DNA from: Haliotis cracherodii
Taxonomy: Eukaryota
Length of the DNA stretch: 64,000 bases
NCBI RefSeq assembly: GCF_022045235.1
Contig: NW_027266279.1
Coordinates: forward strand, 1,860,001 to 1,924,000
Reading direction: 5' to 3'
Positions 1 to 64,000 of the stretch are shown here, one piece after another. The translations under genes and the position numbers were made by a program. The notes under the pieces are model-generated. The model saw only the letters and a program-made list of their open reading frames with translations, searched no databases and was not told where the DNA came from. The number at the start of each line of letters is the position of its first letter. Position 1 is the first letter of the stretch.

Positions 1-215
1 GTGCGGTGCGGTGCGGTGCGGTGCGGTGCAGTGCGGTGCGGTGCGGTGCGGTGTGGTTTTGGTGTGGTGTGGTGTGGTGTGGTGTGGTGTTGGTGTTGGT
101 GTTTGGTGTTGTTGGTGTTGGTGTTGGTGTTGGTGGTGTTGGTGGTGTGTTGGTTTTGTGTGGGTGTTTGTGTTTGTATTTGTGTGTGAATATGGATGTG
201 GATGTGGTGTGGTGT
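1..215. repeat. Compound microsatellite (GTGCG)n/(GTGTG)n/(GTTGGT)n
   Basis: Simple repeats visible directly; they explain the three overlapping + ORFs at 1-245. Confidence 0.95.
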
Positions 216-979
216 AAGCGTTTTGGATTTGGCACAGAATATTGATCAAAGTGGGTTTTTTCGACAATGATATATGTGGATTTCACACCCAAGGCATGCA
301 ACTCTGCAGAGCAAAGGGAGAAGTCAGAGCTTTAAAGCATGAGCCAGACAGGAGCCAGACAATCTGCTTGGGACCGACTAAACATGTCCAGAGAACGAGA
401 AATATTTCGTTTAAACCCTAAGGACAAATTCTTTTACAGCATTTTCGGTAAAAGATGATTTTTTTTAAACATTTGATTGCAATTCAAGTTCATGTACAAC
501 ACCCACATGAAGCCCTTCCTAGGTGACCCCCGCCATGATGTCACTGAAAGTGAACTATGAACATCCGCACCATTTATTGCACCAGTTTCCCTTACAAAGT
601 ATCACTTTAAGATGACATTCTTATTTCTGCTTTTCTTTGCAGGCATGCGTGTTCAAAACCTGACGATCCACGCCAAGACATCAATCTATACCTCATAATT
701 TCAAACGGAGTCGTGAACGTGACACATCATTGTTTACCTTGTCATCTGAATATTATTAAATTAGAAATGAAGTTTCAACGTAACAAAAACTCGGTTTAGA
801 AGTAAACTGTGTTGAGCCATTGAGTCTTTGCAGCGCCTGAAACGTACCTACAATGGTGTTCAGCAATGTCGAGGTCAACACCAGATATTGATAGGAACAA
901 ATCATCCACGTAGAACCCTTAGCTAGAAGCAATACAAGGGATTGAAAAAACTCTTTACAAGGACCTATATGCAAGTGCC

Positions 980-2116
980 ATGATGTCAAATACATCAGTT
1001 GTCAACACCACCGAATATATAATAGCTTCATATATTGACTTATATGTCCCTCCAATTTTGGTTGTAATGGGAACAATTTGTAACGTTTTGGTTGTCATGG
1101 TAATGCAGAGTCGTTATTTCAGGAATGTGTCGACCTCCTTCTACATGAGCGTAAATGCAATCACTGACATTGCAAGCCTCGATATCGCTCTGCCCGTTCA
1201 TTGGCTGTACGTAAATTATCCATGGATCTTTCTTCGTAATCCTGAGTTTGACGATATGTGCAAATTTTTCAATTTCTTTGGATGGGGATCTAGTGACTTT
1301 GGAATTATTTTGACCGTTGCTATGACAACTGAAAGGGCAATCGCCATTACATTTTCTTTACAAGCCAGTAAATGGTGCAGCAGGAGACGGGCAAGGGTTG
1401 TGATAGTCGTGCTCTTCTTCGTTATTGTGGTGAAGGAAGTTCATTTCTTGTTCAAGTCTGTTATCGTCCCGAAAGATCAGACAGATGTGCTTTGTTATGT
1501 TGACCTGAGCAACCCTCATTATCAATATTTTTATTCAAGTGTCTGGCCATGGGTCCACAACATGTTTCTTCTTCTTTCCTTTGCGATAATCATGGTGAGC
1601 AACCTCGTGATTTTCAAGAACGTGAGGAAATCGGGAAACAGTACCGTTTCCGGCAGAGGTCAGAAGAGTGTTAGGAACAAGACGAAGATAGACTCACGCG
1701 GTCGGCAACTGTCCGTCATGCTGATAATAGACTCATTTACGATTGTCGCATGCACAGTCCCCTTCTCTATTTTTACGACACGCCCAAGCACGCTTTCAGA
1801 TTTTGGCAGCTCTCCACAACAACAAGGGTTAGGCAATCTGTTATTTGGGATATCGTTTTATTTGCTTTACATTAACAGGTGTGCGAACTTCTACCTGTAC
1901 TGTGTAAGTGGGGGACGATTTAGACAGGCACTTAAACAGATCTTGTGTTGCCACAAACGTGCTCTGCCAAGGCGTAGTGTCATTGGGACCATCAGCAGAT
2001 CTAGTTTAAATGATGATACAACGGCAAACGGGAGACGGAATTCCCAGTTTTCAACCACATCTGACATTGTGTCAACAGCATTCACAGCATCTGTGATAAC
2101 GTTGTGTACAAGATGA
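980..2116 (+). CDS. Class A (rhodopsin-like) GPCR, FMRFamide-receptor-like/orphan peptide or chemosensory receptor group, 378 aa, intronless CDS
   Basis: Seven hydrophobic segments. N-terminal N-glycosylation sequons (NTS, NTT), TM1 GTICN, TM2 Asp (AITD), TM3 Cys (MCKF) and ERA in place of DRY, ECL2 Cys (LCY), TM6 CTVP, TM7 NFYLY, helix 8 FRQAL plus CC, Ser/Thr-rich tail. A strong splice acceptor (ttatttctgcttttctttgcag, ending at 642) suggests an upstream non-coding exon. Confidence 0.93.
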   Translation: MMSNTSVVNTTEYIIASYIDLYVPPILVVMGTICNVLVVMVMQSRYFRNVSTSFYMSVNAITDIASLDIALPVHWLYVNYPWIFLRNPEFDDMCKFFNFFGWGSSDFGIILTVAMTTERAIAITFSLQASKWCSRRRARVVIVVLFFVIVVKEVHFLFKSVIVPKDQTDVLCYVDLSNPHYQYFYSSVWPWVHNMFLLLSFAIIMVSNLVIFKNVRKSGNSTVSGRGQKSVRNKTKIDSRGRQLSVMLIIDSFTIVACTVPFSIFTTRPSTLSDFGSSPQQQGLGNLLFGISFYLLYINRCANFYLYCVSGGRFRQALKQILCCHKRALPRRSVIGTISRSSLNDDTTANGRRNSQFSTTSDIVSTAFTASVITLCTR

Positions 2117-2659
2117 ACTATTTTAAAATTATAAATGGTTTGTTCTGATGCGTACCTCCATTACACCAATTTAAGAGTGTTATACGATCGTCAGTTATTT
2201 CTCTTCGAGCAGAATAAATACTGTACATGGCTGTGGTTTTGCGTTTCTACACATGCTCCTAAATGTGTCAAAATCACTTCAGATCGGTGTGTAACTGGAG
2301 GCACGGGTGACCAAGTCGTACAAGGCGCCGCACTCCGGGCAGAGATGCGTCAACGCGGCGTGAAAGAAACCGATGACGGCGGTTTCGAATTCCAGTTGCG
2401 CCTGGATTATGTAAAAAGGTTTGTCAGCACCACTCTTGGCTGCAGTAAAGTGGTAAAAGCCTAAGACCTGCATCTCGGCATTATAGAGGGATTTATAAAA
2501 AAGGCTCTATGGTATTTTCTCAAATCTCTTGCATTTACCACTTCAACTGCTTGAACTTCATGATCACTTTTAGATGACCCAGTAGTGCACTGTTATTTTT
2601 TGCTGAATTGTCAGTTGCATCATCATCATCATCATAATAATAATAATTAGAAGAAGAAA

Positions 2660-3600
2660 AATGACCACTGCATGGAGTGTATGTGCAGTGTGTTGAGAAG
2701 ATGAGAAATCATGCAGAGTCCTTCGCTTGGATGAAGTCGTCTGGCCTGAAAAGTGAAACAGAAGGCTTTCTGTTTGCCGCTCAGGACCAGTCACTTCCCA
2801 CTCGAAACCGTCAATGTGTGATTTTACATCAAAATGTAAATATGAAATGTAGATTATGTAATGAATTTAATGAGACTGTCAAACACATTGTTAGTGGATG
2901 CCCAGCTTTGGCACAAACACAGTATCTTAAAGGACATGATGGTGTAGCTCGATCATTTTATTACCGTCTTCACCATGCTTGTGGTTTTGATACAGAGGTC
3001 CACCCACGGTACGACCCGGAATATGGATAGGGCGTCATGGAAAATGATAACACAACATTCTTTGGAATAGGCCCATTTACAGCCTTAGACGTATCCAGGC
3101 CAACAAACCTGATCTTGTCCTTTTTTATAAATCCAATGAAATAATTGATATCATTGAATTTTCTGTCCCCTTTGACCCTTATGTGATTGACAAGATTGAG
3201 GAAAAACATGGCAAATACGCGGAACTCGCCTTTGAAATGTCATGCTTGGATCCAAAGTACAAAGGTGTCCGACTCCCCATTGTTCTCGGTGCCTTAGGTT
3301 TGGTACCTCCCAATCTGTTGACTGACACCAGGAGAGTACCCAGGTTTGCTACAGCCCTTCTGACACTCTGGGTAATGCAGAAGGCTGCACTGTTGGGGAG
3401 TCTTCACATTCTCCGAAAAGTTCTGGGTGGGTTTGACTAGGCAGCGCTTCCTGGGAGAAGTCCCATTCGCTGTCCGGGCTGCGTGAAGAGGGGGCAAGGG
3501 TCCTGAGCTGATATTGAGCCTAACCAGTCTGACTGTGCCAGGATCACCCAAACCCTCTTTGCTGCATTTATTTTACTCTGTAAATAATAACAATAATTAA
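2660..3600 (+). mobile_element. 5'-truncated, frameshifted R4/Dong-like (RLE-endonuclease) non-LTR retrotransposon
   Basis: Translated fragments give AAQDQSLPTRN, the CCHC knuckle CRLCNEFNETVKHIVSGC, (R)HD, KPDLVL..IIEFSVPFD, KHGKYAEL, IVLGALG and MQKAALLGSLHILRKVL, the typical C-terminus of this clade. Flanked by (CAT/AAT)n on the left and (AAT)n on the right. Confidence 0.82.
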
Positions 3601-4074
3601 TAATACCTGTTCATAAAACTATTTATATAGTGCCCAATATCAATAATAAGATGCTTAACGATCCTCATAATATATAGAACAATTTACACAAAAAGAAGAT
3701 GTGCAGAACAGATTGGCTTGACTGGGTGCCAATGAAGGGATTGCAGACAAGGATAAGACACAAGCCGATGAGATGTTGAAGAAAAGTGAATTGCAGTAAT
3801 CCAACAGTGGGTGTAAAGGAAACATGATTTGAAGAGAGATTTGACTATGTTGTGCCTGATGGATTCTGATATTTAAGGCTCATGTCAACACATAAAGATA
3901 GATTGTTTTTCGTTTTTTAAACTGTTGCACAAAATGCTGGGAAAACTTATTTAGCCTTATGTTTTATATCTGAAGTCTGTAAAAGATGTGTTTTGGCCCC
4001 TCCTTTCAGAGAAAAGATGTATATCTTAAGAATATTAAATGATTGGTCCCATTTTTTCAAATAGAGAGGTCGTT

Positions 4075-6663
4075 CTAGGAAACACGTATTGCCCGGTCCA
4101 GATTCTGCCAGAACACTTCTTGACCATCCAGATCATCCGTGTACTCTACATAGGAATCTTGACGCATCAACTCCACAATATCGGGAGGCAGGTCCTTTAC
4201 AGGGATGTTCTCTAGGATTACAACCAGCAGTGTGTTCCGTCCAGTGTAGATACTCTCCATCTTGGCCATCTCAACTTCGTACTTACACCAGTAGCTCCTC
4301 AAGAAGTGTCTGGACAGGATGATCACAGTCTTCCTGCTGGATTTGACAGCGTTCAGGATGTTGGCTGCAATAGCCTCTCCAACGAGGAAATCTCGGTGAT
4401 GGATACAGAGCTTTAGTCCTTGCATCTCTTCAAGCTTCTGCCTCATGTCCCTTACCACAAGTCCACGGTCCTCGTCAGCGTAGGATATGAAGGCATCAAA
4501 CTCGAACTCCTGTTCCGCCTCTACAGCAGGCAGGTACCCTCTGTGTCTGTTCCGGGCAACGTAGTAGAGGTACCTCAGTTTCCACCTGTATCTGTACACG
4601 ACGCCTGTCACGGTTAATGCCAAGACCAGCATAATGAGACTGACCATCCCAATCACCACCCCAGTGTACGATGCACAGTTCTTCTCTAGTTCCATGATGA
4701 TTTCTGGTAGATTGGCCATGTTCTTTTCGCCACCATCTACCTCTGTACAGGATAGTTCCTCCATATCATAAACACTACTGCCTTTCATGTTTAGCCACTT
4801 TAAGAAGCTCAGCGTCTCACATGTACATCTCCATCGGTTCTTATGAAGCATTATAAGCAATCCTTTTCTTTTATTGTCATCAATCTGATTTCTAAAGGTT
4901 ACATCAAGCTGCTCAAAGAGATTTTCAGAGAGGTCCAAAAGTTTCAGATTCCTCAGATCCCCAATGTTGGCATTCCACGTATTCAAATAATTGGACCGAA
5001 CACTCAGGTATTTGAGACATTCTAAGCCCTTAAAAATGTCCCTTGGAAGAGTATTTAGTTTATTATTTGCTAGGTCCAGATGTTCAAGATTGGATAGCTT
5101 ACGAAATGTTTCATTCTGTAATGAGTAGCCAAGATAATTGTAGCTGATGTTCAGTATTCTCAAGGAAAGGAAATCATCAAAGAAGTGTGTGCTTATTAAG
5201 TCACAATAATTGTGCGATGCATCAATGAATTCCAGATGATGAAGCCCGAAAATCGGCCCAGACCACTGTGTAAAAAAATTATAAGACAGATCCAAAACCT
5301 TCACTCTGTTTTCACCAAATGTAATTCTAGGGATGATGAAACTCAGTTTTGAGTTGCTGACGTTTGCATGTGTTCCATTCGGTGGAATATTAATGGTGAA
5401 ATTTCCCGGCCACGGTATGTCATCAACAGAAACATCTCCAAATTGAGAAAATTCATGTTTATTTGAGTTGGCGACAGGGCAAATTGTACTGCAACTCTCG
5501 TCATGTCGTGAGATGTCAGCATAATCCATATGAGGGTTTGTGAGGATAGAAACAAGTTGAGCTTTTGCTTGTACTGAAAATGGACGAGCATGAGACAAAT
5601 GACCTGAAGAACTATCCACAAACTGCAGGTTGGTCATTGATGTCATTGTTAGAAGGTAAATACCAAACAAAAACATGTTTCTTCGCATGGAAACAGTTTT
5701 AAGGGTTTGAGGCATGAGGACGGGCACTCGAGGATCCAGTAATTCTATCCGGTTGTCATCTAGATGTAATTCCTCAAGGACCATATCAGACATATATTTT
5801 ACGTGTTCCACAGATACGAGAATGCCAGTTCCCCGATATCTGTTAAGTTTATCTGCTTTTAGAATTTTCAATGAAGAATTACGAAGACCGTACAAACTCG
5901 CAAAAGCCTTGTCCAACCCAAGATAGGGATTGTGGGACAAGTCTAACGTGTGAATGTTTTGGAGAGGCTCAAATGCAGATTGACCAATATCAGTTATTTC
6001 ACAATTTGTAATATCGAGGTGCGTTATTCCACTCAAATAGCGGAATGTTACATTTGACACGTGTCTCATGTCACAAATCCCTCCAATCATCAGCCTTGTG
6101 ATATTGGTGTATTTAAATCCTTCTCCAAACACTGGATTCCTGAGCCCATCTATGTGAAGTTCCTCAAGGGAAACCAAATCTTTAAAGGTTCCATCTGGGT
6201 ACTGTAGTGGATCATTCAAAGGGGCTTTCTTTTTTGGTGGATGATTGTTATTGACTGTCAGCACCCGTAGTTTTTTCTGGGAGCGGAACAAACCCAATGG
6301 GTAAACCTTTTTGGACAGACGTAATTGATTGTCACTGAGATTGAGAACCTGCAATTCAGAAAGTCCGGCAAAGTCATCACGACCAAGTTGATTCAGGTTA
6401 TTGAATGATAAATCAAGTCGCTTTAGGAAAGTGTAGTTTCTCAATCCCTTGCCAATGCACCAAATTTTGTTATGAGCCAGTGTCAAGTTCGTGGTATCGT
6501 GCGGGAGTTTTCTGGGAACGGATGACAAGTTTCGGTTTGTACAGTCGGCAGTGATTGTGTCACTGGTTTCCGAACACCGACACAGCTGACAATCCCTTGC
6601 AAGACGAAATTCACCTGTTACCAGAGCCACTGTTAAATACAGGATCTGCAAACAATAAAACAT
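4075..6663 (-). CDS. TLR: Toll-like receptor (single-cysteine-cluster/vertebrate type), 862 aa, intronless CDS
   Basis: First ATG is at 6663 (the ORF track starts at a TTG at 6669). Signal peptide MFYCLQILYLTVALVTG, LRR-NT (CQLCRC..ADC), many LxxLxLxxN LRRs, LRR-CT (NRWRCTC..LKWL..C..C), TM helix (VVIGMVSLIMLVLALTVTGVVY), TIR domain with box1 FDAFISY, box2 LCIHHRDFLVG and box3 FW. Confidence 0.97.
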   Translation of the reverse strand: MFYCLQILYLTVALVTGEFRLARDCQLCRCSETSDTITADCTNRNLSSVPRKLPHDTTNLTLAHNKIWCIGKGLRNYTFLKRLDLSFNNLNQLGRDDFAGLSELQVLNLSDNQLRLSKKVYPLGLFRSQKKLRVLTVNNNHPPKKKAPLNDPLQYPDGTFKDLVSLEELHIDGLRNPVFGEGFKYTNITRLMIGGICDMRHVSNVTFRYLSGITHLDITNCEITDIGQSAFEPLQNIHTLDLSHNPYLGLDKAFASLYGLRNSSLKILKADKLNRYRGTGILVSVEHVKYMSDMVLEELHLDDNRIELLDPRVPVLMPQTLKTVSMRRNMFLFGIYLLTMTSMTNLQFVDSSSGHLSHARPFSVQAKAQLVSILTNPHMDYADISRHDESCSTICPVANSNKHEFSQFGDVSVDDIPWPGNFTINIPPNGTHANVSNSKLSFIIPRITFGENRVKVLDLSYNFFTQWSGPIFGLHHLEFIDASHNYCDLISTHFFDDFLSLRILNISYNYLGYSLQNETFRKLSNLEHLDLANNKLNTLPRDIFKGLECLKYLSVRSNYLNTWNANIGDLRNLKLLDLSENLFEQLDVTFRNQIDDNKRKGLLIMLHKNRWRCTCETLSFLKWLNMKGSSVYDMEELSCTEVDGGEKNMANLPEIIMELEKNCASYTGVVIGMVSLIMLVLALTVTGVVYRYRWKLRYLYYVARNRHRGYLPAVEAEQEFEFDAFISYADEDRGLVVRDMRQKLEEMQGLKLCIHHRDFLVGEAIAANILNAVKSSRKTVIILSRHFLRSYWCKYEVEMAKMESIYTGRNTLLVVILENIPVKDLPPDIVELMRQDSYVEYTDDLDGQEVFWQNLDRAIRVS

Positions 6664-6734
6664 ATGCAAATAATTTGTAAATTAATACACGTATCATGCA
6701 TGATAAAATGACACTGTCATTCTGAATTACGGGG

Positions 6735-6985
6735 TGGGGGCACGGGTTACCTTGTCGTCTAATGCAGAGTTGCGTCCCTTGGGTTTCTAGGTTTGTCAGC
6801 ACCATACCGTGCTCGTGCGTTTCACCAAAGTCGTGCACTTCAGAAATCTGCATCACCTCGGGCTTTCCTCCCACATAAAGCTGGAATATAACTTCAAAGT
6901 AGCACTCACTCACTCACTCACTCACTCACTCACCCACCCACCCGCCCGCCCACCCACTCTCTCACTCACTCACTCACCCACTCAC
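6735..6985 (+). mobile_element. Internally deleted SINE family D copy with expanded (ACTC)n tail
   Basis: Matches the copies at 35190 and 61488 (gcagagttgcgtcccttggg..gtttctaggtttgtcagcaccatacc..gggctttcctcccaca). Lies about 70 bp upstream of the TLR ATG. Confidence 0.7.
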
Positions 6986-7964
6986 GTGATGAAAGCTATA
7001 ATTCTTCCATGATCCCTCTATTCTAAACCTGGCAACATACATGTTCCATTCTATTCAGGATCTTGGATGTTTATGAGACATGACATGAAACTAAAAAGAT
7101 GATAGTCTCAGGAAACTCAAGTGTTTATCATTCCTTCAATCTAAGAGACAGGCTACCTTCAGTACAAATTGGTATACAACAAACGTACTGTGATTAAAGC
7201 AAGATTTATTTTAAATAGATACATGACACATTGTCAAGTGATATTCATTTTTATGTCCCGATCGAAGTTCAAGGCAAGGTCGGGCGGCGCTCTCATACCC
7301 ATGACTTGTGTATCTTGCCCACACAGGATTACTTTCAGGCCGCTTTAGTATCGCTGGAATATTACCAGAATGCACCCGAAAATAACATCTGTGTGTCACC
7401 GTAACTAATTTACCTTTTGGTTATAAATGTTTTCCAAAGTCAAATTTAACTGTGATCATTTTCTTATCACTTTTTCAAGCACACAAATCTACTCTCCCGT
7501 TCTTGAAGGTTTAAAGTGTATTTATGTTTACCGTGACTAAAAAACAATCTAATTTTCTTTTCAAAATTTATTATTATAATTTTTCCAAACAATTTTGTGT
7601 TTTCTTTACAGACTGTCATTTGAGAATTGACTTTCGGTTTTGGGCCATCATCAAACCTGTATCAACACATAACTTTTACCATCTCATTCTTATGGGAGAC
7701 AATATTGTTATGTTCGTTTTTGTTGTTGAATTTGTTGAGAAGTTAATTATCTTTTAATAAAGTCGACCTCGTCATGTTTGTGACAACTCTCCAACGTCAG
7801 GGTGCACGTGTGGTCCACATTTCTCGAGATTTGCCGTGCTAGGACCGGATAATCGTGGGTTCGAATCCAAGATTAACTCTGATAATGAGTGCCATGCTCG
7901 CTGGTTTCACCAAATTCATTCTTGGCTTACCCTTCACGTCAACTGGAATATTGTTGCAAAGGTC

Positions 7965-8075
7965 AGAGGGCCAAAGCTTGACGCCGGAGCTTCAACGTCG
8001 ACGACACCAGTGCTTCAGACACTTGCAGTGGGCAGCATATTAGTTAAAATGGGTCCTTTTCACTGACGAGTCTCA
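7965..8075 (+). mobile_element. Short Tc1-like transposase remnant
   Basis: Translates as LTPELQRRRHQCFRHLQWAAY*LKWVLFTDES, resembling the Tc1 W..VLFxDES first catalytic-Asp motif. Confidence 0.45.
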
Positions 8076-8179
8076 ATGTTAATATGATCCCTCGGCTCAC
8101 CGATCGATTGGGTAAAATGGAACGAATCCTTCAAATCCTCCAACAACGTTGAAGGAACTCCTGCTAGTGGGGTAGTGGG

Positions 8180-11100
8180 GTATGTGACGTGGTATGTGAC
8201 GTGGTATGTGACGTGGTATGTGAAGTGGTATGCCATGGAAGTGGGGAGGATGAATGGGTGAGTGAAGTGGTATGTGAAGTGGTATGCCATGGAAGTGGGC
8301 AGGATGAGTGGGTGTGTGAAGTGGTATGCCATGGAAGTGGGGAGGATGAGTGGGTGAGTGAAGTGGTATGCCATAGAAGTGGGGAGAATTAGTGGGTGAG
8401 TGAAGTGGTATGCCATGGAAGTGGGGAGGATGAGTGGGTGTGTGAAGTGGTATGCCATAGTAGTGGGGAGGATGAGTGGGTGAGTTAAGTGGTATGCCAT
8501 AGAAGTGGGGAGGATGAGTGAGTGAGAGAAGTGGTATGCCATGGAAGTGGGGAGGATGAGTGGCTGTGTGAAGTGGTATGCCATGGAAGTGGTGAGGATG
8601 AGTGGGTGAGTGAAGTGGTATGCCATTGAAGTGGGGAGGATGAGTGAGTGAGTGAAGAGGTATGCCATGGAAGTGGGGAGGGTGAGTGACTTAGCGAAGT
8701 GGTATGCCATGGAAGTGGGGAGGATGAGTGGGTGAGTGAAGTGGTATGCCATGGAAGTGGGGAGGATGAGTGGCTGTGTGAAGTGATATGCCATGGAAGT
8801 GGGGAGGATGAGTGAGTGAGTGAAGAGGTATGCCATGGAAGTGGGGAGGGTGAGTGACTTAGCGAAGTGGTATGCCATGGAAGTGGGGAGGATGAGTGGG
8901 TGAGTGAAGTAGTATGCCATGGAAGTGGGGAAATGAGTGGGTGTGTGAAGTGGTATGCCATGGAAGTGGGGAGGATGAGTGGGTGAGTGACGTGGTATGC
9001 CATGGAAGTGGGGAAATGAGTGGGTGTGTGAAGTGGTATGCCATGGAAGTGGGGAGGATGAGTGCGTGAGTGAAGTGGTATGCCATGGAAGTGGGGAAAT
9101 GAGTGGGTGTGTGAAGTGGTATGCCATGGAAGTGGGGAGGATGAGTGGGTGAGTGAAGTGGTATGCCATAGAAGTGGGGAGGATGAGTGGGTGAGTGAAG
9201 TAGTATGCCATAGAAGTGGGGAGGATGAGTGGGTGAGTGAAGTGGTATGCCATGGAAGTGGGGAGGATGAGTGGGTGAGTGAAGTAGTATGCCATGGAAG
9301 TGGGGAGGATGAGTGGGTGAGTGAAGTAGTATGCCATGGAAGTGGGGAGGATGAGTGGGTGTGTGAAGTGGTATGCCATGGAAGTGGGGAGGATGAGTGG
9401 GTGAGTGAAGTAGTATGCCATGGAAGTGGTGAGGATGAGTGAGTGAGTGAAGTAGTATGCCATGGAAGTGGGGAGGATGAGTGCGTGAGTGAAGTAGTAT
9501 GCCATGGAAGTGGGGAGGATGAGTGGGTGAGTGAAGTAGTATGCCATGGAAGTGGGGAGGATGAGTGGGTGAGTGAAGTAGTATGCCATGGAAGTGGGGA
9601 GGATGAGTGGGTGAGTGAAGTAGTATGCCATGGAAGTGGGGAGGATGAGTGGGTGAGTGAAGTAGTATGCCATGGAAGTGGGGAGGATGAGTGGGTGAGT
9701 GAAGTAGTATGCCATGGAAGTGGGGAGGATGAGTGAGTGAGTGACGTGGTATGCCATGGAAGTGGGGAGGATGAGTGGGTGAGGGAAGTAGTATGCCATG
9801 GAAGTGGGGAGGATGAGTGGGTGAGTGAAGTAGTATGCCATAGAAGTGGGGAGGATGAGTGGGTGAGTGAAGTAGTATGCCATGGAAGTGGGGAGGATGA
9901 GTGCGTGAGTGAAGTAGTATGCCATGGAAGTGGGGAGGATGAGTGGGTGAGTGAAGTAGTATGCCATGGAAGTGGGGAGGATGAGTGGGTGAGTGAAGTA
10001 GTATGCCATGGAAGTGGGGAGGATGAGTGGGTGAGTGAAGTGGTATGCCATGGAAGTGGGGAGGATGAGTGGGTGAGTGAAGTAGTATGCCATGGAAGTG
10101 GGGAGGATGAGTGGGTGAGTGAAGTAGTATGCCATGGAAGTGGGGAGGATGAGTGGGTGAGTGAAGTAGTATGCCATGGAAGTGGGGAGGATGAGTGGGT
10201 GAGTGAAGTAGTATGCCATAGAAGTGGGGAGGATGAGTGGGTGAGTGAAGTAGTATGCCATGGAAGTGGGGAGGATGAGTGGGTGAGTGAAGTAGTATGC
10301 CATGGAAGTGGGGAGGATGAGTGGGTGAGTGAAGTAGTATGCCATGGAAGTGGGGAGGATGAGTGGGTGAGTGAAGTAGTATGCCATGGAAGTGGGGAGG
10401 ATGAGTGGGTGTGTGACGTGGTATGCCATGGAAGTGGGGAGGATGAGTGAGTGTGTGAAGTGGTATGCCATGGAAGTGGGGAGGATGAGTGGGTGAGTGA
10501 AGTGGTATGCCATAGAAGTGGGGAGGATGAGTGAGTGAGTAAAGTAGTATGCCATGGAAGTGGGGAGGATGAGTGGGTGAGTGAAGTAGTATGCCATGGA
10601 AGTGGGGAGGATGAGTGGGTGAGTGAAGTAGTATGCCATGGAAGTGGGGAGGATGAGTGGGTGAGTGAAGTAGTATGCCATGGAAGTGGGGAGGATGAGT
10701 GGGTGAGTGAAGTGGTATGCCATAGAAGTGGGGAGGATGAGTGGGTGTGTGAAGTGGTATGCCATGGAAGTGGGGAGGATGAGTGAGTGAGTTAAGTGGT
10801 ATGCCATGGAAGTGGGGAGGATGAGTGGGTGAGTGAAGTAGTATGCCATGGAAGTGGGGAGGATGAGTGGGTGTTAGACGTGGTATGCCATGGAAGTGGG
10901 GAGGATGAGTGAGTGTGTGAAGTGGTATGCCATGGAAGTGGGGAGGATGAGTGGGTGAGTGAAGTGGTATGCCATAGAAGTGGGGAGGATGAGTGGGTGT
11001 GTGAAGTGGTATGCCATGGGAGTGGGGAGGATGAGTGAGTGAGTTAAGTGGTATGCCATGGAAGTGGTGAGGATGAGTGGGTGAGTGAAGTGGTATGCCA

Positions 11101-11635
11101 TGGAAGTGGGGAGGATGAGTGGGTGAGTGAAGTAGTATGCCATGGAAGTGGGGAGGATGAGTGAGTGTGTGAAGTGGTATGCCATGGAAGTGGGGAGGAT
11201 GAGTGGGTGTGTGAAGTGGTATGCCATGGAAGTGGGGAGGATGAGTGGGTGAGTGAAGTAGTATGCCATGGAAGTGGGGAGGATGAGTGGGTGAGTGAAG
11301 TAGTATGCCATGGAAGTGGGGAGGATGAGTGGGTGAGTGAAGTAGTATGCCATGGAAGATGGGAGGATGAGTGGGTGAGTGAAGTAGTATGCCATGGAAG
11401 TGGGGAGGATGAGTGGGTGTGTGAAGTGGTATGCCATGGAAGTGGGGAGGATGAGTGGGTGAGTGAAGTAGTATGCCATGGAAGTGGGGAGGATGAGTGG
11501 GTGAGTGAAGTAGTATGCCATAGAAGTGGGGAGTATGAGTGAGTGTGTGAAGTGGTATGCCATAGAAGTGGGGAGGATGAGTGAGTGAGTGAAGTGGTAT
11601 GCCATGGAAGTGGGGAGGATGAGTGACTGAGTGAA
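8180..11635. repeat. 42-bp G-rich minisatellite, ~80 copies (GAAGTRGTATGCCATGGAAGTGGGGAGGATGAGTGGGTGAGT)
   Basis: Tandem units visible directly; 14-aa periodicity in every ORF across it; a few 41-bp variants (gggaaatgagt) near 8930-9100. Confidence 0.98.
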
Positions 11636-11875
11636 GTGGTGTGTCACAGGGTGTAGTGAGGTTGATTAGTGGGTGTGTGAAGTGGTGTGTCACAGGGTGT
11701 AGTGAGGTTGATTAGTGGGTGTGTGAAGTGGTGTGTCACTGGCTGTAAGAAGTGGATAAGTGGGTGTGTGAAGTGGTGTGTCACTGGGTGTAGTGAGGTT
11801 GATTAGTGGGTGAGTGAAGTAGTATGTCACTGGGTGTGGTGAGGTTGATGAGAGGGGGTTGAAGTGGTGTGTCAA
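11630..11875. repeat. 46-bp tandem repeat (~5 copies), a diverged relative of the adjacent 42-mer
   Basis: Unit gtgaagtggtgtgtcacagggtgtagtgaggttgattagtgggtgt. Confidence 0.85.
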
Positions 11876-12589
11876 TGGATGTAACGAGATGGACAAGTTG
11901 GTGAGTGGTTAGTAGATGACGGGTTTAGTTTTGCAACTATTCAGTGTAAGTAACCAATATGTATCGACAGAGAAAGACCAGGGTTGATCAAATCCATAAC
12001 AACAACTGCATGTAAACCATCACAAAGTCACCGTGCCAGACCACCCGGTCACATCAGTTGCCTCTTACGACAAGCATGGGATGCTGAATATGTGGATCTA
12101 ACGTGGATCTTCACGGGATCCGATGTGAAGTTTTCGCGTTGATGTTGAACAGCTACTATACAATATTCAACGTGACCAGATGGGGAATGGTTGTGTTGAT
12201 AAATAAATCATAGCTTCGAATTATGAAAAAAATTCCAGATACTTTTTGGTGGCGTCAACATCATGTCAATATATGTCTAAAATTCATAGCCGCAGGGTAT
12301 TAAATGGTGACCTCGGGATGAGACGTCTTGATATCCTGGCTTCAAGATATGGCATCCCGATATCTCGTACTTCTTAGTTAGATACGAAATACTGGACTTG
12401 GGCTATAAGGATATTACAGATGACCTCAAACTGGAAAGTCGAAGCGATGAGTTGGATATTCCTGGCCTCAAGATGTTAAATCGTGACTTCTATTTATTAT
12501 CTCAAGGCCTCCAAATACTAACGTGGCAGTCATTTTACATCAAAACTTTGCCTCAATAATTAAATATTGCATCGAGAAGATGTAGACAA

Positions 12590-13050
12590 GGTCTTGAGAT
12601 ATTATACCAAGGACTCGAGCTATTAAGTGGTGATCTCTTGATATTATCCCAAGGCCTCGAGCTATTAAGTGGTGATCTCTTGATATTATCCCAAGGCCTC
12701 GAGCTATTAAGTGGTGATCTCTTGATATTATCCCAAGGCCTCGAGCTATTAAGTGGTGATCTCTTGATATTATCCCAAGGCCTCGAGCTATTAAGTGGTG
12801 ATCTCTTGACATTATCCCAAGGCCTCGTGCTATTAAGTGGTGATCTCTAGATATTAATCCTGGACTCAACCCATAAAGTCGTTATCTCTAGATGTTAGTC
12901 CTGGACTCAAGCTATAAAGTCATGATCTCTAGATATTACTCCTGGAATCAAGCTATAAAGTCTTTGTCTTTAGATATTAGTACTGGACAAGCTATAAAGT
13001 CGTGATCTTTAGACAGCACTACTGACCTCGAGCTTTTAAGTCGTGATATC
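12590..13050. repeat. 42-bp minisatellite (TCTCTTGATATTATCCCAAGGCCTCGAGCTATTAAGTGGTGA): ~6 near-perfect copies plus degenerate flanking copies
   Basis: Tandem units visible directly; 14-aa period in the ORFs; degenerate copies extend left to ~12300. Confidence 0.92.
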
Positions 13051-14544
13051 TACTTATGAACCTCTGATGACGTCACACGACAGTAACAAAAGTTTCCTTT
13101 AAATGTTAATACAGGCTTTCACTGTTTATAAACAAACATGGCGTCGCCCTGGATAAACTACAGGGATAATTTCTATCATTATCAAAAGAACAGTCTAATA
13201 TACTAAAAATCAGTGTCTAACTGTAACGTAGCTAAGGCATTTTATAAGTTTTGGCAACTTTGGAGATATAAATTTCGAAACAATTTTGCGAGGGCACGAG
13301 GCCTTTCCAAGCGGGATCAATAGCCATATCTGTGCTTGTAGACCCCTGCGGCTTGAAACGCGTGTGTGTTTGGGGATAGTAAATATCCTGTATTAATACA
13401 ATACAATGGTTATTCCTAATGCAGGATATTTATCATCAAGCACACGCGTGATACCCCCCCCCCCCCCCCCCCCCCCTCTCTCTCTCTCTCCATTACAAAG
13501 TAGTAACAAATAGTTACGTGACGTGTTAACATTTAGGAAATTATGACGTCACAAACAACTTACGCCTATAGATATAGATATAGATATATAGATATAGATA
13601 TACATATAGATATATAGATATAGATATATTATCACCCGGCCTCAACCTAGTAAGTTGTGATCTGAAAGTAAGTATCACGTAAAGTCAAAATATTGCTGCC
13701 TTAATTTCTTGTTTCACTGTGTTCATACCACGAATGTGAATTGATTTTGAAGTTAGGTTCTTATTTATTATTCCTTCTTCTTAATACAATTATTGTTAAC
13801 AATTAATCATAGACAACATTATCTGTTCTGTGGAAAAGTGATTTTCACAACATCTTGCCAATGGACATTAGTTGCATTTACGGCGTTATAAGGGTTATTT
13901 TTCCCTTGCCCCTTTGTTAACTTCAGACCTAAGTACTTACATATATGTGCAAAAGCATCGTTGAGGAAGTATCACGTATCAGCGTCCTCGCGTCAGGACA
14001 CCGTTTACAGACGTGGGGGTTTTGTGTGGATATTCAGACTTTGTACTGACATATACTTCCTGGTATTTACAGCTATCGATTCAAGCCAACACTCATGCTA
14101 CTTGTCCGGTTTAAGTCTTTCTACGCCAGTCAGACAGAAGCTTTTCCTGTTTGGGCAGCAGTGTTGAAAGCGTTAGTCGGACATATTGGGATATTAAATC
14201 AATACAACTTGAAACTGCGCACGCACTTAAGTACAAAAAAATGTTGTGAATCCACTTGCGATTAGGGGGAGTTAACCCCGCTGTTCTATGGAATCCGAGA
14301 AGGGACTTTGTTGCATTGTTGCCTTCTCGCCCTTACCAAAACAAGCAAAAAGTGTCAAAATTAACCAAAACGCGACAATGTGACATTTTCGCAATTTGTC
14401 GCATTGTCGTTTTATCGCCCTTTGAATAATCTTGTATATTTTACCAAAGGGCGACATGGGACATTTTTCCGGGTCGAAATCTGTTCCCATGTTGCATTGT
14501 CGCCCCATCAAAAGATAATTTTGACATTTTGCTGTGGTAAGACT

Positions 14545-15210
14545 CTACGACTTCACCATGCATATTGATGGTGTATTTAACACCGTTTTCGACATCACCA
14601 TGTTTATTGATGGTGTATTTAACACCGTTTTCGACATCACCATGTATGTTGATGGTGTATTTAACACCGTCTTTGACATCACCATGTATGTTGACGGTGT
14701 ATTTAACGCCATCTTCGACATCACCATGTATATTGATAGTGTCTTTAACACCGTCTTCGACATCACCATGTATGTTGATGGTGTATTTAAAACCGTCTTC
14801 GACATCACCATGTATGTTGATGGTGTATTTAAAACCGTCTTCGACATCACCATGTTTATTGATTGTGTATTTAAAACCGTCTTCGACATCACCATGTTTA
14901 TTGATGGTGTGTTTAACACCGTCTTCGACATCACCATGTTTTTTGATGGTGTATTTAACACCGTCTTCGACATCACCATGTTTCTTGATGGTGTATTTAA
15001 CACCGTCTTCGACATCACCATGTTTATTAATGGTGTATTTAACACTGTGTTTGACATAATCATGTATATTGATGGCGTATTTAACACCGTCTTCGACATC
15101 ACCATGTTTATTGATGGTGTATTTAACACCGTTTTTGACATCACCATATATAGTGATAGTGTATGTAAGACCGTCTTTAACTTCGTCATGTATATTGATG
15201 GTATATTGTT
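14545..15210. repeat. 42-bp minisatellite (CATCACCATGTTTATTGATGGTGTATTTAACACCGTCTTCGA), ~16 copies
   Basis: Tandem units visible directly; 14-aa period. Confidence 0.96.
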
Positions 15211-16004
15211 ATAAGGTAAAACTGCATCCCCAAACCTTAAAAAATTATAACAAGGTCAACCTTTAAATTGATGGTTATAGCTTTAACACGAGGGAAACAC
15301 AGAGCTGCCGACTTGGCGCAAACAAGCAGGAAATCAATAGAGCAATGACAGTTACTGGGTATTTCGAGATAGCTTCTGTGTTGTTGTCGCCAATTAATCA
15401 ATTAATCAATCAGGTTAGTAGGTTCTGGTAGTTTTCCAATCACGACACAAACGAGACTTCATGGTCTGATATTGTTCATAACCAATTAAAAAGATCTTTG
15501 AGGACATGTGACAAAGACAGGCCCGAACACTTCAAAATGACACCTTAAACATTTGGAGAGGAGAGTGCGGTTTAAAAATCGATTGAGTCGAATCCCACGC
15601 AGTGACGAGCCTGGCCGGTCTGATTCTGTCGTGTCTTGATAGATGGACTGACGAGTAAGTAAAACTATGCGAGTATAAAGCCTGGTGTTGCGGTTATTAT
15701 GCGTATGAATGCTGTTTGAGATTTTCGGAGAAAGAATCGATAGACAAATCACTCCTTGACTCAGATACCCCGATTCTGACCAGCCGAGCTGCAAAGTCAT
15801 GACCTAACTTGCCATGACGACACGGAACGACACTACGTTTAGGTAACTGTAGTAGGGCCCCACCTGACGCAGTTACTACAATATGTAACACAGCCTTCGA
15901 CTTTACGATGTGTATTGATGATGTATTGAATGACTGATGAGCTGCAGGAATTTTTTTCAGTTTATCAAACGTTTCATTTATACTGATGTGATGTATAAAG
16001 TAGT

Positions 16005-17445
16005 CGGGGGTATGCTTCCAGATACCGTTAAATCCTCCTTCACCTGGGGGCATGGTTCCAGATAGCGTGATATCCTCTTTCACCTGGGGGTATGGTTACA
16101 GATACCGTGAAATCCTCCTTCACCTGGGGGTATGGTTCCAGATACCGTGAAATCCTCCTTCACCTGGGGGTATGGTTCCAGATGCCGTGAAATCCTCCTT
16201 CACCTGGGGGTATGGTTCCAGATGCCGTGAAATCATCCTTCACCTGGGGGTATGGTTCCAGATGCCGTGAAATCCTCCTTCACCTGGGGGTATGGTTCCA
16301 GATGCCATGAAATCCCCCTTCACCTGGGGGTATGGTTCCAGATGCCATGAAATCCTCCTTCGCCTGGGGTTATAGTTCCAGATACCGTGAAATCCTCCTT
16401 CGCCTGGGGGTATGGTTCCAGATGCCGTGAAATCCTCCTTCACCTGGGGGTATGGTTTCAGATGCCGTGAAATCCTCCTTCACCTTGGGCTATGGTTCCA
16501 GATACCGTGATATCCTCCTTCACCTGGGGGTATGGTTCCAGATACCGTGATATCCTCCTTCACCTGGGGTTATGTTTCCAGAAACCGTGAAATCCTCCTT
16601 CGCCTGGGGCTATGGTTCCAGATACCGTGAAATCCTCCTTCACCTGGGGGTATGGTTTCAGATACCGTGAAATCCTGTTTAATCTGGATGAATGGTTCGA
16701 GATACCGTGAAATCCTCCTTCACCTTGATGTATGCTTCCAGATACCGTGAAATCCTCCTTCCCCTTGGGGTATGGTTCCAGATACCGTGAAATCCTCCTT
16801 CACCTGGGGGCATGGTTCCAGATCCTGTGAAATCCTCCTTCGCCTGGGGGTATGGTTCCAGATGCCGTGAAATCCTCCTTCGCCTGGGGGTATGGTTCCA
16901 GATGCCGTGAAATCCTCCTTCGCCTGGGGGTATGAATCCAGATGCCGTGAAATCTTCCTTCGCCTGGGGGTATGGTTCCAGATGCCGTGAAATCCTCCTT
17001 CGCCTGGGGGTATGGTTCCAGATGCCGTGAAATCTTCCTTCGCCTGGGGGTATGAATCCAGATGCCGTGAAATCCTCCTTCGCCTGGGGGTATGGTTCCA
17101 GATGCCCTTGAAATCCTCCTTCGCCTGGGGCTATGGTTCCAGATACCGTGAAATCCTCCCTCACCTGGGGCTATGGTTCCAGATACCGTGAAATCCTATT
17201 TAATCTTGATGAATGGTTCCAGATACCGTGAAATCCTCCTTCACCTGGGGGTATGGTTCCTGATACCGTGAAATCCTCCCTCACCTGGGGGTATGGTTCA
17301 ATATACCGTGAAATCCTATTTAATCTGGATGAATGGTTACAGATACCGTGAAATCCTCCTTCACCTGGGGGTATGGTTCCAGGAACAGAGACATCCTCTT
17401 TAATCTGGATGAATGGTTCGAAATACAGTGAAAACATCCTTAGTC
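16005..17445. repeat. 40-bp minisatellite (CACCTGGGGGTATGGTTCCAGATACCGTGAAATCCTCCTT), ~36 copies
   Basis: Tandem units visible directly, with a variant unit (taatctggatgaatggtt) recurring toward the right end. Confidence 0.96.
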
Positions 17446-17566
17446 TGGACGGCTTAGTTCCAGATTAACAAATTCGCGGATTAACGAATCAAGGTTGGGA
17501 GAAATATTGCGTTAAACATACATGGACAATGACAAACGGTTCCGGACTACCAGGTTTTCGGACTAA

Positions 17567-17800
17567 GCAATATTCCAGCTATATGATGGCGGTCTGTTAA
17601 TAATCGAGTTTGGACCAGACAATCTAGTGATTCACAGCATGAGCGTCGATTCACGCAATTGGGATACGATGACATGCATGAACCAAGTCAGCGAGCCTGA
17701 CCACCCGATCCCATAAATCGCCTCTTACGACAAGCAAAATCGCCATTTACGGTATGCATGGGTTGCTGAAGGCCTATTCTACCCCGGATCTTCACGGGTC
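17567..17800 (-). mobile_element. SINE-like family B copy
   Basis: Reverse complement of the element at 23707-23990 and 49251-49493. Confidence 0.8.
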
Positions 17801-18789
17801 AAAGATAAATTAAGATCAACATTTAAAACTAAAATAGGGAATCGAATAATATGACATCTCTGTTGACTTAAGTTATAATCTGCTTTCCTGTTTGATAATG
17901 CACAATAAATACTGCTTATTTACAAAATGATAAGAATTCATAGAGGCATGTAAATTTAAAGGAACGTTGATAATGAAATCTCCAAGATCCTGTTGTAACA
18001 TGTAAACTTCTCACTGAACGTATCTCTGATTGTAAGAAACGGTTGTGTTGAAGGAATGCAATATTTTACCCAAAATGAACTCTTTCTTAGGAATATGGAA
18101 AGGGTATTATCGCTTTTGTTTGGATATATTCCAGCAATATCTCGAAACCAAAAGTGGGGTTCAGACATTGTACCACGTATAGAATCAAACCCAGACTGCG
18201 CCAAAACGAGCGATCGCATTAACCACTAGGCTACCCCAGTGTCACTGGTTTTACGAAGACGTCAACACATATATCCGGCCATAAGGTAAAGCTGGAGACA
18301 ATGGCGTTTTTGTTTCACATAAAACAACCTTACCGACAAGTGAGCTGCAGTGAGTATGGCTTTACGTATCTTTCTGCAACATTCCAGTAACATCACAAGG
18401 GACACCCAAAAATGGGCATAATCGACCCGGGACTTCGGCGTGACGAGCGACCTCTTCAACCACAAGGCTACATCACCGCGTATCTTGACAAGTATATACT
18501 AGACAGACGTAATACAGACATCATAGCTAGATATCACCACAGAGTTGATGTTTGTAGCATATCAACCTGTGATGATTTAAATAAGATTTCAGGAAGTGTG
18601 ATTTGATAATATTACATTGTTGTACAAGCAGGAAGCAAAGCTGCACCCTAAAACGTGGGATTTGAGGCTTCCAAATATTATGGATTGACGATTACATATC
18701 CAATTTTTTTATGTAAATAGGAATTCGATTTTTATTATGTCGTGTCACCTTAAAGCGTGAGGAAAGTCCGAAAACATGTAAAAACACAA

Positions 18790-20270
18790 TCCATTCCATA
18801 ATCTTACTATGTTAAAAAATATCTGCTGAAAGCAGGGTTCATTGTACGATCCCGACAATATCATGAGCATGTGTTTATAAATCACTGTCAAATAGTGATG
18901 ATACCAGGTGTTCGCGAAATGGTGAGCCCCATGGGTGGTACCTGTTACAAACACATGCAAGGGCAAGTCAACTGGGTTCTTGGGTTGTCGTAATCGAGTT
19001 GACTTTGTAGCCTTCGTGTCACGAATGAATTATTTCATCGGAAATACGTGACAGCATTTTAGGATTATTCATATTGATGAATGTAATTGATGTAAATTGA
19101 TCATAAATGTTTACAAACACTGACTTTTTCCATGTCTTGAAAAAGCACATTTTTCCACAAAAGCCTAGATCAAGGAAAATGGGGCATCAGGACGGATAAC
19201 TTTCCATCTGACGCAACTGAAGAATAATCATTCAATTAAGGTTTGACCCTTTTTTCGCCCTGATGATTAAGCTCCAGGAAATCTGTTATTTTGATATTGA
19301 ACAAGGTGAGCGTACCCTGCCCCACCGGTGGTACCCGTTATAGACACATGCAAAGGCAAGTCAACCGTTCACCCGAAGAAAGCACGGGAACATATTGAAC
19401 CAGTCAAAATAGGGAATTGCATCGGACATCATATTTGCCTATGATGTGTCAAATTTGGAAATGTCCCCCGCATTAAACATCTTTAAAGCTTTAGTAAGGC
19501 CTGGAATGTTGATCAAACAACTTTTGGACAAGAATCCAAATTCGTGGTAGAAAGAGCATGCTCTATTGTATCTGAAAAATTGTGAAATGTGGACACCAAA
19601 GGCTGGAGCTGAGGGAACATTCCTCGACATAAAGGGAAAGTTGAATTTTGGAAATTGGAAGTCATCCCCTCTTGTCATACAGCCTCTGAATCTTTAGCAA
19701 AGAGTGAGTGAGTGAGTTGGGTTTAACGCCGCTTTTAACAGTATTCCAGTTATATCGTGGCGTGTCAGCTTAATGCGAGAGGAAAGCCCGAAGTTATGCA
19801 GGTCTCAGATGTGAAACCCACGAGCACGGGTATGGTGCTGACAAACCTAGAAACATAATCGGGGCGAACCGGGATTCAAACCCACAATCGTGCCTAAGGG
19901 ACGCAACTCTGCACTGCGAATCGCGGCGCCTTAGACGACTAGGCCACCCGTGACCCCCTTTTGCAAAGAAATACATAGGAAACATATCTCTTGAAACTGG
20001 TTTCTTTTATTTCGAGCCTGGTGGAAAGTGTCTATTTGACCATTATTCATTTTGCCAATCCAAGCAGACATTCTGTTGGCACAAAGAAACATATCAGCAA
20101 GGATAAGTGGGAACACATTTCGTGACGATCGAGGTGCCCACGCCTTGCCTGAATGTCCTACCCTCATATCCAACACGGAGGTCATCAATGACGAAGTCTA
20201 GGATTGCATATGAACCCTTGAGCATGCGTACTGCGCTGACAAACCAGGGAACAGAGCCTCAAAGGGATTT
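18790..20270 (-). mobile_element. Degenerate Penelope-like retroelement remnant, interrupted by a SINE
   Basis: Minus-strand fragment RGDDFQFPKFNFPFMSRNVPSAPAFGVHISQFFRYNRACS matches the PLE RT-thumb motif (DKRDDF.F.IVNFP..SSNIP..PAYGVYISQL.RY.RAC). Its 3' segment is homologous to 40025-40190. Confidence 0.65.
19703..19958 (-). mobile_element. SINE family D copy
   Basis: Reverse complement of the 61488-61768 element: A box TGGCCTAGTCGTCTAAGG, B box GGGTTTGAATCCC, (ACTC)n tail. Confidence 0.85.
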
Positions 20271-21228
20271 ACATGTGTTCATGAGTGTGGACATGAATGT
20301 TTAGTTCCGTCTCAGGCAGCAATATCCCAATCTATGCCTATGAACAATCGAGTTTGCAGGGCTAGAAACTACCATATTTAGTCCACTAGTCCTTATGATG
20401 AGAACATATAGCAAAACCCTTAAAAATGGGAAATTTCTACTAGTCCTTAGGATACCTTAACTATTTGGCAAGGACTACAGGACTAGTGCCAATTTCTAAC
20501 GCTGGTCTGGGTTGCCAGCATGAGTGATCACGTTAGGTCACATACTGAGAGCATCCAATCCTCATTGTTGGTGTTCTCCTCCTCACGCTGGCGTGCTAGG
20601 GACATGCATCTCCTGCCAATGAATGAATAGGTCGGGATACAAGAACAGAAGCTATTCTGAGTAGTGGGTTTGGGTTAACGTCGTTTTAAGCTGTATTGCA
20701 GTTATAGGATGGTGTGTCAGCTTGATGTGGAGGCAAGTCCTGATTCACGCTGACCTTGAACGATAGCCAATTTGGTGAGACCACGGGCACGGGTATGGTG
20801 CTGACATACGTTGAAACCTTATCAGTGCAAACCTGTGATTCCCACCTATCTAAACAGATTTTATGAAGACACGAGTCTCCACGACGAACTGCAACATCTT
20901 AGACGAGTGGTAAAGCCGTGCCCCAAGACGTATATAAACATCAAGGGCTTTTGCCAATGTTAACAGATCATGGTATTTCAGGAAAGGCACATTCGAAAGA
21001 GGACGTTAGTTGAAATAGGGTTTAACTTTAAAAAAACATATGCATGCATGTGTGTGTGCTTGTTCTAGACTTCTGTCGGTTTAAGAGTGATAGCCTTCGG
21101 AGAAACGATTCCGCAGTTTGCCACGATATCCCACTCAGATAACATTGTACCCGAGCCGACCAGTCCTTGTATATGTGTTTTATTCCGTCATGCCGAACGC
21201 CAAACAGGGTAACACCTTTGAACCCCTT

Positions 21229-21388
21229 TGGGGAGACGGGGTAGCCTGGTGGTTAAAGTGCTCGCTCGTTATGCCGAAGACCCTGGTTCGATTCCCGACA
21301 TGGGTACTATGTATGAAGCTTATTTCTGCTGCCCCCATCAGTATTATTGCTCGAATATTGCTAAAGGCGGCGTAAAACCATACTCACT
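21229..21388 (+). mobile_element. tRNA-derived SINE family A copy
   Basis: A box GTAGCCTGGTGG, B box GGTTCGATTCC, common tail gctaaaggcggcgtaaaccatactcac. Confidence 0.8.
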
Positions 21389-22071
21389 GTAACGCCTTTG
21401 TAATGTCGTGTCCAGGGCATCGAACCATCGACCTTCCGCTTTCCGGGCGGACGCTCTCCCTACTTCACCACGGAGCAATATCACACTAAGCTGCCCGTAA
21501 GTAATCGTATCTGAACCAGATATAACGTGATGGACACAAAGGCTCGCAGTCGGATGCTCCTTTTGTAGCAGGCACTTACTTGCCCCCGTGAGATACCCGG
21601 ACAACATGTCCGCACCTAGCCAATTTCCCATTGCTAGTCTTTCTCGTATCAGGTTGTCAAGCTCTGTGACTTGGCGGATTGTGGGTCATCGTGCGCCGGC
21701 GGCATGGATTGTTACTGATGTTTTCAGTAATCGGTTTCCCTAGTCCAGGTTCGATCATTTGTAGCGCGTCGCGATAGTACTGGTACCTCACCTGCAGTGC
21801 CACCCGACAGCTCATTAAAATCAGATTGTTGTTGAGAGAATGATGAACCGTTACGGCTTGCATAGTGATAGTTATAGTAATAACTAGATCAATAAGTGAG
21901 ACCATTAAGATCAAACCTTGGTGGGAAAATATTATTTATTGGAATCGTATGCTTTATGGGCAGATATTATCGGTAATTGCTAATAAAAAGAGGTCTTGGT
22001 CCCGAACATAGTAACATTGTTATTCTATATTTACTGTGCCGATCATACATTGATATTGATAAGTGTCTTTT

Positions 22072-25000
22072 TCAACCAATTGATGCGAATGGGGAGTGGC
22101 AAGTTTCAAGGACCGTATTCCAAATAAGTCCACCAGGACACGAACCAACAAAGGCGTCGCCATTGTTATCGCACTGGATAAATTTATGGATATCTGGATG
22201 AGGAAAGTAGAGCTTTCCAGCTGCCGCCTGTTTAGACAAGCATGGGTTCGTTCCCGTTCCAGTTCCAGTTCCAGGTCCTGTTACTGTTACCGGGCCAACG
22301 GTCGGGGGTGGCGTCACAACAACGCCTGCAGTGGTGGCGTATTCACAAGCTCGGCGGGCCTGGTTCCATATTAGCATTGACGGACATGAGAGAATTGTCG
22401 CTCCCCCATTTGGGCCACATTCAATGAACTTTGTGTTGATGTTTGGGATGGCAAAATAGATCAGCCCGGCCGCGTAATTGGCTTTGGTGCAGGAACCAGA
22501 CGTGATGGTGGTAGCGGCGGGTGTGACTTGGGGGACAACAGGTGACCGACACGACGTGGTAGCCGAGTTATACGTCAACCCCGACGGACATTGGATGATG
22601 TACATCTGGCCAATGTTGTCGCACTGGAGAAACTTGGTGTTGTCAGTGGGATGTGGAAAATATACCCTTTTGTTGTTTCCCACACAGGGGTTTTGTGGTG
22701 GCACCCAGTTGTCTGAAAACGAAACAAATTCAATATACTCGTATGTATGTCGTTCGTACGCCGCCAGTCTGTAATTCTCTGTCTCCAATTTGCAGTGTCT
22801 GCGGTATCCCGTTACACAAAGCGATCTTAGCAAGACAGTATTAAAGTACGGACGTTAAGATCGTCTTAACTTTAAGATCGCCTTGTTGAACTGGGCCCTG
22901 GTTGTAGGTTTACACGAGGGTGTGTGTGTTTGTTGTTTAACGCCGCACTAAGCAACAGTCGAGCTATATGACGGCGGTCTGTAAATAATCGAGTCTGGAC
23001 CAGACAATCCAGTGATTGACATCATCAGCATCGATCCACGCAATAGGGATCCGATGACATGCATGAACCAAGACAGCGAGCCTGACCACCCGATCCTGTT
23101 CGTCGCCTCTTATGACAAGCTTAGTCGCCTTTTACGACAAGCTTAGTCGCCTTTTACGACAACCATAGTCGCCTTTTACGGCAAGCATAGTCGCCTTTTA
23201 CTAACCGTCCACGATCTGGGTCATAATCACTGTAGGTTTTCCTCAAACACTGAACTCATTCCTGCTATGTTCGATCAACCTTATGTGTGTATGGTAACAT
23301 GCTAAATACGAAGCAAACAGGGTGTAGGTTTTCCTTGTCCGAAACCTTCCGGATACCTTCCCACTTTGATTCCGGCCCGGGAACCTTTCGGATACATTCG
23401 GCAACCTTCAGTTTTCTTGGTAATTTTCAGATACTTTTTTATGCGTTTCACAATTAAAAGAACAAAATGCACCCCGACCCTTTCATGGACCCCGCATGAG
23501 TTTACATGGTTACTTATCCTGTAAATTAAATATCATGTCACGTCAATACAATCAGCATAAACAAATGACTCGTACGTAAAGGGGGTTACCTTTGGGGGTA
23601 TATGAACTTATGACATAACCCTCTGCAAGTTTAGCGAGGCGCTGAAAAAAACTATTATCAGTTACTGTGGATGAAGCTCCTGCATGTCTCTTACCAACAC
23701 GGGGGAACCCGTGAAGATCCGGGGTAGAATAGGTCTTCAGCAACCCATGCTTGCCGTAAAAGGCGACTATGCTTGTCATTTAAGGCGACTAACGGGATCG
23801 GGTGGTCAGGCACGCTGACTTGGTTGATGCATGTCATCGATCCCAATTGCGTGGATCGATGCTCATGACATTAATCACTTGATTGTCTGGTCCAGACTCG
23901 ATTATTTACAGACCGCCGTCATATAACTGGAATATTGCTGAGTGCGGCGTTAAACAACAAACCAACCAACCAACCAACCAACCAACCAACCCGGTGGAAG
24001 TTTAACTGGTGATTATTGCCACAATACTTATTGTATAATGAACAGCACAAAGCACTGTTCCATCAGTCATGTCAGGCTCAGTTGTATCACTCAGCGTCCC
24101 TTGCTGCCAGCGCCTTCATACCGACGCTGTACAAATGAACTCTATAACTTATTGTAAATTTGGTTTATTTCAAAATACTCACTTGTGCATGGCACTTGCC
24201 GTTTCCCTGAAAAGAAGGACAAGCAGAGACAATTAAAACAATCAAGAAAAGGGTCAATCGAAACAATAGTTAATAGTGAAAATGTTGTGTGAACATATCA
24301 CACATCTAACCCTCTGTACGAGACGTGATAATCACCCATTGTGGCCCATTGGAAATGTCAAAACATAAACGGAAATGTACGATTTGATCGGAAATGTTCA
24401 TATTACTCGTTTCATTTGTGAGAAATGAAGTATGTCTAAAATGAGTGAAAAAAGTGATTTAAAAGAACCAACGATTATATGTGGCAATCGTGAGCCAAGA
24501 TGATTCTTCATTACTTCTGAAAAAATTTCAAACAGTTGCTTATGCTCAAAAATTAAAAAAATCCCCGTTTACCGAAAACCTCTAGAATCAGCATTTTGAA
24601 CACATTTTAGCTTTGGACATCCTCATTTGATTTTATAGTTCAACACATGCAAATAGTGACAGGAAAATTATCATCTTCCATACGAACACTTCTTATATAT
24701 TTTAAACGTTCGCACAGTTCTTTGATTATGCAGATCTAGATACCCTGGGCGAAACAAGGTTCTTTATCACAGCCAATCATCTGCTTTCGGTTCTATATTA
24801 AAGTACTCTTCAAAATAGAGCATTGTTAATACTAACACGTGGATACAATTAATTGTCACCTATTTCATCTTATTTCTGACGGAAACCACTCCAGAAGAGA
24901 ATTTTATATTATCCGAGTTTATCATTCAGATTTTATTTTCAGATATTTTTGGAATCATGATCACACCAACGAGTATAAATAAAATTAATTACGACGAATA

Positions 25001-25096
25001 TCAACTGCTAATGTGGAAATGGAGATTTATCTACTTACATCTCAGCTCAGCCGAGGCAGTGAAAGCCAAAAACAAGACAGCCACAATTCTCCACAT
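22072..25096 (-). CDS. Secreted protein with three chitin-binding type-2 (CBM14/peritrophin-A-like) domains, 240 aa; exons join(25096..25039, 24206..24183, 22712..22072)
   Basis: Exon 1 encodes MWRIVAVLFLAFTASAELR followed by gtaagt. A 24-nt exon 2 (ttttcag..gtgagt) encodes WKRQVPCT. Exon 3 follows gttttcag. Both introns are phase 1 and in frame (58+24+641=723 nt). Three repeats of C..YFPHP/YFAIP..KF(L/I)(Q/E)C..CP.(G/M)L.(Y/W)N....C separated by Thr/Pro/Gly linkers. TATA box upstream and AATAAA at 21940-21935. Confidence 0.9.
22925..23200 (-). mobile_element. SINE-like family B copy with an internally amplified 22-bp module
   Basis: Family B body followed by 4-5 copies of gacaagc(t/a)tagtcgccttttac. 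Confidence 0.8.
23707..23990 (+). mobile_element. SINE-like family B, full length, (AACC)n tail
   Basis: Sequence runs cccgtgaagatccggggtagaataggtcttcagcaacccatgcttg..ggcgactaacgggatcgggtggtcagg..gctgagtgcggcgttaaacaacaaaaccaacc. Other copies at ~28700-28945, 34140-34368, 36135-36340, 49251-49493, 50265-50390, 51681-51948, 52435-52700, 54170-54365 and 57665-57921. Confidence 0.85.
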
Positions 25097-25149
25097 GTTC
25101 TCTGGAACTGCCAATACCGACTGTGAAACAAGCAGTCCCACAAGCATCC

Positions 25150-25155
25150 TTTATA
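25150..25155 (-). promoter_or_regulatory. TATA box (GGTATAAAGG) of the chitin-binding gene
   Basis: TATAAA 54 nt upstream of the ATG at 25096, with an Inr-like TCACAGT about 25 nt downstream of it. Confidence 0.7.
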
Positions 25156-25638
25156 CCCGTATGGGGTGGCGTCAGTAAACGTGGCGGCCGTTCATGATCA
25201 AACCCACGACGAGATCCGGCAAAGCGATGTTGCTAGGTGAAGCTTATATTCAGATAAAGGATGCACGGGACTGCCGAAGTTGTAAATGGACGTCGTCGTT
25301 TAAACAGCGGAACAAATCCGAAGACCGACTACGCCTGTTTAGATTTAAGGGTAGGCGGTTTGGAGATGCTGTTTGTGTTAGTGGTTGTATTATTTGTGTT
25401 GACAGTGTTCGTGGTCTCCCGAGGTCACAAGACAGTTGTTTGGATACTGAGGGTGAAGGAGTTCCCCATGATGAATTCAGGAAATGACGATCATGGGCGC
25501 TTAAAAGTTCGGCATGCTTTATCATTTAATTGAAGGGGAGGTGAAATGGGAGTTTGGCGTCGTCTTCAAGATTATGGCACATATCTTGCGAATTGTGTGC
25601 GTATGGATGTGTATTTGTATGTGTGTACGTGTGAGCGA

Positions 25639-25673
<35 letters not shown>

Positions 25674-26189
25674 TAATGACTCCGAGTCCAACCAGGGCAA
25701 CAGTTATCTTTTCACGTTTTTTATCTGACGAGGCCAGGGAATCGAACCACCAACCCTTCACTGTTCGGGAAGACACCCTCCGGGTTGGAATTGATCTTCG
25801 GCAACCCCCCTCAAGTGGGTGTCAACTGATCTGTGATGGTGGTACAGGGCTGCTGCAGCTTCATCACAGCTCGTGCTGGAAGGTGTAGATGTGGACAAAG
25901 TGCCACTGTCAACCCCAGTCCTTCACACTGTCGCGTGTTGTCCAAGTGTCCGAACTATCCGCGGAGAGTGTACAGCCGTACACCAATCCCACAGCTCCAT
26001 CACCTTGTGTTAAACCTGAAGACCGAAAGCACCATCTTTGACGCTAGGGGAGGGTCCAGTGAGATAAGTTCGATGTTGGCGTTCATTAAAATGACATCGA
26101 AGGGAGGGGTGTCGTCTAAATTACTATAGGGGCATGGGGGTTTGAAAAAGTGACACAGTTCTATTTCTTCAAATAAAAAAGTGTTAAAG

Positions 26190-26549
26190 TTGGTGAGGTG
26201 AGGTGAAATTTGGTTTAACGTCGCGTCTAAGATGATTGCACTTACAAAGCGACGTGCATGCACGTGTGTGTGTGTGTGTGTGTGTCTGCTTGTAATAGTC
26301 CTGACTAAGGATTTTTAGTGCTAGCTCACTGAGATACCATGCCACAGTTTAACATGAATACACCACTCAGACACAGAAAACTGACTCCGAGCCGACCAGT
26401 CCTTGTTTTAGCCCCTTTATGCTGAGCGCCAGACAGGGTGATAACAAGTACAATCTTTTAACGTCTTTTGGTATGACGCGGCCGGGGATCAAACCCCGGA
26501 CCTTCCGCTCTCCTGGCGGACGTTCTACCACTAGACCACGGAGGCGGTC
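26190..26549 (-). mobile_element. tRNA-derived SINE family C (central domain resembles the Meta domain, from recall), with internal (CA)n and a (CACCT)n tail
   Basis: A box TGGTCTAGTGG, B box GGTTTGATCC, then gtcataccaaaagacgttaaaagattgtacttg..ctggcgctcagcat. Homologous to 52908-53283. Partial copies at 21410-21475, 28120-28260, 31080-31222, 31905-32002, 33988-34048 and 54057-54478. Confidence 0.8.
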
Positions 26550-27019
26550 TATAAAATTGAACAATATTTAGGGACTTGTCATATATTATAGGGAAGGGAG
26601 TCATGACCTGAAAACGCCAAAGGCCAAGCTGTTATGACCTACTTCGTCAATACAAAGTGAACAATCGATCAAGGCAACAGGGGGTAAATACATGTAGGTG
26701 TATGTTGCACGTGGTCTAGATTACATGTTGGATCGAACTTCTGGAGCTCCCTGAATACACTACATAATTACATTTATATATGGATGTTTTATTTTACAAT
26801 GTTTCATGAAACATTTTATTGTACATGGACTCGTGTGCTAGTGTTTACCAGTGACCTGTGACATCAACTCGGATTTCATTTTTTTAGCCGGATTGCTGTC
26901 TAAACTGGGCTCGAATGTCGATCCCACACAAGACCGGTTGAGACGGAATCCACCTTACATAAAGTACACTATAAACCAAGTGATACGCCCTCGTTTGATG
27001 ATAATTGTCTCATTGACGC

Positions 27020-28117
27020 AGGCTGGACGCAGACTGGACGTAGATTGGACGTAGACGTTATATATACTGGATACAGACTGAGTATAGATTAGACGCAGAC
27101 TGGATATAGACTAGACTTAGACTGGACGTAGACTGGACGAAGACTGGACGTACTGGACGTAGACTGGATCTAGACTGGACGTAGACTGGATCTAGACTGG
27201 ACGTAGACTGGACGTAGACTGGACGTACTGGACATAGACTGGACGTAGACTGGACGAAGACTGGACGTAGATTGGACGAAGACTGGACGTAGACTGGACG
27301 TAGATTGGACGAAGACTGGACGTAGACTGGACGTAGACTGGACGTAGACTGGACGAACCCTGGACGTAGACTGGACGTAGACTGGACGTAGACTGGACGA
27401 AGACTGGACGTAGACTGGACGAACCCTGGACATAGACTGGACGTAGACTGGACGTAGACTGGACGAACCCTGGACGTAGACTGGACGTAGACTGGACGTA
27501 GACTGGACGAAGACTGGACGTAGATTGGACGAAGACTGGACGTAGACTGGACATAGACTGGACGTAGACTGGACGTAGACTGGACGTAGACTGGACGTAG
27601 ACTGGACGAAGACTGGACGTTGACTGGACGTAAACTTGACGTATACTGGATCTAGACTGGACGTAGAGTTGACGTAGACTGGGCGTAGACTGGACGAACC
27701 CTGGACGTAGACTGGACGTAGATTGGACGAAGACTTGACGTAGATTGGACGAAGACTGGACGTAGACTGGACGTAGACTGGACGTAGACTGGACGAACCC
27801 TGGACGTAGACTGGACGAACCCTGGACGTAGACTGGACGAACCCTGGACGTAGACTGGACGAAGACTGGACGTAGACTGGACGAACCCTGGACACAGACT
27901 GGACGTAGACTGGATGTATACTGGACGTAGACTGGACGAACCCTGGACGTAGACTGGACGAACCCTGGACGTAGACTGGACGAACCCTGGACGTAGACTG
28001 GACGAAGACTGGACGTAGACTGGACGAACCCTGGACACAGACTGGACGTAGACTGGATGGATACTGGACGTAGACTGGACGAACCCTGGACGTAGACTGG
28101 ACGTAGACTGGACGTAG

Positions 28118-28120
<3 letters not shown>
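27020..28120. repeat. 11-bp satellite (GTAGACTGGAC)n, ~100 copies, with GAAGACTGGAC and GAACCCTGGAC variants
   Basis: Tandem units visible directly; 11-aa (33-bp) period in the ORFs; abuts (GT)n at 28122-28185. Confidence 0.96.
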
Positions 28121-28177
<57 letters not shown>

Positions 28178-29119
28178 GTGTGTGTGCCTGCTAGTAATAG
28201 ACCGGACTACAGTCGATTTTAGTGTGCTACCGAGTTACCATGTCTCAGTTAAACATGAATTCCTCTCCTCTATCCACTAGATCACGTATTTTTTATATTG
28301 TGCTTTTTATGTGGAAATGCTTGATTATGTAGTGGAAATATAGGACTAAGGATACATTGAAATGAAGTTCTTTCATGGACGGGGAGTAGAGTGTCGATGC
28401 CTTGACTTACGATGATTTCGCTATCATGCATCTAAACTGGACTAGGCTCAGACCAATTGGCAGTTCTGTCAGTTTGATTTATACCATTCAAAACCCACAT
28501 TTACTGCAAACTCCAGCTGGATATTTTATATTAATGTAGCCGGAATAGCTCCCATGAAGACCCTAAGAGAAATCAGTAACGTTACTACAACATTTCGACA
28601 TTGACCAGAACTATCCCCTGAACCGCGTAGCATTGTCTCCCTTTGATAATGACGTCATGTTAAACTCTTAAAAGCCAGTAACACTGTGCCAATATGTTTG
28701 TTTTGTTTGTTTGTTTGTTTGTTTGTTGTTTACGCCGCACTTAGCAACATTTCAGCTATATGACGGCGGTCTGAAAATAATCGAGTCTGGACCAGACAAT
28801 CCAGTGATTGATATCATGAGCATCGATCCGGACAATTTGGATACGATGACATGCATCAACCAAGTCAGCGTGCCTGACAACCCAAACCCCTTTAGTCGCC
28901 TCTGGGTTGCTGAAAACCAATTCTAACCCTGATAGTTCACGTGTTTAGGCCACACTGCGCATTATTACAGTTATGTCAGAGCACACAAACTATTATTATT
29001 ATTAACAATGAAAATAGTACATCTAGGTAATATTAAATGGTCGGTGCCTCTTATGAATGGAAAACAATACTACTTTGTCACTTCAGATTTATTATCGAAC
29101 AAGATTCGTTTGTGTACAC

Positions 29120-31647
29120 TTATGTACACTTATGAATCGCGCATTGTTCCCATCCCTGCTCATAGGCTAGGTAGCACCACAGGTAACCGGAGGGCAGAAT
29201 GTTGCCTCCAGAAGGGTCACGGCAGTAGTTGGCGGCGCCAGCGTAGCCGAGGTTTGGTACACCGTTGGTGATGTCGAAGTAGTTGCGGAAGAAGGCGTGA
29301 TTGTTCGGGGACGTGCTTGACCAGGACTGACATGTTTTTCCGCTTGCGGTTACAGATTTTGTACCACTGTAGACTGCTGTTCTCCCTTGCTTGGTGTAAC
29401 AGTCAGCTGTGAAGAAAATGTCAGTATTAGAAACAGTCCTTTATACAGATATGATTCATACTTTCTTGATGCGGTGTGTCATTGATTGAAGGGGGCATTG
29501 AATTGTTTTTTTCTGTCATATCAGGCTTGTCATGTTGACTGATGGAACAATTAACAGTCTTAGGCGTTTTCAACTTTGGTAAAACCCATTGTACATATAC
29601 ATTGCTGGCAAACGACGATCATGGGATCTTGGCGCGCCCAAGGGAGAAACTCTGCACATCGAAAACATAGTAGTTGGCAAGGAAGTAGGACAAGTTTTCA
29701 TATACTTAGTCTTGTTTGCAAAATGTTCAGAGGAAAAGTGGGTTTCGGGGTGCTTTCCCTAAATCCTTAAATTGAGCGACATGGCAGTAATGTGATATCT
29801 TTCATACAGCAATGTGGCGAGTGAGTATATGAATATGGTTTTACGCCGCTTTTAGCAATATTTCAGTCGTATCTAAGCAGGACACAGCAGACATGTCACC
29901 AGAGATAGGTGATATCTTTCACGAAAAGATTAGACTGTCACACAACAAAGTATGACAAGAAAGAAAAAATATTCATTTCAGTTTATTGTTTTTTCAAGGC
30001 CATATGACCCATATGATATACATGTTTATCATTCAGTTATACTACATTGCACATTTCCGTTCTAATGTTAAATACAACCTACATATATTTTGACACATGA
30101 AATATATTCTGAAGTATTTTACCATTGACTATAGGCATCATATCGTGGGCTTGGTTGTTTGTTAAAACTGTTCCATGAGTGCGTGCATGCGTATACAGAG
30201 GCCATACAATACAAACGTGCTTTTCATCTTCAACATATTTACAGTGCGAGCAGATAGTTTTCATCACCTACATGACATTCACCTTCACGTACGTTTTGAA
30301 CACCAAAGGTGTTATATCCACTTCAGAAATGTTAGCAGCCTTTCTGTAATTTATTACTCTATGTTGGACATACGATTCAAACTTAAGTTCAGATTTTATG
30401 GTTGAATAAAAAATAAGTCATCTTTTATCTGTGAGACGTGAATGCCAGTTTTGTTCAGCACAATCAAGGATTCGTTGTTTCAGAACAAAGGTAAACGTTT
30501 CCTCAGTACCAACTCCCTTGGATACCCAAACATACCCGAAGCCATAACTAAACAGCAACTTTCTGATATGAGATGCCCAATTCAAATATTTCCTTTCACA
30601 AGTATCATATATCATTCGAAAACACTTGTGCGGATGTCAATATGTGGGCAAAGATGAAACACGTAACCAATATTTGATACAAATGACATAATAATTTGTA
30701 TCCAGTGGATATCTGCCACTCTCACCATATGCAACAGCACTTGGCAAGGAATAACTTGTATTTAAAACATTCACAATTTTCTATGTACAATATCTATATT
30801 TTCCTTTTTGGGTGTATCCCCACAGCTCATTACCATTCAACAATATCGGTGCTATTTTTGTGTCAAACGGTTGAAAGGCTTTATTAACAGATATATAGTA
30901 TTTACACACAAACGTTTTGATGGTATATTGTGCTTCACTTGCCTACTCTGCGAGGGTATAACAAGCTCTAGTCCAAATCAGCTTTGGAGTAATCATTCGA
31001 CCAAGATATAGACTAAGATTCGACCAAGAGCTAACAGTCTCAAGTGGTACATTATAATATTCCATCTTTCGTATCTAGAGAGTATACTGACTCCGAGCCG
31101 ACCAGTCCTTGTTTCAGCCTCTAAATGTCGAGCGCCAGACAGGGTAACAACAAGTACTATTTTTTAACGCCTTTTCGTATGACACGGCCGGGGATCGAAC
31201 CCAGGACCTTCCGCTCTCCGGACTACTATTGATCTAATTACCAGCCAATCAAATAGATGTAAATGCATTGTTTGGAAAAAGATGTAATGAACGTTCTTAC
31301 GATTAGCGCTTCTCTCTCTCATTTGTAATTTACGGAAAGCTTTGAAACAATGGTAAACACATATTCTATACAAGGGGCGGTCGGGTAGCCTAGTGGTTAA
31401 AGCGTTCGCTCGTCACACCGAAGCCCGGGGTTCGATTCCCGACATGTACAATGTGTGAAGCCCATTTCTGGTGTCCCCCGCCGTGATATTGCTGGAATAT
31501 TGCTAAAAGCGGCGTAAAACCACACTCACTCACTCACTCACTATACAGACTATATATTAGTCCACAGCATAAAGAGAATCACTTACTATTGCATGCTGCC
31601 AGTGTTGAAAGAACTGCTACGATGGCGAGGAGCAGGAGACGAGCCAT
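29120..31647 (-). CDS. Secreted single-kringle protein K1, 115 aa; exons join(31647..31587, 29406..29120)
   Basis: Exon 1 encodes MARLLLLAIVAVLSTLAACN followed by gtaagt (phase 1). Acceptor ttttcttcacag. Exon 2 encodes TDCYTKQGRTAVYSGTKSVTASGKTCQSWSSTSPNNHAFFRNYFDITNGVPNLGYAGAANYCRDPSGGNILPSGYLWCYLAYEQGWEQCAIHKCT*, with six kringle Cys and the Y.G, T.SG..CQ.W, NYCR, WCY and W..C motifs. AATAAA at 29093-29088. Absent from the ORF track. Confidence 0.9.
30150..31050 (-). mobile_element. Degenerate LINE 3' region (RTE-X-like) in the K1 intron
   Basis: Minus-strand peptides NWASHIRKLLFSYGFGYVW..FVLKQRILDCAEQNW and CSHCKYVEDEKH, typical of the C-terminal part of such ORF2 proteins. Confidence 0.6.
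31374..31540 (+). mobile_element. tRNA(Asp-like)-derived SINE family A, full length
   Basis: Sequence runs ggggcggtcgggtagcctagtggttaaagcgttcgctcgtcac..gggttcgattccc..gctaaaagcggcgtaaaac-(ACTC)n, with flanking ctataca duplication. Confidence 0.88.
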
Positions 31648-31900
31648 GTTGCTGCCTGTACAGTTGAGACCGACTGGTCCTTAAAACGGCGTAGGTACGA
31701 CACACGTCGTGACATACACGGACAACTGTTGACGTGGGTGATGATATTGCAATTTTAGATGAAATTCCCATTAGCCTTTCTGCCATGCGTGACAGATGTG
31801 AGGCCAACGTAATTGTCAAATTCTCATGAAAGAGTCTTTGTCCGAGTAAATAGGGCACTGATGTAGGTTATTGAGTGAACATACTCCAAGTGTATTGTAG
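31648..31900 (-). promoter_or_regulatory. Conserved 5'UTR/proximal promoter block of the kringle genes (paralogous blocks at ~37408-37650, 45454-45690, 53495-53695)
   Basis: About 250 bp of non-coding sequence aligns among all four paralogues (acacgtcgt, ttgacgtgg, attgcaatttt, gacagatgtg.ggccaacgta.ttgtcaaat), while sequence further out does not. Confidence 0.7.
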
Positions 31901-32638
31901 TATCAAGAAGTACCATATTTCAACGTCTTTTGGTATAACGTGGCCGGGCATCGAATCCACGACCTTCCGCTCTCCGGGCAGACGCTCTGTCCACTAGACC
32001 ACGTATTAAATGTTGTGTTTTTTGTGTGGAAATGCTTGATGTGGTGGAAATATAGGACTAAAGATACATTGAAATAAATATCTTTCATGGACGGGGAGTA
32101 GAGTGTCGATGATTGACTAACGATGATTTCGCTATCATGCATCTAAACTGGACTAGGCTCAAACCAATTGGCAGTTCGGTCAGTTTGATTTATACCATTC
32201 AAAATCCACTTTTACTGCAAACTCTAGCTGGATGTTTTATATTAATGTTGCCGGAATTGCCTCCATGAAGACCCTAAGCCAAATCAGTAACGAGTCAGTA
32301 ACTACAACATCTCGACATTGACCAGAACTATCCCCTGAACCGCGTAGCATTGTCTCCCTTTGATAATGACGTCATGTTAAACTCTTTAAATCCAGTAACA
32401 CTGTGCCAGTATGTTTGTTTTGTTTGTTGTTTACGCCGCACTGACTTAATTGATGATTATCATCGTATCCCGAATGCGTGGATAGATGCTCATGATATCA
32501 ATCACAGAACTGTCTGGACCAAACTCGATTATTCACAGACCGCAGTTACATGTCTGGGATATTGCTGATTTCGACGCTAAACAAACAAACATAGTATTAC
32601 ATACGTATAATGTGTTTCAGCGCTCTCACACACACACA

Positions 32639-32690
<52 letters not shown>

Positions 32691-32875
32691 CACACACACA
32701 CTCACGCACGCACGCACGCACGCGCGCACTCACGCAGAGTAAAGTTACCCCTCAAGTGAGTTTCAACTGATCTGTGATGGCTGTTCAGGGCTGCTGCAGC
32801 TTCATTAGAGCTCGTATTGGAAGGTGTAGATGAAGATGACGTGCCAATGTCAACTCCTGTTTTCACACTGTCGCG

Positions 32876-33037
32876 GGGGAGGTCGGGAAGCCTAGTGGTT
32901 AAAGCGTTCGCTCGTCACGCCGAAGACCCGGGTTCGATTTCCGACATGGGTACAATGTGTGAAGCCCATTTCTGGTCTTCCCCGTCGTGATATTGCTGGC
33001 ATATTGCTAACAGAGGCGTAAAATCATACTCACTCAC
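32876..33037 (+). mobile_element. SINE family A copy with a 13-bp target-site duplication
   Basis: TSD tcacactgtcgcg at 32863-32875 and 33038-33050; empty paralogous site at 25923-25935. Confidence 0.9.
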
Positions 33038-34584
33038 TCACACTGTCGCGTGTTGTCCATGTCTCCGAACTATCCGGTATGGATGTACAGCCGTTGACCA
33101 ATCCACGAGGACGACGTCGTTAATCCACGAGGACGACGTCGTTAGGGCTCCACACTAAATCAGCACCTGCGACAGCGCTGTGTGGTCCAGTGTGTCGGCG
33201 TCACATTTGGGCAGCGCTTCAATGCAGTAAACGTGTGGATTATCAAATAGAAATTTGTTGAAGATATCACTTGAATAGACTTAATCTTGCTTATCTTAAA
33301 TATGCAGAGGGATTTGATTTCAATTAGTGAAATTGACAAACTTTGCTGATGGCTGATCAAACATTATTTGCCATTTCGGCGTCTTTGTACTGCATGGAGT
33401 CAATGGCATACAGACACGCACGTTTCTGTACTTCAAGAATAAGTTACTCTTCATTTATTTGTGATTTTGGCATCGTTATTTCTACAATGAAGACTGTATT
33501 TGTCAAACCATGTGTTTTCTTTTCCCGGAAATGACATATCAATGAAAAGGGGATTTCCCAAAGCGTCATGGCAGCAAGCAGCAAACGTCGCTTTTTTCAC
33601 GATTTAATAAAATTCCTGCTTTCACGCTACTGCTGCCCTGCAGGTTGACTATCTTAAAAAACAACTAGAGGCGATATATTTCTGTATATTTGTGGCTGCA
33701 CCACTAACGCGCTGGTGTCGTGTTGGGAGGCCTTGAGGATTGTTTAAACAGATGTGTACATAAACTTTCCCGCTATCAAAGATGACAGACTCCATCAGCT
33801 TGTGTTAAACCTAGATATCGAAAGCATCAAGGGCTTGGTGGGTGTTAGGGAGGAACCGATGAGCTAAGGGGGTGGGTTTTTGTTTTTTTTATTGGGGGGG
33901 GGGGGGGGGGGGGGGGGGTGTCGCTTCACATACTTTAAGGAGGGGATGGAGGGCTTGAAAAAATGACAGTTTTGCTTCTTCAAATAATTTTGGTATGACG
34001 CGGCCGGGCATCGAACCTACGACCTTCCGCTCTCCGGGCAGACGCTCTATTCATGTTTTGGTTCATGTGTGGAAATGTATGACTAAAGACACATTGAAAT
34101 GAAGTTCTCTCATGGACTAGTATCACTGTGCCAATATGTTTGATTGTTTGTTTGTTGATGTTGTTTACGCCGCACTCAGCAGTATTGAAGCTACATGACG
34201 GCGGTCTGTGAACAATCGAGTGATTGACATCATGAGTATCGATCCACGCAATTGGGATACGATGACATGCATCAATCAAGTCAGCGAGCCTGACCATTCG
34301 ATCCTTTTCGTCGCCTCTTACGCCAAGGATGGGTTGCTGAAAACCAATTCTAACACGGATCTTCACGGTTTTAGGCCATACTGGGCAATATGACAGTTAT
34401 GTCAAAGCACAAATTGAACGACAGAGTGACATTTCTCCCAATTTAGGACTATAAAAGAATATTTTATTCCAGATAAATTCCAGAATAATATTTTCCGCTT
34501 TAGGACGTCCTGAGTAGAATGTGTAAAATTCGTTTGTTCAGCTCCTTTAATAATATGCCAAATGATGTGGAGTTAAGTAACGTC

Positions 34585-34950
34585 TGTCGCGGAGAGGAGT
34601 TGCATGGGGACCGCGTTTAGCAGCTTGACTCCTATGAGTTTCTTGGTCGACGGTCCTGCCCCAATCTGAAGCACATGCAGGACATGTAGCTCATGTATTG
34701 TCTCCCAGGCAGTGACTTTGTTCGAATTGTGCCTCTGTTCACCCAGCAGTAGAAGTGTGTACCCGGGAGGATGAGATGGCATTGGGATTGTTAACCTTCC
34801 AGCACATCGCAGCCAGCCTTGTTTGTATACTCCCCCGGGAGCTCAGAATGAAAGTCGAGTACAGACTGATCCACTGACCAGGGTAATGACGTAGCGCTTT
34901 GATCAGACGTTATGGTGTGGATCTGGAGCATTATGAATACGCACATTATT
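34585..34950 (+). mobile_element. Old CORE-type SINE remnant (tentative)
   Basis: gtattgtctcccaggcagtgactttg..gcctctgttcacccagcagtagaagtgtgtacc resembles a CORE domain; the 3' end gtagcgctttga..cattatt resembles an L2-type tail. Confidence 0.4.
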
Positions 34951-34952
34951 AA

Positions 34953-34984
<32 letters not shown>

Positions 34985-34986
<2 letters not shown>

Positions 34987-36100
34987 ATACAAAGTAAAAT
35001 AAATAGATGCCGCAAAGAATGTTCGTGGCACAGTCATCATGATCATCAGCTAAGGGTCCTGGTCCCTTCTCCACGCACCCCAGACAGCGAATTGGATTTC
35101 TCCCAGGAAGAGTTGCCTCGTCGAACCCACCAAGAACCTTTCGGAGAGTATGGAGACTCCCCAACACTGCAGACTTCTGCATTGCCCAGGGGCCACGGGT
35201 GGCTCAGTCGTCTAAGGCGCCGCGATTCGCTGTGCAGAGTTGCGTCCCTTGGGCACGCCAGAAACCTATGGTTGTGGGTTCGAATCCCGGTCAGCCCCGA
35301 TTATGTTTCTAGGTTTGTCAGCACCATACCCGTGCCCGTGGTAAGTGGTGAACGTCTGAGACCTGCATCACTTCGGGCGTTCCTCCCATATTAAGCTGAC
35401 ACGCCGCGATATAACTGTAATACTGTTCAAAGAGGCGTTAACCCCAACTCACACTCAATCTGCATTGCCCAGATTGTCAGAAGGGTTGTGTTCCCGTCAG
35501 TCAACAGATTGGGAGGTACCAAACCTGAGGCACCGAGAACAATGGGGAGTCGGGGCAACTTGGTACTAGGGATGCAAGCGTGACATTTAGAAAACGAAGT
35601 CCGCATATTTGCCATGTTTTTCCTGAATCTTGTCAATCACATTAGTGTCAAAAGAGACAGAAAATTCAATGATACAAATGATTTCATTGGATTTATCGAA
35701 AAGGACAGGACCAGGTTTGTTGGCCTTGATAGGTCATTTTCCATGACGCCCTGCACATATTCCGGGTCGTACCATGGATGGACCTCTGTGTCCAAACCAC
35801 AAGCATCGCGAACAAAAGGATCGAGCCACTCCATCATGGCGCCTAAGATACTGTGTTTGTGCCAAAGCTGGGCATCCACTGACAATGTGTTCGACAGTCT
35901 CATTAAAATTCATTGCATAATGTACATATCATATCTACATTTTGATGCAAAATCACACATTGACGATTTCTAGTGGGAAGCGACTGGTCCTGAGCTGGTT
36001 TCACTTTCAGGAAAGCCGACCTCTTCCAAGCCAGGGTTTCTGCAGTGATGCTTTACATCTCAACACACTGCACATAAACTCGATGCAGTGGTCGTTCACA
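34985..36100 (-). mobile_element. Second truncated R4/Dong-like copy, interrupted by SINE D
   Basis: Reverse-complement homologue of 2660-3600 (MQKSAVLGSLHTLRKVLGGFD; ACGLDTEVHPWYDPEY); its 3' end runs into (AAC)n at 34953-34986. Confidence 0.82.
35190..35458 (+). mobile_element. SINE family D copy with a 14-bp TSD
   Basis: TSD tctgcattgcccag at 35176-35189 and 35459-35472, splitting the R4-like coding sequence. Confidence 0.9.
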
Positions 36101-36501
36101 TAGCCTCTCGTTGACCAAGAAAATAGTGTCAAAAGGTTGGTTTGTTTGTTTGTTGTTTTACCCCGCACTCAACAATATTCCAGCTATATGACGGCGGTCT
36201 GTAAAATAATCCATTGTGGACCAGACAATCCAGTGATTGATATCATGAGCTTCGATCCACGCAATTGGGATCGATGACATGCATCAACCAAGTCAATCCC
36301 GTTAGTCGCCTCTTACGACAAGCATAGTCGCCTTTTAGCGTCAAAAGGGACAGATTGTTATTATTTTCATTATTCTCTTGTAATTGACCAAGAAAATAGT
36401 ACATCAAGGTAATATTACGTGGTCAGTGCCTCTTAGGGATGGAAAACAAGACTATTTTGTCAATTTAGATTTATTATCAAACAATATTCACTTATGGAGA
36501 C

Positions 36502-37407
36502 TTATGTACACTTATGAATCGCACATAATTCCCATCCCTGCTCATCGGCTAGGTAGCACCACGGATAACCGGAGGGCAGAATGTTGTCTCCAGAAGGGTC
36601 ACGGCAGTAGTTGGCGGCTCCAGCGTAGCCGAGGTTTGGTGCACCGTTGGTGATGTCGAAGTAGTCGCGGAAGTAGGCGTGATTGTTCGGGGCCTTGACG
36701 GACCAGGACTGACATGGTTTTCCGCTTGCGGTTACAGATTTTGTACCACTGTAGACTGCTGTTCCCCCTTGCTTGGTGTAACAGTTAGCTGTGAAGAAAA
36801 TAGCAATATCAACAATAAACACATATACACAAATAATGCTCATGCTTTTTTGACGCGGTTGTCTCATCGAGCGAAAGAGGGTGATTGAATTCGGTTCAAC
36901 GGTTGAACAACTTAGCTATATCTCCTTGCACTTTGTCAGAAGCAATATAAAACCCACGATTAATATCTTAATTTCTTTACTAATCGCACGAAAGAGAGTG
37001 GTACAGTTTGGTATAACGTTTGAAATTTGTGTCAGGAACAACACTTGATTTTCTGCTGTTCTCCCTTGCTTGGTGTTACAGTCAACTTTGAAGAAATTGT
37101 CAGTATCAGAAATATGATATATACAGATTCATACTTTCTTGATGCGGTGTGTCATTCATTGAAGGTAAAACACACAAGTACATTGATGGCAAACGACAAT
37201 CATAGGATCCTAGCGCCCCCAAGGGATGCAACTCTACACACTTTTTGACTTCACAGTCCACTCCCCCCCCCCTCTCTCCCCAACAATGGAAAACAGATAT
37301 TCCTTTTGACTATATATTAGTCCACAGAATTAAGAGAATCACTTACTATTGCATGCTGCCAGTGTTGAAAGAACTGCTAAGATGGCGAGGAGCAGGAGAT
37401 AAGCCAT
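36502..37407 (-). CDS. Secreted single-kringle protein K2, 115 aa; exons join(37407..37347, 36788..36502)
   Basis: Exon 1 encodes MAYLLLLAILAVLSTLAACN followed by gtaagt. Acceptor ttttcttcacag. Exon 2 encodes TNCYTKQGGTAVYSGTKSVTASGKPCQSWSVKAPNNHAYFRDYFDITNGAPNLGYAGAANYCRDPSGDNILPSGYPWCYLADEQGWELCAIHKCT*. AATAAA at 36475-36470. Confidence 0.9.
37053..37165 (-). pseudogene. Truncated duplicate of a K1-type kringle exon start plus its upstream intron, inside the K2 intron
   Basis: Aligns to 29375-29490. The acceptor has changed from cacag to caaag, and only DCNTKQGRTA remains. Confidence 0.75.
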
Positions 37408-38367
37408 GTTGCTGGCTGTACATTTGAGACCGACAGGTCTTTACACCGACGTAGGTACAACCCACGTCGTGACGGGCAGTCAAATGTTGAAGTAGGTGAC
37501 GACATTGCAATTTTAAATGAAATCCCCATCAACCTTTCTGCCATGCGTGACAGATGTGCGGCCAACGTAACTGTCAAATACTTATAAAAAAAATGTCTTT
37601 GTCCGAGTAAATAGGTCTCGCATGTAATCCATTGAGTGTATACTCCATGCATCCATCAAGATATTGCACCAGCTGTAGGGAGTGGCTGTAACGAGATGCT
37701 TGAATGTTTGCAATGAAATTTCGTACGACCCCCATAGATAACCAAAGAATGATTGTCATTGTTGTGAACACATTATACAGTGACATGAACTCCTTGACGG
37801 ATTTCCGTGGATATTAATACTTTTCACTGAACAGAGAACAGTGAACATTACTGGACATTATTGCTACTTTGATAATTGATACACATTATCCTGTACATAA
37901 AAGTGGCAACTGGTGATATTGTTCACATTCCGTCATGAAGTCGGATCATAGGATAAAGCTATCAGGTAGACGTTGTGTGTCGAGATTAAACGGTCGACAG
38001 TTACACATTGCCACTTGAATAACACCTTTCTAAACCTGACAGCAAAATCTCCCAACAAGAAACACATGTATAAGAATCGGAATTCATAGCTCACATGGTA
38101 AAAGTAAAAAGTCAACACTCTGCTTCATTGATGACGCATCCTGTACCAACGCAACATGGCATGTTTTTAATGATATGTGGTGAAGACATATATACCAGGA
38201 ACTATATGGCTCACGGCATAGATAATCACCTAACTGTTGCCTTTATTAAAATGATTTGGACCAACAGTTGGTGACAGTAAAACAAAAAGAGCATTGATTC
38301 CATTGATTGCTTCACATTTTAATGCACAGTCAGTGTGGTTTGGCACATTGAGTATCATAGATATGAA

Positions 38368-38517
38368 GTGAGTGAGTATGGTTTTACGCCGCTTTTAGCA
38401 ATATTCCAGCAATATCACGGCGGGAGACACCAGAAATGGGCTTCACACATTGTACCCACGTCGGGTCTTCGGCGTGACGAGCGAACGCTTTAACCACTAG
38501 GCTACCCGACCGCCCCC
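38368..38517 (-). mobile_element. SINE family A copy
   Basis: Reverse complement of family A, flanked by a catagatat duplication. Confidence 0.85.
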
Positions 38518-38639
38518 ATAGATATTAAGAACATGTACATATTGTATGTCATACTATAACAGAAAATGAACGTATAATATGTCATTAATACTTTAAATAA
38601 GTTGCACATTTCATTAGGTTATGATTATATTTTTAAAAA

Positions 38640-40195
38640 GTATATTTCTTCGGTCATTTCATAAGTTTCTTCAACTCAACATTAGCAAATCATCCACAGC
38701 ATCAAACAACATCCTTCAGTTTCCTGGTTGTTCCGATATGAGTGGATATCTGGTATCATAGTCAATCAGTTTGCGATAGTTGATCGTATCAATCCCTACT
38801 CCACTGTCTGACTGATGGGACATCTTACTTAGAGAGTCAACCAAAATAGGTACTAGTTTTCAGCTCAGGACAATCTTCATGTACATCACTGAACGCTTTC
38901 TATCCTGTCGATGTAAATATCTGATAAATACAGAGACAGCAGGAGCACGACTGCTTATATTGTGATGGTAGCCCATTTGAAGGACGTCCGAAGCGAGCCG
39001 GTCGCTTTGTTGTCGTTTTGCAATCAGTATCCATCCAAAGACCTACATGAAAGGTTCGTAGTTGTTCCCACTGATAAGGCCTCAAATGACATAACCATTA
39101 TATGAAATCATCACTGTATTAATTGTTTAATCAAAGAACTTAATATAAGTATAAGTGTCACATCAAATAAAACTATATATAAGGCCAGTATGCTAACTGA
39201 GGAAGAGAGGGGGCGATCGGGTAGCCTAGTGGTTAAAGCGTTCGCTCGTCACGCCGAAGACCTGGGTTCGATTCCGACATGGGTACAATGTGTGAAGCCC
39301 ATTTCTGGTGTCCCCCGCCGTGATATTGCTGGAATATTGCTAAAAGCGGCGTAAAACCATACTCACTCACTTACTGGGGAAGAAATCTGTCTAAACCATG
39401 CATCAGTACTAACGACTTTTGGCTTCACTCTAAAACTTGAAGACATGTCCATTCCTCGTTTGTACCTGATCCTAAAGCTCCATGAGAATTCGGTAAATTT
39501 AAATAGTTATATGGCTGGGTTCAACGAATGAACCACTAAATCAAATATTAACCAGTAATCCTTAACACAATCAAGGAAGGAATATCCTCATATCCAAAGA
39601 AAGTATTTGAGATTAGTGGAATTAACCCCATATGGATTTGCTTTACCTTTTACAATCTCAGAAAAGAACCAAGTTCAATTCTGTCAAAATATTTGAGTTT
39701 TTGTACACAACTATCCAACGTGACACACGTCAAGTAAAAACTTCATTCCTTGACCTTTGGGGCTTTTTTGGAACACGTAGTGACCATTGACACAGTTACA
39801 TATCTATCTTCAGAGGTTTAGGACAATTTGTCAAAAATGAAAGCAAATGCCATCTGAAGTTTACTGAGAAAACAATATTTCAAATGCCGTACTTTTTCAT
39901 TGATAACATCCATGTACAAATTGGGGCAAGACATTTCGTCAAGACGTAGGCATCCCAATGGGCATTACTTATGTTCCCCTTCTTGCTTATAGTTTACTTC
40001 ATTCATATGAATCGGAATTTCTACTCGGATTTTTTCAGATGCACAATGGACTTGCCTATGCATGTGTTTGTGACGGGTGCCACCGGCGGGGCAGGATACG
40101 CTCAATTTTTCGCGAACACCTGGTATCATCACTATTTGTTAGTTATTCATGAGCACATTCTCATGATATAGTCGGAATCGTATTATGAGTTTGGA
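38640..40195 (+). mobile_element. Degenerate Penelope-like retroelement RT remnant (SINE A inserted at 39208-39370)
   Basis: Frameshifted peptides LHERFVVVPTDKASN, IPRLYLILKLHEN and IDNIHVQIGARHFRQDVGIPMGITYVPLLAYSLLHSYESEF correspond to the PLE RT motifs (P.DK..N; KLHK; Q..GIPMG). Confidence 0.7.
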
Positions 40196-41373
40196 AAGAG
40201 TGTTATACCATTTTATTTTCTCTTTGGCCTGTACAAATAAGTATCGGGAGTGAGGCAGTGAGCTGGGTTTAACGCTGTTTTGAACATTATTGAAGTTATA
40301 TCACGGAGTGTCGGCTCGATGTAAGAAGAAGGCTCGAAGCGCATTTAACACGAGCACGGGTATGGTGCTGACAAACCTAGATTGTCAGGGATTCGAACCT
40401 ATGACCATTGGTTTGTGGCACACCAAATGGGAAGCTTGTGTATTTTCACTGGAATATCGACTACTACGACCATTATCAACCCGGTTAAAGAAGTAACTCT
40501 CTTTATAAGTTACATTTTGTGAGTGAGTTGGGTTTAAAGCCGCCAGTTACATCATGGCGTGAATGTGGAAAGAATGACCAGCTTGACGCACGTCGTTGGC
40601 CTCGAAATGTTACTGAACATAAAGGGAAAATTGACTTTTGGAAAGTTTCATTTTGCATAGACCTAAATATGAAACAGACGAAGCGGGCTCAATGTTTTTT
40701 GTTTTTGTTTTGAATCAAACTGATGTGCATTTCGAACCAAGAGGTTGTCTGTTAAATTCTTGGCATCAAAACCCAAATCACCAACTCACTTCTAGACAGG
40801 AGCGTTCCCGCATAGCTGATACGGATGTGACCCTGCTTGTTTTAAAAGAACGCCCTCCTCCATCACGGCATGACAGCTTGGTGCTGGAGAAAATAGCGTT
40901 ATGTGAATCTCTACCAAAATGTCTGGTCTTTCTGGGCAACACGTTCCCTAATCACTCCTTCATTTACACATTGCTTTGCTCATAGTGATGTGAGCTCGTC
41001 GGTACTCTGACACAGAGTGTTTGTTCGAAAGGAATCCGCCCTACCTTTTCGCCGTGCCAGATTGATGCTGGAGAAACTCCAACAATAACGTAGACTAGCA
41101 AAAATAATTTGGCTCAGGCTCAAATCGAAAACATTTCGTATGTCCTAAAAATGTTACTGTTCGGCTCTACCCCGCCCCGAATATAGCAACAAATAAACAA
41201 AACAAAAAGAAAACAAAAAGAAACACAAATTAACACCAAATATGATACAGTCCATAATTAAGAAGATGGAAAACAATACCATTTTTTTCAATCAGAATTT
41301 ATTATTGAAACAAGATTCACGATTCAAATCTTGTGTTGATATTCAAGATCCACTTATGTACACTTATGGACAC

Positions 41374-44300
41374 TTATGGGCACTTATGGGCCGTGCATGT
41401 GTCCCACCCTTCACCATCGGCAGTGTAGCACCACAACGATCCCATTGGAGGGTTGGAGTCTGAAGATGGGTCACGGCAGTAGTTTTCAGGATAGCCGAGG
41501 TTTGGTGCACCGTTGGTGATGTCGAAGTTCTGGCTGAGAAAACCGTGATTGTTCGGGGTCTTGGCGGACCAGGACTGACATGTTTTTCCGCTACTGGTTT
41601 CAGATTTTGTACCACTGTAGACTGCTGTTCCATCGTGCTTGGTGTAACAGTCAGCTGTGAAGAAAATGTCAGTATCAACAATAAACACACATACATAAAT
41701 TATCCTCACGCTATTTGGACACGGTTGTCTCATCGAACGAAATAGGGTGATTGAATTCGTTTTAACGGCTGAACAACTTAGCTAAATCACAGTGTGTCGG
41801 CTAATGTGGGGTGAGATGCAAAATTTATGCGGGTCTCAGACATTTGCAACTTTGGTAAAACGAGGATCATAATTAGGTTGAATATTGAATTCGTACCACG
41901 GTCATAGGATCCTGGCACGCCTAGCGGGCGGCAACTCTACGCTTCGAAGTGGTGCGCCTTCGACAACTTGTGGCACCCGTTAAATTAAATCATGATATAA
42001 ACATGGCATTCGGCATGTACACTGGACTAGTTCACTTCTTAATGCACTGTCTTGATTGCAATATAATTAAGAACAAAATTTAATTTCGAGGAGCTTTCTT
42101 TAAATCCTTCCAAAATAACGATTTCACGCTTTTCGTTGTTGTTCGGCGTCAGGCACCAAGGAAACATTTACTTTTTAATGCAAATTGTATGAGTGTCGGG
42201 CGCTTCCTGTGGGGCAAGGCATCCTTCCCTTTAAGCAAACACCTGTGTTATCACTTTAAGCGAACACCTGTGTTATCACTGGTTTTCGTGAACCATTCGT
42301 ATATATTTCACCCTTATTTTGCCTTTTCCGCGTAATGGAATCTGTTTCGGCGGATAACCGAGACTAGTTAGACCCAGCATTCGTCACCCACAATGAGAGA
42401 GATTTGAGTTACGTCGTTTCCATGCGGTTTTCCAGCTGTATCACGGCGGGGGATACCAGAAATGTCACCAAGGATTTATGTCACTGAAAGATGATGTTTT
42501 CTCGCTGCAACGGTTTTAAAACTACGTCTGTGATAATCTAGTTATTTTACTGTCCTTCGTCGACAGGTTTTATTTTCAGTTTTGTGTATTATTAATATAT
42601 AACTTGATTCAGTCACGATATGGCTGAAATATTGCCGATGTGATTATAAACTCACTCACTCACTTACTCTCACTGCAACGTATGTAATAAGATAGAAAAT
42701 ATAGACAGTTTTATATTTACAATATTGTTGCCATGACCACATGTTATGCTGCCTTCTTCCAATGTTTCAGGTCTCTGGGCTCTCTGTTTTTAGAAATTTA
42801 GATTTGTACAATTTCAAATTTTCATTAAAATACCTCAAATTAACTGAACCAGATAATTTTGAGATTGAAAGAAGGGAAATGAAACTAGGAGTGATGGAAT
42901 TACCGCTTCATCTATCAAAATTTAACATAAAAATAGAAGCACATGACAAGACAGATAGTCCAAGTCCTCATTTACGTGTGTGAATGCAAACATGAGTGAG
43001 TGAGTTGGGTTTAAACACCGCTTTTAACAGTATTCCAGTTATATCTGCCCCAACAGTAAACAGGCTTCCGCTTTACAAGATCTTTTGCGCGTTAACTGTT
43101 CATCTGCGTGAACGTCAGTTTCATGCGTGTTATGTAGTTTTAATGTATGATTGTCCTATCTATACTCGGCAACAAAAGTTCCGGTTGCATACAAAAATAA
43201 ACTTTCTGGTGTTCAAATCGGATACGAAACTATGAAAACGTGTAGCACAAACGCAACCTCAGCAGAAAAGCATGATCTGATGGCAAAAAGTGTCTTCCAT
43301 GCAGCAACCATGCACTTGATGATGTAAACCAGGGTATGAAAGCGCGCGTGTTGTGGGGATTCGGTGTCTGCTTGTCATGACAACTGCAACACGGAAAAAC
43401 ATCACATTTCAATCATTATTTGAAGTTTGGAGATGCCACGCCTATCTGAAAATGACCGCTTGCGAGCAATTGGTATGCTCCATTCAAGAACGTCGCAGCG
43501 TGAAGTTGGTCGGCGATTGAACGTGCACAGAAACACCATTTGACGTTATGGCAGCAAACAAACAGTCAGGGACCGACCAAGGAGCGGCAGGTCCCCCGTC
43601 ATTCAAGATCGTTGGATTCGAATCACCCATCTGCGAAATCGGTTTCAGCCTGCAACAATCACTGCGAGAACCATCCCTGGTCTTTGTCGAATATCGCCGT
43701 CTATCCCCCGTTCACATGCGCCTCTATACATATGTGTCAATATGGGCACACGTGTGTCGAAACACATATGTCAGTATACTTTTCATGTGAACGCATTTAC
43801 TCATGTGTGTATATTTACACCAGGAGCAAATTTGCATCATGCCTGGAGCAAGTGCAAATGTGAACGTAAATATGCACTGTGTGTATATGTTGCAATGTGA
43901 ATTATGTTAACATGAGAGCATGATCTTATTTATAGCTGTTCTTTTGCCAACACCAAACAAATTGTCAACAGTTGTCAACTTTTATGGGTATATAGTTGGG
44001 CGGACAGTGTTTTCTTTTGGTTTCAAGGATTCAAAACTTTGTGTACAAATTAAATCAAACACATGTTTCTTCACGCGAAAATTTTCGGTGAAGTAACTCT
44101 CTTCTCATTCAACTTAGGTTGGAAAACAAGTTAAACAACCTGTTTTGTGTTGAAAGTTATTTGGTTGAATATGTGTGCCTCACACAAGTTGAAATTCACG
44201 TGAACGCATAGTAAATTTACATGTACACACGTATGTATAGTTACACATGTGGAAAATTCTGGTTTGCAAGTGACCAATGGCAATTTGAACGGACAGCGTT

Positions 44301-45453
44301 AGAGTGACGAGGTCATCCAGCCTATCGTTGTGACGTTTTTGAATCAACATGGACCTGGCATGATGTTTCAGCATGAAAACGCCCGAGCCTATGTAGCTTG
44401 GATTGTTCAACAAGCACGTGGACAGAACAACTTGAATGTGATTCCATGGCCTAATCGCTCTCCAATTCTTTTTTACCAATTGAACACATGTGGGATGAAA
44501 TGGACCGACGTCGCCGACGTTTACCACGTGCTCCGACAACATTATAGGAACTGAGAGACAGGCTGGGGAGATATGGGATGCCATATACAAAACTGTAAGA
44601 CGTTTGATCCGTTTAATGCGCAGGAGATTGCATGCATCCAAGTGAGAAGGGTGGACACACACGCAACTGTGTCAATGGACAATTCTGTTCTTGCATCTCT
44701 TATCATAACGTCATTTCCGTGCTCGACATGTGTCATTAATTGTGTAAACTTGTTTTATTGGTCCATTGTCTGTTTGAAAATATGAATTCGTTCTGATGTG
44801 TGCGTCTACTTTGATCCGGTTTCAGATGTGTGCGTTTACTTTGATCCGGTTCTTGTTTTATATCGTGTCACAGTGTTTTTTTCTTGCTGAGTATAGTTAC
44901 TTATATAGAAGTTTTATCCTAACTGTACTGATTTTCAGGCGTGGGGATCCGGAGGCGGCGAGATTTGGGTTCAGCATTTTTTTGGTAATGTTTAGGAGCG
45001 GGTTGGTTTTTTTTCAACCAAAACAGGTGCCCGTTTATTATTTGTTTACCTGTTGGATGCAACAGAGACAGGGATAAACTTCAGTGCTAATTTGAAATTC
45101 GAAGAGCTTTTCGTAAATACATTCACGGGAATAAGATACCATTTAAAACATTTTGCAATGATACAGGTGAATCAAGTCAAAGGCTTTAGCGTCAAAGAAG
45201 CCACCTTTAAGATTTTAAAGAAACGTTTACCAAACATGTTTAACCAACAAGCACTGTTATTGTACGTGAAATGAATTTATTTATGTAGCTGCTGTCACCC
45301 ACACGACGGAGCATGATTTGACAAATTCCTCAAACGTCAGTTAGAACTGAACTTGTAAACTTGTAGTCCATAGAATTGAGAGCATTACTTACTATTGCAC
45401 GATGCCAGTGTGGACAGAATTGCCAAGGTCGCGAGGAGCAGGAGACGAGCCAT
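41374..45453 (-). CDS. Secreted single-kringle protein K3, 113 aa; exons join(45453..45393, 41654..41374)
   Basis: Exon 1 encodes MARLLLLATLAILSTLASCN followed by gtaagt. Acceptor ttttcttcacag. Exon 2 encodes TDCYTKHDGTAVYSGTKSETSSGKTCQSWSAKTPNNHGFLSQNFDITNGAPNLGYPENYCRDPSSDSNPPMGSLWCYTADGEGWDTCTAHKCP*. AATAAA at 41303-41298. Confidence 0.9.
43163..44893 (+). mobile_element. Defective Tc1/mariner transposon in the K3 intron, with a nested ~0.55-kb insertion at ~43705-44270
   Basis: Termini TA|TACTCGGCAA and TTGCTGAGTA|TA. N-terminal HTH peptide MPRLSENDRLRAIGML..QREVGRRLNVHRNTI..DRPRSGR from ~43433; catalytic region FQHENARAY..NVIPWPNRSP..PIEHMWDEM at ~44330-44520. Confidence 0.85.
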
Positions 45454-48400
45454 GTTGCTGTGCGGCGGAGACCGACTGGTTGTTGCTACGGAGAAGGTAC
45501 TACACACGTCGTGGTAGACAGTCAAATGTTGACGTGGATGGCGCGATTGCAATTTTAAATGAAATCCATATTGACCTTTCTGCCATGCGTGACAGATGTG
45601 AGGCCAACGTAATTGTCAAATTCTCCTGAAAGAGTCTTTGTTAGAGTAAATAGGGATTAGACGTAATCCATTTAGAATATTCTCCATGCATCTTTAGACA
45701 ATGGGGCAGCTGTGACGAGGTGTTTGAGTGATTGGAATAAAATTACGTATGAACTGCAGAGCTACAGATAAGCAGCGTATTGGCCCCCCTCCCCCCAAAT
45801 AAAAATAATAATAATCAAAACCCAATTACTCTCAATTAACTTGCGTGCAGAAACGCATGCATTAAATGAAAAACTCAAATGTATAAAAACAGCACGACGT
45901 CGCGTAAATACTCATTGAAGTTTTTTTCAGCACGTGTACAACGGAGCTAATTTCCGAATCACAATTACGAGCTAATTTACTTTCCGTGTCAAGCCTATAT
46001 ATTTAGAACAGTTATATACATGTAAAGGCGGGATATTTTGCCCAAGTTCCTTACAACAGTTACCAAAATATCCGGCCAATTTACTAATTTTAGAATAGGG
46101 TTTGGGGTTCACGGCACTGGTCTCAGGGGTCCCATAGCAACAGCTCTTAGCCAATAGCCTGGGACTATGGGGTCACATGACAGGGGCCAGTGCCCCCGTG
46201 TGACCTCAAAACTTTTTAACCGCCTCTTTCTGCCTGCACTGCCTGGACACCAACATCGCCAGCTAGCCCTGTTCATTTTGTTTTAGGTAAGAGCACCAGT
46301 TTCTCTGTACGGCATCTATAGGTCTATTGTAGGCAATTATTGTATGGTCCGGTGCATAGTTATAACATTTACAGGATTAGGAATCATGTGCTGCATTTAT
46401 TTTCATAAAGTCAAGCAAAATTCAAAACAAGTGTTTGGCCATTGTCCAAGTAATTCTTGCTGTGCCAAACTGGCAAACATCGCTCATCTGTGACTGTCCA
46501 AAGGTGCACCCAATGGCAATAATGAATGACATTTATTTGTTGCACTATTTTCTCGTTTGAAAATAGCTGTAGTAAAATACCTTTTGTGTTTGGAAGTAAT
46601 TTTGCTAATTGGATCGGCCAGTCAAAATTGAAACTAGCTCTTTGCTAAATTCAAAGTTCCATTTATTCCAAATTCTTTCGTCTGATAAATGCACTTGTTG
46701 CTGACAACAACAGAACTCTGTTGCAAGTTTATTTTAAAGTAACAAGTGGCTGACCCCTCACTGACAGCTCTTGACCTGTGCGCTGGGAGCACACATTATC
46801 TTCGGCTATCCTCGGCATTCTCCGGCTCTCTTCCGGTGGCATCACAAAATGGCCGCACCGGATGTAAACAAGGCATGGCTCCGTCGTCTGCTTCATGTTT
46901 ACCTTAACACAGTTTGGCCTACCATACATTAATGTCATCCTATCCTAATGTCTGCGAAGTAATGGTAACACATACCAGTTCACATATATGGCATAATATT
47001 CAGGCAATTTAAGATTAGTGTACATTCCTGCAGATGATAATTTTCTTGTCCTCTTGGCGTCTGGCGTTACGCAATCCCATATGATGACAGCTGGCTTAGC
47101 AGTAACCAACTTCTAAATATGGAAATACCCTGTTTATTAAATACCAATCCTGTCCTATTAAATATGTAATATTTCTACATTGTCGGATTGGTGTTATAAA
47201 GTATATTTCACGGCGTTTTCCCACTTGATGTGATAGTGAAGTCACCTTGTATTCAATAATAATATAATGTATTATATTATATGGCCAACAATTTGCCTGC
47301 AATCTGAGAAATATGTATTATGTAATATCCATTTACTACATTCATTTTTAATACATTTGCTTTAATTCGGCATTCATTCTGGGTAGCCTCACGTGGCTTA
47401 CCTACTGGGTGTATTGTCATACTGTTGGAGCTAGCCCCATATGGATTGGTATGATCATCCAACAGGCAGTCATACCCCACTCCTCTTAGCCACAATTCTA
47501 GTACAGGCCAGGTGTCCTTTCGTGGTTATTAGGCTTACGTGTTTAAACCGGTTATTTATACATGCATATCATATTCCAAATGCGCTGGGATAAATATTCC
47601 CTCACTTTGGGTTTAAATCCTATATCCTATATGGTAGAAAGGATGTGATGATTATATTGGGGGATTATTGGTTAATGTCATTTCCGTAAACAATCATTGT
47701 CGTTGTGTATTTATTTATGCACATATGCCTTTTTGTATCAATAATGCGTTTGCATAGTCCTTAACATTGTCATTTTCTCTTATAAGTATTATCATCACAT
47801 CCTGAATATCGGTTGGATTATTGTTGATTCTTTTAAATATATTATATAAGCTCTTTCTGCCTGCACTGCCTGGACACCAACATCGCCAGCTGGATCAGCT
47901 CATTTTGTTTTAGGTGTCTTCCAGTCTGTGCAGTCAGGATTTGCACCCTGTAACTTTCTTACTTTATAATACACAATTATTACTGTCTTTTTGTGTTGTG
48001 TTATCTTTGACTGGAGTATTTCGCGCAGTAAGCACACTTGCCCATCCCTTTTCCGTGAGACGAAATCGTTACACAACTGTGGTGATTTCACAGGTCTTAC
48101 ATACATCTAAAAACATTATTTCATTTTTTTAGTCTTAAAATGTTCACCAACTTTGGGAAAAACCCAATAGAGTGATGAATAGATGAGTGAAAATAATATT
48201 GGTTTACCAATGAAAAATATAATAACCCAATTAAAATAGAAACCTTAGAGTAAAAACTCAATTGCTCTAAAAGTTATCTGGAGCTCTGATGAACGCAATA
48301 GATAACCAGAGAATGATTGGCATTGTTGTCAACACATTATATATTAACATTCCCCGTTTGAAATATATTTTGTGGATAGTAATATTTTGTTATTGAACAC

Positions 48401-48815
48401 AACAGTCAGCACGATAGTGTCTACTGCTGATATTATTCCTATTCCGTCTTGAAGAAGGACAAAGTTAATTTGGGTTGAATTGGTTCATTTAGTAAACGTT
48501 TTATGAGACAAACTAGTATTGGTTGCATTGATACATACAGATCTGTGGCACTTTATAATCCAACGGACTCACAAACTCTACTCCTTGTCCTTTTTCTAGA
48601 TACCAGGGGGCGCTGGAGGTCCAGCAGTCGTATCGTGTCGGGTTCATGTCAGTTTGTACACATTTGAGACTCGTTCCACACGTGATTTAATTTGGGAAAA
48701 ATAATATATACAATATCAATTAATATTCCCGTAATATTAATTAGACTAAAATTATGCGTGGAACACATAGTCTAGAGTCTATACACAGTTTTATGAAATA
48801 ATGAATTTCAGATTA

Positions 48816-49043
48816 GAAGGTAGACATAATTTTATGGATAACAACTTCTTTTGTACTGTAAAAAGCGAGGTTTCGGTGTAAATCCTTATACAGTTGTCAA
48901 GTATACTGTTTGACAGTCTTGCTTAACAACGGCATAAGGATCTATACCGAAACGTCGCTGTTTACAGTACAAAAGAAGTTGTTATCCATAAAATTGTGTC
49001 TACCTTGTCATCCGTCAACTTCAAAGTAATGCTTATCAAACAA
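48816..49043 (+). mobile_element. Palindromic insertion with a 12-bp TSD; probable Penelope-like inverted pseudo-LTR
   Basis: Imperfect inverted repeat at 48817-49006 plus a 37-bp tail; TSD aatttcagatta at 48804-48815 and 49044-49055. Confidence 0.65.
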
Positions 49044-49884
49044 AATTTCAGATTACTTTTGAAACAATGTCAGATTGCAACATGTTTTCAAATATCGAAA
49101 GGCCAATGTTGAAGCATTGTCGATACAATGTATTTTAACGAATCAACCCCAGATCAACCAAATGCCAACACTGAAACACATTGTTCTTTCTTCACGTATG
49201 TTCTTTTGTAAATAATGACATTTATTTGTAACATTCATTCTTTAATCGTAGACCCGTGAAGATTCCGGGGTTGAATAGGTCTTCAGCAACCCATGCTTGC
49301 CGTAAAAGGCGACTAACGGGATCGGGTGGTCAGGCTCGCTGACTTGGTTGAAGCATGTCATCGATCCCAATTGCCTGGATCGATGTACATGATGTCAATC
49401 ACTGGATTGTCTGGTCCAGACTCGATTATTTACAGACCGCCGTCATATAGCTGGAGTATTGCTGAGTGCGGCGTTAAACAACAAACCAAACCAACTTTTA
49501 TCGTGACATTTGACTATTTTTGAATTTTTGTCCTTTATTTCTACTCTGTTATTTTTTACCAAATGGCCATCCATATATCTGCCCGTAAGTATTGCATGAA
49601 AAGCCTCAATAATTCCGACGGTTACGTTCCTGATAACTCGTTAGAATTCGTTGATGCTGGGGTAACTTCCACAAGGGGCATGGACTGGTTTTTACCAAAA
49701 ACACTCCACGAAATGAAACATTTGCTAAGAAATAAATTATCCGTTTTTTCCCAGTAAATGGTATGTCCCTTATAAAGATAGAAAAACAATATTTTCAATG
49801 TATATTTATTATTGAAACACGAATCACGATATTCTTTTGATGATCAAAATTCACGATCTAAATCTTGTTTTAATATTCAAGATT

Positions 49885-52800
49885 TTACACTTGTGGACAC
49901 TTTCGAACACTGCAAAGCCCCCATCCTGGCGCATCGGCAGTGTAGCACCACAGATACCCGGATGGCTGGAGGGCGCCTCCAGAAGGGTCCCGACAGTAGT
50001 TGCCGGCGCCATGGGAGCCGAGGCCTGGTGTACCGTTGGTGATGTCGAAGCTCGCGCCGTCATAGCCATGATTGTTCGGGGACGTGCTTGACCAGGACTG
50101 ACATGTTTGTCCGCTACTGGTTTCAGATTTTGTACCACTGTAGACTGCTGTTCCATCTTGCTTGGTGTAACAGTCAGCTGTGAAGAAAATGTCAGTAACA
50201 ATATTAAACACATAAATAATATGCATACTAGTTTGGTTCAATGTTTGACTATTTTCATTTGTGTGTGTTTGTTTGTTGTTTAACGCCGCACTCAGCAATC
50301 TTATAGCTATATGACGGCGGTCTGTAAATAATCGAGTCCAGACCAGACAATCAAGTGATTGACATCATGAGCATCGATCCACGCAATTTCATAGGGCGAA
50401 AAGGCAAAATAGTGATGACATATATATGAATGAATCACTTAAGATCAGTGATGACACCAAGTGTTCACAAAAGTCAAAGCATGTCAGTGTCAATAGTGAG
50501 AGTTTGTTTGTTGTCTGACACCGCACTCATCAATACTCCCGCAATACGACGGCGGTCTGTAAACAATCGATCCTGACCAGACAATCCAGTGATCAGTATC
50601 ATGAGCCATGGTCCAAGCCTGTTCCCCCGACCCACTACAGTAGTGTCAGTGAGTAATGAGGTGTGAAGACCCGTTAAGGTCATAATATTGGATAGCATCG
50701 GGCACCATATTGACATGCGACGTGTCATATTTGACAAATTCCTCTGCTTGTCTTCTATATAATGTTTGGTATGATTTCCGACATTTGATGGTGAATAAAG
50801 GCCATAAAAACACGAGCATGGCATCATAAGCATCGTTCCACGCAATTGAGATACGATGACATGCCAAGTCAACCAAGTCAACCAAGTCAGCGAGGCTGAC
50901 CACCCGATGATACCGCACGACCCCGTTAGTCGCCTCTCACGACAAGCACAGTCGACTCTTACGACAAGCACAGTCACCTCTCACGGCAAGCACAGTCGCC
51001 TCTCTCGACAAGCACAGTCACCTCTCACGACAAGCACAGTCGACTCTTACGACAAGCACAGTCGCCTCTAACGACAAGCACAGTCGCCTCCTACGACAAG
51101 CACAGTCGCCTCCTACGACAAGCACAGTCACCTCTCAAGACAAGCACAGTCGCCTCTCACGACAAGCACAGTCGCCTCTCAAGACAAGCACAGTCGCCTC
51201 TCACGACAAGCATTCGCGGATCTTCACGGGTCTTCGTTTGTGTCAGGTTAAGGGAACAACAAATTGATTTTCGACAGGGGATTGGGTGTGGTGGTTGTGG
51301 TTGGTTTGAGATCAGCATTTTCTTCTTAATGCTTGGGAGGTCAATTATTTTTATCCAAGAAATAGGTGCTCAATTAATATTTAAATAAATAATAACAGCG
51401 AGTTGTATTCTGTGGACAGTTGAATATACACTTTTATACAGGATCGTCTGTGACCGGGGGTAAAACCCTCCCACATTTCGGCCTCCATGTGCAGCGCCAT
51501 CTTTTTTAAGTTGGTTGGTCAAATACATTATCTGTCTGTCGAAGTTGTGACAGACAGACAGATAATGTATTTGAGTCTCACCTCGTTATTATATAATACA
51601 TGGTGAATACACTCCTTAAAAATTTATTAGTATAAAAGCATATAGAGTAACGAGCCACTCCCGAGAGACTATTTAACATGGGTTTGTTTGTTTGTTGTTT
51701 AACGCCGCACTCAGCGATATTCCAGCTATATGAAGGCGGTCTGTAAAATAATCGAGTCTAGGCCAGACAATCCAGTGATTGACATCATGAGCATCGATCC
51801 ACGCAACTGGGATCGATGACATGTATCAACCACGTCAGCGAGCCTAACCACCCGATCCCTTTAGTCGCCTCTTACGACAAGCATAGTCGCCTTTTACGGC
51901 AAGTTTGGGTTGCTGAAGACCTATCCTACCCCGGAATCTTCACGGGTCCTTTAACATTGGTAAAAACATGTATACATTTTCACACATGTTACACCTGATA
52001 GTATTGATTGTACCAGGCTATTCACAAAAGACAATAATCTATAGTACTACGTGGTGTAGAGCATCCGATCTGGTTGTTAAAATATTATTGCAGGTCTTGA
52101 CAGTTGTAAAAATCAATTCTGGGCGGGACAGTATAAAACCTACTTTCTGTAAATCACTAAAACTATCAAAATCAGAACAAATTTAACGACATTTGGATAT
52201 AAGACAAAATCTAAGATCTTCATAGTGTGGACAATATAATGTAACATGCCTTTTATCTTCTATTTCATCCGTAAAAAACGGGCAGATTCTCTCTGCAAGA
52301 GGTGTATTGGGGTAGCGTCCTGTCTCAACTCTCAGCGGTGCTGCACCACTTCTAAACCTTGACAGGGCGCTACGTAGTTCTAGGGAGGCTTTTGTGTACA
52401 CATTCTTCAATACCGTAATTATCCTTCCATGAATCGACCCCTGAAGATCTGATGGTTACATTCAGCAACCCATGCTTGCTGTAAAAGGCGACTATGCTTG
52501 TACTCAGCAATATTCCAGCTATATGAAGGCGGTCTGTAAATAATCGAATCTGGACCAGACAATCCAGTGATTAATATCATGAGCATCGATCCACGCAATT
52601 GGGATCGATGACATGCATCAACCAAGTCAGCGAGTTAGTCGCCTAAGTTAGTACGGCAAGCATGGGTTGTTGAAGACCGATTCTACCCCGGATCTTCACG
52701 TCTCACCAATGCGGGGCATATGTAGATAAACATCAGCAAAACATAGGCTTGATTGTTTATAAAGAAGAAATCCAGGATAACCCACCCCACCGCCATCACC

Positions 52801-53156
52801 CTCCATTTGAAAATCAATCAAACGGCTGATACCTGAAGTGGGAGAAGGGTCCAAAATGAACTTCAAACGACAGCGCATGATTGGACGACTTTTGTTCTCA
52901 GGTTTCAGACCGACTCCGTGGGCTAGAGGTAGAGCGGAAGGTCCGGGGTTCATGATCAATCCCCGGCCGCGTCATACCAAAAGACGTTAAAAGATGGTAC
53001 TTTTTTTGTTACCCGGCCTGGTGATCGGCATTAAGGGGCTAAAATAAGGACTGGTCGGCTCGAAGTCAGTGTCTGAGTGGGGTATTCATGTTAAACTGCG
53101 GCATGGTATCTCAGTGAGCTAGCACTTTTAATCGGCATCAGTCCGGACTTGTACAA

Positions 53157-53200
<44 letters not shown>

Positions 53201-53494
53201 ACACGTACGTGCAGGCACGTCGCTATAAAAGTGCAATAATCTTGAACGCGACGTCAAACCCCATTTCACCTCACCTCACCTCTCAGGTTTCAAAAAACGA
53301 ATTAAAACGAATGGTTCACTGGACATGTTGGTTGTTCTGAAAATTAATGTGATGTCTCACAAACTGTTTCCCTCATGCTTCAAGCGAAAAGGATTTGTAA
53401 GTCCATGCAATTATTAAACAGAACATTACTTACTACCGCAAGCTGCCAGTGTAAAGAGAACTGCCAAGGTCGTGAGGAGCAGGAGACGTGCCAT
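49885..53494 (-). CDS. Secreted single-kringle protein K4, 117 aa; exons join(53494..53434, 50177..49885)
   Basis: Exon 1 encodes MARLLLLTTLAVLFTLAACG followed by gtaagt. Acceptor ttttcttcacag. Exon 2 encodes TDCYTKQDGTAVYSGTKSETSSGQTCQSWSSTSPNNHGYDGASFDITNGTPGLGSHGAGNYCRDPSGGALQPSGYLWCYTADAPGWGLCSVRKCPQV*. AATAAA at 49810-49805. Confidence 0.9.
50928..51210. repeat. 22-bp tandem repeat (GACAAGCACAGTCGCCTCTCAC, ~13 copies) inside a family B element
   Basis: Tandem units flanked by the family B body on the left and its head (ggatcttcacgggtc) on the right. Confidence 0.9.
52010..52430 (-). mobile_element. LINE 3' fragment (RTE-X-like C-terminus) in the K4 intron
   Basis: Peptide LRSALSRFRSGAAPLRVETGRY....ERIC....EIEDKRHVTLYCPHYEDLR. 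Confidence 0.65.
52908..53283 (+). mobile_element. SINE family C, full length
   Basis: Homologous to the reverse complement of 26190-26549. Confidence 0.82.
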
Positions 53495-55191
53495 GTTGGA
53501 TGCTGTGCAGCGGAGATCGACTGGTTGTTGCTACGGAGTAGGTACTACACACGTCGTGGTAGACAGTCAAATGTTGACGTGGATGGCGCGATTCCCATTT
53601 TAAATGATGTACCAACCAATTAACCTCGCTGACATGTGCGACAGATGTGCGGCCAACGTATTGTCAAATGCTCATAATGTTTTTGTCCTAGTTAATCTGT
53701 TCAGTTGCATGCTATCACATGTATACATCTCCACACATGGATAAAAATTGCATCCAGATATTAGATAATGGGGACTGGCTGTCGGTTGTGTTGGGAATGG
53801 AATTTCAAATGAACCCCAGAGAGTGATTGGCAATGCGCTCGATGGCTAACTTTTGGAATCAGATAGAACAGAACCGGGTGGTATTTTATGAACCGATTGG
53901 TACCCATCACAGACATGAGTGTGTAATCATATCCTGGAAGTACGGTAAGGTAGCATAGTGGTTAAAGCGATCGCTCGTCACAATGAATATTCCGGTTCGA
54001 TTCCCAATATGACATAGCTTGAATAATGTAAATCCCAGCTCAATAATCCCCCAGGTGACCGCCTATGTGGTCTAGTGGATAGAGCGTCTGCGTGGTTCGA
54101 TTCCCGGCCGCGTCATACCAAAAGACGTTAAAAGATTGTACTTGTTGTTACACTGCCTGGCGCTCGGAATGCTTGCCGTAAAAGGCGACTGTGCTTGTCG
54201 TAAAAGGCGACTAACGGGATCGGGTGTTCAGGCTCGCTGACTTGGTTGATGCATGTCATCAATCCCAATTGCTTGGATGATATCAATCACTGGATTGTCT
54301 GGTACACAATCGATTATTGACCTACCGCCATCATATAGCTGGAATAAACAACAAAACAATCAAACAACCTGGCGCTCGGCATTATTGGGATTGAACAAGG
54401 AATGGTCAGTTCGGAGTATATTGTGTCTCAGTGGGGTATGCGTGTTAAACACCGGTATTAGTCCGGACTAGTACAATGCTCCCCCCCCCCCCCCCCCCCC
54501 CCTCTCTCTCTCTCTCTGGGGCGGTCGGGTAGCCTTGTGGTTAAAGCGTTCGCTCGTCACGCCGAAGACCATTTCTGGTGTCCTCCGCCGTGATATTGCT
54601 GGAATATTGCTTAAAGCGGAGTAAAACAATACTCACTCACTCACTCATTCACACATACACACATACAGGCACTCACGCACGCACACACACGCAAACGCTG
54701 ACCTTGATAGCGACGTTAACCCAATTCGCCTCGCCTCACTCATACACAAGGCAGTGTCAGCAGGTCGTGATTACGCAAATCCATGGATTCAAATACATAG
54801 GGGTTGGTGAGTTGATGAGTTGGTGGGAATGACTAGCCTGACAGTAACGGGACATGACAGCTGCTGAACAGTATCAACTAACAATCGTCATGGATCTATT
54901 AATAAGCAGCTGTACCGGTCATTGGAAGGTTTATCGCCAGCTAACGTCCATCATACCAACATGGAATCTGACAATGCATTGTTCAAATTGTCGTTATGTA
55001 GATACTATAGATTCAACATATGTATAATTGGCTCGTGGTAAGTCTTTGATTGGTTTCATGGAAATTGTGTGGATTTGGTACTGACAAGTTGTCACATTGG
55101 CACACCTGGCCCTGAAAAGTGGTTTCTGTCTGCAGGCTTTCTACACATATACACAGAGTTTGAGAGAAAGAAGTGAAAGTTTGGGACCTGA

Positions 55192-55455
55192 CGACGGGCT
55201 TGTTTTGTTTCGTCTTAGGCGCTGCGATTCGCTGTGCAGAGTTGCGTCCCTTGGGCACACCAGAAACCTATGATTGTGGGTTTGAATCCCGGTTCGTCCC
55301 GATTATGTTTCTAGAATTGTCAGCACCATACCCATGCTCGTGGGTTTCACCGAAGTGGTAAACGTCTGAGACCTGCATCACTTCGGGCTTTCCTCACACA
55401 TTTCGCTGACATGCCGTGATATAACTGGAATACTGTTTAGGTCGCCGTTAAACCT
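55192..55455 (+). mobile_element. SINE family D copy
   Basis: Homologous to 61488-61768. Confidence 0.82.
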
Positions 55456-56022
55456 CAAATGAGAGAGGTGAGGAAAATAAAATGTACAAGAAATTGTGAA
55501 ACAAATTATATCATCAACTACATGTCATAATATGATAATGGTTTAATGTGAAGTTTCAACGATATACATGTTTTTCATTGGACGAGACGTTGGTCACATG
55601 ACCGCCACAGGTTCAACAACTTATCGTGTCGGCCATTTTGACGTCTTGTATTTGACGTAAAAAATGTATTAAAATGCGCTGTCAAAGTGACTGACTCACG
55701 GAGGTAGTTCTTTGAGACCTCTTTTTATCTAATGATATTTAAATCTATTTGCTGTAACCAGACTACAAAAGATGTTCCTGTTGAGCAAGTTGAGCATACG
55801 CTCAGTTTGTTGTTTTATGGTTGCCACACGCTCAAAATGAAATTGTGTTATACATCCCTCGAGGTATGAAATAGTTATATCAAAACAAACATTGCTACAG
55901 ATCCGACGTTCATACAGTTTGGTTTCAAACTCCAATGAACTCACACAAAGTGAATGTCAATTCTTAACGCTCAAAATAACAGAGATGGAAATGAGAGACA
56001 TCCATTTTTATATTTCTGATAT

Positions 56023-56073
<51 letters not shown>

Positions 56074-57403
56074 ATGCACGTCGCTATATAAGTGCAATAA
56101 TCTTGGACGTGGCGTTAAATTATGTACAGTTATTGTTTATACCAAAATGGTTAAAAAAACAACCTTCCACTGCAGACAACATAATTCATTTTACAATCAT
56201 TAGTAGAGAAACACATAACCCGTCAAAAAGGCACATTTTACTGCGCTTTCGTAGACTTTAAGAAAGCATATGATATGGTGAATAGAAATAAATTGTTGTT
56301 ACAGTAGCTTATCCCGGAGAACGGGGCTCCGCGTGGGTCGTATCTCAAGCTACCAACATTTGCATGGTTTGTCAGATCTAAAATCGATTACTAAATGTAC
56401 ATATTTACAGTACTGTACGTAATATTGATTGGGCGTACCTAATCCCACACGGTCACTCACATGTACGCATGCGTGATGTGTCACGCCCAACTAATCGATT
56501 TGCTTATTGGAAAATATAGCATTGTCTTGGATCCACCCCCTGCCTTGTATACACTAATGGCTTTCCAATGAATTAAATGTTATCGTGTAATGTTCAGTAT
56601 GGTTATAAACATAGATTTTATAAACAAAACCTTATAAATTTCCTGACAATTGATTCAGTCAGTTGTACGGTATGTAATTAAATTTGGAGCTGACAGTCAA
56701 TTGGCAGTATGAAATTGTTGATATATATTGTCTCCAGTATCATAAATAACGAAGCTGGACCGTATAATCGATTTTGAAGTCACAGGTGGCTGTGTAAAGA
56801 CATTTGGGCTGCGTTTTATCAGTGACTAACAGTCATGGACCAACGGCAGAAATTTGCTGCAGTAAACAGTCGGAAACAGATGCTTCGATGATCGTCAGAA
56901 ACACGATGTTACGTTTGTGTGGTTAATCCAGTACGAAGTACGAAGTAATAGGCAGTTTTAATGCAAGCTGGAAAAACAATCATTCGTTTTTGATAATCTT
57001 CCCTCGAAAATCTGACGTATAATAGACTTGCGCAACACATCATTTGACATCTGTCCAAATATTGCGACGCACGAGGGTACGGTTGATAATTACACGGAAG
57101 TAGTAATTATTATCCTCAGATCAATATTCTCACAATTGGTGAAATCGTCACCACGTGATCAGCAGAAATATCGCTATATGAAAACCAATTAACGGTTTCC
57201 AATTTCAACACAAAACGCATACGGCGACAATATTAACAAACAAGTTCAGCATTTCTTATACAACTTTTATCAGCACACATTTGGTTTACCTGTAAATAGA
57301 AAAAGAAACACAACTAAAACATTTGAATGGGATATTGTCATAATGATATTTTAGATAACACCTCATCTGCATGGCTGCCAAAGCAATCGCACTGTATCCA
57401 ATG

Positions 57404-57565
57404 GTGAGTGAGTTTGGTTTTACGCCGCTTTTAGCAATATTCCAGCAATATCACGGCGGGGGGCACCAGAAATGGGCTTCACACATTGTACCCATGTCGG
57501 GAATCGAACCCGGGTCTTCGGCGTGACGAGCGAACGCTTTAACCACTAGGCTACCCGCCCGCCCC
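57404..57565 (-). mobile_element. SINE family A, full length
   Basis: Near-identical reverse complement of 61276-61441. Further copies at 18350-18478, 54518-54648 and 59916-60072. Confidence 0.88.
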
Positions 57566-58477
57566 ACTGTGTCCAATAGAGAAGTACTTAATATGAGGAA
57601 CATGTTGCTATGGTGAGGGACACGTTGACCCATTGTACCACTGTGTAAATCCAACATAAAAATATTTATTGTTTGACGCCGCACTCAGCAATATTCCAGC
57701 TGTATGACGGCGGCCTGTAAATAATCAAATCTGGACCAGACAATCCAGTGACTGACATCGTGAGCATCAATCTTGGCAAATTGGGATATGATGGCATGCA
57801 TCAACCAAGTCAGCGAGCCTGACCACCCGATGCCGTCATCGCCTCTTACGACAAGCATAGTCGTCTTTCACGCCAAGCATGGGTTGTTGAAGACCTATTC
57901 TATCCCGGGTCTTCCCGGGTCCATGAAATGTATATACATGATGCAGTTGGTGTACAGCGTATCGACAAGTTTGCCAATATCGGTGCCTCTAATCTTTTCC
58001 TACGCTACACCTTCAACTCCATATATGGCGAATAACACTCACTCTCTTTGAGATCTGACCAACCATACCAACAGAAAGGTCACTGGGGGTCACCTCTCTA
58101 AAACGACCAGCTTCAATTCTTCTCAACACCAGATAATAATTAGTCTCGATTCCATGCCGAAACAGATTCCAGATGGCGTAAACGGCAAAATAGTGATATC
58201 AATTATATGAATGAATCACTGAAAATAAGTTTAGACACCAGGTGTTCGCGAAAAGGGTTCGTCTGTCCTGTTCTACCGGTAGCCCTCGACACTCACACAG
58301 TTATCTTCAAAACATAAGTTTGTTGCCTAATACTCCTGCCATACGACCGCTGGCTGTAACAATCGCGTCTGGGCCAGACAATCTGGAGATCAGAATCACA
58401 CGACGTCGTCATGATCCACGTTGTCGGGATACGATGCCACGCCGTCAACCAAGTCTGATCCTCCGACCCATTACAGT

Positions 58478-58851
58478 GACACACACACACAGACCACACC
58501 ACATACCACACCACAAACACANNNNNNNNNNNNNNNNNNNNNNNNNNNNNNNNNNNNNNNNNNNNNNNNNNNNNNNNNNNNNNNNNNNNNNNNNNNNNNN
58601 NNNNNNNNNNNNNNNNNNNNNNNNNNNNNNNNNNNNNNNNNNNNNNNNNNNNNNNNNNNNNNNNNNNNNNNNNNNNNNNNNNNNNNNNCCACACATACAC
58701 ACAGACCACACCACATACACACACACATACACACACAGCCCACATCACACACATACCACACCACACACACACACAGACCACACCACACCACATACACACA
58801 CACAGACCACACACACGCAGACCACACCACACACACACACATACACACCAA

Positions 58852-58885
<34 letters not shown>
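58478..58885. repeat. (CA)-rich compound microsatellite containing an assembly gap (N at 58522-58688)
   Basis: Visible directly. Confidence 0.97.
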
Positions 58886-61275
58886 CACAGAGGGATTACA
58901 ACACGAGTGTCTGTCAGATACTATTTATGTAACAACAAAACGTCTCTAACGAGCAAAAGCTCGTAGTTAGTGCTACAACACTCTTCCCATGAATATACAC
59001 TAAGCATGTGAGCCAATATATGTACCAATTAGTCGATAAATCTTTTAAAATAGGATAGAATGCTACCCAGTGGAAAATCTGAATTTTGCTTTGATTATAT
59101 TTCAAACAAGAAGTTTTCCGAGCACAGCGTTCGTTTCCACAACTAATTTGATTCGCTTGATTTCATCTTGATAATTTGTATTGGTGACAAAGACCATTTG
59201 TCATTTGATTTTAAAATGTATGAGGAATTCGGAGATGTATGTATCGCAGCTGAGTTTGAAATATGTGCGATGTGATGGACGTTTCATAACCGACATACGT
59301 GAAATATGATTTTGTAAACGCTATTTCCAATATGGCGGAAAGTACATATCGGAGTTCGTGTTTGCGTATTTTCTAAAACGTTCTAAATGATTCTAGGCGA
59401 TTATAATTGGTGGTTTGATGAAAAATAGAGAGAAGTCTACCCTTGATCACTAATCTGCTATTTTTGAAATTCAATTCTTCGATTAGATCTAAATATCCAA
59501 TATTTAGATTTGTAAACAAACAACAAATAATTAACGCCGTGCATAATTTAGTAATGTTTCAAAATATATGATGTATCTTATAATCTTTCAGTAGTTTTGC
59601 TTTGCCTAAAATGACAGTGGATGATATGACAGAAAAGGGAATTTCCTACAGAATTCAAAACTGTGAAGTGTATAAGTGCGCGTGATGTATTTTGATTTTT
59701 GTTCGACTTCGGAGTGAGGGTTGATGAGGAGGGACTTCTATGTCACTGTGGCATCGAGGGGTGTAACACTCTAAAACCATAACGTTCAACACAGACGTAG
59801 GTGAACATTCGACAGAAGCACGAGTAACTTAATAAGCAATGACTTACGATTAGGAAAGTAGTCCGTCATAATCTGACCTCAGGTCATCACCATGGAGTAG
59901 CCAATCACGGGCGTGGGTGAGTGAGAATGGTTTTTACGCCGCTTTTAGCAATATTCAAGCAATGTCACGGCGGGGGGACCCCAGAAATGGGCTTCGCCCA
60001 TTGTATCCTTGTCGGGAATCGAACCCGCGGATCTTCGGCGTGACGAGTGAACACTTTAACCACTAGGCTACACGGGCCTGGAATTCGATCCCCCACGTAT
60101 GTTTGATAAAAGCTATCTCACATGGATTTCCCACCCACAGGTGTGTAAGAAAAGACACCCTGAGAAACGACAGGATGTCCATACCGCAACAACACAACAG
60201 CGCGGCGTCTCTTATTTCCATTCGGAACTGCCCATTTACGTCTCTTTAAAAGAGACAGTTATCTGAATAGTTCGCTCACACGAACCGAGTATTAAGAAGG
60301 ATCGCCGCTGATTATCTGTTTCAAAACGTAAAATGACGCTACGCGAGGGTTTGTCAAATCTTCACGCAGTCAGGTGTCGATCGTATCGGAGTAATAGATA
60401 TGAATTTAATGAGAGGGAAGAATACTACACGTCAAAGATGGTGTGTCATTCGATTACATATTAGCCGGAGATCATCTGTTTTATACAATATGCCATATTT
60501 AATATATCTGTAAAAGGTTAAAAAACACAAGTTTTAAAATTCGTATCTTGATGATATTTTCTGACGAAACATATATGTTTCGCAAAGTGACATATTGATA
60601 CACAAAAAGATAAATAAAATAATCTTCAAACTGTTCCAATAGTTATTTGACTCCCGTTTAAGCTTTCTCTTTCAACGGACATTACAAAGAGTATCACACG
60701 ACTCATGCTAAAAAAACACGCTTGATCAAGTTTACAACATTCAAGGCCTCAGCAAGGCTTTCAACAAGCGTTATGGTAGACATGTGGAGGACCTTTCCAC
60801 AGTAAAAAGTTGGCAACTGTGCTGACAGCCATTTACCGCAAACGTATAAAACATAACGGTATATGTCTGCATTCGGAACCTGGGGTAATATCGAGGAGCC
60901 TCCGGACCCACATAAATTCTGCACTTTTAGCACGTGCACGTAAGGTCACATGATAGGAAGCACATGGCGCTTCAGGCTTCGTTCAAAAAGAAAGTCAGAA
61001 CGTCCAGACAGGAACGTAGACGAGTATTTGTTTTATCTGCGATTTTGGAATCTGCTTACAGATCAAGAAAATGACGAAAGGTTGGAAATTTCTTGGGTTT
61101 TTTTGTATACCAAATATTGGGTTTTCTTATTTCTATCATTTTAAAGCTCGCCTTATAAACCTGTCATCGATTGAGTCTACAATTAATAGGTTTCTTTCCA
61201 TGACAATGTATTCAAGTGTTCCTTGTATTCTGTATTGGTCTTTACTCCACACAATCTGTGGTTCATAAACCGCCA

Positions 61276-61441
61276 GGGGCGGGCGGGTAGCCTGGTGGTT
61301 AAAGCGTTCGCTCGTCACGCCGAAGACCCGGGTTCGATTCCCGACATGGGTACAATGTGTGAAGCCCATTTCTGGTGTCCCCCGCCGTGATATTGCTGGA
61401 ATATTGCTAAAAGCGGCGTAAAACCATACTCACTCACTCAC
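61276..61441 (+). mobile_element. SINE family A, full length
   Basis: A and B boxes, common tail and aaaccgcc flanking duplication. Confidence 0.9.
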
Positions 61442-61487
61442 AAACCGCCGAGCTCGGTGAAGCTGGGCATGCTTCAAACTGTCGTGA

Positions 61488-61768
61488 GGGGGCACGGGCG
61501 GCCCAGTCGTCTAAGGCGGGCGATTCGCTGTCCAGAGTTGCGTCCCTTGGGCACGCCAGAAACCTGTGATTGTGGGTTCGAATCCCGGTTCGCCCCGATT
61601 ATGTTTCTAGGTTTGTCAGCACCATACCTGTGCTCCTCGGTTTCACCGAAGTGGTAAACGTCTGAGACCTGCATCACTTCGGGCTTTCCTCCCACATTAA
61701 GCTGACATGTTGCGATATAACTGGAATACTGTTAAAAGTGGCGTTAAACCAAACTCACTCACTCACTC
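61488..61768 (+). mobile_element. SINE family D, full length (tRNA-Leu/Ser-like head)
   Basis: A box-like GGCCCAGTCGTCTAAGGCG, B box GGGTTCGAATCCC, ggctttcctcccaca motif, common tail and (ACTC)n. Confidence 0.88.
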
Positions 61769-63557
61769 AAAATGTCGTCCCTTCAAAGAAAATGTTCAAA
61801 ATGCTGGCCGCTTCTGGGATCTGTGCAATTCTGCATCCGGGAACTCTGCCTCATTTTCGTTTTGATCGTTTTCACTGTCTGAGTAATAAATTTGTATACG
61901 ATCCATTGTAGTTGTTTGTGTTAAATCATCGTAAATATCATCGAGTCGTCATCTTTCTCAGAAAAGAAATCCTTGAAGACAATGTTGATGTTGTTAAACC
62001 GGTCCCACTCAGTACCCACCCGACCCCGACCCCGACCCCGACCCCGAGTTACCCGTCCCAGGCCTATTGGGACCTGTCCATTGTTAGCACTGCGTGGTAC
62101 ATTTCTGTTCACTGCTGGTACACGGCGCAAGTCCTCTAAGCTGGTTCCCGGCTCCCAATGCGCGTCGTCAACTTGCGCCGGTACAGGCTTTATTGATATC
62201 ACAATATGGGAGCCGGTACAGGCCAATGAGACGATGGCTGTGAACGCCTTCTAATCACTCTCCTACACAGAGTTCCATACGACCAACATAGTACCTCGTG
62301 TTATGCTGAGTCATAATGAATTAGGTTTACAAAATTCCTAAAAATGTTATGAAGTAGATAATCCCTGGATAAACTTCAAACTGCACCACGCAGACAGATG
62401 CACTTAACAGTTTGGAATAGTGTGGGAAATTCCCTATTTGGTCATTTCATCCACTAGCATTTTAAGCCAAGTAATATTCCTGAAAATGACCTCTGAAAAT
62501 TAGGTACATAGTAAATGTCGCCATTTTTTACACATTACTAAATCACCACTCACGGCGTTATTTACAGCATGTTTTGAAATATAAATTTCGGATATTTACT
62601 CGGTGAAATGAATTTCACAAATAGCATATCACGGGTATCTGTATTTTATCAAATCACCAATGATCATTCCAAAACGTCGCCGATAACACCAGAATCGTTC
62701 AGAATGTTTTGGAAAATACCAAACAAGAACGCCGAAGTGAACACTCCGCCATAATGGATAGTGCATGTTTTCACCAAAATCACGTTTCACGTATACGGGT
62801 TATGAGATGCCTGTAACATCACGTACATCAAACTTAGCTGCGATACATCCTTGAATTCCTCGTACAAAGAAGAAGCAAATGACATATATATGGTCTTTGT
62901 CACTAATACAAAGTGTCTGGATGAAATCAAGCGAAGTAAATTAGGTATGAAAACGAACGCTGTGCTCTAGAAAATGCAATTGTTTGAAATGTAAACAAAG
63001 CAAAATTCAGATTTTACACAGTGTAGCATTTTCTCCTATTTTGAACTATCCATTTGTCTATTCGTTGAATACATTGGCTCACCAATTTCAGAATAAGCAC
63101 GGGCAGAGAATCGTATGAAGAATTAGGAAACTTAAAAATACATTGCAATGGTTGATATTTCAACAGAAATTTCCGTCATGTGTGACGCCATGGCTGACGC
63201 AAAATCACGCACAGCGGCAACGGAATTTATCGGATTTTTTAACTATTTACGTTAATGGTTTCAATGAAAAATATCACAGCAAATAACAGTACACAGATTG
63301 TCAGAATCAACGAAAGTAACCTCGTAAAATCCCGCGTACTGTTTTCAGTGAACACGAAATTGTGTACACGTCGGTCACCGGTAGTGTTGTCATACGCCAA
63401 CATAGTTGTACATATTTGGTAATTTCTTTGAGGTATAGGTCTTTGAATGAAAGCATACCTATCCTGCTGTTTAATTACAGTTTCAATTATGATGCAGAAT
63501 TTCCATATCTTTTTTGCATTTTTTCCCACGTTTAATTTCACTTCGGATGTTCAATTA

Positions 63558-63728
63558 GGAGATAAACATATTGTGTTTTCAATGTAGAGCTAGGTTACCT
63601 GTAGATTTAACCCCGCTAAATTTAACATTTGAAACCTCACGCTGCGCGTTCGGTTCCAAATTCAATTTAGCGGGGTTAAATCTACAGGTAACCTAGCTCT
63701 ACATTGAAAACACAATATGTTTATCTCC
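63558..63728. repeat. Perfect 65-bp inverted repeat with a partly self-complementary 41-bp spacer
   Basis: 63558-63622 is the exact reverse complement of 63664-63728. Confidence 0.93.
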
Positions 63729-64000
63729 ATTCTACCATGACTAAATAAAACGCGAACTCTTTGGTGTTAGCAAATATACTGAGTGAAGCGGCATGGGTTG
63801 AGTTCAGTGTTTTGAGTAAGTTATCGATCTGAATTACGGAAACACCGAACAAAATATGGTGATGTATATACTCAAGCAGTTTGTTTACACCGTAATATTT
63901 CACTCGAACATATGACAGGCATTGAAAGCATATAATCACGGCAACTTGATAAGCTAACATGAGACGGGCATCCCTAAAGAAAACAAAGCAAGCTTTGCAA

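Follow-up and report, generated by a model that had tools for sequence, protein, structure and literature searches.

A tandem array of four predicted secreted single-kringle proteins in the abalone Haliotis cracherodii

In vertebrates, kringles are familiar from textbooks as modules of large proteins. Plasminogen, apolipoprotein(a) (apo(a)) and hepatocyte growth factor (HGF) combine a PAN domain and/or multiple kringles with a trypsin-like (pseudo)protease domain. Other small proteins with one or two kringles include the HGF isoforms NK1 and NK2, which have a PAN domain, and the membrane proteins PIK3IP1 and Kremen. Outside the vertebrates, the flatworm protein Tmed-krg1 is a lophotrochozoan extracellular kringle protein of a mucus/adhesive system; it is membrane-bound, measures about 1360 aa and has six kringles, which were proposed to bind a lysine-rich adhesive (PMC9229212). 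Short kringle proteins have also been predicted in invertebrates, as for example a kringle-only protein of 97 aa in Gigantopelta aegis (P0177), but predictions of this kind from other taxa share at most 40% identity with the abalone proteins described here, with one fragmentary match at 47%, and in invertebrates most of them have no signal peptide and many resemble fragments of exons on short contigs. A search of protein representatives with the family profile ranked mostly multi-kringle proteins and is therefore uninformative on the frequency of single-kringle proteins elsewhere, while the ESM Atlas returned generic kringle clusters only.

The window analysed here is a stretch of 64,000 nt from the genome of Haliotis cracherodii. 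Its minus strand carries four two-exon genes, K1–K4, read directly from the sequence and each formed by a 61-nt exon, an intron and a kringle exon (Table 1); exactly four kringle exons were found in the window by tblastn. The first exon (ATG, 61 nt, donor A|GTAAGT) encodes a predicted signal peptide of 20 aa, MARLLLLAIVAVLSTLAACN or a close variant. Judged by eye, this peptide consists of M-A-R, then LLLLAIVAVLSTLAA, then A-A-C|N, with a positive n-region, a hydrophobic core of about 15 residues and a cleavage site that follows the -3/-1 rule. All introns are GT-AG and in phase 1, and the acceptor before exon 2 (ACATTTTCTTCACAG) is invariant. The second exon encodes 92–96 aa with six invariant Cys and stops 1–3 codons past the last of them; in none of the four is the kringle followed by a mucin-like linker or an in-frame extension. 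The precursors, of 113–117 aa, comprise the predicted signal peptide and one kringle with no other Pfam match, and the mature product would be a six-Cys protein of about 10 kDa. The four same-strand genes of this architecture that an earlier note had proposed are indeed present, with splice sites, frame and cysteines intact, and the search with the Pfam profile PF00051 which it called for places every copy above the curated gathering score (47.2–56.5 bits against a cut-off of 34.3; E 1e-12 to 1e-15), with profile positions 1–79 or 5/7–79 covered.

Table 1. Features of the four single-kringle genes, in positions of the window; signal peptides as judged by eye.
Feature	Position	Strand	Description
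K1 exon 1	31587..31647	-	Signal peptide MARLLLLAIVAVLSTLAACN; donor A|GTAAGT; exact prefix of XP_071110443.1
K1 conserved 5'UTR/core-promoter block	31648..31800	-	TATA-like CATCTAAAATTGCAAT ~110 nt upstream of ATG
K1 intron	29407..31586	-	2180 nt, phase 1, GT-AG; dispersed repeats for the most part
K1 exon 2, coding part	29120..29406	-	6-Cys kringle; TAA at 29120-29122; PF00051 E 1.8e-13; exact substring of XP_071110443.1
K1 AATAAA	29088..29093	-	26 nt past stop
K2 exon 1	37347..37407	-	Signal peptide MAYLLLLAILAVLSTLAACN
K2 intron	36789..37346	-	558 nt; relic at 37054-37150
K2 exon 2, coding part	36502..36788	-	Kringle and stop; Pfam E 3.6e-15; equals XP_071110408.1
K2 AATAAA	36470..36475	-	26 nt past stop
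K3 exon 1	45393..45453	-	Signal peptide MARLLLLATLAILSTLASCN
K3 intron	41655..45392	-	3738 nt
K3 exon 2, coding part	41374..41654	-	Kringle and stop; Pfam E 3.7e-14; equals XP_071110348.1
K3 AATAAA	41298..41303	-	70 nt past stop
K4 exon 1	53434..53494	-	Signal peptide MARLLLLTTLAVLFTLAACG
K4 intron	50178..53433	-	3256 nt; 22-bp tandem array at 50928-51212
K4 exon 2, coding part	49885..50177	-	Kringle and stop, ends KCPQV; Pfam E 2.8e-12; equals XP_071110423.1
K4 AATAAA	49805..49810	-	74 nt past stop; an ATTAAA also 10 nt past stop

The domain shares with classic kringles (plasminogen K4, apo(a) KIV-7/8/10, HGF and ROR1/2) the six-Cys triple-loop fold, the NYCR(D/N)P and (P/L)WCY motifs and the W25/W62/W72 aromatic core, at 30–38% identity. 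Its six cysteines align with those of plasminogen K4, and pairing 1-6, 2-4, 3-5 would be expected. Sequence matches in the PDB included the kringles of plasminogen, HGF, apo(a) and ROR. K2, the sole copy folded, gave an AF2 model with pLDDT 86.8 and pTM 0.81, for which Foldseek returned 69 matches at E <= 0.001, mostly kringles (all of them kringles among the matches listed), the best being apo(a) KIV-7/8 and plasminogen K4 at TM 0.65–0.80; on this model, K2 is predicted to adopt the kringle fold. The kringle, which is a module in plasminogen, apo(a), HGF and ROR1/2, is here the whole mature protein, and it is about 13 residues longer than in the classic form, spanning 92–94 residues from the first to the last Cys against about 79. 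The added length lies in two insertions, one with a conserved F-D-I/V-T-N-G loop and a second (PSGG...P.G.LWCY) before the PWC strand. The inserted loop is two residues shorter in K3, and K4 alone among the four copies has an N-x-T sequon, within the family-specific FDITNG loop. Sequence comparison marks this long-loop kringle as an abalone-specific subtype.

The potential for lysine binding was judged by the anionic residues D55/D57, the cationic residues K35/R71 and the aromatic groove W62/F64/W72. In the alignment to plasminogen K4, the groove is retained in K1–K4 (W25, W62, Y64, W72), but D55S and R71G are found in all four, K35 is replaced by Y or F, only K2 and K3 retain D57, and a five-residue insertion adjoins the pocket; the canonical site is therefore lacking, and the loss of its charges speaks against lysine binding of the plasminogen type. 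The reading that we favour, with a probability of roughly three in four, is that of a tandem array of independent genes for secreted single kringles, acting as free monovalent binding modules with a non-lysine ligand. K1–K4 are most likely soluble single-domain binding proteins: they would be secreted as free, monovalent modules, and the retained groove would bind a ligand other than C-terminal or internal lysine, which is proposed because the charged lysine-binding residues have been replaced. The site of action might be extracellular fluid or mucus. The protease-cascade decoys, matrix components and pheromone-like ligands proposed in the earlier note are candidate functions.

These genes are no isolated oddity: apart from K1–K4, the long-loop kringles that have expanded in abalone lie in multi-kringle, mucin-like proteins, and K1–K4 are the single-domain extreme of this expansion. 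Another contig (C14, 1.51–1.59 Mb) carries the nearest paralogues, about 20 kringle exons with 51–71% identity, which lie in multi-kringle genes with Thr/Pro/Ala-rich mucin-like linkers. The kringle exons of these genes are followed by in-frame PTS-type repeats, their terminal kringles stop right past the last Cys, and their first exons, which code for MTRLLLLTAFAVLLVSCQ or an almost identical peptide, are homologous to the signal exon of K1–K4. Together with the H. rubra proteins XP_046577940.1 and XP_046577939.1, they share with K1–K4 the long-loop subtype, the M-x-R-LLLL signal exon and kringle exons in phase 1, but contain two to about six kringles with Thr/Pro/Ala repeats of 40–420 aa between them, whereas K1–K4 have one kringle, no linker and a clade of their own. 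That clade, formed by K1–K4 and their orthologues, has a support of 97/94; the long-loop clade that also takes in the C14 kringles has 93/83 and is sister to the kringles of contig C20 at 97/95. On these alignments, the single-kringle clade appears sister to, or nested among, the C14 kringles. Descent of K1–K4 from multi-kringle ancestors is a possible direction: the tree nests them inside the C14 kringles, but C14 monophyly is not rejected by the AU test (p = 0.19).

The ligands of the free kringles are plausibly the same as those of their multivalent kringle-mucin relatives, and a role in recognition would agree with their fairly rapid divergence. The free kringles could also be pictured as fast-evolving soluble ligands or antagonists that compete with, cap or regulate the kringle-mucin network, in the pedal mucus or in the coats of gametes or eggs, a proposal that we regard as unlikely. 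If true, it would mean kringle-based extracellular recognition or adhesion without lysine binding, from a domain family otherwise known in vertebrate haemostasis.

Paralogue dN/dS is 0.53–0.83, and 52 of 94 alignment columns are invariant, all Cys included. Pairwise identity between paralogues is 69–83% in the 150 nt that precede the ATG, against 49–58% further upstream; the 5'UTR/promoter block reaches a mean column identity of 85% across the four. Exons are 76–93% identical and intron interiors only about 50–58%. DNA of the exon-1/5'UTR type exists in four copies only in the 1.18-Gb genome, one per gene, and each of K1–K4 is an independent gene with its own promoter. The K1 intron carries SINE-like elements of 135–145 nt, 94–97% identical to many genomic copies, and an interspersed repeat of about 1.1 kb, while the relic in the K2 intron is a K1-type intron end plus the initial ~35 nt of a kringle exon. 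Intronic ORFs judged by eye to be transposase-like or LINE-like had no match in Pfam. Informative sites favour K1K2|K3K4 over K1K4|K2K3 by 36 to 12, with a tight cluster at 29313-29318; this pattern is suggestive of gene conversion among the copies, in too few sites to test.

The four genes might nonetheless be transcriptionally silent or decaying duplicates that are intact in looks only. The dN/dS values are fairly high (0.5–0.8), many transposons lie around and within the genes, and the public proteins in the K1–K4 clusters all derive from NCBI genome annotation, none from assembled sequencing runs, so that expression could be low, narrow or absent. Sequencing runs searched with positions 29000–37700 matched only a small share of this stretch. 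When four runs (X1–X4) were compared with positions 31500–37500, reads piled up deeply over repeats, one contig of 341 nt fell within the K2 intron, and K2 exon 2 was covered by two short contigs that differ from it by about 5%. No splice joint, 37347>36788 included, is seen in them, but they resemble low-coverage DNA of related species and hence speak neither for nor against expression. Against decay, splice sites, the six Cys and the invariant columns are intact in all four copies, conservation is much higher in exons and promoter blocks than in introns, and the K1/K2-like and K3/K4-like subclades each include intact H. rubra or H. asinina members alongside Californian ones, which implies that the copies have stayed open since before these species split. 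Silence or decay is for these reasons quite improbable, and the selection claimed in the earlier note is borne out by intact orthologues in four Haliotis species, the invariant Cys and core residues and dN/dS below 1.

The existing database entries bear on two further explanations. The RefSeq proteins of H. cracherodii (XP_071110443.1 for K1, XP_071110408.1 for K2, XP_071110348.1 for K3 and XP_071110423.1 for K4; 113–117 aa) equal, in an exact piecewise check, the exon-1 translation, a Thr and the exon-2 translation, and were automatically named "plasminogen-like". Orthologue sets whose accessions run consecutively exist in H. rufescens and in H. rubra, and one orthologue is found in H. asinina. 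K1–K4 are thus already predicted in databases, though uncharacterised. The statement that they were not recognisable as a described family stands in so far as the abalone, gastropod and mollusc kringle literature searched contains no description of single-kringle abalone proteins; it falls short in that NCBI already models all four and their orthologues. The RefSeq names, the best structural matches to apo(a) KIV and plasminogen K4 and the flatworm six-kringle protein proposed to hold a lysine-rich adhesive (PMC9229212) would together point to true plasminogen/apo(a) analogues that bind lysine and dock in a clotting, fibrinolysis-like or adhesion system. This is highly improbable, given that K1–K4 have no PAN or protease domain, that D55S, R71G and K35Y/F occur in all four with D57 in only two, and that an insertion sits next to the pocket; the flatworm protein, membrane-bound and with six kringles, offers an analogy for a possible function only. 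Least probable of all is that the one-kringle models are annotation artefacts and that read-through or inter-genic splicing joins the kringle exons into longer multi-kringle transcripts, for although the closest relatives are multi-kringle and their kringle exons likewise start in phase 1, each exon here has its own ATG/signal exon and conserved TATA-like block, an in-frame stop shortly past the last Cys and then AATAAA, no mucin-like linker or in-frame extension, and the NCBI pipeline builds four separate models of 113–117 aa in two species, with comparable models in another two.

The labels "plasminogen-like", "apolipoprotein(a)-like" and "hepatocyte growth factor-like" given in RefSeq mislead, and abalone studies that rely on functional enrichment could be distorted by them. 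A conserved tandem set of kringle-only secreted proteins offers a minimal natural system for learning what a lone kringle binds. The link between K1–K4 and the mucin-like multi-kringle genes suggests that molluscs have an unexplored class of extracellular proteins, which might serve in mucus, adhesion, immunity or reproduction.

The architecture that the earlier note claimed for the four loci K1–K4 (signal exon, phase-1 intron, one kringle exon, stop codon and AATAAA) can be read directly on the minus strand. Each locus opens with an ATG-initiated exon of 61 nt encoding a typical signal sequence (MARLLLLAIVAVLSTLAACN, MAYLLLLAILAVLSTLAACN, MARLLLLATLAILSTLASCN and MARLLLLTTLAVLFTLAACG); the donor, A/GTAAGT, leaves one base over for the next codon, and the acceptor, ACATTTTCTTCACAG, is invariant. 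A single second exon of 281–293 nt follows, with a stop 1–3 codons past the sixth cysteine and AATAAA 26 nt past the stop in K1 and K2 or 70–74 nt past it in K3 and K4. Its translations (92–96 aa) have 52 invariant columns common to all four, including the six cysteines, and in the Pfam check that had been proposed each scored 47–56 bits as Kringle (cut-off 34.3); tblastn detected no further kringle exon within the 64-kb window. Searches with exon 2 of K2 and of K4 matched only Haliotis proteins, of 113–117 aa. Compared piecewise, four H. cracherodii RefSeq proteins are exactly the exon-1 translation, a Thr and the exon-2 translation, so that the proposed splice models coincide with those of NCBI. 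Besides the H. rufescens orthologues in the table, others occur in H. rubra (XP_046579736/37/38.1) and H. asinina (XP_067659119.1); all these models bear automatic names (plasminogen-like, apolipoprotein(a)-like or hepatocyte growth factor-like). The kringle domain is classic and the genes were already predicted in RefSeq, which qualifies the suggestion that this is not a described family, but no paper describing the proteins was found in the literature searched.

Kringle genes, their relatives and other features (C numbers are contigs of the searched genome, G000; the other positions are those of the window).
Feature	Location	Strand	Details
K1	exon 1 31587-31647; exon 2 29120-29406	-	intron 2180 nt; H. 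cracherodii XP_071110443.1; H. rufescens XP_046332469.2
K2	exon 1 37347-37407; exon 2 36502-36788	-	intron 558 nt; XP_071110408.1; XP_046332471.2
K3	exon 1 45393-45453; exon 2 41374-41654	-	intron 3738 nt; XP_071110348.1; XP_046332467.2
K4	exon 1 53434-53494; exon 2 49885-50177	-	intron 3256 nt; XP_071110423.1; XP_046332466.1
Rhodopsin-family GPCR match	980-2116	+	intronless 378-aa ORF; 7tm_1 2e-18
Toll-like receptor layout, single exon	4075-6669	-	864-aa open frame; leucine-rich repeats LRR_8 3e-37; C-terminal TIR 3e-15
42-bp G-rich tandem array	8274-11848		85 copies, 93% matches, GC skew 0.73-0.79
Other 40-42-bp arrays	12598-13052, 14544-15207, 16006-17441
Three chitin-binding peritrophin-A domains	22072-22833	-	253-aa open frame; CBM_14 3e-23
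11/22-bp array	27015-28120
N run	58522-58688
Long-loop kringle cluster (loci L001-L008)	C14:1508905-1585753		~20 kringle exons
C14 signal exons	1513838; 1534149	-; +
Short-type (ordinary) kringle-exon clusters	C2:30.29-30.49, C4:34.6-38.8, C25:0.68-1.23, C45:34.98-35.05 and 46.03-46.19, C56:27.51-27.60, C67:3.81-3.94 Mb

K1–K4 are four real, separately promoted genes, each encoding a signal peptide and one kringle of the long-loop type (an abalone subtype with two insertions), and they are conserved across abalones. Identity between the paralogues is 76–93% in exon 2, 79–95% in exon 1 and 69–83% in the 150 nt directly upstream of the ATG, and only ~47–58% in the next 250 nt upstream and in intron interiors. 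The upstream block aligns across all four copies, with a TATA-like TTTAAAATTGCAAT ~110 nt before the ATG, so each has a promoter-like region of its own; across the 1.18-Gb assembly, the exon-1/5'UTR DNA has exactly four copies, one for each gene. The K1 intron consists largely of dispersed repeats, namely SINE-like elements of 135–145 nt (94–97% identical to many copies) and a ~1.1-kb interspersed repeat; a first look at the intron gave 7476 candidates. In the K2 intron, a relic at 37054–37150 (minus strand) comprises a K1-type intron end, its acceptor changed from cacag to caaag, and the first ~35 nt of a kringle exon, and the functional end of that intron is closer to that of K3 (87% identity) than to that of K1 (only 69%); this points to a possible history of recombination or conversion among the paralogues. 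At 29313–29318, a 6-nt patch is shared by K1 with K4 and by K2 with K3, against the overall grouping of K1 with K2 and K3 with K4. Reads aligned to the locus, from runs only guessed to be RNA and read as related-species DNA, gave huge repeat depth, no exon–exon joint and one contig lying entirely within the K2 intron. In these protein clusters every database member derives from NCBI genome annotation, with no contribution from assembled runs, which hints weakly at low or narrow expression; that the genes are silent duplicates is nevertheless unlikely beside their conserved exons and promoter-like regions.

By phmmer against PDB sequences, the K2 kringle aligns with those of plasminogen (K1–K5), HGF, apo(a), ROR and Kremen. 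Its AlphaFold2 model, built from an alignment of 37 abalone kringle sequences, has pLDDT 86.8 and pTM 0.81, with lowest confidence (71–74) at residues 41–60, the inserted loop; in Foldseek its closest structural matches are apo(a) KIV-8/7 and plasminogen K4 (TM 0.65–0.80). Two insertions set these kringles apart from plasminogen K4: one, with an invariant F-D-I-T-N-G, separates the PxxH segment from NYCR, and a second, of five residues, separates the position-57/58 loop from the PWC strand. Residue 47 of the abalone K4, within the family-specific FDITNG loop, gives that copy alone an N-x-T glycosylation sequon. In kringle numbering, all four copies have Ser for D55, Gly for R71 and Tyr or Phe for K35, and D57 is retained only in K2 and K3; W25, W62, Y64 and W72 are kept. 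With these replacements the canonical omega-aminocarboxylate (lysine) site is not intact, although an aromatic groove remains, and it is very unlikely that K1–K4 are genuine lysine-binding plasminogen analogues, whatever their automatic names. Paralogue dN/dS is 0.53–0.83 at dS 0.09–0.44 (Nei–Gojobori), and the kringle exons differ from their H. rufescens orthologues by 3 (K1), 12 (K2), 7 (K3) and 9 (K4) residues, the changes being concentrated in loops. Such divergence appears fast for a constrained scaffold; positive selection is not claimed.

At least 91 kringle matches occur genome-wide, which is a large expansion by invertebrate standards, and only four of them are on the contig of K1–K4; the short-type clusters are listed in the table. 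The closest relatives are ~20 kringle exons on contig C14 (1.51–1.59 Mb; 51–71% identity), also of the long-loop type. Most of these continue in frame into tandem repeats, Thr/Pro/Ala-rich or (TTDS)n, of 40 to >420 aa (up to 424 aa), and six stop directly after the last cysteine, like K1–K4. Their first exons end in a phase-1 GTAAG donor, encode MTRLLLLTAFAVLLVSCQ and MTRLLLLTALAFLFASCQ, and are clearly homologous to the K1–K4 signal exon. The layout indicates several putative genes for secreted, mucin-like proteins with multiple kringles, apparently uncharacterised so far; the H. rubra RefSeq models XP_046577940.1 (288 aa) and XP_046577939.1 (480 aa) confirm the order signal–kringle–PTS–kringle. 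K1–K4 are kin to these genes. It is very unlikely that the K1–K4 kringle exons are themselves parts of longer transcripts. In a maximum-likelihood tree of 50 kringles, ten single-kringle proteins form one clade (support 97/94) with two subclades, K1/K2-like and K3/K4-like, both of which contain sequences from H. rubra or H. asinina; the duplication is thus older than the divergence of those species. The best tree places this clade among the C14 kringles, but C14 monophyly remains acceptable under an AU test (p = 0.19), a result compatible both with an origin of the one-domain genes by loss of internal kringle-linker exons and with the reverse direction.

Elsewhere in the window, the peritrophin-A frame lies on the kringle-gene strand ~6 kb past the 3' end of K1, and its product is likely another secreted protein. 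The minus strand of the 42-bp array is open for 929–944 aa as a 14-residue repeat, with no Pfam match.

The K1–K4 proteins are probably secreted, with predicted cleavage after A-A-C (-3/-1 rule) that would leave a mature protein with six cysteines. They may act as monovalent binding modules for a non-lysine ligand, and their targets are possibly those of the multivalent kringle-mucins. By analogy only, temporary adhesion in a flatworm needs a six-kringle protein (PMC9229212), and a kringle occurs in a pedal-mucus protein from a limpet (PMC7333891). What is new is the predicted secreted one-domain architecture as a conserved tandem family, a long-loop kringle subtype lacking the lysine-binding charges, and the connection of single-kringle genes with kringle-mucin genes.

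What the first reader, a model, noticed from the sequence alone, without database searches (positions are those of the whole stretch)
29120..50177. Constant framework with four hypervariable loops, and loss of the lysine-binding motif
Seen: the framework is almost invariant (CYTK..TAVYSGTKS.T.SG..CQSWS...PNNH, FDITNG, NYCRDPS, WCY.A...GW..C...KC). Variation concentrates in four segments: after NNH (AFFRNY/AYFRDY/GFLSQN/GYDGAS), before NYC (VPNLGYAGAA/APNLGYAGAA/APNLGYPE/TPGLGSHGAG), after RDPS (GGNILPSGYL/GDNILPSGYP/SDSNPPMGSL/GGALQPSGYL) and after WCY (LAYEQGWEQ/LADEQGWEL/TADGEGWDT/TADAPGWGL). My hand alignment of K1 and K2 exon 2 gives 19 substitutions in 287 nt, about 14-15 of them non-synonymous (13 amino-acid changes). 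That is near the neutral ratio overall despite the fixed framework. Established: in plasminogen kringles the segment after NYCRNP carries the Asp-x-Asp anionic centre of the lysine-binding site, next to the WCY and W aromatics. Here it is replaced by a longer variable loop. Inference: a diversifying ligand-binding surface on a disulfide scaffold, like a small natural binder repertoire.
Basis: partly seen in the sequence, partly recalled or inferred. Interest (0 to 1): 0.75.

Follow-up and report, generated by a model that had tools for sequence, protein, structure and literature searches.

The report
Abalone single-kringle secreted protein gene cluster
Four neighbouring abalone genes each encode a small secreted protein made of one kringle domain whose surface loops differ between copies, but much of that contrast comes from relaxed constraint and patchwork gene history, and proof of selection for diversity is lacking.

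Summary
The sequence observation holds. Four two-exon genes on the minus strand each encode a signal peptide plus one kringle (113-117 aa). They match NCBI Haliotis models; K4 is identical to an H. cracherodii protein. They belong to at least 27 close kringle copies in this genome, and most of the others sit in multi-kringle genes with threonine-rich linkers on another contig. The canonical lysine-binding charges are absent, the aromatic groove residues are kept, and two loops are longer than in plasminogen. The four segments hold 27 of the 40 variable columns, and 13 lie elsewhere. Evidence for diversifying selection is weak. Loop dN/dS is 0.32 in 23 independent paralogues and 0.5-0.7 in the window clade. 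Site-model signals (p 0.003-0.04) vanish for the 27-copy set when the two halves get separate trees. They persist only in the N-terminal half of a 9-copy subset (columns 19, 29, 38, 40). Among K1-K4 the loops also carry 3.7 times more synonymous change than the framework, and K2/K3 share an 87% identical tract ending mid-exon. Part of the "constant framework" is therefore mosaic history or gene conversion. Function is inferred: non-lysine extracellular binders. The scan had already noted this cluster and its patchwork.

The parts
29120..29406 (-). K1 exon 2, coding part: 2 nt completing the split codon, Asp, a 92-residue kringle, Thr and the stop (29120-29122)
   Evidence: acceptor ttttcttcacag|CT; Pfam Kringle E 1.7e-13; 97% identical to P0001, H. 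rufescens, 115 aa.
31587..31647 (-). K1 exon 1, coding part (61 nt, MARLLLLAIVAVLSTLAACN, phase-1 donor GTAAGT)
   Evidence: agrees with the N-terminus of P0001.
36502..36788 (-). K2 exon 2, coding part (kringle plus stop)
   Evidence: Pfam E 3.5e-15; a 132-nt contig of run X2 with 0 differences at 36633-36764, depth 389.
37347..37407 (-). K2 exon 1, coding part (MAYLLLLAILAVLSTLAACN)
41374..41654 (-). K3 exon 2, coding part (90-residue kringle, 2-codon deletion in loop 2, stop)
   Evidence: Pfam E 3.6e-14; orthologue P0006 in H. rufescens, 113 aa; run X2 contigs with 0 differences over 41282-41630, depths 453-1103; AATAAA 71 nt after the stop.
45393..45453 (-). K3 exon 1, coding part (MARLLLLATLAILSTLASCN)
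49885..50177 (-). K4 exon 2, coding part (kringle, then Pro-Gln-Val and the stop)
   Evidence: Pfam E 2.7e-12. By eye, the kringle part reads letter for letter as in P0003, H. cracherodii, 117 aa.
53434..53494 (-).
   Evidence: matches the N-terminus of P0003.
31648..31888 (-). Conserved 5'UTR/promoter block upstream of the K1 ATG. Counterparts lie at 37408-37647, 45454-45655 and 53495-53696.
   Evidence: Self-BLAST identities of 75-86%; alignment A1 with long invariant runs. Apart from about 25 nt at the start codon, the block is not found at the C14 relatives.
29279..29296 (-). Loop 1 of K1 (AFFRNY, residues 36-41). By the plasminogen alignment it sits at about kringle positions 34-40, where lysine-binding kringles have a basic residue.
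   Evidence: Columns 38 and 40 are the only loop sites with surviving site-model support.
29231..29260 (-). Loop 2 of K1 (VPNLGYAGAA, residues 48-57). It lies inside an insertion of about 8 residues relative to vertebrate kringles.
   Evidence: This is the lowest-confidence part of the AF2 model (10-residue block means of pLDDT 62-71).
29180..29209 (-). Loop 3 of K1 (GGNILPSGYL, residues 65-74). It replaces the Asp-x-Asp segment and is 3-5 residues longer.
29144..29170 (-). Loop 4 of K1 (LAYEQGWEQ, residues 78-86). It contains the retained Trp (position 72 in kringle numbering). The Arg71 position is absent.
   Evidence: Column 84 (Gln82) has posterior 0.97 in the 27-copy M8 fit, but this is not robust.

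Best explanation
The stretch holds a tandem cluster of four independent two-exon genes of an abalone (Haliotis). Each has its own conserved promoter/5'UTR block, a 61-nt signal-peptide exon and a terminal exon that encodes exactly one kringle followed by a stop. The products are secreted proteins of 113-117 aa.

The genes are an offshoot of a larger abalone kringle family of at least 27 close copies. Most other members are exons of multi-kringle genes with threonine-rich, mucin-like linkers on another contig. The nearest relatives of K1-K4 are the last two kringles of such genes.

The domain keeps the kringle core and the aromatic groove residues (Trp62, Tyr64, Trp72 in kringle numbering). It lacks the acidic and basic centres that bind lysine, and two loops beside the groove are enlarged. 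The inference is that these are extracellular binding modules for a ligand other than C-terminal lysine, such as a glycan, a mucin or a matrix or surface protein, and that the paralogues differ in specificity through the groove loops.

The pattern of constant framework and variable loops has three sources. (1) Shown: ordinary purifying selection on the core with 2-fold weaker constraint on the loops. (2) Shown as a pattern, with the mechanism inferred: mosaic history or gene conversion keeps parts of the exon, and in one pair the adjoining intron, similar between copies, while the 3' half carries older or faster divergence at synonymous sites too. (3) Suggestive only: possibly positive selection at a handful of sites, mostly in the N-terminal half.
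For: Gene models.
- Canonical acceptor and donor sites, stops directly after the sixth cysteine (K1-K3 within 1 residue, K4 within 3), and poly(A) signals 11-75 nt downstream.
- The predicted lengths equal those of NCBI Haliotis proteins P0001, P0006 and P0003.
- Exon-limited contigs of depth 389-4945 in runs X1 and X2, against 5-8 over intron and intergenic DNA, and none in run X15.

Family.
- 53 kringle matches in the own genome, 27 of them close.
- C14 copies carry tails that are 42-67% Thr.
- Tree.
- Close single-kringle relatives among proteins of 52-165 aa come only from Haliotis: 7 of the 10 hits at E <= 1e-10 among 556 candidates.

Fold and binding site.
- AF2 model with pLDDT 80; Foldseek TM-scores 0.6-0.73 to apo(a) and plasminogen kringles.
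- HMM alignment to plasminogen.

Selection.
- M0 omega is 0.24 for 27 copies.
- Loops against framework: 0.32 against 0.17 in 23 independent copies, and 0.68 against 0.47 in K1-K4.

Mosaic history.
- The synonymous rate in the loops of K1-K4 is 3.7 times that of the framework (LRT 10.75, p = 0.001). It is 1.09 times in the independent copies (p = 0.5).
- Synonymous differences at codons whose residue is the same in both copies: 21-55% in loops against 6-13% in framework for the five pairs other than K1-K2, which has 7% against 4%.
- K2-K3 identity is 87% over the last 120 nt of the intron and the 5' half of the exon, 64% in the 3' half, and the 3' flank cannot be aligned.
- K3 and K4 branch lengths are 2-7 times longer in the 3' half.
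- A K1=K4 / K2=K3 patch at columns 28-30.
Against: - No ligand, tissue or phenotype is known. The binding function is inferred from the domain type and from the relatives.
- The runs laid are only guessed to be RNA, and no splice joint was among the joints shown.
- The synonymous excess in loops is significant by the likelihood model and by identical-residue codons. On strict 4-fold sites it is only a trend (p = 0.07-0.5).
- The loop mask was defined from amino-acid variation, which can bias codon-path counts.
- Some site-model tests do favour omega > 1. For 27 copies: M2a against M1a p = 0.005, M8 against M8a p = 0.003. For 9 copies: M8 against M7 p = 0.01. For the N-terminal half of the 9-copy set: p = 0.003-0.02.
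- Contigs of another species (run X3) differ from K2 and K3 by 22 non-synonymous and 7 synonymous changes among the differences listed, a ratio near 1. Positive selection on part of the surface is therefore not excluded.
- My codon models fix the tree and rescale the branch lengths, use NEB rather than BEB posteriors, and the full tree is long (19.7 substitutions per codon).
Confidence: 0.7

Rival explanations
1. One reading: the four loops form one ligand-binding face under diversifying (positive) selection, so the cluster is a small natural binder repertoire on a kringle scaffold.
For: - Loops L1, L3 and L4 map by alignment to the segments that line the canonical kringle groove.
- Loop composition is rich in Gly, Ala, Ser and Tyr.
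- With a shared synonymous rate, loop omega is 1.40 in K1-K4. Pairwise loop omega is 0.97-1.23 for the pairs that include K4.
- Site models: p = 0.003-0.04, and the N-terminal half of the 9-copy set keeps its signal.
- All 3 residue differences between K1 and its H. rufescens orthologue lie in L1 or L2.
- Differences between species in K2 and K3 run 22 non-synonymous to 7 synonymous.
Against: - Loop omega is 0.32 in the 23 independent copies and 0.52-0.68 when the synonymous rate is free.
- The 27-copy signal vanishes with separate trees for the two halves (M8 against M7 p = 0.44 and 0.93).
- L2-L4 show no significant signal in the 9-copy set (p = 0.2-0.24).
- The best sites, columns 19 and 29, lie outside the four loops.
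- Elevated synonymous change in the loops is not explained by selection on the protein.
- Recombination is known to inflate these tests (recalled from the literature, not from a call).
Confidence: 0.2
2. A mutational cause: the loop-coding segments mutate faster than the rest of the exon (targeted hypervariability, as has been proposed for cone-snail toxin genes), which raises both synonymous and non-synonymous change.
For: Synonymous and non-synonymous differences are both concentrated in the loops of K1-K4. No donor paralogue for the K3 or K4 loops was found among the 27 copies; the best loop identities are <= 0.63.
Against: - The same segments show no synonymous excess in the 23 other paralogues (ratio 1.09, p = 0.5).
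- The K2-K3 similarity tract includes 120 nt of intron and ends in mid-exon, which fits a recombination or conversion boundary rather than loop-by-loop hypermutation.
- Introns and 3' flanks are even more diverged than the loops.
- The cone-snail parallel is recalled, not taken from a call.
Confidence: 0.05
3. Redundant duplicates drifting towards loss: the high dN/dS reflects relaxed constraint on copies that are no longer needed.
For: Overall pairwise omega is 0.49-0.81 among K1-K4. About 45% of sites fit omega = 1 under M1a.
Against: - All four reading frames, all six cysteines, the splice sites and the promoter blocks are intact.
- K1-, K3- and K4-type copies are retained in other Haliotis species.
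- There are deep exon-limited contigs for K2 and K3.
- Core sites have omega of about 0.03-0.1.
Confidence: 0.05

Closest known systems
Kringles of plasminogen, apolipoprotein(a) and HGF (Pfam PF00051). The NCBI names of the Haliotis orthologues are 'plasminogen-like', 'apolipoprotein(a)-like' and 'HGF-like'.
   Same: Six-cysteine kringle. The profile matches plasminogen at E 1.4e-57 summed over five kringles. Foldseek TM-scores are 0.6-0.73 to apo(a) KIV and plasminogen K4. The NYCR-P and WCY motifs and Trp62/Tyr64/Trp72 are conserved.
   Different: One kringle only, with no PAN or protease domain. There is an insertion of about 8 residues before NYC and one of 3-5 residues after RDPSGG. The Asp55 position reads Ser. 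The Asp57 position reads Gly (Asp in K2 and K3). The Arg71 position is absent. The basic residue at position 34/35 is replaced by Ala or Gly (the numbering and the roles of these residues are recalled).
Multi-kringle genes with Thr-rich linkers in the same genome (C14:1.508-1.586 Mb)
   Same: The same kringle subtype, 50-76% identical, with the same two insertions and the RDPSGG motif. Where found, the signal peptide is similar (MTRLLLL...).
   Different: Several kringles appear to belong to one gene (inferred from spacing, acceptor-like sequence and stops), separated by linkers of 100-424 residues that are 42-67% Thr. The promoter block differs. There is no synonymous excess in the loops.
Engineered kringle-domain binders (Lee et al. 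2010 PNAS; I saw only passages in the review PMC6389260)
   Same: The idea of a rigid disulfide core carrying diverse loops. The review states that 45 loop residues of plasminogen kringle 2 were randomised without much loss of stability and gave binders of nanomolar to micromolar affinity.
   Different: That is an artificial library with selected targets. Here there are four natural genes with unknown ligands and no robust evidence of selection for diversity.
Flatworm adhesion protein Tmed-krg1 (PMC9229212; abstract and passages seen)
   Same: An invertebrate kringle protein proposed to bind another secreted protein in a mucus or adhesive setting.
   Different: A 1357-aa membrane protein with six kringles that the authors describe as lysine-binding. 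The abalone proteins are small, secreted and lack the lysine-binding charges.

Membership tests
Kringle domain (PF00051) | Profile match above Pfam's gathering score | tested here: met
   47.3-56.5 bits against a cut-off of 34.3 for all 4 of 4 exons.
Kringle domain (PF00051) | Six conserved cysteines with kringle spacing, and the kringle fold | tested here: met
   All six Cys are invariant in 27 of 27 copies. AF2 model pLDDT 80.2; Foldseek gives 11 kringle chains at E <= 0.001 with TM up to 0.73. Disulfide connectivity itself was not tested.
Lysine-binding kringles (plasminogen K1/K4/K5 and apo(a) KIV-10 type) | Anionic centre Asp55 / Asp57 after NYCRNP | tested here: not met
   The aligned residues are Ser and Gly (Gly/Asp in K2, Ser/Asp in K3), against DND, DAD and DGD in plasminogen K1, K4 and K5 (the role of these residues is recalled).
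Lysine-binding kringles (plasminogen K1/K4/K5 and apo(a) KIV-10 type) | Cationic centre (Arg/Lys at about position 35, and Arg71) | tested here: not met
   Ala or Gly at the aligned position 34/35. The Arg71 column is a gap in K1-K4.
Lysine-binding kringles (plasminogen K1/K4/K5 and apo(a) KIV-10 type) | Aromatic trough Trp62, Tyr/Phe64, Trp72 | tested here: met
   The Trp of the WC motif is invariant in 27 of 27 copies, with Tyr or Phe after the Cys. The Trp before the fifth Cys is present in 25 of 27, Phe in the other 2.
Lysine-binding kringles (plasminogen K1/K4/K5 and apo(a) KIV-10 type) | Binding to lysine or epsilon-aminocaproic acid | not testable with these tools
   Needs recombinant protein.
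Plasminogen / apolipoprotein(a) / HGF proteins (the names given by annotation) | Several kringles with a PAN domain and/or a serine-protease domain in one polypeptide | tested here: not met
   A stop follows 0-3 residues after the sixth Cys, and each gene has its own signal-peptide exon. The orthologous NCBI models are 113-117 aa.
Paralogue families under diversifying selection (binder repertoires) | dN/dS > 1 at the variable surface, robust to recombination | tested here: inconclusive
   Loop omega is 0.32-0.68. Whole-alignment site tests give p = 0.003-0.04. These are lost for 27 copies with split trees and kept only in the N-terminal half of the 9 copies.
Paralogue families under diversifying selection (binder repertoires) | Variable residues form one contiguous face | not testable with these tools
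   Model coordinates are not returned. Only a sequence mapping to the canonical groove segments was possible.

The most novel reading that the evidence does not exclude
Abalone have evolved a natural counterpart of the engineered kringle binder. It would be a lineage-specific set of free single-kringle proteins, with mucin-tethered relatives, whose remodelled, charge-free aromatic groove and enlarged loops are diversified by selection for different targets, for example microbes, gametes or mucus glycans. Short gene-conversion tracts would keep the scaffold uniform between copies.
Probability: 0.2. Interest if true: 0.65.

Novelty: new variant of a known kind. Interest (0 to 1): 0.35.

Why it matters
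If these proteins are specific binders, they would be a compact natural scaffold for recognition in a mollusc, an animal group without antibodies. They would also be relevant to abalone mucus, immunity or fertilisation biology, where fast-evolving secreted proteins are already a model system. For the scan, the main lesson is methodological. A pattern of conserved framework and variable loops with dN/dS near 1 among tandem paralogues can arise from relaxed constraint plus mosaic gene history, and the synonymous sites and flanking introns reveal this. The architecture of a signal peptide plus one kringle, and its link to multi-kringle Thr-rich genes, does not appear in the papers searched. Searches for kringle with abalone, Haliotis, gastropod plus mucus, mollusc plus secreted, and positive selection plus tandem plus invertebrate, and for plasminogen with Haliotis, found no paper whose title or opened passages deal with such proteins.

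Tried and rejected
One gene with four kringles. Rejected: each kringle exon ends in a stop and has its own ATG exon and promoter block.

Import of the K3 and K4 loops from another paralogue. No donor was found among the 27 copies; the best loop identity is <= 0.63.

Shared promoter with the C14 relatives. Only about 25 nt at the start codon match.

Site models on the whole alignment. The first M2a start collapsed to M1a. A second start found the better optimum.

Split-tree reanalysis. It removed the 27-copy signal.

4-fold-site test of the synonymous excess. It shows a trend only.

Protein atlas. It returned only generic kringle clusters.

Reads. No splice joint was among the 15 joints shown (203 more were not shown), and the runs are only guessed to be RNA. 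Splicing therefore rests on sequence signals and on the NCBI models.

Earlier findings by place returned nothing. By words they returned titles only.

Mapping variable sites on the 3D model was not possible, because coordinates are not returned. No supplementary files were consulted. None of the papers used bears on the claims through its supplements as far as I could see.

Full report
**What is there.**
The window is G000:C16:1860001-1924000 of a 1.18-Gb genome. Six-frame scanning finds four kringle-like open frames on the minus strand. All four match Pfam Kringle at E 1.7e-13, 3.5e-15, 3.6e-14 and 2.7e-12, well above the gathering score.

Each kringle frame is preceded by the same canonical acceptor (ttttcttcacag|CT) and ends in a stop 1-3 residues after the sixth cysteine. 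Upstream of each, by 0.56, 2.2, 3.3 or 3.7 kb, lies a conserved block of about 300 nt. This block ends in a 61-nt coding exon (MARLLLL...AAC-N/G) with a GTAAGT donor in phase 1.

The predicted lengths of 115, 115, 113 and 117 aa equal those of NCBI models from Haliotis. K1 is 97% identical to P0001 of H. rufescens. K3 pairs with P0006 of H. rufescens. By eye, the K4 kringle and signal peptide read letter for letter as in P0003 of H. cracherodii.

Contigs of two same-species runs (X1, X2) lie on the K2 and K3 exons at depths of 389-4945, with 0 differences in the listed pieces. Introns and intergenic DNA have depth 5-8 in X1, and a third run (X15) has nothing on these exons. One X2 contig ends 92 nt after the K3 stop, 15-20 nt beyond an AATAAA. 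The runs are only guessed to be RNA and no splice joint was among those shown. This is consistent with sample-specific expression but is not proof of it.

**The family.**
The own-genome search gives 53 kringle matches at E <= 0.001 (75 candidates scored). Of these, 27 are close (E <= 9e-19): 4 here, 21 on C14:1.508-1.586 Mb and 2 on C20.

On C14 most kringle frames run on into tails that are 42-67% Thr (TTTAAA- or TTTTTP-type repeats of 100-424 residues). Only a few end at once in a stop, and only three signal-peptide exons were found there by my pattern. I read these as multi-kringle, mucin-like genes. That reading is inferred, and I did not build full models.

In a codon tree K1-K4 form a clade (support 96) next to the last two kringles of such genes. 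Among database proteins of 52-165 aa, the close relatives are 7 Haliotis proteins (four species). The next hits are generic kringle fragments at 32-38% identity (10 hits at E <= 1e-10 of 556 candidates).

**The binding site.**
A profile of 25 copies matches plasminogen, HGF, prothrombin, ROR and apo(a) kringles. The AF2 model (pLDDT 80.2, pTM 0.71) matches solved kringles with TM-scores of 0.6-0.73.

In the printed alignments the abalone type has about 8 extra residues before NYC and 3-5 after RDPSGG. Where plasminogen K1, K4 and K5 have D-x-D, the abalone consensus has S-G-G (S-G-D in K2, S-S-D in K3). The column aligned to Arg71 is absent in K1-K4, and the position aligned to the basic residue 34/35 is Ala or Gly. 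The Trp of WC, the Tyr after it and the Trp before the fifth Cys are kept. The numbering and the roles of these residues are recalled from the kringle literature.

So the canonical lysine site is absent. Whether it was lost cannot be said, and many kringles lack it. The least confident part of the model covers loop 1 and the inserted loop 2 (10-residue block means of pLDDT 62-71).

**Is the variation confined to four loops?**
Among K1-K4, 40 of 92 columns vary: 27 of the 35 loop columns and 13 of the 57 others. Clustering along the chain is significant but modest (p = 0.0026).

Between species the spread is wider. K3 against P0006 differs at 7 residues, by eye 3 in the N-terminal part and 4 in loops. 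Contigs of another species (X3) differ from K2 and K3 at 20 codons with a residue change, 8 of them before loop 1. All 3 differences between K1 and P0001 are in loops 1-2 (by eye).

**Selection.**
Pairwise Nei-Gojobori omega among K1-K4 is 0.49-0.81 overall, 0.40-1.23 in loops and 0.28-0.78 in the framework.

I wrote a Goldman-Yang codon likelihood. Its M0 value reproduces IQ-TREE's (-5176.965).

- For 27 copies, M0 omega is 0.24. M2a beats M1a (LRT 10.8, p = 0.005, omega 4.0 for 2.2% of sites). M8 beats M7 (p = 0.016) and M8a (p = 0.003). Two sites have posterior above 0.95: column 19, outside the loops, and column 84, in loop 4. Mean omega is 0.50 in loops and 0.29 in framework.
- For the 9 closest copies, M0 omega is 0.37, M2a p = 0.04 and M8 against M7 p = 0.01. 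No site is above 0.95.
- Because the copies look mosaic, I refitted the two halves with their own trees. For 27 copies nothing remains (M8 against M7 p = 0.44 and 0.93).
- For 9 copies the N-terminal half keeps a signal (M8 against M7 p = 0.010, M8 against M8a p = 0.003, M2a p = 0.024; columns 29 and 38 at 0.98-0.99, columns 19 and 40 at about 0.9). The half that holds loops 2-4 does not (p = 0.24 and 0.20).
- In 23 paralogues that played no part in defining the loops, omega is 0.32 in loops and 0.17 in framework.
- The listed differences in the other-species contigs are 22 non-synonymous and 7 synonymous, a ratio near 1. The lists are incomplete (29 of 35) and orthology is assumed.

Taken together, the loops are about twice as free as the core, a few sites may be positively selected, and the case for a diversifying surface over all four loops is not made.

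**Synonymous sites and mosaicism.**
With separate synonymous scales, the loops of K1-K4 evolve 3.7 times faster at synonymous sites than the framework (LRT 10.75, p = 0.001). Omega then falls from 1.40 to 0.68 in the loops. The same split gives 1.54 times in the 9-copy set (p = 0.04) and 1.09 times in the 23 others (p = 0.5).

Codons with the same residue in both copies differ in 21-55% of cases in loops against 6-13% in framework for the five pairs other than K1-K2, which has 7% against 4%. On strict 4-fold sites the direction is the same but the result is not significant.

Framework identity among K1-K4 is 87-95%. Loop identity of K3 and K4 to the others is 57-66%, no better than to the C14 copies.

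K2 and K3 are 87% identical over the last 120 nt of the intron and the 5' half of the exon, 64% over the 3' half, and unalignable beyond it. K1 and K2 are 93.5% identical in the exon, 86% in the first 110 nt after the stop and 70% in the last 80 nt of the intron.

Parsimony-informative sites favour K1K2|K3K4 (19). A K1K4|K2K3 patch lies at columns 28-30 (4 sites in all). K3 and K4 branches are 2-7 times longer in the 3' half.

A protein tree places H. rubra and H. asinina proteins inside the K1/K2-type and K3/K4-type groups, so the types are older than those species splits, although support values are modest.

I read this as old duplicates whose 5' exon parts have been kept alike by short conversion or recombination tracts. 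This agrees with the scan's separate note on patchwork among these paralogues. A faster mutation rate confined to the loops is a less likely alternative.

**Function.**
Nothing in the searched literature deals with these proteins. Passages in a review describe kringle 2 of plasminogen tolerating randomisation of 45 loop residues and yielding binders (PMC6389260). A flatworm study proposes a six-kringle membrane protein as a partner of an adhesive protein (PMC9229212).

Three observations bear on function: the mucin-linked relatives, the retained aromatic groove, and loops that are rich in Gly, Ala, Ser and Tyr. On these grounds my best guess is a set of secreted binding modules for a non-lysine ligand in mucus, matrix or on cell surfaces. 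This step is inference.

**Verdict.**
The pattern is the ordinary one for a small disulfide domain, sharpened by mosaic history, and positive selection is suggestive at best. I rate it a new variant of a known kind, of moderate to low interest.

Noticed in passing
G000:C14:1508905-1585750 (loci L031-L039): A dense array of 21 kringle exons. Many run on into Thr-rich (42-67% Thr) repeat tails of 100-424 residues. They look like multi-kringle, mucin-like genes and are the nearest relatives of the window's genes.
   Followed up: partly
window 31648-31888, 37408-37647, 45454-45655, 53495-53696 (minus strand): A promoter/5'UTR block of about 250 nt is conserved at 75-86% between the four genes, with long invariant runs, while the introns cannot be aligned. 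It is a candidate shared regulatory element and is absent from the C14 relatives.
   Followed up: partly
window 8166-11907: A strongly G-rich tandem repeat array (GC skew 0.73-0.79) of about 3.7 kb. Self-matches are offset by multiples of about 84 bp.
   Followed up: no
window 14544-15207, 16006-17465, 27013-28120: Three further tandem arrays, with self-match offsets of about 84 bp, about 40 bp and about 11-66 bp.
   Followed up: no
window 21230-21388, 31374-31537, 32876-33041, 38367-38516, 39210-39374, 57404-57565, 59913-60074, 61276-61441: A short interspersed element of about 160 bp in at least 8 copies, 80-98% alike. It has very high summed contig depth in the runs (1.5e5-5.6e5), so it is abundant genome-wide and/or transcribed. 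A second repeat of about 240 bp recurs at 17559, 22918, 23707, 28713, 36139, 49251, 51682 and 57665.
   Followed up: no
window 36500-36630 (K2 exon), run X1: One contig on the K2 exon carries a mix of K1-like and K2-like letters. It could be a chimeric assembly of two near-identical transcripts, or a K2 allele bearing a conversion tract.
   Followed up: partly
exon 1 of all four genes (e.g. window 31587-31647): A cysteine is conserved at the end of the signal-peptide exon (..LAAC|N) and in the C14 signal exons (..SCQ). It is either the -1 residue of the cleavage site or a seventh, unpaired cysteine in the mature protein. Not resolved.
   Followed up: no
window 58522-58688: A run of 167 N (gap or masked).
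   Followed up: no
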